Source of the DNA: Octopus vulgaris
Lineage: Eukaryota
DNA: 64,000 nucleotides
NCBI GenBank assembly: GCA_951406725.2
Contig: OX597838.1
Coordinates: forward strand, 13,702,001-13,766,000
Reading direction: 5' to 3'
Shown: positions 1 through 64,000 of the stretch, in pieces
Numbering within the stretch: position 1 is the first letter of the stretch
Layout: every line of letters starts with the position of its first letter
Translations under genes and position numbers: made by a program
The notes under the pieces: generated by a model
Seen by the model: only the letters and a program-made list of their open reading frames with translations
Told to the model about the DNA's origin: nothing
Databases searched by the model: none

Positions 1-118
1 TCGATTACATCGACCCCAGTGCGTAACTGGTACTTTAATTTATCGACCCCGAAAGGATGAAAGGCAAAGTCGACCTCGGCGGAATTTGAACTCAGAACGT
101 AACAGCAGACGTAATGCC
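1..118 (+). mobile_element. SINE-like repeat, 3' part (same family as 48258-48440)
   Basis: Near-identical to 48258-48380 (tcgattacatcgaccccagtgc...gaaaggcaaagtcgacctcggcggaatttgaac). Confidence 0.7.
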
Positions 119-119
119 A

Positions 120-1708
120 CCCATACCATAGAAAAAGAAACATCCCATAGAGTATGGCAAGACGCATATGCAGTATAGTGGCCGACTCACAAACACACCA
201 AATAAGACTAAATGAACTTAAAAAGTTCCTACTAGAACAGAAATACCCACTCAAATTAATAAAACATGGAATCTCAAGAGCAATGAAACTGGACATCACA
301 CAACTCAGAACTCCAAAAAACAAAAGCAAAGAAAACATCATCCCATTCATAAACACACAACCCTGGAGTTACCAACATGTTTCAAATTATACAATCAAAC
401 TTACCAATAGTCGTACAAAGCCCCAAAATGGGAAGCCTATTAAACAAAAACTGCGTAAGAAACAGTAAACGCCAAGAAAAAACCTGAAAAAACAACTGAC
501 AAGAGCAAAACCGAATTCTTTGTGAAAGAATGTGGAGATAGTAGATGTGGGATCTGCAGTAACCCCATCTACAAATATATAGAGGAAAACAGCCAAATAA
601 AATTAAGAGTGGACACACATTCAAAATAAATGCAAACATGAATTGCAAGACACAAAACTTAATATATTGCATAACCTGTCCCACGGGCAAGGAGAACTAT
701 ATAGGTGAAACTGGCAATTCTTTATGCCAACGAGCCAGAATTCACCAACAACATATCCGACAGGGAGAGCTACAAAAAATTCCACTAAGTAAACACTTAG
801 AAACACGTGGAGAAGGAAGATTCAAAATCTTTCCCTTCTATAAATGCCCAAAGAATGACACCTTCTTCAGAAAAAATGTGGAATAACACTTCATAGCAAA
901 ATTCTCTCCCAAACTGAATGGCTGAAAATATGAAAATCACATCGACTTCCTTATAAACCCATCTGGAACCCTAAGATATATGCATATGTGGGTGTGTGGA
1001 TGTACATACATAAATAGAGACATTCCTGCATCCAGATTTTCCAACCCATACGGGAATGGGTATCAAGCATTGGACAATAATGATAAGTCCAGATAGTTTT
1101 TTTGAAAAATGACTTTCATTATTCCTCATCAAAACAGACCCCCTTAGAGTAACCATCTGGTCTTGCCATTTTCACAGACCAAGAATCAACTTGTCATCTT
1201 CTATTGAAAGAACCGACCAACTGTATAGATATAAAAACATTTTTTCTTCTTTCTTTCTTCCTTCTCTTTTCCATTGACATTAAGAAAAAACATATTTTTT
1301 CACTTTGAAAATATTTTTCTTTCAGACCCCCTGGTGAGCTGGTTGAACCAAAGTAAGCATCTGTTCTAGCCACCTACTAAAAAATATATTCTTTTCCTTT
1401 TCTCTTTGTCTCTTGTTCAAAATGCTTCCTTTCAGATACACAGGCGCACACACACACAATCACTTTCTCCCTCCACCATCTCCCCATTCCTCTCCCTCTT
1501 TTCTACCCTATACACTCCACATTACTCCCCCCACCCCAACCCATTCACTAATACTATAAAAAGACAAATCCTTTCACTAGATTTAAATCTGAAGAATCTA
1601 TTAGAGCAGATGTAAGCGCTTATATGTGATTTATAGAAACATGTGACATATTAATAAATATTTGTACATGTACAACCATCCAGATCTCTGAGTACCTTAC
1701 TTTTTCTA
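120..1708 (+). mobile_element. Penelope-like element 3' part: RT thumb, GIY-YIG endonuclease and 3' terminal repeat (degenerate)
   Basis: ORF 154-468 (ARRICSIV...LLEQKYP); ORF 638-886 with NLIYCITC...YIGETG...R..H GIY-YIG motif; ends in a (TA)n tract. Confidence 0.85.
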
Positions 1709-1734
1709 ATATATATATATATATATACACAAGT

Positions 1735-2695
1735 TCCTCAAGATGGCTGTGGATCAAAAGAGGAGAACCATGGGGTAGTTAGTTGGCCATCTGGACACGG
1801 GGTCTGATCAGCACCAGTTGTGTCACCTGGAGGAGGGTGTATGATGTTGAAAGATCCCAAAAACACCTGATGATGCCAGGCACATCACTAAAGAGGTGTC
1901 CAGATGCATCAGTCATTGATGTATGCACACAACAAGCACTAAGTTGTCAGTGACAACTAGGATAGACTGGAAGACAACCATGAAGAGGGTGGTGACCACT
2001 GGAGAGTCAGTGACAGCCTGGAAAGGCGGCAACCTGGGCAGAACGGGCTGGCAACCCAATGTGTGTCCTCTGAGGACTCCCAGAATAAGCTACGATGAAT
2101 CCAAAGGAGAAAAACTCCCACGGGTGCCTGAGAGAGAGAGGGGGGGGAGAATGTGTACTCCAGTTGGACAGATATATCGTTAACAGACCCTAGCAATGGA
2201 CAACGGACTACGAGCAAGAAGTGTACATGCGATAAAGTCTGCAAGAACATCCACCGAGTAAGGCTTAAGTGCCCGTTGGAAGCAGAAACATCACATCGCA
2301 CAGGGGTCCAACCTGGTGAGACGCAGGAGAAACCCGGCCCGGCGTCACCCCATAGTGCCTGGAACTAATCCCCTGAGCATCAAATCTGACAGGATGAATT
2401 AAATGGCCAGCATCTAGCATGACCTCACAGTGGAAGCAGTTCGCATCAAGGGAGTGAGAAGGAGGAAGGTCATCCATAGTAACACCAATGCAGCAGAGAG
2501 GGCCACAAGATGGCTGTGGATCGAAAGAGGAGAGCCATGGGGTAGCTAACTGGCCATCTGGACACAAGCTGGGGTCTGATCAACCCCAGCTAGGTCACCT
2601 GGAGGAGAGCGTATGATGCTGAAAGACTCGAAACACTCAATGGTACCAGGCACATTACTGAAGATGTGTCTAGATGCATCTGTCATTCATGTATG
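1735..2695 (+). mobile_element. Hero/R2-group non-LTR element: a 3' end followed by an internally deleted copy
   Basis: N-terminal KKCTCDKVCKN...RTGVQPGETQEKPGPASPH and IKWPASSMTSQWKQF are fused at about 2450 to C-terminal AAERATRWLWIERGEPW. The 3' end/UTR occurs twice (about 1738-1925 and 2507-2695). Confidence 0.7.
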
Positions 2696-2767
2696 TACAC
2701 AACAATATGTACATAAATATATGTATAATAACAAATTAATAAATAAAACATATGCATATATACATGC

Positions 2768-3140
2768 ATATATGGGTACAGGACACCAAAAAAACGAACA
2801 CAAACAAAACCAAGGAAATGGACATTTTTCTTAATGAAAAAACAGAGTACAAGACATACGGCACAAGGAACATTCCCCTTCTTCAGCTGCCTGTTTCATC
2901 TACTCCACGTTTCAAATGTAAAAGTGGGAAGGACTGTTTCAACGAAGTCGTGTCTCGCCTTTACCTTTGAAACGCGGAGTAGATGAAACAGGCAGCTGAA
3001 GAAGGGGAATGTTCCTTGTGTTGTATGTCTTGTACTCTATTTTGTTGTTGTTTAAGAAAAATATCCATTTCCTTGGTTTTGTGTTTATGTTTTCGTTTCT
3101 CATTGTGTTTGACAGTTTTTTGGTGTCCTGTACCCATATA
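2768..3140. repeat. Long inverted repeat (arms about 155-180 bp, spacer about 37 nt), probably derived from a Penelope terminal repeat
   Basis: 2768-2922 is the reverse complement of 2960-3140, with indels; flanked by TA-rich tracts. Confidence 0.85.
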
Positions 3141-3202
3141 TATATATGATAGATCGTTAGCTCCTACACGCATTTTTTGCTTTCCTTGTTTCTCTCTGTG
3201 TA

Positions 3203-3240
3203 TCTTTCTGTCGAAGAGCATAGGCTCGAAACGTAAAAGA
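3203..3240 (+). ncRNA. Minimal hammerhead-like motif with variant core (CTGTCGA)
   Basis: tcttt-CTGTCGA-a-gagc-atag-gctc-GAAA-cgta-aaaga: stem I tcttt/aaaga, stem II gagc/gctc. Confidence 0.55.
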
Positions 3241-3349
3241 CATTTTCTATTCCCGAGCGCTATACTAATACATTTGTTTGTTTGTACTCCACCTGCCTTT
3301 TGTTTATTTTCGTAAACTTTCCCTTTATATATATATATATATATGTATG

Positions 3350-3835
3350 ATATAGGGTAAAGAATTATTAATTCATTAATAATTCTTAAATAATTGTATA
3401 CCCTGTATCTATAATGATAATTCACTCCCTGTTAGTAAATTGCAGTTTTTCTGTGTTACTGCTTGTAACAAGGTTGTAACAAGGTTGAACTTGAGGACAG
3501 ATACGGAATTACTCATTACTCATCTATATAAATTCGGAAATGCTGCCTCTTGTGTTATGTTCAATGTCGCTTGATTGAGCGTGCATGCGTTTGTTAGCAT
3601 TTTCAGATTTATAATCTAGAATATCACGCTGAAGAAGGGAATGAATTTTACACCATTCTAATCCCGAAACGCATACACGACTAACTAAGCCTGGTTGATT
3701 TCGTTATTTTCTCTCCTTTTAGCTTATGTAAGTTACAAGTATTACTGTCTGTTGTGATATAGCGTTGAAGAATTAATAGTTTTAACTGCTATTTCTAAAT
3801 TTTGGTATGTGGTGAAGCAATTTTTGCTGATCCCT
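3350..3835 (+). mobile_element. Penelope-type terminal repeat remnant with degenerate hammerhead
   Basis: CTGAAGA-aggga...tccc-GAAAC at 3629-3670; bounded by (TA)n/(TG)n. Confidence 0.5.
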
Positions 3836-3874
<39 letters not shown>

Positions 3875-3877
3875 GAG

Positions 3878-4836
3878 ACTCGGACGGACGTCAACCAGTT
3901 CCTGCGCCGCCTCAAACTCTGCGCCTTCTATCACGCGTCTCCGCAGCGTCACGACAATCAGGATTGCTTTTTGGAGCTGGGGCGCTGCCCCCGGGCCAAT
4001 TCGGTAGCCTAGACTCGTTTCTGAACGACTGCAACGCGTTGGTAAACCGGTTCAACTTTAAAAAAAGACCTCTCCGAGACAACCTCACATAGGCTGAATT
4101 GGTTGCCCTTCGCCACCTCCGTCGCCGCAATGACATTGTCATCAAACCGGCGGAGCAGTGGTGGTGTGGCGCGCGGATCTCTACAGGGAGGAAGCGCTCA
4201 GCCAGCTTCAAAATCCCCTCTTCTATCGCCTCCTCCCCTCCGATCCTACCTCTTCCTACCAACAGCAAGTGTCCTTCACTATCTACGAACTCATCTCCTC
4301 TTCTGCTTTCCCCCCCCACCGCCACCAACCTCATCGTCCGTACCTCCACCATCTATTTCCTTCCCAAAATTCATAAGCCCAATACCCCTGGCCGCCCCAT
4401 CGTTTCGGCCTGTAATTGCCCAACTGAACACATTTCCCTATATCTCGACCGCATCCTGTCCCCTTTAGTCAAAGCCCTCCCTTCCCACATACATGATACC
4501 AACCACGCCCTCCGTCTCTTCAATTCCTTTTCCTTCCCTTCCAGCCCTTCACACCTCTTCTTCACCCTTGACATCAAATCACTGTATACGGTAATTCCCC
4601 ACAACGACGGTCTCCTAGCTCTCCAACACTTCCTTAACCGTCGTCCCAACCCCACCCTCCTCCGCCTGGCAGAGCTTGTCCTAACCCTCAACCGTTTCAC
4701 GTTTGTCGGGGAAACGTACCAGCAGGTGTCCGGGGTCGCGATGGGAACGAGAATGGGCCCCAATTTCGCCAATCTCTTTGTTGGCTACATTGAGGCCCAA
4801 GTATTCTCCCAATTCTCCGGGCCGACCCCAGAACTA
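3878..4836 (+). mobile_element. Penelope-like reverse transcriptase fragment
   Basis: YFLPKIHKPNTPGRPIVS, TLDIKSLYTVIPH, GVAMGTRMGPNFANLF; frameshifted and truncated before the YxDD motif. Confidence 0.92.
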
Positions 4837-5366
4837 TACAGAAGCAAAGTTCTGGATCGGCCAAAAAATAACTACCACATTACAGGCCGAACCAGCCACC
4901 TTAGAAGAATTCACCGAGGCGATAGATATCGGCGACAAACATCTACCAGTTATGGTAGAGGGCCGCCAACCTAAGTGCTTCCTATGCGGCAAAAAGGGAC
5001 ACCTCAGGAAAAGTTGTGAACTGGCAGAGATAGAGAGAATGGTCAAGTGAGGGATGGATAGCAGCAGCATCAAAAAGAAAGCACAAAAATCCCTCCCCGG
5101 AAAAAGGAAAAACCGAGAAATTAAGAAGGCAAAAAAGCCGGAAAACAACATCAACAACGCTTTTGTCGCAATCCGAACAGTGGAGAGTGAGGTGACGAGG
5201 CGCATCGAGACACACCACCTGCAGGATATAGAGGTGGAAAACAAGTTAAAGAGGAAACTAATAAAGATTTACAAAATAAACCAAAAAACATAACGTGTTG
5301 GCGAACGATTTCAGGTGGGACGTGGGCCCTCTGCGGATGGAGGTCTCGAACCGTCTGTACGAGGGT
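4837..5366 (+). mobile_element. L1/Tx1-like fragments: ORF1 CCHC zinc knuckle and a short ORF2-like piece
   Basis: VMVEGRQPKCFLCGKKGHLRKSC (CX2CX4HX4C) in ORF 4703-5050; abrupt junctions on both sides. The clade assignment is tentative. Confidence 0.6.
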
Positions 5367-6420
5367 CTCAACAACAACTGCCTACAGAAAGATCTCGTCT
5401 ACATATGCGATGTACGATCAGGCCCCGATGATAAAAGAAAATCGTACATCGGAATGACCTCAAATAGTTTTAAGACTCGCTAGTTTTAAGACACACACTC
5501 GTTCCGGCGACCCGACAAATCTAACCAGACTACTCTCGCCGCCCATATCTGGCACCTTAAAAGGAACTCCATCCCCTTCAAGATCAAGTGGAGACTACTC
5601 CAGAGAGCGCGTTCTTACACGGGAGGCCATACTTGCTGTGACCTTTGCATTTCTGAGAGCTTGGAGATCTTATTCGCCAAAGGCCCTCTCCTCAACAAAA
5701 TCTCGGAACACTCCTTGCCCCCTCAACAACAACTGCCTACAGAAAGATCTCGTCTACATATGCGATGTACGATCAGGCCCCGATGATAAAAGAAAATCGT
5801 ACATCGGAATGACCTCAAATAGTTTTAAAACTCGCTGGTACGCCCACACACATTCGTTCCGGTGACCTGACAAATCTAACCAGACTACTCTCGCCGCCCA
5901 TAGGAACTCCATCCCCTTCAAGATCAAGTGGAGACTACTCCAGAGAGCGCGTTCTTACACGGGAGGCCATACTTGCTGTGACCTTTGCATTTCTGAGAGC
6001 TTGGAGATCTTATTCGCCAAAGGCCCTCTCCTCAACAAGATCTTGGAACACCCCCCAAACTGTATGCACAAAATCTATGCAAACTACAAAAATTATAGAC
6101 CCACCCAACCACCCGATTGACGACACCCCCCACCACACCAGTCTGTGACGAACAAGAAGGGCGATGTGGTAAATGAACCTGAGCAGATGTGTCGAACCTT
6201 TCATAGAACTCACTCCTAATACTTCATAAAGATAGCCACACTCTCTAGGATGTCTGGAAAACGTGATTTAGCTGATGAATACGGGACATTTGTATTTGCT
6301 GCAATATTTGCAGCTTTGAATAAAATTGTTCTTAGTATGAAACGATTGTACTAAACTACTAATCCATTCTTGTTGCTTTTCTCTTGGTTTTAAATTTCAA
6401 ACTACTAGCCAATTGAATTA
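5367..6420 (+). mobile_element. Penelope-like (Naiad-like) GIY-YIG domain in two tandem copies plus 3' region
   Basis: CPLNNNCLQKDLVYICDV...YIGMTSNSFKTRWYAH repeated with a period of about 355 bp (copies start at 5367 and 5722); hammerhead downstream. Confidence 0.85.
6267..6355 (+). ncRNA. Type I hammerhead ribozyme (Penelope-associated)
   Basis: tttag-CTGATGA-atac...gtat-GAAA-c-gatt-GTA-ctaaa: intact core, stem I tttag/ctaaa, stem II atac/gtat, minimal stem III. Confidence 0.8.
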
Positions 6421-6851
6421 ATCTAAATAATCATTACCTAGTGGTCAGAATTTCTAAACTCATAGTTATTTCGATCTTGAAAGGATGGACTTGGTGCAAA
6501 CTTAACTGTATCTATTACTATTATTATTAATATTAATATTAATAGTAATTTTTATTGACTTTTATAGCTTTATAATTTTATGAACTGAACCATGGTTTTA
6601 ATTATTATTTTTCATCTCCCTATGTGTTAGTTTTTTAAAACTATTAGCCAAATATGTTTAATAACTGTGCTTATTAATATTAATATATACACTGATATAT
6701 ATTTTGTTTTGTTTACCTTGCATTATTGTACCAATGAGTATTATATTATACAAGTGTAGCATTATGAAGTTTATGCATAAGTTTTTATATTTTACATTTT
6801 TATATTTATATGTATATGGAAAAATAATTTTTTCACAATTATAAATTTAAT

Positions 6852-6961
6852 TCTCTGAAGAGGCCATGGGGCATCCTTGTTAATGCCTCATTTATACCTG
6901 CCTTTATGGCTTATAGGTTAAATGAGGTATGACTGCCCTTGCTGCCGAAACAGCTGTCAGA
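6852..6961 (+). ncRNA. Type I hammerhead ribozyme (Penelope-associated) with long stem II
   Basis: tct-CTGAAGA-ggc...gcc-GAAA-c-agct-GTC-aga; palindromic agct loop; extended pairing gggca/tgccc and cctcattta/taaatgagg. Confidence 0.82.
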
Positions 6962-7144
6962 TTTGATTTAATTACATATTATATTTGAAATGTTATACTT
7001 ATATCTCTTTGTCTATTTACCTTTACTGTATATTTTGTATAATGCCTTTACTGATATGTAATGGTGTAATAGGTATTGATTGGGTATCATCTGATAGTTG
7101 ATGTTTTATTGATTTAAGATGTTTCTCCATTTTCTAATTTTGTA

Positions 7145-7178
<34 letters not shown>

Positions 7179-7189
7179 GAACACCACAA

Positions 7190-8580
7190 CCCTCTTTTCC
7201 AAAACTCACCCCAGTTTTCAGAGTTGGCACTGCCAATGTTGCTAGGTCTAGTGAGATTGTAGAAATGCTTGAAAGGAGACGGGTTGATGTATGCTGCATG
7301 CAAGCAGTAAGATGGAGAGGAGCTTCAGCTAGGATCCTCACAGGCAAGGTAACATGGATGGTGTAGGCATACTCTTTGCAGAGAAATGGGTGAATACGGT
7401 CACAGAGGTTGTTAGGGTATGAGATAGAGGGCTTAAGCTCAGGCTAGTCCTGCAGAATAGCACAGCTACAATTTTCTCCGCCTACGTCCCACATGCGGGA
7501 CTACCAAATGATCAGAAGGACCACTTTTATGATACCCTTCAGGCTACCTCAAAGACAAGTGGCAATGACCTCAGCTTTGTAGCTGGAGACTTCATTGGGC
7601 ATATTGGGCAGGAATCTGGTATCTTCACTAGGGTACATGGTGGCCATGGTATTGACACTCAAAATGATGAGGGAACCAGGCTACTGGAGTTCTGTGATGC
7701 ATGTAACCTTTTAATCTGCAACACTGACTTCAGGAAGCCAGACAGCCACCTTATAACCTATAAATCAGGGGTCTGCTAGCCAGATCGATTTCATCCTCAC
7801 CGACAGTGGGACGAAGGATTGCTCTTAAATACAAAGACCCTCCCAGGTGAAGAATGTACCCCCCAGCATAGGCTAGTGATTAGTGACTTTAGGCTCGAGG
7901 GCAGAAGGATACCAAGAAGCAGACCAATCCAGAAAAGAAGGATTTGGAAGCTAAAGAACCATTCACATGGTCAGAGATTTAGGGACATCCTCATCAAGAA
8001 ATTTGAGAAGAGGGAGGAGGAGCTACAGACATCGGACATAGAAGGTAACTGGAAATTCCCAAGAGACAGCTTGCTGAGTGCCACAGACCAAGTCTGCGAA
8101 TGGTGCAAAGTCCCTTCCAGACCTAGAGTTACATGGTGGTGGAATAGTACGGTAGACAAAGTCATTAGAGCAAAGAAACAGGCCTTGAAAGCCTGGAAGG
8201 GTGGGGGTAGCAGGGAACTGTACCAGGTAGCCAAAAGGGAGGCTGGGCGGTGCATATACATAGCCAAGGTCAAAGCGGAGAAGAAGTTTGCCAATGTCCA
8301 GTGACACGAGGACCAAAGAACTGAGGTATTTCAGATTGCAAAACAGCGAGAGGAAATTGTGATGTCACAGAAGAGAAATGTGTCTGCATGGATGACGGTG
8401 CACTTGCTTTTAATGATTCTGAAAAGAAAAAGGCTTGGAGAAAGACTGCTGAATGTGAAGAATGAATGGGAGGAGGAGAACCAGCCAAATGTTGACCCAG
8501 TAGAGGGACCAGCTTTCCCAATAGACAGCTCCCTAGTAGATAAAGCAATTAAGGGTATGAAGCCAGGAAAAGCCCCCTCT
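7190..8580 (+). mobile_element. RTE-clade LINE fragment (APE endonuclease plus linker), degenerate
   Basis: RVGTANV...EMLERRRVDVCCMQ.VRWRG, AGDF, QHRLVISD, TWWWNS, KAIKGMKPGKAP; truncated at the start of the RT. Confidence 0.85.
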
Positions 8581-8690
8581 GGACAATGCAAATCTCAAGG
8601 TTCAAGTGAAGCAGACATGGCCAGGTACAATGCAGGATGTGCTGGCTAGGGCTCTGGAATTCGAGCCATACATCAAATCTAGCATAAAAT
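8581..8690 (+). mobile_element. Gypsy gag-like fragment
   Basis: VKQTWPGTMQDVLARALEFEPYIKSS resembles the Gypsy gag P.TL.EAL..ALE.E motif. Confidence 0.45.
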
Positions 8691-8747
8691 TATTGCCAAT
8701 GTGTCTGTCTGAACACATCAGCAAAAAAAAAAAAAAGGGTGTGTGTG

Positions 8748-8787
<40 letters not shown>

Positions 8788-8791
<4 letters not shown>

Positions 8792-11700
8792 TCCGGCGCG
8801 ATTGTCAATCACAGAATATAACTGGTTACTTATCCATAGGATTAATGACTTCATTTTTTTTTCTAAATATATAGTCGCGAACTTTCCTCTCTTCTTATCT
8901 TCTACCAGCTCTCAATCTCTCTAAATACACAGTCACTTTCTTTCTCTACCCTCTATCACACTATTAAATTTTAAATATAATTAGATAGATAAATAAAATA
9001 TCCAACATGTCCAGAACCTGGAGAAGTGACGAATTGGCGTTGTTCCAGAGAGCCTGGCAATGCGCCGACGGAGATAACCCTAACAATATAATTACAGCTG
9101 CGCTGAAGACCGGCAGTTATAAAAGGACAATAGCTCAGATAGAGTGGAAGGAACAGGAGTTCATACGCTCCTATGCACTTGTACAATCTCACATTGGCAT
9201 GCTTGATGCCATCTTTGACAACGAACAAAGTAAAGATGGCAAGGATGGAGATGCGGGTGCTGATGAAAAAAGTCACCCCCACCTGGTAGACACCCATGAA
9301 GAAAACTCCATGGCGTTGTTCCTGAGAGCCTGGCAATGCGCCGATGGAGATAACCCTAACAATATAATTACGGCTGCGCTGAAGACCGGCAGTTATAAAA
9401 GGACAATAGCTCAGATAGAGTGGAAGAAGCAGGAGTTCATACGCTCCTATGCACTTGTACGATCTCACATTGGCACGCTTGATGCCATCTTTGACAACGA
9501 ACAAAGTAAAGATGGCAAGGATGGAGACGCGGGTGCTGATGAAAAAAGTCACCCCCATCTTGTAGACACCCAGGAAGAAAACTCCAGTGAGAAACCTGCC
9601 CGGGAAGTAAACATAAGTGCAAGTGATCCTACCAGCACCAAAAGCCATGGAGATGAAAGAACCAAAAAAGGAGGAAAAACTAAAAAATGAAACAGCCAAG
9701 GATAGAAGCAAACCTGACTATCCATATACCAAAAAGAATGGAAACAGACAGCGCACACGGGTGTGCAGGTTCTACCTGAGAGGTGTCTGCTGGCATGGAG
9801 AGGAAGGTGCACGCGGGCTTTTTAGCACATCGGGGACCCTGCCGCAGAGACACGAAACAGGTCAGAAACCAACTACAAAAAGGAAAAGGGATGGACCACG
9901 CACCACCTGCCCCAAAACGGAGGTACGCAGATGTGGTGCGTGCTACAAACCGCCAACATGTTATTGAAAGGGCAGCTGCTGAACAAGAATCTTTTTTGTG
10001 CATGGCACAAAAGATTGTACAGCAGCTAACCTGGCTCCATCAAACTCAAACTCACAGATGGGACTATCCACAATACACAAGACCACCACAGCAAATAGAC
10101 CCAAGGAGGACACCGCTGGCAACAGCATACACCTCACCTCGATGCTCCTACTGAACATCAGAGGACTGCTAACACTCAGTAACAGGACAAAAATCCTGTT
10201 CCTGAGAGATTTTGTTGCATGCAATCAAGCCTTATGCATAGCACTAACGGAAATGCACCTGAAACCGGATATAGCAGATGCGGAGTTACAGGACCAAAGG
10301 GTGAAAAAACCAGGAATAGAAGTGGAATCGCAAAAGATGGAAACAAACAGCGTACACGGGTGTGTAGGTTCTACCTGAGAGGTTCCTGCTGGCATGGAAA
10401 GGAAGGTGCAGGCTGCTGCTTTGCACATCGGGGACCCTGCCACAGAGACACGAGGCAGATGGACAAACCATCAACACAAGGAAAAGGAATGGACCACGCA
10501 CCACTTGCCCCAAAGCGGAGGTACGCAGATGTTGTGTGTGCCACAAACCACCAACATGATGTTGTCGAAAGGGCAGTTGCTGAGCAACAATCTTTTTTGT
10601 GCATGGCACAAAAGATTGTACAGCAGCTGACCTGGCTTCATCAAACCCAAGCCCGCAGGTGGGACTACCCACTATATACCAGACCACCACAGCAAACAGA
10701 CCCAGGATGGACACCACCGGCAACAACGTACACCTCACCTCGATGCTCCTACTGAACATCAGAGGACTGCAAACACTCAGTAACAGGACAAAAATCCCGT
10801 TCCTGAGAGATTTTGTTGCATGCAATCAAGCCTTATGCATAGCACTTACGGAAATACACCTGAAACCGGATATAACAGATGCGGAATTACACATACCACA
10901 GTATGTTGTACTACGGACTGACAGAAAAGAAAGGAGTCATGGAGGAGTTGCTAAGTACATTCGTGAGGACCTCACACCCCAGGTCCTTTTGTCATACTCA
11001 AACTCGGTGTGTGACACACTAATTGTACATATAAGGCAACGTGGTGTAGTTGTGTGTGCTACATATCGCCCTCCAGGTGCCCCATGGACCACACACTACC
11101 TGCCCCAAAACGGAGGTACGCAGATGTGGTGCGTGCTACAAACCGCCAACATGTTATTGAAAGGGCAGCTGCTGAACAAGAATCTTTTTTGTGCATGGCA
11201 CAAAAGATTGTACAGCAGCTAACCTGGCTCCATCAAACTCAAGCTCGCAGATGGGACTATCCACAATACACAAGACCACCACAGCAAATAGACCCAAGGA
11301 GAACACCGCCGGCAACAGCATACACCTCACCTCGATGCTCCTACTGAACATCAGAGGACTGCTAACACTCAGTAACAGGACAAAAATCCTGTTCTTGAGA
11401 GACTTTGTTGCATGCAATCAAGCCTTATGCATAGCACTTACGGAAACACACCTGAAACCGAACATAGCGGATGCGGAATTACACATACCACAGTATGTTG
11501 TACTACGGACTGACAGAAAAGAAAGGAGTCATGGAGGAGTTGCTATGTACATCCGTGAGGACCTCACACCCCAGGTCCTTTTGTCATACCCAAACTCGGT
11601 GTGTGACACACTAATTGTACATATAAGGCAACTTGGTGTAGTTGTGTGTGCTACATACCGCCCTCCAGGTGCCCCATGGACCATGCACTACCTGCCCCAA

Positions 11701-12517
11701 AACGGAGGTACGCAGATGTGGTGCGTGCTACAAACTGCCAACAAGAATCTTTTTTGTGCATGGCACAAAAGATTGTACAGCAGCTAACCTGGCTCCATCA
11801 AACTCAAACTCGCAGATGGGACTATCCGCAATACACAAGACCACCACAGCAAATAGACCCAAGGAGAACACCGCCTGCAACAGCATTCACCTCACCTCGA
11901 TGCTCCTACTGAACATCAGAGGACTGCTAACACTCAGTAACAGGACAAAAATCCCGTTCTTGAGAGACTTTTGTTGCATGCAATCAAGCCTTATGCATAG
12001 CACTAACGGAAATGCACCTGAAACCGGATATAGCAGATGCGGAGTTACAGGACCAAAGGGTGAAAAAACCAGGAATAGAAGTGGAATCGCAAAAGATGGA
12101 AACAAACAGCGTACACGGGTGTGTAGGTTCTACCTGAGAGGTTCCTGCTGACATGGAAAGGAAGGTGCAGGCTGCTGCTTTGCACATCGGGGACCCTGCC
12201 ACAGAGACACGAGGCAGATGGACAAACCATCAACACAAGGAAAAGGAATGGACCACGCACCACTTGCCCCAAAGCGGAGGTACGCAGATGTTGTGTGTGC
12301 CACAAACCACCAACATGATGTTGTCGAAAGGGCAGCTGCTGAGCAACAATCTTTTTTGTGCATGGCACAAAAGATTGTACAGCAGCTGACCTGGCTTCAT
12401 CAAACCCAAGCCCGCAGGTGGGACTACCCACTATATACCAGACCACCACAGCAAACAGACCCAGGATGGACACCACCGGCAACAACGTACACCTCACCTC
12501 GATGCTCCTACTGAACA
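8788..12517 (+). mobile_element. CR1-group LINE 5' part (ORF1 Myb/SANT-like + CCCH; ORF2 APE N-terminus) in a scrambled tandem array
   Basis: ORF1 9007-9690 with an internal duplication; repeated RVCRFYLRGxCWHG...AH and MLLLNIRGL...IALTETHL...RTDRKERSHGGVA blocks. Confidence 0.85.
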
Positions 12518-12774
12518 TTTCTGTCTCGAAGGCAGAAATTGGCTTCAGAATTAAATAACCCTTTCTTCACACTTTAAAATATATATATATTTTAATATAT
12601 TTTCACTCATTTTCTTTCTTTTTTTCCACCTTCCTTCTCTCCCCGTCTGTGTATATGTGTGCACGTGTATGTATGTGTGTGCGTGTATGTATATATGCAT
12701 GGATGTGAACTTTCACGAACTTTAGATAGATAAATAATCTTTCCCCTCTTTCTTACCCTCCTATCTCTCCTCTT

Positions 12775-13450
12775 TCAGATACTCCATCTTCTAATTAGCC
12801 TTAAGATGAAATAACGTTTAATACTGTTTAATATTGTTTAACATTGTTAATAATTTTTCAGATACTCTTATCTTCTAATTAGCCTTAAGAATAAACAACG
12901 TTTTTACCCACACTTTAACATCTAATTTTTTACCCACACTCTAATATCTTTCTAATTAGCCTTTTTACCCACATTTTAAATATTTGTTAATATATTTTCA
13001 GATACTCTATCCTCTAATTAGCCTTAAGATTAAATAACGTTTTTACCCACACTTTAACTTTTTCACCCACACTTTAATATATTTTTGAATACTCTATCTT
13101 CTAATTAGCCTTAAGATTAAATAACGATTTTCACCCACACTTTAATATAACTGTAATATTGTTAACATATTTTCAGATACTCTATCTCCTAATTAGCCTA
13201 AGATTAAATAACGTTTTTACCCACAAACTTTAATATTGTTAATATTAATAATACTCTATCCTCTAATTAGCCTTAAGATTAAATAACGTTTTTACCCACA
13301 CTCTAATATAATATTAATATTGCTAATATATTTTCAGATACTCTATCTCCTAATTAGCCTTAAGATTAAATAACGTTTTTACCCACAAACTTTAATATTG
13401 TTAATATTTTTTTTTTTTTTCCAAATACTCTATCTTCTAATTAGCCTTAA
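12775..13450. repeat. AT-rich tandem minisatellite (about 9 variable units of 60-90 bp) immediately 5' of LINE ORF1
   Basis: Core atactctatcttctaattagccttaagattaaataacgtttttacccacactttaa recurs; taattagcc is seen 9 times. Confidence 0.9.
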
Positions 13451-13507
13451 TATCTTCTTGTCTTCTCTCGAACATAGTTAGATAAACAAATAGACAGATC
13501 ATCCAGC

Positions 13508-16500
13508 ATGTCCAGAGCATGGAGACCTGACGAACTAGATTTATTCGTACGAGCATGGGGGTGCGCCGGCGGAGATAGCCCTAGCGAGGTGATTGCGGCT
13601 GCGCTGAAGAGCAAAGGCTACAAGAGGACAGCGACTCAGATGGAGCGAAAGAGACGGGAATTAGTGCGCTCATATGCGCTTATACGGTCGCACATTGGCG
13701 CACTTGATGCCATCTTTGAGAACGAGCGGGGCAAAGATGGCAAGAATGGAGACGATGAAAGAAGTCATCCCCACCTGGTGGACGCCCGGGAAGAAGTTTT
13801 GAATGAGAAACCTGCCCGGGAAGTGAATCCAGGTGCAAGTTCTCCAACTGGCAGCAAAGGCCATGGGGACGGAGAACCCGGTGAAGAGGTAGAGGGAGGG
13901 GGAAGAACTAAAAGAAGGGCTGGTAGAGCTAAAGGAAAAGCTCAAGCAGGACCAAAGGGTGAAAAAACCAGGAATAGAAGTGGAATCGCAAAAGATGGAA
14001 ACAAACAGCGCACACGGGTGTGTAGGTTCTACCTGAGAGGTTCCTGCTGGCATGGAAAGGAAGGTGCAGGCTGCCGCTTTGCACATCGGGGACCCTGCCA
14101 CAGAGACACGAGGCAGATGGACAAACCATCAACACAAGGAAAAGGGATGGACCACGCACCACCTGCCCCAAAGCGGAGGTACGCAGATGTTGTGTGTGCC
14201 ACAAACCACCAACATGATGTTGTCGAAAGGGCAGCTGCTGAGCAACAATCTTTTTTGTGCATGGCACAAAAGATTGTACAGCAGCTGACCTGGCTTCATC
14301 AAACCCAAGCCCGCAGGTGGGACTACCCACTATAAACCAGACCACCACAGCAAACAGACCCAGGATGGACACCACCGGCAACAACGTACACCTCACCTCG
14401 ATGCTCCTACTGAACATCAGAGGACTGCAAACACTCAGTAACAGGACAAAAATCCCGTTCCTGAGAGATTTTGTTGCATGCAATCAAGCCTTATGCATAG
14501 CACTTACGGAAATACACCTGAAACCGGATATAACAGATGCGGAATTACACATACCACAGTATGTTGTACTACGGACTGACAGAAAAGAAAGGAGTCATGG
14601 AGGAGTTGCTAAGTACATTCGTGAGGACCTCACACCCCAGGTCCTTTTGTCATACTCAAACTCGGTGTGTGACACACTAATTGTACATATAAGGCAACGT
14701 GGTGTAGTTGTGTGTGCTACATATCGCCCTCCAGGTGCCCCATGGACCACACACTACCTGCCCCAAAACGGAGTCACGCAGATGTGGTGCGTGCTACAAA
14801 CCGCCAACATGTTATTGAAAGGGCAGCTGCTGAACAAGAATCTTTTTTGTGCATGGCACAAAAGATTGTACAGCAGCTAACCTGGCTCCATCAAACTCAA
14901 GCTCGCAGATGGGACTATCCACAATACACAAGACCACCACAGCAAATAGACCCAAGGAGAACACCGCCGGCAACAGCATACACCTCACCTCGATGCTCCT
15001 ACTGAACATCAGAGGACTGCTAACACTCAGTAACAGGACAAAAATCCTGTTCCTGAGAGACTTTGTTGCATGCAATCAAGCCTTATGCATAGCACTTACG
15101 GAAACACACCTGAAACCGAACATAGCGGATGCGGAATTACACATACCACAGTATGTTGTACTACGGACTGACAGAAAAGAAAGGAGTCATGGAGGAGTTG
15201 CTATGTACATCCGTGAGGACCTCACACCCCAGGTCCTTTTGTCATACCCAAACTCGGTGTGTGACACACTAATTGTACATATAAGGCAACTTGGTGTAGT
15301 TGTGTGTGCTACATACCGCCCTCCAGGTGCCCCATGGACCATGCACTACCTGCCCCAAAACGGAGGTACGCAGATGTGGTGCGTGCTACAAACTGCCAAC
15401 AAGAATCTTTTTGTGCATGGCACAAAAGATTTTACAGCCGCTAACCTGGCTCCATCAAACTCAAACTCGCAGATGGGACTATCCACAATACACAAGACCA
15501 CCACAGCAAATAGACCCAAGGAGAACACCGCCTGCAACAGCATTCACCTCACCTCGATGCTCCTACTGAACATCAGAGGACTGCTAACACTCAGTAACAG
15601 GACAAAAATCCCGTTCCTGAGAGATTTTGTTGCATGCAATCAAGCCTTATGCATAGCACTTACGGAAATACACCTGAAACCGGACATAGCAGATGCGGAA
15701 TTACACATACCACAGTATGTTGTACTACGGACTGACAGAAAAGAAAGGAGTCATGGAGGAGTTGCTATGTACATTCGTGAGGACCTCACACCCCAGGTCC
15801 TTTTGTCATACTCAAACTCGGTGTGTGACACACTAATTGTACATATAAGGCAACTTGGTGTAGTTGTGTGTGCTACATACCGCCCTCCAGGTGCCCCAAG
15901 CCATGTAGACAAAATAGAAGTTCTAGTCACATTAGAACGACACATAAGTGTACTTCTCATGGGAGACTTCAATCTACCCAATGTCAGATGGCCCGAGGGC
16001 TTACTCTCCCAGGAATGACACGATGTGAACGAGGACAGGCGAGGTCCCTCCTGAACTTCATCAACACCCTGTACATGGAGCAAGTAATACTCCAACCAAC
16101 CAGGGCAGGTAACACACTGGATCTCTGCTTCACAAATAATATGGATCTCATCCATAATGTGAAAGTGACACCAACACTACTCTCAGATCACAACATGGTA
16201 GAGCTGACCATGTACAGGCCAAAGGAAAGCATGGACATGCAGCCTACAAGAAACTCTCAGAATCTTTCCAGCTTGAACTTCCATAAGGCAAACTGGAAAC
16301 AAATTGAGAAAGAGATCCTCAAACAAAACTGGCCTGAATGTCTCTCCTCGCCAGACATCGACATGAAACTTCAACAATTCATGTCTGTAATGCAAGCCAT
16401 ATGCTACAAATGTGTCCCAGAGAGAAAGGTTACTGTACACAAGAACAAAATCCTCAGAGAGAGGAAAATTCTAACGAGACGGCGTACAAAAGTTTCAAAT

Positions 16501-16690
16501 CGCCTAAACATACAAATTGAAAGCAGTGAAAAGTCCCGCCTGAAAATAAAACTGTTGGAAATTGAAAAATGTCTGCAACTCTCCCATGAAAAGGAAAGAG
16601 CAGACAAAGAAGCCTGGGCTATAGACAACATAAAATCTACAGGTATGCCAAAGAAACAGCTACGGTGCACTGTAGGATAGGGCCACTCTT
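13508..16690 (+). mobile_element. CR1-group LINE copy 2: ORF1 (275 aa open) and APE with internal triplication, truncated before RT
   Basis: ORF 13508-14335; APE motifs MGDFNLP, PTRAGNTLDLCF, LSDHNMV. Confidence 0.88.
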
Positions 16691-16764
16691 TACCACTGCA
16701 GATATAAAATCAGAGGCAGCGATGATTGATTACATAACACTTTGAATTATTTATTTATTGAGAA

Positions 16765-18207
16765 TTTGTACAGAGAGTTTGAGCCGTCGCCCTTGTGAAT
16801 CGGACTGCAAGCATTGTGCAGGAAGAGAAGAACGTAGTAGCGGGTGCAGGCGTACTGTAGTGACCGGGTACGTATCCACTGGAGAGTTACGGAGGAGACA
16901 GCTGGAGGATGCCGACTTGGGGCCGGTGGTGGAGTGGCTGCAGCAGGGAACAGCGAGACCATCTTGGGAGGAAGTATCCAGGTCCGGCCCCGAAACTAAA
17001 AGCTATTGGGGCCAGTGGGACCTTCTTCGTCTGAACGACGGGTTGCTTGAGGGGCGCTGGGAAACGCCCAATGGCCTGAGTAAATATTGGCAGTTGGTGA
17101 TCCCCAGGGGGATGAGACCTGAACTGTTGGAGGAGGCCCACAACCAGATCACAGTGGACATCTGGGGGTCAAGAAGACGCTGAGTCGGCTGCGGCACAGG
17201 TTCTATTGGAGAGGCATGCGTCGGGACGTTCAGGAATGGTGTCGATCTTGTGATGTATGCTGCGCCAAGAAGGGACCGAGGAGGCGGGGTGGGGGCGTGC
17301 CCCTCTGCAGTTGTACCAGGTTGGTGTGCCCATGGAAAGGATAGCCGTGGATATAGCTGGACCGTTGCCACTCACGGAAAGAGGCAACAGGTACATGTGT
17401 GTGGCCATGGACTATTTCACAAAATGGCCTGAGGCATATGTCATCCGTGATCAGGAGGCCACATCTGTTGCGCAGGTGTTGGTAGACCAGTTCTTCTGTG
17501 GGTTCGGTATGCCCCAGGAGTTGCATTCCGATCAAGGTAGGAACTTTGAATCGGCTGTGTTCCAGGAATGTTGTAGGCTGTTGGGGATTAAGAAGACCAG
17601 AACGACCCCAATCGGATGGGATGGTGGAAAAGTTTAATTGGACACTGGGGCAGGAACTAGCCAAATACTGTGTAGACAGACAGTTGGAGTGGGACTTAAA
17701 GCTGCCCGCGCTGCTGCTTGCTTATCGTTCCGCGACGCACGAGACGACTGGCTATACGCCTGCAAAGCTGATGTTGGGCCATGAAGTAAGGCTCCCAGTT
17801 GATCAGGTGTTGGGAAGACCTCCGGGAGAGGAGCTACCCAGGGAGACCTCCAGCTACATAAAACATTTGCAGGAGACGCTGACCGAGGTACACCAGCAGG
17901 TTAGAGAAGCCCAGGGCTAGTGAGGTCGACTTCAAGGAGGGCGATGAGGTGTGGTTCCACAACCCCAGGCGGAAGAGAGGGCAGTCTCCGAAGCTGCAGA
18001 GTCCTTGGGAGGGGCCTTACACGGTGGTGACTCGTTTGTCCGATGTAACGTACAGGATTCGGGGAGGCAGGAGGTCTTCCCCGAAAATTGTACATGCGAA
18101 CCGTCTGTGGAGGTACCATGGGCCTGGCCGGTTCAGCTGGGGCTCGCCCTTGGAGGTGCGAGTTTAGTGTGCTTTTGTCGGGACGACAAAGCTTAGGTAG
18201 TGGGTAG
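16765..18207 (+). mobile_element. Gypsy/Ty3 integrase region (pseudogenised)
   Basis: HHCC remnant; PMERIAVDIAGPLP, MDYFTKWPEAY, LHSDQGRNFES, SDGMVEKFN, KLQSPWEGPY (GPY/F motif); purine-rich tract at 18195-18207. Confidence 0.93.
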
Positions 18208-19084
18208 TGCTATGAATGGTTCAATCTAAGGACAGTTGGCTGCGACCTAATTTGGAATATATCCATTGTCCTGTCAGATTCAGGTGGATTGATTGGTTCT
18301 GGGTAGACCTGCGACCCCTTTCAGGTGAACTAAAGTTTGTTCTAAACACCCCTTAAAAAGGAAGAACCTTGAGCTGTAAACACAGTTGGCCGGAAACTCT
18401 GCTAGAGACGAGTCAGTCGAGGACAGAGCAAGTAACAGGTTGTTTTCTGCTGAGACAGATGAAAGACAGGGAGGATTAAGGAACTAAGAGACTGCAGCGA
18501 GAGGGCTTGGCAATTACAGTAGTAATTTTCTGAAATAGTTGCAGACGGAAAAGGAACGTCTGGTAAAGTTTTGTTTGTGTTTAATTATGTTTTGATATGT
18601 GAAGAAAAAGAAGGAAAGAGTTGTGGTATTTATGTAAAAAGAATTGTATTGATACGTGATACGAAAAAAAAGAGAAAGAAGAAAAAGAGAAGGAAAAAGA
18701 ATCAATGTATTGAAATGAGACAGTAAAAAAAGAACTATGAACTGTATCGTGTTTTGAATTGATCTGATTTGAACATTATTTGTCTACGAACATTGTATAT
18801 GCCTTTAATGTGTTTTGAAACAGAACTGTTGTCTCCGGACTGTTTAAATGCTTTGATGTGTTGATTCTCTTAATTGCTTGTATTTACCTGTATCTTGATA
18901 TGTAATTGATGTTGTAACAATTGTAATAGTCATATAAACTAGTTGTTAACGTAGCCAATTGCCTTGCCTTCTTTGTGTCTCTTCCTGCTGCTGTTGTTGT
19001 AGTTGTTGTCGTTATCTCTCTCCTCTCTGGGGTTCCGCGGCAAACTTTCCCGTTTGAGCGAGCGACGGCAGGTGGTCCGTAACA
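18208..19084 (+). mobile_element. Gypsy LTR sequences (3' LTR start joined to the end of a second LTR)
   Basis: Starts TG right after the purine tract; 18885-19084 is similar to 24210-24682 and ends ggtccgtaaCA. Confidence 0.6.
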
Positions 19085-19564
19085 ATATGCATATGTATGT
19101 ATATATATATATATACATTTCGTTGGCGATTGTATCTCGCCAACATCTGTATTTGTCCCCTCTACCGAAAAGGTAATTATTTCTACGCCTGCTGCTATGT
19201 TTGTTGTTTTTGTCTCATTTGGTCTAAAGTCGTATGACAACCACCGTTATATTATATTTTGTTTAACCGTTACCGTTTTCCATTTCGTTTTCGTCTCTCG
19301 TATTTACATCCGTCTCGTGCGTTCACATTCCTGTCTTCTACCAAGAAATCTAATGCTTACAGCTTAGTTTTTTTTCTTGGGGCTGGCCGAGTTGGAGCAA
19401 ATATCAGAATTGAACAGCCGAAATTTGCTATGATGATTCGGTGTCTGACTGAAGATTGAAGGCTTCGAATGATTTGTCTGTGTTCCGTGTTTGTCCCTTC
19501 CTGTATTTCACGTTCTTTATATATAAAACATTTATTCTTATATATATACATATATGTATATATG

Positions 19565-22500
19565 ATACCAAGATGGCGCCGAACTAACAACAAGTGTGTG
19601 TTAACGTGTCTCTCCTAAAGATTAAAGAAGTCCTTCCAGAGATCGATGTTATCAGAAGCGAAATTTGTCTGCAAAGTGAATATAAGTGAAAGTACAAGAC
19701 ACTGTATTTGAGAAGAATATTTTCGCTTTTGATATAGTATTTGCAACTAGAACATACCTCGTGAATACATGTGTTAAAAAGCATGTGTGTTACTTCCTGC
19801 AATCGAAGTGAATTTGTCTGCGAAATTTTTTGTCTGTGAAACAACAAGACACAATATTTTAGAGAAGGATATTTTTGCTTTTGATGTCGTATATCTGCAT
19901 GTTCTGAAAGCCTCTGAAAATTTGCTGCCTAATACCAAATCGCTTAAGAAAATATAGAAAGTATCGTTAATTTTTTGCATCTACGAAATCGGAACTCTAA
20001 TTCCTTTTGTTTACAAAATACGATTGAGGAATATCAAAGGTCTATCTTCCTTTCTTATAAAACAGAATCACGGTAAGTATTCTCTCTCTCAGCCAGTAAG
20101 GTAAGAAAAATATTATTTATTATCATTAGTGTTCTTTCAACCAGAAGATAATAATTAAAAAACGATCTGTCTCTCCATCCACCAGACCCTCTATATCCGT
20201 TCTCTCTCTCCCTCTGCCATCGTTTCTCTTTCTGCAACTCTCTCAGATCAACTTTCTCACATCTCACCCCCCTCTCAGTTCCTCAACTTCACTCATTCTC
20301 TCTTGTATCTATATACCGCCCTCTTTCTCTCTCTCTCTGTTACTCCCCCTCCCTCTCCCTGCTCCCCCCTAGGGTCCACCCTCTTGTCTCTCTTCTCCAC
20401 CCTGTCCCTTTACTTTCTTTCTATTACACCTCTATCCCGCTCACTCTCCTGCCATTCTTTCTCTTTTTTCCCTCTTTTTCTCTCTTCTCTCAGGACAATC
20501 CCCTCGTCTCTCTATCCCCCCCCCGGCTTTTCTCCTTTCTCCTCTCCAGTCAACCATCTTATCTTTCCTTCTCTCTCTGTTCCTATATTTCACTCTCACT
20601 ATATCTCAGACGAAAATGTCAAGAAACTGGTCTGCGAGAGAGGTGCGATTGTTAGTCCGCGCTTGGAGGATTGCTGAGGACGACTCGCTGAACAATATCA
20701 TTGCAGTGGTGCTGAAGAGCAATGATTTTTCAAGAACCACCGCCCAGATAGAGCGAAAGAAACGAGAATTTATCCGTTCATACGCTCTAATCAGGCAACA
20801 TGTAGACACCCTGGACATCATCCTAGGAGGTGACGGCACCAGGGAAGGCCAAAAGGATGAAGAAAACATCCAGAACCAAACGGAGAAACCTAGAACACAG
20901 GGAAACAATGACACATGTCCAGCTCCCACACCACAACTGAAGACCAAAGAGGTGTGATGGCCGCAAGTAAAGAAAAGCACCCTAAAATTGATGGGAAACA
21001 GGAGGTAAAAGGCGACAAAATCAAAGCTAAAAGAAACCCTGTCCAGAGAAAACAAAAGGACCCCAGCAAGAACTATAAGGGCAAAGAAAGAAACATCTGC
21101 AAATTCTACCCGAAGGGGGACTGCTGGTACTGCGTCGAAGGTGCGAACTGTCGCTTTGCACATCAGAGGCCCTACCAAAACCGCACGGACGCCAGACAGG
21201 GGTCCCTCCCTCGGGGAGAACAAAAAGAAAAATATAGAAGGGAAAAAAGCGCACTGACCACTCCTGAAAGACGATATGCGGATGTGGTGCGCGGTAACCC
21301 AACAAATGGCCAGCTTCACCCAGATGTGAGAAGGGCAGCAGCTGAACAGCAATCTTTTTTGTGCATGGCACAAAAAATTGTTCAGCAGCTGACCTGGCTA
21401 CAAGCACAAAGCTGGAACTACCACCACATAAGGCCACCACCAACAGATGCAGGATGGCCACCACACACACCATGAAAATATTTCTACTGAATGTAGGAGG
21501 GCTGCTGCGCGGAAACTGCAAAAGGAAAATCTCATTCCTGAGAGACCTTGTGACATGCAATCAAGCTATATGCATGGCACTCACAGAAACGCATCTTGAA
21601 CCCGATATAGGTGATGCAGAAATACACATGCTGCAATATGCCGTCATACGCACAGATAGAAAAGGGAGGAGCCATGGTGGAGTTGCAATGTACATCCGAG
21701 ATGACCTCATGCCCCAGGTCCTGCTGTCATATTCAAACTCAGTATGTGAAACTCAAATTGTACACATAAGACAACTGAATATCATCATATGCACTACATA
21801 TCGCCCACCAGATGCCCCTAAACACTCAGGCATGTTTGAAGACTGCCTAACAAAAATAGGAGAAGTCCTCACCAACCTTGAACAACACAATAGTGTATTC
21901 TTCATGAGTGACTTTAACCTCCCCAATGTGGAATGGCCTGGGGGGGCAGATGCTCCCAGGGATGACACACCATCAGCAGGCACAGGTGGAGTCCCTGCTC
22001 CATCTCACAAATGCCTCTTTTATGGAGCAAATAGTTCTGCAACCAACAAGGGCAGATAATATACTGGATCTCTGCTTCACAAACAATATGGATATTATCC
22101 ATAATGTTAATGTGATGCCGACAATGATCTCGGATCACAACATAATAGAGCTGTCTATGTATGGAACAAAAGCCCCCGTAGACACACAGCCTATACGAAG
22201 CACCCACCATCTCTCCAACTTAAACTTTCATAAAGCCAACTGGAAGTTGATTGAGAAAGAGATCCTCAAACAGGATTGGCCTGAATGTCTCTCCACACTG
22301 GACATAAACATGAGACACAAACACTTCATGTCCATAATACAAGCCATATGTGACAAATATGTCCCAGTGTGTAGGGCCAGCACACACAAGAACAAAAACA
22401 GGATCCCTAGAGAAAGGAGGATTCTTATGAGACGACGGACAAGGATTGCGAACCGCCTGAGCAAGCACACCAAAAGTGGTGAGAAGTCTTGGCTCGAATG

Positions 22501-23078
22501 CTAATGGAAACTGAGAAAAGTCTACATCAGTCCCATGAAAAGGAGAGAGCAGATAAAGAAGCTTGGGTAATAGAAAATATAAAATCAAACCCTAAAGCTT
22601 TCTTTAAGTTTACCACAGAGACAGCCACAGTGCACCAGAGAATAGGACCTCTCTTCCAAAAAGATGGCTCTCTCACAGGAAATCCCACGAGGATAAGTGA
22701 AATACTGAACGAACAGTTCCAAAGTGTGTTCACTACACCTCTAGAACACAGGCAAGTAAACAACCCAGAAGAATTCTTTGCCACTTTACCTGTGGCCAAA
22801 GAGGCAAAAATTGAGTACATCAACATCGAAGATGATGATATCATACTAGCCATAGATGAGATTGACACAAACTCAGCTGCTGGACCTGATGGATTCCCAG
22901 CGATCCTTCTCAAATCATGCAAATGAGCCCTTGCAAAACCGCTACAGCTTCTTTTTCAGAGCTTTCTTGCAAGTGGTAAGCTCCCAGTCAAATTGGAAGA
23001 GGGGTTAATATGCCCTATCCATAAGGGAGGTAGCAGAGCAGATGCTAAAAATTATAGGCCTATCTCTCTGACCTCACA
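19565..23078 (+). mobile_element. CR1-group LINE copy 3 (diverged subfamily): putative 5' region, ORF1, APE, start of RT
   Basis: ORF1 MSRNWSAREVRLLVRAW... (20616), ICKFYPKGDCWYCVEGANCRFAH, APE from 21472, ends at PIHKGGSRADAKNYRPISLTSH. The 5' boundary (caagatggcg) is tentative. Confidence 0.85.
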
Positions 23079-24965
<1,887 letters not shown>

Positions 24966-25850
24966 GCGGAGGTTGCCCATCAAGTGAAGCGGACAGTGAC
25001 GGGTGTGGGTTGGAGGAACCCCGTGTTGCGGAAACTAAACCGGATGTTGCAGAAACCGAAAAGCCTGCTGAATGTGTGCTGTCTGCTGCTGCTGTTCCGT
25101 GTCTGGAGCCTTTGGCATCTCGACCCCCTGTCTTCCGGGACTCAGGTCGAAGGGCTGGTGAAGTCTGGAGCTGATGTCGCTGAATCCGAGGAGCTGGCTC
25201 TGTGTGTGGTCGTCGTTGCAGTTGATGTGCCGTGTGTGAGTCCTTTGGTGACTGGGCCTGTCTCTTGGGGCTCAGGAGGACTGTCGGACGAACTTGCATG
25301 TTGTGAAGCCTTCGGTGCAGAAGCTGGTGAGGAAGAGGACCAAGCCTGGTGACGAGGCGAGACGGCTGCGAACGGTGGTAGGTCTACCAAGACCAGGAAG
25401 ACTGCTCCAGTGTCAAGTGAGTTAGTGAAAGCCCAAGTGAGGGTCGGGTGGACCCTGGTAGAAGCAGAAGCTGGCAGGGTCAGCCGATCTTTTGGAAGTG
25501 GCACAGGCGATTTTGTAGAGGGCAAATCGAGGAATCGTGCCAGATGGTGAACCAGCGGCAGGGCCAGTTCTGCCAATACAGTAATGCAGTCGATGGAGAT
25601 GGTGGTCTACCTGTGCAGTTGCGGAAGTGGTCCTCAAGGAGTCGCCGGTGCTTGGTTGGCACTCGGGTGAGCTTTGTGTTCGATGGTTGCATGGGGCTGG
25701 TGGAGCCCGATAGGCAGTGCATGCTGAAAGCCCAATTGAGGGTCGGGTGGACCCTGGTGGAGGCAGAAGTTGACAGAGCGCTGGTTGGGTCGGCCGATTT
25801 AATGAAGGCTGCGCAGGCGATTCGTCGCTGCCATTCTTAACTAAGAGCTA
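24966..25850 (-). mobile_element. Unclassified GC-rich coding-like fragment, possibly the N-terminus of an R2-group element
   Basis: Ser/Pro/Thr-rich minus-strand ORFs with Cys/His remnants; internal repeat 25425-25490 / 25725-25800. Confidence 0.3.
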
Positions 25851-25899
25851 ATACGGCCTTTTTGGATTATCGCCTAACATCGGTTGAGGACTCTTACAC

Positions 25900-27228
25900 A
25901 CAGAAGAATTTAATATGGATGCATATTACATAGATTATTCTATGAAAAATATACCAATCCCATCAAAGGAATTTTACTCAAAGAATCTTCTACAGAAAAT
26001 TACTGATCTAATTAAGCACATGAGATGGAAGGCTTTCTTTTTTGATACAGAAGCGGACACCAAGGAAAACATTTTCTATCGAATAAAATCCAAAAAATTC
26101 CCTCCCAGGATTAAAGGCTTGGAAGATTTCGAAGCGGACCTGCTGAAAATTATGAACAAAATAAAATTTCGTAAGTCTTTTAACAATTTCCATCATAAAT
26201 TGAAAAAAGATATTAAACATATAAAAAGCCCTCCCCCAAAAAGAGGCCTTTATTACTATTAAAGATCACAAAGAGAACTTCCTTTCCAACCCTAAATGTA
26301 GGCTTATCAACCCAGCCAAGTCAGAACTTGGCATTATTAGTAAAGAAATTTTAGATAAAATAAATGCGAAAATTAAGACCGATACTAGGCTAGTACAATG
26401 GTCCAATAGTATAGAAGTCGTAGACTGGTTTAAAGCCATTAAGAATAAGAAAAAAGCGAGGTTTACACAATTCGATATTGTTGATTTTTATGCTTCTATC
26501 TCTAAACAACTGCTAGATAAAGCCCTCGTCTTCACAGAAATTAGTACAAATGATAAGGACATAATCTTCCATGCTAGAAAGACCTTACTTTTCAGTGAGA
26601 ACGCAAAGTGGGTCAAAAACACCGACACAGAGGGCGCTTTCGAAGTGAGCATGGGGTCAAATGATGGGGCAGGCATTTGCGATCTTATTGGATTTTTTCT
26701 CCTAGATACCTTAGGTAAGACATTCCCTGACGTACATTTCGCCATCTACAAAGATGATGCCCTTGCCTTAACAGCTAATACAAATGGACCAGCACAAGAT
26801 CGTTTTAGGAAGGATATTATCCAGCTAATGAAATACTTCGGACTTAGTATAACTATAGATACTAACCTGACGGTTGTCAATTTCTTAGACGTTTCCTTAG
26901 ATCTTAATAAGAATATTTATAAGCCTTATAGGAAGCCCAATGATAGACTAAGTTACATTAATGTAGGTTCATGCCATCTCCCTATAGTATTCAAAAATTT
27001 AGTTAAAAATATTAGTAAGAGAATTTCTAGCCTCTCCTCCGATAAGGACATTTTTAATAGCGTTGCCCCAGTTTATAATAAGGCTTTAAAAGATAGTGGT
27101 TTTCGCGAAAAAATAAAATATACACCCGTTACTAGCCCAACAGTAAGGAAAAGGAATAATAGAAATAGGAAGGTAATCTGGTTTACACCCCCTTACTCAC
27201 CCGAGGTGGCCTTCAATATAGGTAAAGA
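25900..27228 (+). mobile_element. Penelope-like (Naiad-like) RT fragment, family 1
   Basis: MRWKAFF, KDHKENF..NPKCRLINPAKSELG, QFDIVDFY, MGSNDGA, YKDD, NFLDVSLDL, IWFTPPYS. Confidence 0.88.
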
Positions 27229-30170
27229 AAACTTAGGCCTTAGGATTACCTTAGACTCGAACTTAACCAAAGCTAACTTCCTTGACGTTACCCTCGATTT
27301 AGAAACCTTCCTTTATTACCCGTACCATAAACCTAATGAATCCCTTAGATACATAGACATTAATTCTAACCACCCCAAAAATATATTAGACAACGAATTA
27401 GATGGTCTTTTTCGACCACCCTGATGTAGCATCTACCAATAATGAAATGTACGGCTTCAAATCTAATAAGGCTCCTCCCACCAACAGCCTACTTGAACCC
27501 TTTGAAGAAGACCTCTTCCTTATGATAAAAAATATCAAATTCAGGAAAGTCAACCTACCTTTCCAAACGGACCTTAATGAGAAACTCTCGAAAATGAAAA
27601 GCTCCCCGCACCTCCATGTCCCTTCCGACAAAACAAAAAATATTTACGCGGTGATTCCCGATACCTACAACAGACTGGCTGATAACGCCATCACAGCTAA
27701 GTACAAAAAAGTTGATGACACGGCTTTAACTGAAAGTAACTTAGCCGGGAAGAAGATCGCCACTTCCCTTAAACTGGATGACCGAACAGAACCTCTGAGG
27801 GTGAAGTCCCCACACTTCACCCTGAAAGACCACAAAAACAATTTCGACAATAAACCATCGGTCCGACTGATTAACCCAACCAAGTCTGACATTGGATCTG
27901 TCAGTAAGAAGATCCTGGACAGGATTTTACCTAAAATACGTGAAGCATCACCCCTTCCACTCTGGAATAGGACTTCCGAGGAAATAACTTGGTTCCGAGA
28001 TTTATCTGACAAGAGCAACACCCGCTTCCTACAATTAGATATCTAGGAATATTACGCCTCTATATCGGAGAGCCTGCTGATTGACATGATTAACTTCGCT
28101 AGGACCTTCTCCACCATCACCGAAGCCGAGCAGGATGTGATCCTCCATGCACGTAAGACCTTTCTTTACCATGACGGATCCCACTGGATCAACAAAAAAT
28201 CCTAGACCCCCTTCAACGTCAGCATGGGTGCTAGCGACTCGGCTGAAATAAGTGACCTTGTGGGCCTAGTCATCCTCCATAGGTTGAAGACCCTATTCAC
28301 AGGCCTCTCCGGTGGTCTCTACCGCGATGATGGCCTTTTTGCCCTCCACAAAATAAACCCTAGGACCACGAATGGGTTCCGGAAAAACCTTTATACTTTT
28401 TTTAAAAACTTAGGCCTTAGGATTACCTTAGATTCGAACTTAACCAAAGCTAACTTCCTTGACATTACCCTCGATTTAGAAACCTCCCTTAAATCGCCAC
28501 TTCCCTTAAACTGGATGACCGAACAGAACCTCTGAGGGTGAAGTCCCCACACTTCACCCTAAAAGACCACAAAAACAATTTCGACAATAAACCATCAGTT
28601 CGACTGATTAACCCAACCAAGTCTGACATTGGATCCGTCAGCAAGAAGATCCTGGACAAGATTATACCTAAAATACATGAAGCATCACCCCTTCCACTCT
28701 GGAATAGGACTTCCGAGGCAATAACTTGTTTCCGGGATTTACCTGACAAGAGCAACACCCGCTTCCTACAATTAGATATCGAGGAATATTACGCCTCTAT
28801 ATTGGAGAGCCTGCTGATTGACGCGATTAACTTCGCTAGGACCTTCTCCACCATCACTGAAGCTGAGCAAGATGTGATCCTCCATGCACGTAAGACCTTT
28901 CTTTACCATGACAGATCCCACTGGATCAACAAAAAATCTGAGACACCCTTCAACGTCAGCATGGGTGCTAGCGACTCGGCTGAAATAAGTGACCTTGTGG
29001 GCCTAGTCATCCTCCATAGGTTGAAGACCCTATTCACAGGCCTCTCCGGTGGTCTCTACCGCGATGATGGCCTTTTTGCCCTCCACAAAATAAACCCTAG
29101 GATCACGAATGGGTTCCGGAAAAATCTTTATACTTTTTTTAAAAACTTAGGCCTTAGGATTACCTTAGATTCGAACTTAACCAAAGCTAACTTCCTTGAC
29201 ATTACCCTCGATTTAGAAACCTCCCTTAAACTGGATGACCAAACAGAACCTCTGAGGGTGAAGTCCCCACACTTCACCCTAAAAGACCACAAAAACAATT
29301 TCGACAATAAACCATCAGTCCGACTGATTAACCCAACCAAGTCTGACATTGGATCCGTCAGCAAGAAGATCCTGGACAAGATTATACCTAAAATACGTGA
29401 AGCATCACCCCTTCCACTCTGGAATAGGACTTCCGAGGCAATAACTTGGTTCCGGGATTTACCTGACAAGAGCAACACCCGCTTCCTACAATTAGATATC
29501 GAGGAATATTACGCCTCTATATTGGAGAGCCTGCTGATTGACGCGATTAACTTCGCTAGGACCTTCTCCACCATCACTGAAGCCGAGCAAGATGTGATCC
29601 TCCATGCACGTAAGACCTTTCTTTACCATGACAGATCCCACTGGATCAACAAAAATCCGAGACACCCTTCAACGTCAGCATGGGTGCTAGCGACTCGGCT
29701 GAAATAAGTGACCTTGTGGGCCTAGTCATCCTCCATAGGTTGAAGACCCTATTCACAGGCCTCTCCGGTGGTCTCTACCGCGATGATGGCCTTTTTGCCC
29801 TCCACAAAATAAACCCCAGGACCACGAATGGGTTCCGGAAAAACCTTTACACTTTTTTTAAAAACTTAGGCCTTAGGATTACCTTAGATTCGAACTTAAC
29901 CAAAGCTAACTTCCTTGACGTTACCCTCGATTTAGAAACCTCCCTTTATTACCCGTACCATAAACCTAATGAATCCTTTAGATACATAGACATTAATTCC
30001 AACCACCCCAAAAATATATTAGACAACCTAGTGAAAAGTGTCTCCATTAGGATATCTAGCCTCTCTGTCACCGAGGATATCTTTAATGCCGCAGCCCCCT
30101 ATTACGAGGCCCTGGCCCGCAGTGGCTTTAGAGATAAGATCACCTACATTACTTTTTCCGAAGCCCATCC
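27229..30170 (+). mobile_element. Penelope-like (Naiad-like) RT, family 2, with a tandemly triplicated RT core of about 720 bp
   Basis: Three copies of TLKDHK...RLINPTKSDIG...LDIEEYY...MGASDSAE...GLYRDDGL...NFLD; ctggatgacc recurs at about 27774, 28511 and 29231. Confidence 0.9.
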
Positions 30171-31841
30171 AGCATCCGACAGCAACTGCCCTGATAAGAC
30201 TACTTGCCCAGGACATGACAAACTGTGTCATATTAGACCAGTAACTGACAAACTTTCTGAGACATGCTTGGAAAACTACAATCCTCATAAAGAACAGTCC
30301 ATTGATTAAGGAATGATAACCTTCAAAGGAAGACTGTCATTCAAACAGTACTTACTGGCCAAACCCACAAAATTTGGAATAAAAGTATGGGAGCGTGCTT
30401 CACCGAACAATGGATACGTATGGTGAAGGACCTAACTTGGAAATTGATTGGAAAATCGCATGTGATTTACATGGACAATTTTTTATCAAGCCCAGAACTG
30501 AATGCTTGTTACATGAAAAGATCTACTCTTGTGGCACTGTTGGAATAAATCGCCGTGGAATGCCAGAAGCCATCAGAAGTGCCAAATTAAAGAACAGAGG
30601 AGAATCCCTTACAATGCAGAAAGGCAACCTAGTAGCAACAGCATGGAAAGACAAGAAGATTGTGACTTACCCAAGCACAAACTGCGATCCTACACGGAGT
30701 AGTGCAAAGACGTCAAAAGGATGGGACCCTAAAGGATGTGTCAGCTCCAAGTGTTTCCGAGCTATACAACAAATATATGTTTGGTGTAGACTTGGCTGAC
30801 CAAAAGAGGCTGCAGTATTCCACTTGCAGAAAAGCCAAAAAAATGGTACAAGTACTTGTTTTGGTTTTGTTTTGATCTTGCACTTGGCAATTCCTTGATT
30901 TGCATGCAAGAATCGCCAAATCATAAGCTGCTGACCAAAACAAACAAGGAAAAAAAGAGAACGCAGTTGGACTTCAGAATGGCATTGGCGCAGCAGATGA
31001 TCGGAACATTCAGAGGAAGTAGAAAGCATAGGGCACCTGGAATGACGGGAAATTGTGAGGATGCACATTGGCCCATTCAATTTGAAAGAGCTGGACGATG
31101 TAAGGGATGTGCAAAGCAGAACAAGAGACACGAAGTCTCTACTGGATGCAGACAATGTAATGTTAGACTGAGCATAAAGAATGACTGCTTTTGCAAGTAC
31201 CACCAAGAACCGTTAAAATGAATTAATTACACTTATTGTGTATATTTCAAGGAATGCTATGTAAATATTGTAAATGAATGCCATTTTTGAAATAATTAAC
31301 TTTTGGGGGTTTATAAAACTGAATTTATAAAATATTCCAATAAATAAATGAGACGCTGCCAGCTACCACCAATCAACAAAAAGGCTGGCCAGGCAGAAAA
31401 AACCCTGCAAGAGTCAAGTCTGTTGGTTCGAGGAGCACAACTATTCAACTCCATTCCGGTACATGTCAGAAATCTATCAGGATGCAGTGTGGAATCATTC
31501 AAATTGCAGCTGGATAGATACTTAAGCACCATTAGAGATGAACCCCATCTCCCAGGATATACACAACGAGCACAAACTGACTCAAACTCGCTCCTACACA
31601 TGTCAAAATTAAACAGAGAATACAACCTGGCAACCACACCAGACTCTGAGGGTGGAGTCTTCGACTTGGCCTGAGCATGGACTCAAACTCAAATGAAATG
31701 AAATTGCGAGTTTTATGTGTGTACCATTCATTCCAGCAGCAAAATATCTCTGGTAATTAACCCTCACACTGCTGCTGCAGTGAGAGATAAGAACTGTGTA
31801 GTAGTGAACAGCCAGATTGGCTATGATAGATAAGAGGTTAA
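30171..31841 (+). mobile_element. piggyBac transposase fragment with 3' end
   Basis: DKLCHIRP, SID*GMITFKGRLSFKQY..KPTKFGIKVW, W.DKK.V, C-terminal Cys-rich domain (to 31221); terminates ...agaggTTAA at 31841; interrupted by a LINE tail. Confidence 0.88.
31345..31703 (+). mobile_element. CR1-group LINE 3' end
   Basis: GAQLFNSIPVHVRNLSGCSVESFKLQLDRYLSTIRDEP...SNSL; (GAAAT)n tail. Confidence 0.8.
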
Positions 31842-32640
31842 TGAAATTGTACTTAATAAGGCCCTAATATATGCAATGAATAAGGTGGAAATGACCAAGG
31901 ATGAAGTTAAAGTAGTAAAAATGGCCAGAAAATCATTTATCAGGTATAATAATAAATTGTGGTCTAGGAAAGACACCAGGGATTTTTTTTGATATCCCTA
32001 TGGGAGCACCAGATTCCGCACAGGTTACAGACTATTAGGGATTTACTTATTAGCAGAACTCCAATTAGAAAATTAATATATTGGAGGGTAAATAACAGGT
32101 ATAACCCAACCTTATCATAAAATTAACAAAAACCTGGAATATATTAATGCTAAGAGTAACCATCCACCTTCAATTAAGAAAGCATTAGCAAATAATATAG
32201 GGAAAAGAATTTCATTACTTTCTTCCAACTATGGGATATTCAATAAATATGCACCATATTATAATGAAGCACTTCATAAGGCAGGATATAACAATAATAT
32301 TTTAAAGAAAACAATAAATATAAGGACATATTTTCTAGCAATAAATTTGGAGTTGGTTATTCTACCACTAATGTTGGCAATATCATTTCATCCTTTAATA
32401 AATTTAAATTTAATAAGTTTTATAATAATAAATTAATACCTCCAATGGAGACCAGAATACAATTGATTGTAATTGTAGAGATAAGACTAAATGTAAATTT
32501 AATAAATGTAATGTTGAGGATGTAGTATATAAATGTATTGTGATTTTGAATGGTAACAAATACTTACATAGGATCGACTTCCAATAAAACTAAATCACAG
32601 GTGGCCCAACATATGAATTCTTTTAAGAACAGAAATTTGG
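31842..32640 (+). mobile_element. Penelope-like (Naiad-like) RT/GIY-YIG remnant, family 3
   Basis: MARKSF...FDIPMGSTDSAQVTD, SNHPPSI, CNCRDK..C, VVYKC...YIGST. Confidence 0.75.
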
Positions 32641-32945
32641 GCAAGAGTTTTCTACTATAGCCTCAGGCTGACCATTGTGAATGGATTTGATAAATGGAAA
32701 CTGAAAGAAGCCAGTCGTGAGTGTGTATTTATGTGTGCATGTCTGTGTTTGTCCCATCATTGCTTGACAAACGATGCTGGTGTGATTATGTCCCTGTAAC
32801 TTAGCAATATGGCAAAAGAGACTAAAAGAATTAAGTATTAGGCTTTTACAAAAAATAAGGCCTGGGGGTCAATTCCATTGGTGAAAACCCTTTCAGGTGG
32901 TGCCCCAACATGGCTGCAGTGAAATAGGTCATACAATAAAAGAAT
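32641..32945 (+). mobile_element. Degenerate tRNA-head SINE (family A) at the cluster boundary
   Basis: Similar to 43790-44125. Confidence 0.65.
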
Positions 32946-33412
32946 ACGCAAATTTGGTCGATACTGGAACTGAATGGAAAGTGGTGGGAATAAGTGGAAT
33001 GGGGATAATTATAGGAATATTTTTTAGGAGTGGGGGGGGGGTATTAATTAGGTGAAAGAGGGCTGAAGAAGGGTAGAGAGGATTTTATCATGAGAATAGT
33101 GGAAAAACTTTCAAAATTTAAATTAAACTAACACACAAGTGCATTTTTTTTTAACACGCAAAATTCAACCATGAATCAGGACCGAAAATCTTGCCAGCCT
33201 GGCAGGGTTTGTGCGTGTCTTATACAGAAATGGAGCATGCAAAATTTGTAGTCATAAAGGTTATAAACCTTATTATACAACAGACAGCATTTGAAAAGTA
33301 AAGGAAAAAAAAACAAAAAACAAAAACAATAACAAACGGGATTCCAGAAACTTCCCTGCTGCTGTGAAGTATCAGACAAATGCTTGTAGACAACTCGGAT
33401 AAAAACCTGGTT

Positions 33413-33493
33413 TCATTCAATCTTGCTGTTCTCCATTTGTTTCGTACTCGGAATATAAACTTTGAAGGAGAAATTTGACCGTGAAAAGGATCC
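33413..33493 (-). CDS. POLE2: POLE2 exon 15 (last coding exon)
   Basis: [26 protein letters not shown]; TGA at 33415-33413. Confidence 0.96.
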   Translation of the reverse strand, partial: GSFSRSNFSFKVYIPSTKQMENSKIE

Positions 33494-36400
33494 CTGAAAA
33501 TATAATTAAAAAACAATCAATAAGTTGATAATATTAAACATACTCTTTTACTTGTTTCAGTCATTTGACTGCGGCCATGCTGGAGCACCGCCTTTAGTCG
33601 AGCAAATCGACCCCGGGACTTATTCTTTGTAAGCCCAGTACTTATTCTATCGGTCTCTTTTGCCGAACCGCTAAGTGACGGGGACGTAAACACACCAGCA
33701 TCGGTTGTCAAGCAATGCTAGGGGGACAAACATAGACACACAAACACATACATACATATATACGACAGGCTTCTTTCAGTTTCCGTCTACCAAATCCACT
33801 CACAAGGCATTGGTCGGCCCGGGGCTATAGCAGAAGACATTCGCCCAAAATGCCACGCATTGGGACTGAACCCGGAACCATGTGGTTGGTTAGCAAGCTC
33901 CTTACCACACAGCCACTCCTGCGCCTATGGATGTTTTCCTTAAAAAAAAAGTCCTCAAATACTCCATGCAGCCTCTGTGTGTGTCATGGACTCTCCCATT
34001 GTTAGATGATTTACGAGGGTTTGGCAATTTCTTGCCAAACAACCACACATGATTTGTTTATAGTGATCAAATGCTTGTGTTCACACAAGCTCTCTCCCTC
34101 CATCATATGGACATTACCTGTACAGGTGCACCCTGTGCCACATGACGAAATGATCGCAGAGCAACATGAAATGAAGTGCTTTGCTCAAGAACACAATGCA
34201 ACGTGCAGTCTGGGAATCAAACCCACAATCTCGCAATATATATATAAGATATAAATAATGGTAATTACATATTTTTATTGCAGTAAATTTGACTTACAGC
34301 CGTTTCCAGTAATCATTATAGTTACATTATTGATAGATAGATAGATTTGCTTAATCAGTCCACTGATTTGTTGGGAAAAATTGAACAACCTAAAAAATTA
34401 ATACTACTTTTGTCTGAGTCATTTCTGGTTATCTGATCAAATGATTTTCTTTTGTTAAACTGACATGAATTGACGTCTCCTAATCACGAGATTTCTACTA
34501 GAGGTCTTTGTGGGCAACCTATCAATAACAAACCTATAATGACTACTGGAAACAGATGTATGGCAAACTTACTGCAATATCTCCTCAAAGACATACAGCA
34601 TCTCGAAAGAGTCCAGAAGCTGGCTACCCGCATGGTTCATGGTCTCAAAAATTTGTCTTATGAAGAAAGGCTGAGGACGCTCGACCTTTATTCTCTAGAA
34701 AAAGGCCGCCACCGTGGTGATCTCATTCTCACTCACAACATCATAAGCGGAAAGTGTAACCTCTCGAAAGAGCTGTTCTTCACTCCTGCTCCAGAGCGTC
34801 GGCTGCGGGGTCATTCCGAAAAGCTCTACCTGCACCGATTTCATCTCAATCGAAGGAGAGGAGCTTTCTCTGTCCGGGTTGCGAATCCGTGGAACAAGCT
34901 GCCAGACGACCGCTTTGTTCAAAGTCTCCCTTGACCTCAAGTGGCCTGAACTCTTTACATGAACACCACCCTGTACTTAACTCCATGTCCCCCTACATGG
35001 CCTTGCTATTTGCTTTTGAGCCAAATTAACTAACTAACTAAAGGAAAATTACGCAATGACCATTATTTAAAACTTGTTTTGTGTATCATTGTGTAAAAGA
35101 CCAGTATAACCAGAGCACAACCACAAATTTACAATATAGAATGGTGATGAACTATAGCCTTGAACTCTGCCACAAGAATACACAGAGTTCTTTACAATAT
35201 TGTTAGCCTGGTGTATTAACAGAGAGCTTATAAAGTATTTTGATAATTCCCCACTAATAACTCACGTGTTTGCATGTGTGTGTGTGTGTAAGGTGGAAAG
35301 CCTGTGAGATAACAACACAACAAAACTTAACGTGTTACTTACGGGATTTGTTATGATGCAGTCAAGAGAATTTACTGTGAAACCATCATATTTGCCAGCG
35401 CATACAAGTAGATCTGGCAAGGGGTAGAGTTGCAAGCCACAGTCATAGGCCCAATAAACTGGACATACATGAAGCGGTAGTGGACAGAGGTGACCCTGGG
35501 ACACTATAGTTTTAGCAAACTGTAAAAGGAAGAAATAAATAATGGTCAGAAATCAGATTATATATATATTTACATACGAAGGAAGCAACGTCTCGAGAAA
35601 TCCGGTCCAACACAAACTTGGAAAAATGGACATAAAAACAATATTATAAAGCTGATTATGCAAACACAATAAGACCGAATCAGCGTAGGAGTGGCTGTGT
35701 GGTAAGTAGCTTGCTTACCAACCACATGGTTCCGGGTTCAGTCCCACTGTGTGGCACCTTGGGCAAGTGTCTTCTACTATAAGCCTCAGGCCGACCAAAG
35801 CCTTGTGAGTGGATTTGGTAGACGGAAACTGAAAAGAAGCCCATCGTATATATGTATATATATGTGTGTGTGGGTGTGTGTTTTGTCCCACCAACATCGC
35901 TTGAGAACCAATGTTTGTGTGTTTACGTCCCTGTAACTTAGCGGTTCGGCAAAAGAGACTGATAGAATAAGTACTGGGCTTACAAAGAATAAGTCCTGGG
36001 GTCGATTTTCTCAACTAAAGGCGGTGCTCCAGCATGGCCACAGTCAAATGACAAACAAATAAAAGAGTAAAGAGAGCATCATCATCACTGTACCTCTACT
36101 TTTATGTGCTTGTATGAACAGACAGAGTTTATCGAAGCAAATTTTCTATGTCCAGATACCATTCCTGTTGCCAGGCTATTTCCTTCTGTTTTATCTTTAT
36201 GGTACACCTATCTTAAGTGCATTAAGTTCGACTGATAGATAATTCAGTAATTTGTACAATTCTACTATATTTTGACAAATTAAACTCAAATGTTGAAGCG
36301 AATCGAACGGCTTTTGTGTGTTTCTTAAATGGCTTACAAACACCTTCCACGCTGCAATTGCTTTTGTTTCAGCACACAATCTCAGATCAAATCACTTGCT

Positions 36401-39400
36401 ATGCAAGTACGTCTCCGTAATATATATATATATAAACAATTGCAGCGTGGAAGGTGTTTATAAGTCATTTAAGAAACACACAAAAGCCGTTCGATTCACT
36501 TCAACATTTAAGTTTAATTTGTCAAAATATTTTCGTCGCTAAAACTTAAATGTTGAAGTGAATCGAACGGCTTTTGTGTGTTTCTTAAATGGCTTACAAA
36601 CACCTTCCATGCTGCAATAGTTTTCGTTTCAGCACACAATCTCAGATCAGGTCACTTGCTATGCAAGTACGTCTCCGTAAATCTATATTAAGATTTTGTT
36701 GTAAACTCATTTTCTATGCTGGTGTTTCAACAAAATTTTAATAATTTTACATTTTGATAAATTTACCTATAACGAGATAAAAATTATGAAAAAGATTTGG
36801 TTAAGAGCCTTTTGTTAAATTACTCTCTTTTACTAGTTTCAGTCATTTGACTGTGGCCATGCTGGAGCACATCATTATATATACATACATACATGGTCCA
36901 ACCCATGCTAGCATGGAAAGCAGACGTTAAACGATGATGATGATAACATACATACATATATATACACACACACACACACATATACGACGGGCTTCTTTCA
37001 GTTTCCGTCTACCAAATCCACTCAAGGCTTTGGTCGGCCCGAAGGTATAGTAGAAGACACTTGCCCAAGGTGCCATGCAGTGGGACTGAACCCAGAACCA
37101 TGTGATTCGTAAGCAAGCTACTTACCACACAGCCACTCTTATGCCTGTTTAAAAAAAAAATCACATTTGTATGTTCACAGATACAAAAGTTAGTTCTTTT
37201 ATTAAACCAGTCTAAATTCACGATTATTTAAATGAAACACATAAGGGGCATATTTTAGTTAGAAATATAGCAACGAAAGGGTCAAGAGAACCAGCCACCC
37301 CACAAAATGGCACATAGTAAAATTGAATCCATGACTTAAGAGTTGTTAGTTCTTTCCTTTATTTTTAGATGCCATTCACAAATCAATTTCAATTATAGTC
37401 AGCAGAAATCATCATCATCATCATTTAGCGGTCCGCTTTCCATGCTAGCATGGGTTAGACGGTTCAACTGGGGTCTGGAAAGCCAGAAGGCTGCACCAGG
37501 CCCAGTCTGATCTGGTAATGTTTCTACGGGTTGAATGCCCTTCCTAACACCAACCACTCCGTGAGTGTAGTGGGTGCTTTTTACGTGCCACCCAGCACAG
37601 GTGCCAGACGGATCTGGGCAGTTTATTGATGGAAGTGAGAAAAGCAATACCACTCCAGTTATCATCATCATCGTTTAGCGTCCGCTTCCCATGCTAGCAT
37701 GGGTTGGACGGTTCAACTGGGGTCTGGAAAGCCAGAAGGCTGCATCAGGCCCAGTTTGATCTGGCAATGTTTCTACGGCTAGATGCCCTTCCTATTGCCA
37801 ACCACTCCGTGGGTGTAGTGGGTGCTTTTTACGTAAGATATGAGAGAAATACTTACATGAGTAGGTACATCACCAGAGGTAGGGAATCTGATACAGCTGC
37901 GACAAAGCTTGGTAACGATATCTTCTCGAAAGACAACAATCTCTTGTGTGCAGTATTGGATCCGACAAGGATTGCTGGTGAATATTGCATGAGGGATTTT
38001 CTTCCGGAAATATTCTGTGATAGAGTTGGGAATGGCAGGTCTGCAAATCAAAAGGCAAAGAAATGTGAAAGATTCCATAAAGACACAGGTTGTGTGGTGG
38101 TTAAGAAGGCCCACTTTACAAGTATAAGGTTTTGGGTTCAGTCCCACTGCACAGCATCTTGGGTAAGTGTGGTGTACTAACCCTCAGGTAGGCTAATGCC
38201 TTGTGAGTGAATGTGGCAGGTAGAAAGTGTATGGAAGCCTACTGTCACTTGACAACCAGTGTTGGTTTGTTTACATCCCTGTAACATAGCAGTGTAGCAA
38301 AAGAGGCTAATAGTATGAGTAACAGACTGAGAAATATATAGTGTTCAATTTGCCTGACTAAACACTTCAAGTAGTACCCTACTATGGCCACAGTCCAATG
38401 ACCAATACAAGTAAAAGATAAAAACAAAAAAAGAGAAAAGTTAATTAAACATGGGTGTAAGGTATGGTCATACAGCTAAGAAGTTCACTTCTCAACCAAG
38501 TGGTTCTATGTTTGGCCCCACTGTGGAGTACTTTGAGTGCTTTCTGCCATAACCGTGGGTGGACTGATATTTTGTGGAATAGAATTTGGTAGAAGGAAGC
38601 AATGCAAAAACCTGCTGCCAGTGTGTTTGTGAGTATCAATGTGTTAGAAAAATTAAGTATTGTTCAGCACCAGGTGAAACACGTGGTTAAACAAAAGCAT
38701 TGTAGTCACAACCATCAATCACTTCACAGGAATACTTTAACATATATGCCATTATTTAACCCTTTAGCATTTAAACTAGCCATAAAAAAATTCTATCTTA
38801 TGTACAAACTGGCCAGATCCAGCCTCTCACACCTACCCTACAATGTCATTCCAAAAATAATCACATCACTGAAATTAATAGATATGAGATAATGCAGGAT
38901 TAATTTTATAAAATGTGAATATTACATTTGATAGAGTAATCATCATCATCATTTAGCGTCCGCTTTCCATGCTAGCATGGGTTGGATGGTTCAACTGGGG
39001 TCTGGGAAACCAGAAAGCTGCATCAGGCCCAGTCTGAATCTGGCAATGTTTCTACGGCTGGATGCCCTTCCTAACGCCAACCACTCCGTGGGTGTAGTGA
39101 GTGCTTTTTACGTGCCACCCACACAGGTGCCAGTAATCTGAATGCTAAGACAATACAGGTGTGGTTTGAGGGAGATTTAGCTGCATTTTCTAACAGGTTG
39201 CCCTCATCACCATCATCATGTAACATCTACCTTCCATCAACATGTGTGCTTGAAAATGAAGAAAATTTATTTGGTGTTTCCTAACCTTTTTTCCATGTAA
39301 TACCCCAGGATAGCTTTGAATATCAAATCGTCTTAGCGTTTCCTTTGTTTTAACCATTTAAACCAACCATATCCGGCCCAAATATTCTACTTGTTTTATG

Positions 39401-42400
39401 TTCAAACAGTCAAGATCTGACCTCTTGCACTTACCCTATAATGCCATTGTCAAAATATACAATCACATCATCAAAATCTTAAAACAATGAGATAATGCAT
39501 GAAAATTCAAACTGATGTGAATAAGCATCGGGTATCACAACTACAATTTCAATTTTTTTTGTTTTCCCCATCAACATCAAATTAAAAATCAAATGGAAAT
39601 TGTAGTTGTGATACCTGTGTCCGTGGCCAATGCCTGCACTGCCTTGACTGGCTTCTGTGCCGGTCGCACGTAAAAAGCACCCACTACACTCACTACAGTG
39701 GGTGGCATTAGGAAGGGCATCCAGCTGTAGAAACAGTGCCAGATCAGACTGGAGCCTGGTGCAGCCTCCTGGTTTCCCAGACCCCGGTTGAACAGTCCAA
39801 CCCGTGCTAGCATGGAAAACGGACGTTAAACAATGATGATGATGATGTAAATAAAGAAGAAATTGCATTTGATAGCTGCTTATTTCTTTACATCGTTATG
39901 TGAATGACAATGAGAATATGCAACTATGCAATTTCTGTCAAATTCCATGACAGAATAATCTGAATGCTAAAAGGTTATCAACAATACTCTACTGTGAATC
40001 AATACTAAGAGACAATGATGCAACAATGCTACACAAATTCTATGATGTGTGAAGCTATGAGGCACATCTTTCACAGTATATAGCATAATTTGCTAGAAAG
40101 TATGAGATACTTACCGAGGAAGTATGTTCGTAGGTCCTGGGTCCAATGGACCAGGGACAAATATGAACCTACAACAGTCCTTAAGATTCTGGTATTTGCA
40201 GATTATATCACACAATTCAATAAACGATTCTGAAACAATACAAGATATGTTTTTATTATTATTATTACTGATAATATAACGGAGTGGTGGCAAAAGAGCA
40301 AACAGTAGTATTTCATTATCCTTTTAGCATTCAAACTGACCATATCCTGTTCTGGATGAAAGGCAAAATATAAACAGTACGATAGAATTTGCCTTTTATA
40401 TATATATGGTCTTCAACAGTTTAAATCATCTATTAGTTGAGGGGGAGGATGTAGCTAGAAGGGGCGAAATATCTATAGAAAGGGAGGAAAAGGGGGTGAT
40501 ATGTGGACATGAAATGACAAGAAACACGAGGTGAAACTAAATCAGAATAAGGCTTAACGAAATAAAATAGAAACATCGATGCATGGAATTTTTAAAAGAA
40601 AAGCCCTTAAACTGAAATGTCTTAACTGAAGAGATGAAGTCCCTTTTTATCTATTGAATAATGATCTGAAACATACATATTAAATGCATTCAAAATATCA
40701 TTCCTTGATTTGACTTTATTATTATTAAACATATATAGAAATACTAGCAGTATCGCCAGGCGTTGCTCGGGTTTGTAAGGGAAATAACTATATAAGCATT
40801 TTTAGAGTTATAGCCAAAAAATGCATTAAAAATGGGAAAAAAATGACGATAAATTTTTTTTTAAATCGTTGACTCATCGTAGACATTTTTAAAGAGTTAC
40901 TTCCCTTATATAATAGCGAAAAAATGCATTAAAATGGTAATTTTTTTAAAAAATCGTAGACGCACGCTAATACCCAGAAGGGCTCAATATGAATCACGAC
41001 TATAAGATACCCGGTTTTGGTTACACTGCACAGCAAAATGTGGGAGTAGTTAGGAATCTAAATCGTAGAAGACAGACACACAACCTTACTTTTATATATA
41101 AAGATATATATATTTCAATTAACAATCAGTGTTCATGCATTAGCATATCTGTGCCACAGATGCAAGGCTGAAAAAGACTATATATTACCTCGAAGTATTT
41201 TAGTGTGATTGGCCTGGTGACACAGCGACGTGAAGTTACCACAAAAAACAAATGCAACAGGGGGGTGTTCAGAATAACCACTAAACAACACCTTTAATTT
41301 GTCGACCACCTAAAAACCAAAAACAATTAAATAAATCACAATTTCTAACATAAGTACAAGGATCTAAATTTTGAAGATAGAGATATAAAAAATTAAGCTA
41401 GCACCAGAATAGGGAGTGCTCTTTTAGTAAATCACAACAGAATATCACTTCAGAAAGGAACTGAATAGAAAACTTTAGTCCACTACTTTATTAATTTGTC
41501 AATACAGTTAATTCTAACATTGTTCCTGTAACATTTTATTTTTTATCTTTTACTGGTTTCAGTCATTGGACTGCAGCCATCATCACCACAGGTTAAGCAG
41601 GGAAAAAAAATGGTCACACTACTTATTGTCCTTAAGGTCATTATTATATTATTAGATTAAGGCAAATTTCCTACGGCCAAATGCCATCCTGTTGTCAACC
41701 CTCATGTTTCTCAGGAAAGTAATATTTCCCCATAACCAGACGTTTCCATTGAAGATTGGAAACGAAGGACACTGCTTGTATGACAGTGACACTCATTTAC
41801 AACTATCACGTGAAGTCAAGACAAGGAGACAGTCGCACACACAATATGCACATACACAATGGTCTTCTTTCAATTTCCATCTACCAAATCTATTCACAAG
41901 GCTTTGAATAGCCAAAGTGTCATGCAGTGGGATTGAACCTAAAACCATGTGGTCAAAAAGCAAACTGTTACCATAGAGTGACACCTGCAAATTTTAAAAA
42001 GTAAACCAAAGAGAGAGTCTTTATGGGATTGCTAACCTTGCAAGAAATAGCATCCAAATTTTCCTTCAAATCACAATCTTATCGTTAACCTATTACCAAC
42101 TGAGATTACTCTGTCAAATGTAATATCTATTCATTCACGTTGTTGTGAATTAATCATGCATTAACTTGCAGCTTCAAGATTTTGGTGGTGTGATTGTTTT
42201 ATTTGTAGAATGCTGCAAGAGGCTGGTCTGTGCCAGTTACAGCATAAAGCAGAATACATGGACTGAATTTGGATGGTTTGAATGCTGAAGGGCTAAAAAA
42301 TAACACACTGAAATGCTTTTTATTTCGGTGCCGCAGCATGGCCGCGACCTTCGGGCCAAAACATTTTTAAGGATTTAACCCTTTAGTGTTCAGATTATTC

Positions 42401-43886
42401 AATCAAACATAATGCCTATTGATTCCCATTGATTTGAATTAATCATGCATTATCTCATATCTTCAAGATCTTGATGGTGTAATTACCTAATGTAGAATAA
42501 CATTGTAGGGTAGGTGTGAGGGCCTGAATCTGGTCAGTTTGAACATAAAACAGATTAGCTATTTTGGCCAGATATGGCCGGTTTAAATACTAAAGGGTTA
42601 AGGATATATATGAGCAAAAAAAACCCCCGTCCAATGGACGGCGCTGAGTTGTCAAACATTTAAACCAAATTTTCTCAAAACAACTTCTCCGACCATCCCA
42701 TAGGCCTCCCCTCTGAGAAACACTGATTTAACCCAAATTTGAGACACCAGCAAACGAAGAAATAAAGATAGACTTTTTTTTCTATTCCGAGAAAAACGAT
42801 TTTACAAATGCACGTTCCCACAGCTTTATCGATCGCATTCTCACCTGGAATCGATTTTTGTGATTTTTTCAACACTTATACATGCGCTGATACTGTCGGT
42901 ATCTACATATCAAATTTGAGCGCAATCGGATGAAGGATGCTCAAGATCCTAGAAGACACACACACAGACAGAACGGATTTTATATAATAGATAATTCGGT
43001 GTGAATGGTTTTGTTATACGGCACTGTATTTTACAATCTTGTAAATAACAATAATGGCATTTTTATATAAGCTTAGAGCTTATGGCGATCACTGTTGGGG
43101 GTTGTATACTTACTTTTGGTTCATCTAACCAAACGTCAGACAGAAAGACAAACATGGACTCTTGATTTTCGACTTCAAGGTGACGTAGCTTGTCTGAAGC
43201 CTTGGCACAGGTTTTGAGAGGACCTCCAAAAAAGTTGATGTTGCCGAAATAGGACCTGCAAGGTCAGAAGGTCAGAGTATGAAAGAAGCGGAGAAGGGGG
43301 CGGAGGAGAAAAGGAAAAAACATTACACCTGATATAATGCCGCAATAGGTATTTGGCCATACTGCAGCAGTCCTACAAATAAAGAAAGGCATTTCTTTGA
43401 AACACACAAGCGTAGCAGTGTGGATTAAGACATTTGCTTCCCAACAATCTGGTCTGAGTTTCAGTCCAACAAGACCCAGGTTGAGCAAAGCCTTCTGAAT
43501 GAATTCTGTAGACACAAACTTAGAGAAGCTTGATACACATACATGGCCGTGTGATAAGAAGCTTGCTTCCCAACCACATGGTTCCAGGTTCAGTCCCACT
43601 GCGTGGCACCTGGAACAAGTGTCTTCTAATATAACCTTGAGTCGACCAAAGCCTTGTGAGTAGATTAAGACAGCAGCTGAAAGAAGCCTGTCATATATAT
43701 ATATATATATATAGGCGCAGGAGTGGCTGTGTGGTAAGTAGCTTACTAACCAACCACATGGCTCCGGGTTCAATCCCACTGCGTGGCATCTTGGGCAAGT
43801 GTCTTCTGCTATAGCCCCGGGCCGACCAATGCCTTGTGAGTGGATTTGGTAGACGGAAACTGAAAGAAGCCTGTCGTATATATGTG

Positions 43887-43925
<39 letters not shown>

Positions 43926-46900
43926 TTGTGTGTCTGTGTTTGTCCCCCTAGCATTGCTTGACAACCGATGCTGGTGTGTTTACATCCCCGTCACTTAGCG
44001 GTTCGGCAAAAGAGACCGATAGAATAAGTACTAGGCTTACAAAGAATAAGTCGCGGGATCAATTTGCTCGACTAAAGGCGGTGCTCCAGCATGGCCGCAG
44101 TCAAATGACTGAAACAAGTAAAAGAGAGTATATATATATATATATATATATATGTTAAGACCTCCTTCAGTCATGAATGACCACAGGATTGCACCTAGAA
44201 ATGGCACCCTCTGAGGCACAAGTGCAGGCAAGGTTGTTTATGGAAGACCAGTAGTAACCCATGCTTACCCCCCCTCCCCATACCACCAATGTTATCCAAG
44301 TGAAGGACAAAGGCCAATACAGCTTTGCACCAGAGAGATCACAATTCATTTCTACAGATATGTGAACTGGGACAAAGTGAAATAAAATGTCTTGCTCAAG
44401 AACACAACATACAGTTCAGTTCAGGAACCAAACTCACTGTGTGTGTGTGTGTGTTCCCGTCATCACTTGGCAACAAGTGTTGGGTGTTTCCCAACCACAT
44501 GGTTTGGGGTTCAGTCCTGTGTGACATCTTTACGTCATTATACATCAATATATCTCGTAATGCAATACGTTGTGGATGCATTTTGTCCCTCAACTACTAC
44601 AAAAAAAAAAAAAAAAAATGTACAGGATGCATCAATGCAGTATTGTAATGCACCAAAAATTCCCATTGCATCAACACCACGAGACATCATTGTACTGTGC
44701 ACTGTGGCACAATCCAAAAGCAATAAGGAAAACTACCAACGCCATGTAGTTTCAGCAACACTTCACACTGCGGTGTGGCACATACATGCAATTATTGACC
44801 AAACAAAAATGTTATAAAGTGATTTACCTGGTAACGGAGGCAGGTTCAGGTGGTGGGAAGCCAAATGCCGTCACGTGGAAGATGCTGTCTTCATACCAAC
44901 CTTCAGCTAGTACAAAGCAGTTTTCAGTGAAAAGTCCAGTGTGGAAACTGTAGCACAAGTTAAAGAAACTGACAGAAAGTTTGGATTAACACTTGAAAGC
45001 CATAACGAGAGGCAAAAGACTAAACAATCAAAGTATGAGCAAGCGTGAATGTATATTACAGGTTCAGATCTGTAGCACACATGTGGTTCAAAAACTATAA
45101 ATAATATGAAGAGAAAATTAAAATATAAAACAAAGTATTAAGTTTCATCATCATCATCTAGCATCCGCTTTCCATGCTAGCATGGGTTGGACGGTTCAAC
45201 TGGGGTCTGGGAAGCCAGAAGGCTGCACCAGGCCCAGTCTGATCTGGCAATGTTTCTACGGCTGGATGCCCTTCCTAATGCCAACCACTGTGAGTGTAGT
45301 GGGTGCTTTTTACGTGCTAGACGAGGCTGGCAAACGGCCACGATCGGATGGTGCCTTTTACGTGCCACCGGCACGAGGCCAGTCGGGGCGGCGCTGGCAA
45401 CAGCCACGTTCGGATGGTTCTCTTACGTACCACCGGCACTGGTATCACAGCTGCAATTTCCATTGATGTTGATCGATTTTGATTTTGATTTTCACTTGCC
45501 TCAACTGGTCTTCACAAGTAGAGTTTTGTGTCCCAAGAAGGAAAGGCATGCATAAGTAGAATAGAAATTAGAAGGAAAAGTGTGTTTCAAGCATAATCTC
45601 TTCCTCTGAAAGAACAGACAAGGAGAGAGAAAGAGAGAAAAGAAAAAGAGAACATGTGAACCTATCAAACAGTCATGGCAATTTGAAGAGGTCGCCCTGG
45701 ATATGAGTGACGTGGTGGTGGTGGGGCACAACCAAGTAGAGCGTGCATGTGTGTGAATTGCCCTCTTTCAGTATACGTATACATTCGAAAGATATGCAGA
45801 TAATCACAAGCCACCGGCAAGAGAGGTCAAAGGTGAACACTACAGCAAAAAGCAGATAACCTATTGACACTTACCTTCCTCTCCAAATATATTTTTGGGG
45901 TGTTAATTTTTACTTTCCCGCCTTTCAATAGGTTTGTCTTTGACCATGCTGGATCCCACACATTCTTCTCACTCAGTACATTGGATAGGGATTAACAATT
46001 TATTCAACAACCATAAGATAGGCTGTACCAAGTTAGATGACACAAGTAGGTACAACCTCATATTACATTAAAACAAGTCAAAAACAAAAAGGATATTGCT
46101 CCAGTGAGATCAATAAGGACTGAGCCACTTGGGTCTTCAAGGTACCATTTCCCCTGAAATATTACAAAGAAATAATCTTGATTCATTAGTGTATCCAATA
46201 TCAATTTTGACAGCAAATGTTTATATTTGCTTCATAGTATATGAAAAAGAACAGTAGTTTTTAGTGCATAAAAAATCTGTAATTTAAGGCATAAGAAATC
46301 CATATTAATACTCATGTGTCAAAAACTTTATGTTCGCCTGTTTTTCACAACTGAAATATAACCAAGAATCCTAAAACCAATAACTTACGTTATCATTAAG
46401 CATTTGTGTGGGTTAGGCCACATAAAAATGCACCCAGTACACTCTGTAAAGTGGTTGGCATTAGGAAGGGAATCCAACCGTGGAAAACAGGGCAAAACAA
46501 TGCAACTTGGTGTGGCCCCAGCCATGCCAGGTCCTGTCAAGCTAACCCATACCAGCATGGAAAATGGATGTTAAATATTGATGATTACAGGTATGATTAA
46601 TAAAAAAAAAGTAATAGTTTACAATACATTTAAAAAATTTTTAACTTTAGAACTGTCAAAGTTCTGGCACATTGGAAATGGATTACCAATGTGCCACAAA
46701 AATGGTAATCAGTGACCAGGATTGAAATATAGCAAACAAGGGACAAACACATCAAAAGAGATCTCCGTTAGCATAATGTAAAATGTTTCAAAATTGGATT
46801 GGATTAGGATTGCATCAGGAAGGGCATCCAGCTGTAAGAACCATGCCAAAACAGACAACTGGAGTCTGGACAGCTTCCCACCTGGTCAACTCCTGTCAAA

Positions 46901-49900
46901 TCGTCCAACCCATGCTGACATGGAAAATGGATGATATATAAGATAGCCACAACACGCAAGTAAATTTGTGGCTACCCGCATGGTTCTTGGTCTCAAGCAT
47001 TTGTCTTATAAAGCAAGGATGAAGACACCCGACCTTCATTCTCTAGAAAAACGCCGCCGCCGTGGTGATCTCATTCTCGCTCACAACATCATAAGCGGAA
47101 AGTGTAACCTCTCGAAAGAGCTGTTCTTCACTCCTGCTCCAGAGCGTTGGCTGCGCGGTCACTCTGAAAAGCTCTATCTGCGACGAGTTAATCTCAATCG
47201 AAGGAGAGGAGCTTTCTCCGTCTGGGTTGCGGATCCATGGAATAAGCTGCCGGATGAGATAGTGAAGATGCTGACGACCGCTCGGTTCAAAGTCTCTCTT
47301 GACCAGAAATGGCCTGAACTCTTTGTATGAACACCACCCTGTACATAACTCCATGTCCCCCTACATGGCCTTGCTTTTTGCTTTTTGAGCCAAAAAATTA
47401 ACTTAACTTAAAGATTTGTGTGAGTATGTTAGCTTTGTCCCCCCACCCACTTGACAACTGGTGTTATTTTGTCTTTGCCCCTGTGACTAAGTGGTTTGAT
47501 ATCAACTTGTTCAACCAAACCCTTCAAGGGTGTCCAAGTGTGGCTGCAGCAAAGAAGAGAGAAAGGATAAAATGAAAAACGTTATAAACAAAAAAAAATC
47601 ACAAACCTCTTTCAGCTGTGTCAGCATCCCAAGAACAATGAGTTCTCCAACTTTAGATGTTGTACCCAGAAGGTGCTCGATCGGTTTCAGCTAAGGAAGG
47701 GAAATACAAAGAGATATCAAATATTCATTAACACATTTGTTATGTCTTGTTTAAAATTTCCAAGAGATAAACCCTAACTTGGGTGTTTGGACCTGAAACA
47801 ACCAAAATCCAGCAGAAATATGATGAAAGGCATTTCAGTTATTACCATGCAAATTTTTTGTTTTTCAGGAAAACATCTTTTTAACCAAGGTGCCACATAA
47901 AAAGCATTGGTGTGGGTGGTGGTGCCGCATGAAAAGCACTGGCAGTGGTGCCATGTGAAAAGCACTAGGAGCAGTGCCACATAAAAAGCACTCAGTACAC
48001 CCTGAAAATTGGTTGGCATTAGGAAGGGCATCCAGCTGTAGAAATCAAGCCAAGATAGAATATGGAACCTGGTGCAGTGTCCCTTGTCTTACCAATTCCA
48101 GTCAAGCTGTCCAAACCATACCAGCATGGAAAACATCTGAGTGACCCCCTATAGATTCCCTAATTAGACTGATGGCCCCTTAATTTTCATACAACAGAAA
48201 ATTTTTCAAATATAAATGATGTGGCCCAATGGGGCTAAACACAGAGGGGACAAACAAGGACAGACGAAGGGATTAAGTCGATTACATCGACCCCAGTGCA
48301 TAACTGGTACTTTATCGACCTCGAATGGATGAAAGGCAAAGTCGACCTCGGCGGAATTTGAACCCACAACGTAACGACAGACGAAATATGGCTATGCATT
48401 TCGCCCGGCGTGCTAACGTTTCTGCCAGCTCGCCGCCTTTGTAGATTTGTAGACCACCAATGAATTAAATCAAGCTTCGTGAAACCTTTTAATATCAACC
48501 CAGCCAAAACTTCCTGTTTGAAGTGATCAAAAGCTTTCATCAAAATTCCATGCTAATTTATGTTCCAAATATCAGTTTAATTACGACAAAGTTATTTCAC
48601 TAAATTCTTTATAACAATATCTAGGTCTGCTGAACCAAGTCTGACTCGTAGCTAACAAGAATTCAAACAACAAGCGTACCTGAAATTTTTGAGAATTATC
48701 ATCCATGTTTCCAATGGCTGGTGGTGTAAATAGATGATGGCGCATAGTTCTCTGAAGAATATTAGAGAGAAAGAAGGGGTTAAGGACATGAGCAGAAAGT
48801 AGGGACTAGGAACATTGGTGGAAAAATAGGGGTCAACATTGCTTTGTCTACTTCACGCAAAATCTGGTGAACATGTGGTAACTTTGTCAATCAATCAATT
48901 AGCTAGTCTGATAACAAATATGTAGTGAGTGCAAAACAGATAGATAAGAGAAGCAGTGAGGTGGACAGGGGCGATTTGTGTTACTTATGGGGTTGATGGT
49001 TTAATATATAGTAGCTTTGTAAAGATACAAACATATGGAAATATATAAGATCCAGAAAGCATAGGAACCCCAACAATATATATATACATATATATATAGA
49101 TAGATAGATAGAATGGCGTGGAGGCGCAATGGCCCAGTGGTTAGGGCAGCGGACTCGTGGTCGTAGGATCGCGGTTTCGATTCCCAGACCGGGCGTTGTG
49201 AGTGTTTATTGAGCGAAAACACCTAAAGCTCCATGAGGCTCCGGCAGGGGATGGTGGTGATCCCTGCTGTACTCTTTCACCACAACTTTCTCTCACTCTT
49301 ACTTCCTGTTTCTGTTGTACCTGTATTTCAAAGGGCCGGCCTCGTCACTCTCTGTGTCACGCTGAATATCCCCGAGAACTGCGTTAAGGGTACACGTGTC
49401 TGTGGAGTGCTCAGCCACTTACACGTTAATTTCACGAGCAGGCTGTTCCGTTCATCGGATCAACCGGAACCCTCGTCGCCGTAACCGGCGACTTGATATG
49501 CAACAGACTTCCCTTGCCTTAGCCACCCGTATGTCTCTCTACAGGACACCTATTCCTGTCCATCTTTCCTATTTTAGCCTCTCTACACCTGATGCAATAC
49601 CAGCTTCCTCAATATTGCACTCTCTGTGAAGGGATCTTTCTTTGCATGTTACTTAAGTACTTTTAGCCAGAAAAAAAAAGCACCCAACACATTTTGTAAA
49701 GATGTTAGCATTGGGAAGGGCATCCAGCCACAGAAACCTTGCCAAAGCAGGCAAGAGACCAACAAACCATTCAGACTAGTTGGATCCAGTCAAACCATCC
49801 AACACCCATGCCAGCATGGAACACGGATGTTAAAGGAAGATGATGATGAGGAGGATTCAGTAATGCCACTGGCAGTCCACCTCCAGGCCTGATCGAACGA

Positions 49901-52900
49901 TTTCAATTAACTGAGAGTATCAGATATTCAACTTCTACGACATTAAGTGAATCTAGTCACGTAATCAGATTCCAGAGAGAACGACAAATATAAGGCTTAC
50001 CATTTATAAGAACTCAATGTCCCACATTATATTTATACACCTGTCCATTTCTCCTGTGTAGCAGTTTCTAACAAGGAAATGATGAAATCTAAAGTTAAGG
50101 ACTCACCTGATAGAGTAACATATAACGATCCTTAAACAATTTCCCGAGGTCAGCTGGTTGTCCATGAAGTAGGGGTGGTGACAAGCAGAGTTCTTGGTTT
50201 CTGTTTATGAAATATAAAAACATCATTTAACACCAACTTTTCCATGCTTGTATGCGTCAGATAGATCACAAAGTGAATTTCCTATGGCCGGACGCCCATC
50301 TTGTCACCAACCCTCACCTGTTTCCAAGCAAGGTGATATATCACACATGGCCACACGTTTTTCCGGGGAAGACCAGACACGAATAATGCTTGTAAACAGT
50401 GATACTCACGACTATCAGGTGTCAAGACAGGAGCACACACACACAGATCTACCAATTACTCCGACCCCAACCAAACCCCTTCTATCCCTCATTCTCCTTA
50501 ACATCATTTTTCACACCATCTTCACTGATTACCTCCTTTCTGTGCCTTTGATTATCTTCCCCACTCCTCTGACATACTTCAACACCTTCTCAAAGCTACC
50601 ATCGCATCCCACTTGCTCTAGCCACTCTTATGCACTGCTACATTTCCCTCCCCACCACTCCTGCACCTTGCACATCATCACCCACTTCTTCCTGATCTGG
50701 TATTTCCTATCAACTGCATCTGCACTTTTGTTCATCACTCACTCCAATTGTCCGTTGTGGCATGGTTTCTATGGCTAGATGCCCTAACGCCAACCACTTT
50801 AGTGTGTGCTGGGTGGTTTTTACATGCCACTGGCATGCATGCATTCACACAACACTAGCACGAGTGCATTTTATGTGACACAGGCACCCGTAAAGGACCC
50901 ATGTATGGATGACGATTTTACCTGGCTTCACATGCGTCCTTAAGTACAGCAAATTGCCACAACCCCTGGTCCTTAGTCGTTTCCTCAGCGAGGCCCAGCA
51001 TCCAAAATTCCTCTCTCACCACTTTGTGCCACGTCTACCTGAGTCTACTTCCTCAAGTTCCATCCACAATTAGAGATCGGCACTTCTTCATGCAGCTGTC
51101 CTCATCCATCTGTATCACATCACCAAACCAGCACAATCTTCTTTCTTGCACTCAACATCTGATGCCGCTTATACCCAAGTTTTCCTCTTATGTCATTTAC
51201 TCTCTTGTGTGCTGACATTACCCATCCAGCAGAGCATGCGAGCTTCATTTCTTTCAAACCTTTGCAAGTCTTCTGCAGTCAAAGCCCATGTTCCACTGCC
51301 ATGTAGCACAGCTGTACATATACAAGCATCTGACTTACACCCTCCCCACAAAAATTGATGGCCAAAATGTGAAACCATTATTAACCCTTTTGCTACCAAC
51401 CCGGCTGAAATCAGCCCTGGCTCTGAGTGCAAATGTTTTGTTTCCAAAAGTTCTGAATTAAAATCTTCCACCAAACCTTAGTCACAAATTTATGTTCCTA
51501 ACATTAGCTTAATGATAACTCTCTCTTTACTCTTTTACTTGTTTCAGTCATTTGACTGTGGCCATGCTGGAGCACCACCTTTTAGTCGAGCAAATCGACC
51601 CCAGGACTTCTTTGTAAGCCTAATACTTATTCTATTGGTCTCTTTTGCTGAACTGCTAAGTTATGGGGACGTAAACACACCAGCATCGGTTGTCAAGCGA
51701 TGTTGGGGGGACAAACACAGACACACAAACATATACACATACACATATATACGACGGGCTTCTTTCAGTTTCCGTCTACCAAATCCACTCACAAGGCTTT
51801 GGTCGGCCCGAGGCTATAGTAGAAAACATTCGCCCAAGGTGCCACGCAGTGGGACTGAACCCGGAACCATGTGGTTGGTAAGCAAGCTATATTTTACCAA
51901 ATTATTTGTTATATTTACAGTAATTGAAAGAAACACAGAGCATCTCAAAATAAACACGGTAATGAAAGGGTTAAGTTGATGTCTGAAACATAAATTAACA
52001 TGAAGTCTTAATAGAATGCTTTTATTTAAATCACTCTAAAAGAGGAAGTTTGTATCATAGAACCAAGGGTGGTTTTGAGAGGGTTGATACTGAAGGGGTC
52101 AAAGGGGAACAAGATCAACCCAGAAAAAAAAAAAAAAAAAAAAAGCAGCAAACTTTAAAGGATAACTTACAAAATGAATTTTTTCCGTTCATCAGCATAA
52201 GTGTATCTTGGCACTGAAAATGCATCAATCACACTAAAGGCATTTTCTCTGAAATCAAACAACAAATATTTTAAATGACAAAGATGGTCAAGACTAAAGA
52301 GCTATATTCTGTTTCAAATCTCAAAGTTGGTAACAAGAGATTTTAAGTTTCCAAGTAAAAACAAATGTCATTACATCAAGATTTACTTTACCAGGTACAG
52401 ATGTCAACTCTCATTTAGTCCTCTTTTCAGTAAATCTTTTATGACTAGACTGTTGGAAATGTTTCCATTAATTTGAAGAATTTTCAGTACAGATATGGCT
52501 GTGGTTAACAAGCTTACTTCCCAACCACATGATTTTGAGTTCAGTCCCACTGCATGGCACCTTGAGCAAGTATCTTCTAATATAGCCTCAAGTAAACACA
52601 CTACACTCACAGAGTGGTTGGCGTTAGGAAGGGCATCCAGCTGTAGAAACACTACCAGATCAGACTGGAGCCTGGTGCAGCCTCCTGGCTTCCCAGGCCC
52701 CGGTAAAACTGTCCAACCTGTGCTAGCACGGAAAACGGACGTTAAACGATAATTTTATTTGTCTGGTAAGAGGAGTTATGTGGTAAGGTAAATCTTGATG
52801 TAATGATACATTTGTTACAAAAAACCCCAGATATTTTGATGTGGTGTGAAAGAAAGAAAGTTGTAAATATAGTTGAGCTAACGGTTCTTCATGAAGATAA

Positions 52901-55900
52901 TATGGATGCCGCTCGGGCTCGAAAATTGAACCGTTATGTAAACCTCCTCGAGGAATGTGAAGATGCAGGCTGGAAAGCGGAACATTTTCCTATCGTAGTT
53001 GGATGTAGAGGGTTTGTGGGACACAGCGTGAAACGACTGTTGTTATCGCTAGGCCTAACTCATCGTAAAGTCAATACCACCATGACTGATATCCAATCTA
53101 CAGTGGAGAAGGCTAGCCACTGGATTTGGTTAAAAAGAGACGATGAGCGATGGCTAGAAGGATATTGAGTTTAACTTCATAACCAGCTGATCTAGCAAGC
53201 AGGGCCTCATATCAGTGAGGGGGGGGTGATGCCTTCGAAAGGTAGGCCCCGAAATGGCACGCATTCTCTCCTGATGACCCCATGCACTTGCTGGCTTCCG
53301 GTATACAGAGCTTTTGACTGGTAGCACTTGCATGTGCAAGTTGTTTGCAAGATATCTGGACAGAAGAGCTGCAGAAGTCACAGAATGTGTGACAAAAGAA
53401 ATTTGGTAGAAAATAAACTAAAAAGTGAAAAAAAAAATAAAGCTGTAGTGAAGATCCAAATAAATAGAGTTTATGTTTTAATTGGTAAAAGATGACCATC
53501 TCCAACTATGTATAACAATATCCATTTTCACATCAATGGTCTTGTGAAACAAATACATAAACTTAAATTAAACTGAACGCTCACTGTAAAAGTTGAGGGA
53601 GAGAAAAAGAATAAATAGGGTCCATCAATTAACAAGAAACTTACCCATCGTGTTCATCACCAGCAACACATTCCTGCAGTGCAGTCATGCAAGTAAATCG
53701 ATCTATCAAAGATGATGTCACTAAGAAGAAAAAAAAATATAAACTTCATTGAAATAGTTCTTACTGAGATACAAGGCCACAAATTGGCCAGGGAGGAGGT
53801 TAGTAAAATTGACTACTTTACCACCAACCCTGGTATGATGAAAGGCAAAGCTAACTTAGGAAAAAGTTGAACTTGAAATGTATAATAATGACACAAAGGG
53901 ATGTGGAGGAGGTACGAATAAGTAATGATGAATTTCTATGCTAAAATTACAGAAGTAATGACGCCTTCTTGTCAAGAGACCCCGCAATTATTAAAGTATA
54001 CAAAACAATGGCAAAACCAAGACTCCACTTCTTAGACATTGATGTTACTTGAATAAAGGAAGCAGCTCTGCAGAGAATCAGTTACTTCCACTTATACCAT
54101 TGCTTCAGAACCAGGTGGTTTAGTACCACTGTGCAGCACCTCCAGTATTATTGTATTTATTGTATGTTTATTTCCCCAAAATCGCAATCGATCAACATCA
54201 GTGGAATTCGTAGTTGTGATACCAGTGCCTGTGGCATGTAAGAGAACCATCCAAACATGGCCGTAGCCAGCGCCACCCTGACACGTAAAAAACACCATCT
54301 GATCGTAGCCGTTGCCAGCTTCGTCTGGTCTCCGTGCCGGTGGCACGTAAAAAGCACCCACTACACTCATGGAGTGGTTGGCGTTAGGAAGGGCATCCAG
54401 CTGTAGAAACACTGCCAGATCAGATTGGGCCTGGTGCAGCCTTCTGGCTTCCCAGACCCCAGTTGAACCGTCCAACCCATGCTAGCATGGAAAACGGACA
54501 TTAAACGACGATGATGATAATGTCCATCCTTCATACTCACATTTTTAATTATCCTCTCATTTATTCCTTCATGTATTATAACAATGCTTATTTCATATTC
54601 TTATTCATTTAACTATGTTTTTAGTTAGAATTGATTTTTTTTGATTTTGCTTTCTTTATTATACATATATATATACTCAATCCAAACATGAACAAGCAAG
54701 AAAAAACAACAACGCAAGGATGTGGAATAAGTACAGTGTTATTGGATGCTCAGGAAAGGAAAGGAAAGAAAGAGGATTTCACGTTTCAGGCGGAGCTCTT
54801 CATCAGAAATATAGAAAATGTCCAAAGAAGAGAAGACGAAGAAAATCGCCAACGATACACACGTGGTCACATATTGAAATGACCATCATTTAATATCCAT
54901 TGTCCATGCTGGTATGGCTGGTATGCACTTCAGTTTGATTTGGCATGGTTTTCTTAAGCTCGATACCCTTCTTAATGCCAACCACTCCAAGAGTGTAATG
55001 GATGCTTTTATGTGCCACTAGCACAAGTGCCATTTGTGTGACACCGATATCTGCCACAACTGCGATTTTGCTCAGCTTGATGGGTCTTCTTTTCAAGCAC
55101 GACATAATGCTGAAGGTCTCAGTCATTGCCTCCGTTAGGCCCAGTGCTCAAAAGGAACTCGGCTACTTTGCCTCCATGAGGCCCAACACTTAAAAGGAAC
55201 CCAGTCACATTGTCACTGTGAGGCTCAACACTCGAAAGGTGTTCTTTGTGTGCCACCAGCACGGGCTCCAGTTACCACAACTGATTTCACTTGGTTTGAT
55301 GGGTCATCTCGACCATAACGCATTGCCAAAGATCTTGGTCACCAGTCACTGCCTCTGTGAGGCTCAAAGTTTGAAGATTATTCTTCACCACCACATCCCA
55401 TGTCTTCCTGGGTCTACCTCTAATACAGGTGCCCCCCACAGTTTAGAGATTGGCACAGCTGTTCTTGTCCATATGCATCACATGACCATACCAGCACAGT
55501 CTTATCTCTTGCATGCCACATCTGGTGTTGCTTAAGTTTAGCTTTTCTCTCAAGATGCTTACACTCTGTCGAACATGCACACTGACAATGTACATCCAGC
55601 AAAGCATATTGGCTTTGTTTCTTTCAAGCCTATGTATATAATCAGCTGCCACAGCCCACATTTCACTGCCATGCAGCATAGCAGTTTGCACACAGGATCA
55701 AACAATCTGCCTTTCACTCTGAGAGCAGGGATAGGAGCTCTCTGAACTTTGCCCTTCCATTTTATGAGTGATCTGGTTACTGTTTCTAGCAGACTGAACA
55801 TCCATGTAGAGACTTCCTAATATGTTTACCAGTGCTGAGTCATGTCCTATAGTCAAAATGAGTGTGGAGATAGATTCCGGACATGGATGCAGTCCCATGG

Positions 55901-58900
55901 TTGAAAAGAATAGAAAAACAAGGGCAAGACCACAAAACTGGAGAATGGAGTATAAATTCAATCAAACCTTAATAATACAGAACTCCTAGTAGAAGGAAAA
56001 ACAAAAAACAGTAAAATGTCTTACTCACAGGGTTGCTTCATTATATTCTCCAAAATTTTGTCAATCATCTGCATTCTTTTACTTGCTTTCATAGTCTCCA
56101 AATGTTCCAAAAGAAATTTACTGGCTTCACTGAAAAATAGGAAACAGTCAGGTTGAAAACCTCCATGATTCTGTGGTAACAGTTCCAGCTCACACCGCCA
56201 ACTTGTAATTTTTTTCATATTCCAACAAAGGAAAACTTTGCTCATTTAACCCTTTAGCATTTAAACCGGCCATATCTGGCCAAAAGTATTCTGCCTGTTT
56301 TATGTTCAAACTGGCCGTATCTGGTCTCTCACACCAGCCCTACAACGTCGTTTTAAAAATTGACAGCTACCTCATCAAAATCTCATAGCTACAAGATAAT
56401 GCATGATTAATTCAAAACAATGGATAAAAAAGGATTAATTTTGGCAGAATAATGCGAACACTAAAGGGTTAATATTGTAAATCAACGTTTTAATTGTATG
56501 AAATTGAAGATTCACTGGCATTTATCAATTTCTCACTATGTGCACTGTGGCTGTTCAGATGACAAGAAAAGTACTAACTAAGGCAATTTTTTGAAAAATT
56601 TTATTTTCCCTATATTTTCATCTCATCAGTTGGCATACATGCATGCAGGGCCGCCAGCACTAGGAGGTGTAGGGTCATCATCATTATTTAACGTCCGTTC
56701 TCCATGCTAGCATGGGTTGGATGGTTCGACCGGGGATCTGGGAAGCCAGAAGGCTGCACCAGGCTCCAGTCTGATCTGGAAGTGTTTCTACAGCTGGATG
56801 CCCTTCCTAACGCCAACCACTCTGTGAGTGTAGTGGGTGCTTTTTACATGCCACCGGCACCAGGCAAGGCTGGCAACAGCCACAATCGGATTGGTGCTTT
56901 TTACGTGCCACCGGCATGGAAGCCAGTCAAGGCGGCGCTGGCATTGGCCACGTTCAGATGGTTGATTTTTACGTGCAACTGTTGGTAGGGCCCTCTATTC
57001 TACAAAAGCTGAAGATACATGTTTTATATTGTGTAGTACGCGAGTCCTAGCTAAAAAGCATTGACGGTTTGAGCCTCTACCATTAGCTTCAATGATATAC
57101 TGAAAATTCATCATAGTGTCCTCCACACGGGTGTGTGTGCAGAGCCCTCTCTTGACACAATTTGAACAAACTTGTCTAATCGGCTTAAAACTGGCAAGTA
57201 TGCCAAATGACATACATGAGTAACAGTTGGCATACAATATGCCAACTGACATACTGAGTGTGAACAATATCATTTGACACTCGTAACCATTGGAGCACTC
57301 AAGGGGTTAAACAATTCTCTATGTGATGCTCATCTTGTGGGTGATCCTATAACAAGCACAATGCCTGGCTAGGTTAGCCAGATGATTTCAGCAACAGAGT
57401 TCTTATTGCTCAAGAAGGATGTTTCGGAGAACACTGATTCCTTGATGCATGAAAAAAAAAAAAAAAAAAAAAATTTGTTTAACCACAGGCTAGTGACCAT
57501 CTAGGATCAAAAATGGCCCAGCCATGAATAATTTGTCTTTAATTCAGACGTAGTTTATCTATGAGGACTATATTGCTGCAGTGTGATTACATTCTTGCTT
57601 ATTGCAATGTCAACCCTCATCCTATCATTAAAAAAACGTTTCAACCATGACCATCCATCGACGCAATGTCTCCTTACCATAAGGTGTTATTTAAGATTTG
57701 ACTGCTATTTCTAGCACAGTGAACATCAATCAGGCTAGAACGGTGGTTCTTAAAAGAGGTCCATATAAGATTTTTGGGGTGTCCACTTAACAAAATAGTA
57801 AATTGGGAATCCACAATAGTATTTTAAGGGCCCCTGAAAAAAATTTTTGCTTTAGACGTATGCATTGCAAAAAACAGGTTTCTTTCTCTAACATTTTACA
57901 TAGTTCAGTCGACACAAGTTGATATCTAAAACAAGACAGAAATTTTAAAAAAAAAAGTTTCTATAAAAGAAGTTTTTAAAATGGTTGAGAAAAACTGGGC
58001 TAGAATATAACTGAAAACGGTAAAAAAAAGGGGGTTGCTCATGGCCGAAATATTTCGATTGGCATGCTCAACGAGATCAGATTTCCTCCTACTCTATTAG
58101 CCATACACGTGGTCACACATTTTTGAAGGAATAATCGACTTTATCGGAAATTTTATACAAATATCTCTACGATGGCGTAGATTAGGATTATATCGGAATT
58201 TTATATGAAAGTTGGAGAGCTCGCAGACATACGTACTAGCAACACATCAAAAATAAAATTTGAAATTGCGAAAAAAATTGTGATGCGTTAAGTATGTATG
58301 CACCCACCATTTTATTTTTTTCATTTTTTTTTTTTGCCTATTAAACTCCAATATAATTCTACAACACCTGAAAGGTATTTGTAAAAGTTTCCTTACAAAA
58401 CAGACGGAGGGGAGGAGTGTTCATAATTATTATTTTTTTTTTTTTCGAAAAATTTGAAATTTTACAAAATTTTTTTTTTTTTGCAATCAACCTTCGTATT
58501 TTTCTAAGTTTCGCAAAAAAAAAATTAAAAATTGGAGGGAGGGATTAAAATTTTGAAATGCCGATTTTTTTTCGCAGATTCGGAATCTCCGCAGTCGAAA
58601 AAGTGGGTTTCTGTAGAAGGATAAAACAAAATCGAAAGATGGGGTACAATCCGTGTATTTTTTACCTTCCGCTCATATTTCTCTATTTTATGAGAAAACA
58701 AAATCGTTGAACACATGCGTAGGTGTGCCAAATGATATTCATTCATTCTTTTTTGAGGGGAAAAAAAAAAAATACAATTTTGATACTTTAAAAATGCATC
58801 TAAAATAATTCAGTAAAAAAAAAATTATTTTAGTATGCTTCAATAACAAATTATTGAACTAAAGAAACAAATTTAGGAAAAAGACAAACGGGACAATAAC

Positions 58901-59132
58901 CGTGGATAATATTTGATCACAGAAAAACAGTACGAACCGAGGAAATTCATAATCATTGGCGTCGGTAAATACTAAGAACTCTGGCGTTCCGTGCAAAACT
59001 AGACATGTCGTTTAGTTTTGCAGGAAACAGATTAAATAACCAAATCAAATGTAAAACAGTAGATTACCCGCGAAGTGTCAAGCCGTGCATCTTGAAAGTG
59101 TTCATCAACTCGACTTTAAGTTTCGACGCCAT
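33413..59132 (-). CDS. POLE2: DNA polymerase epsilon subunit 2 (B subunit), 15 coding exons, 522 aa
   Basis: Exons total 1569 nt in one frame; the protein matches POLE2/DPB2 from [24 protein letters not shown] to [26 protein letters not shown]. Confidence 0.97.
33543..33927 (-). mobile_element. tRNA-head SINE family A (full length)
   Basis: Reverse complement of 43713-44128. Confidence 0.88.
34573..35040 (+). mobile_element. CR1 LINE 3' fragment
   Basis: [43 protein letters not shown]; (CTAA)n tail. Confidence 0.9.
35343..35519 (-). CDS. POLE2: POLE2 exon 14
   Basis: [26 protein letters not shown]...NP; 177 nt. Confidence 0.97.
35684..36072 (+). mobile_element. tRNA-head SINE family A
   Basis: A/B-box-like tggctgtgtggtaag / gggttcagtccc; body shared with the other copies. 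Confidence 0.88.
36267..36681. repeat. Direct-inverted-direct repeat of a unit of about 140 bp
   Basis: 36267-36420 forward, 36437-36540 inverted, 36542-36681 forward; central (TA)n. Confidence 0.85.
37408..37833 (-). mobile_element. Two copies of SINE family B ((GAT)n-tailed)
   Basis: (cat)n-ttagcgtccgctttccatgctagcatgggttggacgg...; further copies at about 38938, 39590, 45145, 52596, 54180, 56676 and 63497, in both orientations. Confidence 0.85.
37857..38040 (-). CDS. POLE2: POLE2 exon 13
   Basis: [11 protein letters not shown]...[19 protein letters not shown]...; 184 nt. Confidence 0.97.
40115..40229 (-). CDS. POLE2: POLE2 exon 12
   Basis: [12 protein letters not shown]...[17 protein letters not shown]; 115 nt. 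Confidence 0.96.
40744..41104 (-). mobile_element. Non-autonomous Helitron
   Basis: Minus strand begins A|TC..., ends ...CTAG|T with a subterminal GC-rich hairpin region; no TSD. Confidence 0.75.
41189..41309 (-). CDS. POLE2: POLE2 exon 11
   Basis: [26 protein letters not shown]...; 121 nt. Confidence 0.96.
42379..42597. mobile_element. piggyBac-type MITE
   Basis: TTAA-CCCTTTAGT...ACTAAAGGG-TTAA; relatives at 56250-56468 and about 38760, 39355 and 42085. Confidence 0.8.
42610..42992 (-). mobile_element. Helitron-like non-autonomous element
   Basis: Minus 5' tctattatataaaatcc(gt)n; terminal hairpin ccgtcca/tggacgg. Confidence 0.55.
43114..43255 (-). CDS. POLE2: POLE2 exon 10
   Basis: [12 protein letters not shown]...[14 protein letters not shown]; 142 nt. 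Confidence 0.96.
43713..44128 (+). mobile_element. tRNA-head SINE family A (full length) inserted in (TA)n
   Basis: ggcgcaggagtggctgtgtggtaag... to gaaacaagtaaaagag; (TA)n on both sides. Confidence 0.9.
44828..44949 (-). CDS. POLE2: POLE2 exon 9
   Basis: [40 protein letters not shown]; 122 nt. Confidence 0.95.
44950..46096 (-). other. U12-type (minor spliceosome) AT-AC intron, POLE2 intron 8
   Basis: 5' ATATCCTTT; branch site TTTCTTTAAC (44968-44959); 3' TAC. The frame is preserved only with the AC acceptor. Confidence 0.93.
46097..46153 (-). CDS. POLE2: POLE2 exon 8
   Basis: [19 protein letters not shown]; followed by an ATATCCTT donor. Confidence 0.95.
46969..47410 (+). mobile_element. 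CR1 LINE 3' fragment
   Basis: [13 protein letters not shown]...RRRRGDLI...WPELFV; same family as 34573-35040. Confidence 0.9.
47607..47690 (-). CDS. POLE2: POLE2 exon 7
   Basis: [28 protein letters not shown]; 84 nt. Confidence 0.96.
48680..48751 (-). CDS. POLE2: POLE2 exon 6
   Basis: [24 protein letters not shown]; 72 nt. Confidence 0.95.
49112..49490 (+). mobile_element. tRNA-derived SINE (distinct family)
   Basis: tggcccagtggttagggcagcggactcg...ggtttcgattccc head followed by a non-tRNA body. Confidence 0.7.
50107..50200 (-). CDS. POLE2: POLE2 exon 5
   Basis: [31 protein letters not shown]; 94 nt. Confidence 0.95.
50985..51340 (-). mobile_element. RTE LINE 3' remnant
   Basis: [10 protein letters not shown]...[13 protein letters not shown]; relative at 55330-55830 ([10 protein letters not shown]...[12 protein letters not shown]). 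Confidence 0.75.
51385..51970. mobile_element. piggyBac-type MITE carrying a nested family A SINE (51520-51890)
   Basis: TTAA-CCCTTT...AAAGGG-TTAA. Confidence 0.75.
52171..52248 (-). CDS. POLE2: POLE2 exon 4
   Basis: [25 protein letters not shown]; 78 nt. Confidence 0.95.
52815..53400 (+). mobile_element. Hero/R2-group element 3' end (REL endonuclease)
   Basis: PDILMW...IVELTV..E...K..RY..L...GW..VGCRGF...[11 protein letters not shown]. Confidence 0.85.
53645..53720 (-). CDS. POLE2: POLE2 exon 3
   Basis: [24 protein letters not shown]; AG/GT, 76 nt. Confidence 0.95.
54665..54885 (-). mobile_element. Penelope-type terminal repeat with degenerate hammerhead
   Basis: Minus strand attt-CTGATGA-agagc...GAAAcgtg-aaat at 54810-54776. 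Confidence 0.5.
56029..56129 (-). CDS. POLE2: POLE2 exon 2
   Basis: [10 protein letters not shown]...ENIMKQP; AG/GT, 101 nt. Confidence 0.95.
56250..56468. mobile_element. piggyBac-type MITE
   Basis: TTAA-CCCTTTAG...CTAAAGGG-TTAA. Confidence 0.8.
57741..57997. mobile_element. hAT (Charlie-like) MITE
   Basis: Imperfect TIRs cggtggttctt / ttgagaaaaactg; perfect 8-bp TSD GGCTAGAA. Confidence 0.8.
59068..59132 (-). CDS. POLE2: POLE2 exon 1 (coding)
   Basis: [21 protein letters not shown](G); GT donor; in-frame upstream ATG at 59138. Confidence 0.93.
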
Positions 59133-59141
59133 GTTCATATC

Positions 59142-59154
59142 TTTCCCGCCAAAA
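59142..59154. promoter_or_regulatory. E2F-type binding site next to the POLE2 start
   Basis: TTTCCCGCCAAAA matches TTTSSCGC and the overlapping-site form; about 10 nt from the ATG. Confidence 0.65.
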
Positions 59155-60957
59155 TATCGACCGGTGTCACCTAACTTTTATGCCCTGTTTATTAGTTCCA
59201 GCCGAGAAGTTTTGTATTTGACCTGTATTTAACTCAATTCGTGAGTCGATACAAATTTCGTCTGTGTCAAGGGAAAACAATTTTTTTATTCTAGCCTCGA
59301 TACATTCGAGTAAAAATTCAACCAGCGCAATGAAGTTAAGCCCAGAAAGTATCTCCACATGCTCTAAACAACAGCCAAATCTCTTGAAATTTTTTTTATA
59401 ACCCCCTCGGTTTTTTTTTTTCTTCTAAAAATACTCATTGGACTGCGGCCATGCTGGTGCACTAGCTTGAAGAATTTTTGGTCGCAGAAAAATCAGCATT
59501 TTAAAATATATATTTAGTCTTTTGTCTTCTTCTCTCGGGGCTTACAGATTAATAAGAATAAGGTGACCTTTTGACATTTCTCCGGCCGTTGAAGGGCTAA
59601 CAGAAGGCTAATCATTCGAACATACTACCTATCGTTTCCCTAAATAGGGAGATGGCTGTTTCTCCACAAAAATGACAAATTCTGGGTTTTGTGGGGGAAA
59701 AAAACGTGCCAGAGATATGTACAATATTTACTTTCATTTTATGTGTATATATTTATATATATATATATAGTCATTCAAACATACTTCTTATCGTTTTTAT
59801 ATTTCTACACATTTCTGGAATGGAAGTAAATGCTTTCCTTTTTGTTAGAATTCAGGCATTTTGTACATTGAATAGTAAAGAGTCTTGTGTTCTGTTATTC
59901 TATTATTGATTTTGATTTATTTTCATTTTCAAACTTTAAAACTATTCTAAAAGCGAGGAACCATACTATTGTGAGGGACATAGAAGTTTTGACACCGTTT
60001 TTCGATTGAATATAATTTGTTTACATAAAAATTGGAATTTTGGAAAATAATTTTTGGATCTAGTCTTTCTTATTCGCAAAATCAGTCCCTAATTTTTTAT
60101 GTACAACCGCGATTTCCAGTTTTGCTCACGTGAAATTATAAAAAAAATTTGTAAGATTTAGCTGTCATTTCTAGCATGTGGAGAGATCTTCTAGGCTTAA
60201 CTGTATGTGCTAGTTGAAAATCACCTAAAAAAGATTCTGGGGTCGATACATTCGACTAAAAATACTTTAAGGCATGACCGCAGTCCAGTGACTGAAACAA
60301 GTAAAAAGATTTTAAGAAAATAAAAAAAAAACGAAGAATAACCAAAAAAAATATACCTGGGCGGAGTGGTTATAAAAAATTTTCGAGAGATTTGGCTGTT
60401 ATTTCTAGCATGTCGAGAGACCTAGGCATAACTTCATGCGCTGGTCGAAAATCATCTAAAAATTCCTCATTGTGGTGCCCCAGGATGGCTGCAGTTCAAT
60501 GACTGTAAAAATTAACACTTCTTCTCCAAGCCTAGATTCAAAACCGAATCTAAGAATTCTCGGTCGTCCAAACCACTACGATCAACAGGCGCGAAAAAAG
60601 GTTTTTCTTGTGATTGATCATCTCCCTCTGACCTACGACCTCTGCCATGTCAGGCGAAGTTCAAATGGACAGGAGCTGACCTAATTTAGGTACAAACTCT
60701 GCTGCAGTATGTCTGTCCTTCTAGCTGCCGCGGTGGTCAACAGACTTGGGGAGAAAGGCCAAGCAGGCAAAGGAGCAAGGTCGCAGAGACCCGAGAGAAA
60801 TATTCGAAGTTCCACGGTAGACTACTGATCTCAGATGAACTACGCACACACACATACACACACACAAACATATTCATTTCCGACACATCACTTCCACAGA
60901 TGTACCCTATTTCTATTTCTAGCAGTTGTCAACATTTTGCATGTAGTGAAGAATTAT

Positions 60958-61361
60958 ACTCTTTTACTCTTTTACTTGTTTCAGTCATTTGACTGCGGCC
61001 ATGCTGGAACACCGCCTTTAGTTGAGCAAATCGACCCCGGAACTTATTCTTTGTAAGCCCAGTACTTATTCTATCGGTCTTTTTTGCCGAACCGCTAAGT
61101 GACGGAGACGTAAACACACCAGCATCGGTTGTCAAGCAATGCTAGGGGGACAAACACAGACACAAACACACATACATACACATATATATATATACGTATA
61201 TACGACAGGCTTCTTTCAGTTTCCGTCTACCAAATCCACTCACAAGGCATTGGTCGGCCCGGGGCTATAGCAGAAGATACTTGCCCAAGATGCCACGCAG
61301 TGGGACTGAACCCGGAACCATGTGGTTGGTTAGCAAGCTACTTACCACACAGCCACTCCTG
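60958..61361 (-). mobile_element. tRNA-head SINE family A
   Basis: Near-identical to 33543-33927; further copies at 62158-62530 and 63870-64000. Confidence 0.88.
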
Positions 61362-61567
61362 TGTACCAACGTCAAATTAAGTCCAGTGAATAAATTATTT
61401 TTAACTACAAATCGATTCACTCATTTGTTTACTTCAAAGACGTACGCATTCCTTTTGCATCTGTTCACCAGATACACACACACATAACCACTACAATTGC
61501 AACGAGTAAAAAGAAAGCAAAAATTAATTATACTACAGAAGTGGTTTTGATCAAGCTTAAAAAAAAT

Positions 61568-61752
61568 GGATCTTTTCCTTTTGATGGACGGAATTTTCTA
61601 GTTAACTAAACAATTTGAAACTTCGTATACTGGTAGAATGTGTCAAAAGAAAACATTATTGTAAACAAAATTGTAATTTGTAAGTTTAACGTAGTTTAAT
61701 TCTTCGACTTTTAACCAAAAAGAAAATTCCGTCCATCAAAAGGAAAAGATCC
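61568..61752. mobile_element. 185-bp MITE with perfect 32-bp TIRs (Mutator-like)
   Basis: ggatcttttccttttgatggacggaattttct / agaaaattccgtccatcaaaaggaaaagatcc; A-rich 9-bp flanks differ at one position. Confidence 0.8.
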
Positions 61753-64000
61753 AAAAAAAGTTCTGGGTTCCATACAGCCATCTAAAAATTCTTCAAGAGG
61801 GTGCCCCAGCATGGCCGGCCACAGTCTAATAACTGCAACAAGTAGACTAGAAATTCTGGGGTCAATACATTCAACTAAAAATTCTAAAAACAAAAAAGCA
61901 ACCAAAAAATATAACCATGGGGTTTTTGTCCTAGGGGGCTTTTGTCCAGACCCCATTGTTTATAATGCTTCAATCTGCTGTAAACTTCACAAAAAATAAT
62001 TTCTTGCAATCGAGAAATGCTATTAAAAAACTGCATTGAAATTCTATTATTGGTCATTCAGCTCAAAGGTACTGTGTGGTGTAGTGGTTCCCAACCCTTT
62101 TATCCTCTTATTTAAATGAGTTTTAACATGCTTTATATATATATATATATATATATACTCTTTTACTTGTTTCAGTCATTTGACGGGGCCATGCTGGAGC
62201 ACCGCCTTTAGTCGAGCACATCGACCCCAGAATTTTTTCTTTGTAAGCCTAGTACTTATTCTATCAGTCTCTTTTGCTGAATGTAAACACACCAGCATTG
62301 GTTGTCAAGCGATGTTGGTGGGGACAAACATATACACACACACATATATATATATATATATACATACGACGGGCTTCTTTCAGTTTCCATCTACCAAATC
62401 CGTTCACAGGGCTTTGATTGGCGCGAGGCTATAGTAGAAGGCACTTGCCCAAGGTGCCACACAGTGGGACTGAACCCGGAACCATATAGTTCGTAAGCAA
62501 ACTACTTACCACACAGCCACTCCTGCGCCTATATATATATATATATATATATCAAATATGAATTCGAGATAAAACCCAAATAGTGATAGACATAAACCAA
62601 TACATAAATAACAAATAATATAAATATAATTAATATAATTATAAAATTTAAATTTAAATTTTTTTTCCAAAATGTATAAAAAGAATGATAAATATAATAT
62701 AATAAGTAAAAACACTACGTCCGTTTCATGGACCCAGAACTATGTGGTTGGGAAACAAGCTTCTTACCACACAGCCACGCCTTCACCTATTTCTTTTACT
62801 TGTTTCAGTTATTTAACTGCAGCCATGCTGGAGCACTGCCTTAAAAGGTTTTTTTTAGTTGAAAAAAATGATTTAATCTTTGTAAGCCTGGTACTTATTG
62901 TATTGGTGTCTTTTGCCAAACTGCTAAGTTACAGCGACTTAAACACACTAGCATCAGCTGTCAAGCAATGGTAGGGGGGACAGGCACACATGTACACTAA
63001 TATGTACATATATACATATATATCTATCTGTTATGTCGATTATGCATTGATGTAAGAATAAGTTGTTCTATAAAGCTCGAAACATATGTACCGCAACATC
63101 TTTTGTGTCCTGTTTTTCATTTATTTCATTTGATACATATATATATCAAAGTATCATTAGAGACAGAAATCTCCATAAATTCATCAAATCAGAATATAAA
63201 TCCAATCATGTCATCGAATAATTATATTTAATACTTACTGTTCATGTTCAAAATTGTCAACTACACCTGTTTCATGAGGTTGTATACTATGTTCTTGAGA
63301 CACACAGTCTCTTACAGAACTACCTCTTATATACAATCCCAATCTTCAGGTCCACCTATCCCCCATTTATAATTTTATCTATCATGTATTTCAACTTACA
63401 GGTATGTAAAAATAAATTTCTGGTATGTCAAAACATATATTTGTGTAAATAAATATATTTATTGAACCCTGCTGAAAGAAGCCTGTTGTATACATACATC
63501 ATCATCATCGTTGAACGTCCGCTTCCCATGCTAGCATGGGTTGGACGGTTCGAATAAGGTCTGGGAAGCCAGGAGACTGCACCAGGCCCAGTCTGATCTG
63601 GTAGTGTTTCTACAGCTGGATGCCCTTCCTAACGTCAACCACTCCGAGGGTGTAGTGGATGCTTTTTACGTGCCAGGCGAGGCTGGTAACGGCCACGATC
63701 GGTTACGGGCTTCTTTCAGTTTCTGTCAACCAAATTCACTCACAAGGCTTTGGTTAGCCCAAGGATACAGTAAAAGACACTTGTCATAGCTGCCTCGCAG
63801 TAGGACTGAACCTGGAACCATACGGTCAGGAAGCAAGCTTCTTATCACACTGCCATGCCTAGGTTTACTACTCTTTTACTTGATTCAGTCATTTGACTGC
63901 GGCCATGCTGGAGCACCGCCTTTAGTCGAGCAATTCGACCCCGGGACTTATTCTTTTTGTAAGCCCAGTACTTATTCTATCGGTCTCTTTTGCTGAACCG

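Follow-up and report, generated by a model that had tools for sequence, protein, structure and literature searches.

Octopus genomes are rich in transposons, and the locus described here raises the question of whether a dense mosaic of broken transposable elements (TEs), almost all lying on one strand, serves as a uni-strand piRNA cluster, and which promoter would drive it. The window analysed was the whole 64,000-nucleotide stretch of Octopus vulgaris contig OX597838.1 (positions 13,702,001 to 13,766,000); coordinates refer to this window, negative values lying outside its left edge. An earlier reading, made from the sequence alone, had described about 32 kb of fragments running off that edge. 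The run-off was confirmed, the mosaic continuing 15.7 kb outside the window to ∼13,686,300 on the contig, but the size had been set too low: the mosaic spans approximately 48 kb (-15,700 to 32,630), with its right two thirds (1..32633, one-strand TE pieces on the plus strand) inside the window. In the leftward extension lie an ISXO2/Merlin-type transposase and what may be a Crypton piece. In agreement with the earlier claim, none of the elements seen in the mosaic is complete.

Lineages were assigned with Pfam profiles and by tblastn/blastn against copies from other parts of the genome; the Penelope-like, Hero, Tx1-like, RTE, CR1-group, Gypsy and piggyBac fragments of the sequence-only reading were recovered where it had placed them, Hero by its terminal motifs. 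Pieces are on the plus strand unless indicated otherwise. The only SINE of the mosaic (-70..111; presumably minus strand, as read from the SINE B-box layout) lies inside a Penelope-like piece, has a target-site duplication and is 97 % identical to another copy. It is followed by a Penelope-like C-terminal/GIY-YIG piece (115..931) and by a remnant (1736..2705) delimited by sequence and self-match, comprising a 3′ end, an N-terminal zinc-finger part and a second 3′ end without reverse transcriptase (RT); this we take to be Hero-like from its N- and C-terminal motifs rather than from a database match. Non-coding sequence at 2710..3860 (no strand assigned), probably made up of Penelope-like ends, contains one inverted pair arranged head to head (hairpin 2862-3020), together with two plus-strand motifs that resemble hammerheads. 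A hammerhead-motif scan gave two plus and no minus sites, numbers too small for use; Rfam searches of the mosaic returned hairpin and microsatellite look-alikes only, below gathering scores, with no hammerhead family and nothing at 20600-36000. A Penelope-like RT piece (3877..4840), a Tx1-like ORF1 piece with a CCHC knuckle (4840..5368), a Penelope-like GIY-YIG piece in tandem duplicate (5367..6054) and the 5′ part of an RTE element (7243..8576; endonuclease and linker, without RT) come next. CR1-group 5′UTR, ORF1 and endonuclease pieces of two subfamilies (8893..16742; without RT) were re-copied as ∼600-bp and larger units and share 94-98 % identity with their ∼40 best-matching copies in the rest of the genome; their tandem re-copying amounts to ∼7.8 kb (8.9-16.7 kb), that of the whole mosaic to ∼11 kb.

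Further to the right, a Gypsy integrase and LTR-side piece (16746..19088), which matches at 93 % identity a copy whose pol frame has 1038 aa, is followed by a young 447-bp repeat (19116..19563, no strand assigned) that has many copies at 98 % identity and may be a Penelope-like end, by a third CR1-group subfamily extending from the 5′UTR to the start of the RT (19539..23078), by a minus-strand 5′ piece of ORF1 from a fourth (23154..24018) and by a single C2H2 zinc-finger repeat (24024..24122; Pfam). A Gypsy-derived non-autonomous element (24123..25825), which is covered by RNA contigs and whose best other copy is 85 % identical, carries a nested minus-strand CR1 3′ end (24330..24568) that matches another copy at 96 % identity. 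The long open frames on the minus strand at 24570-25850 were rejected as a minus element, being shadows of this plus-oriented derivative, and a minus match at -9510 proved to be an artefact from an inverted end of the query, the piece being plus. Two Penelope-like families follow: a piece of a young one (25833..27226; 93-97 % aa identity in 124 other scored matches, many with 717-aa frames) and the RT region of a second in tandem copies of 720-737 bp (27227..30150). The piggyBac transposase piece (30166..31218), again with RNA contigs over it, shares 56-86 % identity with transposases from outside the genome; no close relative was found anywhere else in the genome. The right end is formed by a CR1 3′ end (31348..31704), of which a 212-bp piece, 96.7 % identical, recurs at the mosaic's left extremity, and by two Penelope-like pieces (31834..32522). 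Young families are accordingly among the content (the Penelope-like piece at 25833..27226; the CR1 group at 94-98 %). (TA)n tracts, a symmetric target, were found at several joints between pieces.

An automated count of coding pieces, made with a library that excluded cluster-derived proteins, gave 21 on the plus and two on the minus strand (P=7e-5; 21,981 versus 255 bp). Hand counting, with DNA-level matches included and tandem copies collapsed, gave ∼28-30 independent plus pieces against three minus (28:3, P=4.6e-6); both counts cover assigned sequence, and the remaining gaps could hold more pieces on either strand. The earlier ratio of about 20 to three is thereby upheld, as is the number of short minus pieces; their length, put at about 2 kb, is ∼1.3 kb in total (CR1-group ORF1, CR1 3′ end and SINE). 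Two of these three exceptions are young nested insertions. Ninety-nine per cent of TE-coding bp lie on the plus strand, and the longest same-strand run comprises 16 pieces. The one-sided orientation is common to at least eight lineages and persists with duplicates collapsed; Penelope-like, CR1, RTE, Tx1 and DNA-transposon pieces are as strand-biased as Gypsy.

The sequence-only reading had named a similar bias in ordinary TE-dense windows as an outcome that would refute its claim, and in part this outcome was seen. Twenty-one control regions, eight of them picked for TE density, were compared. Strand bias by itself is not unique to the mosaic: a nominal bias (P ∼0.02) occurs in 2 of the 21, and one TE-dense control is mostly minus across ∼38 kb. 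None of the controls, however, joins strand bias with a comparable TE-coding share (46 % in the mosaic, the top of the 22 regions, versus 2.6-35 %) or with 5′-biased LINE pieces. Within the mosaic, seven of nine LINE pieces are 5′ parts without RT, compared with 3/98 in random or flanking DNA and 11/63 in TE-dense controls (P=6e-4). The single SINE compares with 4-36 per control window; TE-dense controls are likewise low in SINEs (0.8-5.0 per 10 kb, with one SINE-free gap of 32 kb).

The mosaic starts ∼0.8 kb downstream of the stop codon of POLE2, a complete minus-strand gene (33413..59132; residues 1 and 522 at 59132 and 33416, respectively) whose exons are up to 100 % identical to an Octopus sinensis protein, in support of the cephalopod origin given in the earlier reading. 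Much of the gap is SINE, and it falls in the POLE2 3′ UTR region (32634..33412, minus strand). This natural minus-strand driver had been overlooked in the earlier reading. Placement of the mosaic inside a POLE2 intron was ruled out, because the last exon encodes the C-terminus; the last intron (33493-35341) is spliced in RNA contigs. No minus-strand AATAAA occurs from the POLE2 stop codon to 29,945 (3.4 kb). In counts against shuffles, minus-strand AATAAA is not depleted (28 versus 25.3), nor was depletion of minus-strand splice-donor motifs found; plus-strand AATAAA lies above shuffles (70 versus 45).

Read contigs, all unstranded and from runs without a recorded library type, were examined over 24150-35700. 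An assembly artefact was dismissed because a DNA run covers 29 of the 30 bins. Runs X1 and X19, from separate studies with separate species labels, both contain the POLE2 splice 33492>35342 (GT-AG on the minus strand). X1 has depth in 30/30 bins, and its contigs at 30166-31380 and 25098-25857 lie on locus-specific sequence without a copy of >85 % identity elsewhere; X19 contigs cover parts of the piggyBac piece. Since runs that splice POLE2 carry contigs on single-copy parts of the mosaic, this portion of it is transcribed. Bulk DNA carry-over is disfavoured, as X1 assembles to 74 million letters in all, against a genome of 2.8 Gb. Mean depth in bin 35344-35700 equals that of the exon alone (X1, 10.1 versus 10.06; X19, 91.1 versus 89.9), so the intron part is without cover and was not counted as evidence. 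The X19 POLE2 contig ends at 32650, inside a SINE, and this end was not accepted as a poly(A) site. X1 shows 18 T>C against three A>G differences (DNA run, 16 versus 14), which hints only weakly at A-to-I editing on the minus strand; six of the 13 T>C sites listed for X1 are shared with the DNA run and two match tandem paralogs.

We read the mosaic as a candidate uni-strand piRNA precursor produced by read-through from the POLE2 promoter, nearer to mosquito read-through clusters and mammalian piC-DoGs than to flamenco, with a probability of about 0.65. Polymerase would run past a weak POLE2 3′ end and continue leftward, and the RNA would be processed to piRNAs antisense to Penelope-like, CR1, RTE, Tx1, Gypsy and DNA-transposon families. 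Antisense insertions may have been retained by selection, with deletions and tandem duplications reducing them to fragments; SINEs and LINE 3′ ends, common near host genes, may have been kept less often.

Three other explanations were weighed. The cluster might have its own promoter at 32.3-33.4 kb, as flamenco has, with POLE2 merely adjacent. None of the listed contigs connects the POLE2 UTR with the mosaic, the breaks falling at the SINE and at skipped repeats, and run X2 has contigs on the mosaic but no POLE2 splice joint among those listed; against this, X1 contigs follow one another from the last exon of POLE2 (33043-33492, 32777-33030) into the mosaic, interrupted where repeats lie, and the gap is short and much of it SINE. 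We consider a separate promoter very unlikely. A neutral TE nest, given its common orientation by tandem duplication and chance and transcribed leakily, would fit the extent of re-copying and the SINE-poor, up to 35 % coding composition of other TE-dense windows, but the survival of the bias in both counts across so many lineages and the excess of 5′-only LINE pieces over TE-dense controls make it highly improbable.

A long minus-strand transcript, either an extended POLE2 3′ end or an lncRNA, could also have been purged of RNA-disturbing sense insertions without any silencing role, leaving the usual antisense bias of transcribed DNA. The plus-strand AATAAA excess, through which sense-oriented pieces would carry in terminators, and the one-sided runs in some controls favour purging. 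It accounts for orientation but leaves the coding density, the scarcity of SINEs and the 5′ bias of the LINE pieces unexplained, and the stretch covering the introns of POLE2 itself is rich in SINEs (8.1 per 10 kb), its strands standing at 7:5 and its coding share at 6 %. We regard it as unlikely.

The read-through interpretation was compared with known systems as described in the accessible portions of the reports. Mosquito read-through core piRNA clusters (bioRxiv 10.1101/2022.08.22.504762) are, like the octopus locus, unidirectional and directly behind an expressed coding gene, with foreign fragments antisense. Their stressed cargo is non-retroviral viral sequence, whereas that of the octopus is LINE, Penelope-like, Gypsy and DNA-transposon pieces; their piRNAs, chromatin and knock-down have been demonstrated, whereas the octopus locus is known from sequence and unstranded contigs. 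Mammalian piC-DoGs (Konstantinidou et al. 2024, PMC11615739) share a dense packing of antisense TE fragments that extends for tens of kb right behind a normally spliced host gene, but are defined by small-RNA data and gonocyte read-through RNA-seq, the octopus locus by layout; the 5′-half LINE bias and SINE exclusion of the octopus mosaic were not noticed in the accessible text on piC-DoGs. Flamenco and flam-like clusters (van Lopik et al. 2023, PMC10643416), some predicted from genome layout and later confirmed, also carry strand-biased TE fragments. They differ in extending over hundreds of kb with a Gypsy-only bias, whereas the octopus mosaic has 48 kb, bias in every lineage and dominant non-LTR elements; flamenco, the model of the sequence-only reading, is therefore not the closest one (PMC10643416). 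Molluscan clusters (Jehn et al. 2018, PMC6128900; Deroceras, PMC12506671) are enriched in young TEs, as is the octopus mosaic, and the top 21 of the slug are unidirectional (PMC12506671); they come from snail, oyster and slug rather than a cephalopod, and the accessible text contains no noticed mention of a read-through origin (PMC6128900, PMC12506671). Octopus has Piwil1 and Piwil2 (PMC6128900) and piRNAs (PMC12479628).

No description of a cephalopod piRNA cluster was found in the literature searched by title and abstract; supplement tables may already list the locus. Its single-copy parts (30166-31218 and 24570-25830) provide exact probes for existing small-RNA data. More tentatively, the locus could be a cephalopod TE memory driven by an S-phase gene and edited for self and non-self: it would keep 5′ LINE halves, found only in full-length active copies, shed the SINEs and LINE 3′ ends scattered through host transcripts, and remember a piggyBac family with no other detectable copy. 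If the read-through interpretation is true, this biogenesis would reach a spiralian, beyond mosquitoes and mammals, and the 5′-half LINE bias would be a measurable example of a cluster shaped to spare host RNAs.

The 200 kb left of the window were examined for the boundary of the mosaic of transposable element (TE) fragments, whose left end was located near window −15,700 (negative positions lie left of the window), giving a total length of 48.3 kb. It thus runs past the left window edge, as the sequence-only reading had proposed, and no complete element was found across the 48.3 kb, again in line with that reading. The DNA further left is SINE- and microsatellite-rich and carries two minus-strand tRNA-Val(TAC) genes within a ∼2-kb duplication 7–9 kb past the mosaic end (L003:5573-5645 and 7595-7667; window about −24,400 and −22,400), a possible boundary, and a plus-strand trypsin-like exon (L004:9215-9859; window about −30,800). 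The trypsin-like gene and POLE2 are convergent on the mosaic.

The lineages represented are several Penelope-like families, four CR1-group subfamilies, RTE, Tx1-like, Gypsy, piggyBac and an ISXO2-type transposase, with pieces that we take to be Hero-like from their motifs. A 154-aa plus-strand frame (L001:2960-3421) resembles recombinase core-binding/ALOG/QRICH1-type domains (feature scores 0.91–0.96); from these scores and domain links we presume that it is perhaps a Crypton-type (recombinase) transposon piece. Tandem re-copies form two blocks, one of CR1 at 8.9–16.7 kb with joints overlapping by 1–2 bp and one of a Penelope-like family at 27.2–30.1 kb. An 87-bp tandem array (12979-13450) is part of a CR1-group 5′ UTR, and copies elsewhere carry it too; a CR1 3′ end is repeated directly near both mosaic ends (31494-31704 and L002:4537-4748; 96.7 % over 212 bp). 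Judged by identity, some of the families are young: a Penelope-like family shows 93–97 % aa identity in 124 other matches scored, and CR1-group pieces are 94–98 % identical in DNA to the best ∼40 copies elsewhere. For the piggyBac piece (30166-31218) no second DNA candidate was found in the 2.8-Gb genome; it is 70–71 % identical to one outside transposase, and the other matches scored (at least 76) are all at most 45 % identical. Bivalve and unnamed transposases resemble it more closely than does any octopus copy scored; it may represent a lost or horizontally acquired family.

Strand bias was measured with a library of 199 proteins (TE frames of the same genome and outside piggyBacs), mapped to the mosaic and 21 control regions, with proteins derived from a region left out for that region. 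The mosaic holds 21 plus- and 2 minus-strand coding pieces (P=7e-5; 21,981 vs 255 bp), and 46 % of its sequence is coding. By hand, with duplicates collapsed, about 28–30 plus pieces were counted vs 3 minus (28:3, P=4.6e-6), compared with about 20 and three in the sequence-only reading. Young nested insertions make up two of the minus pieces: a SINE showing a target-site duplication, and a CR1 3′ end lodged within a gypsy-derived element. The third is an 865-bp CR1 ORF1 piece. Coding content was 2.6–10.9 % in 13 flanking or arbitrary windows and 20–35 % in eight picked around TE hits, where the major strand holds 52–78 %. The mosaic is thus the densest region compared, but two controls also show nominal bias (9:1 and 17:5, P about 0.02). 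In a further one, RTE, Gypsy and R2-like pieces over ∼38 kb (G000:C7:109,959,000-109,997,500; L210-L214), older and diverged and accompanied by SINEs, are mostly minus, which would suggest either intronic bias or an older cluster; strand bias alone is therefore not diagnostic. At G000:C10:2,700,000-2,717,400 (L190-L191), 13 plus-strand pieces, mostly R2-like, lie in a row, and the 50-kb window holding them contains one 17.5-kb SINE-free gap.

With a single SINE over its 48.3 kb, the mosaic has a SINE density of 0.21 per 10 kb, vs 2.2–8.1 per 10 kb in the 13 ordinary and 0.8–5.0 in the eight TE-dense windows. LINE copies are usually 5′-truncated; the make-up here is the reverse. Among merged endonuclease-type LINE pieces, 5′ parts without RT account for 7/9 in the mosaic, 3/98 in ordinary (P=1.6e-7) and 11/63 in TE-dense windows (P=6e-4), and the RT/3′ share of LINE-coding bp is 4, 86 and 65 %, respectively. 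Penelope-like pieces retain RT. The mosaic is real and non-random.

Minus-strand exons from 59,132 to 33,416 match residues 1–522 of the 522-aa Octopus sinensis POLE2 (mostly 95–100 %) and also human POLE2 chain 5vbn_A; these identities mark the organism as an octopus, and since the exons span the whole protein, the gene is complete. Its stop codon lies at ∼33,413, and the mosaic starts ∼0.8 kb downstream in the gene's own direction. A motif scan found no minus-strand AATAAA between the stop and 29,945; across the mosaic, this motif is not rarer than in shuffled sequence.

Contigs of four sequencing runs, which give neither the strand of the RNA nor proof of a single molecule, were compared with window positions 24150-35700 (right fifth of the mosaic and POLE2 3′ end). 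In X1 and X19, two runs that differ in study and species label, 33493-35341 is spliced out with minus-strand GT-AG borders; both are therefore RNA, and POLE2 is expressed. X1 depth was present in 30/30 bins, with contigs at 25098-25357, 25350-25857, 27365-27785, 30166-31380, 31675-32073 and 32777-33030, and POLE2 mRNA from 33043. Since no other copy in the genome exceeds 85 % identity to the piggyBac and gypsy-derived stretches, X1 contigs there are locus-specific; parts of the piggyBac piece are also covered by X19 and X2 (the latter RNA by guess only). X1 differs by 18 T>C vs 3 A>G (P=2e-4 against base composition) and a DNA run by 16 vs 14 (Fisher P=0.019), a weak hint of A-to-I editing of minus-strand RNA, since DNA variants or tandem paralogs account for 8/13 listed sites.

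The anatomy and position of the mosaic were observed, as was RNA over its right fifth. In the mechanism proposed on this basis, POLE2 transcription would continue past the gene end into the mosaic, yielding RNA antisense to nearly all pieces that would be processed to piRNAs; antisense insertions would be retained and later trimmed and re-copied. On our own hypothesis, shedding SINEs and the 3′ ends of LINEs would leave fewer matches to host RNAs; the general notion of genomic autoimmunity is already in the literature (PMC5168828, PMC8290110). Both Piwi genes are described in octopus (PMC6128900), and piRNA profiling is described for O. bimaculoides arms (PMC12479628). We consider the mosaic a likely read-through uni-strand piRNA source (probability roughly 0.65); a piRNA source with either promoter type is more probable still. 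The long hairpin at 2862-3020, a head-to-head repeat pair, would give double-stranded RNA whichever strand is transcribed, and antisense piRNAs from a lone plus-strand C2H2 zinc-finger repeat (24024-24122) could match host zinc-finger mRNAs.

The sequence-only reading took flamenco as its model. The one-strand layout of TE fragments is shared, but flamenco's bias, as described in PMC10643416, is Gypsy-specific and the likeness is the lesser one; among the closest in working, as far as their accounts go, are the read-through clusters of mosquitoes (bioRxiv 2022.08.22.504762) and the piC-DoGs of mammals (PMC11615739), of which the mosaic, known here from DNA and RNA contigs, is a candidate member. 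The locus likely adds an octopus candidate to the known class of read-through uni-strand clusters.
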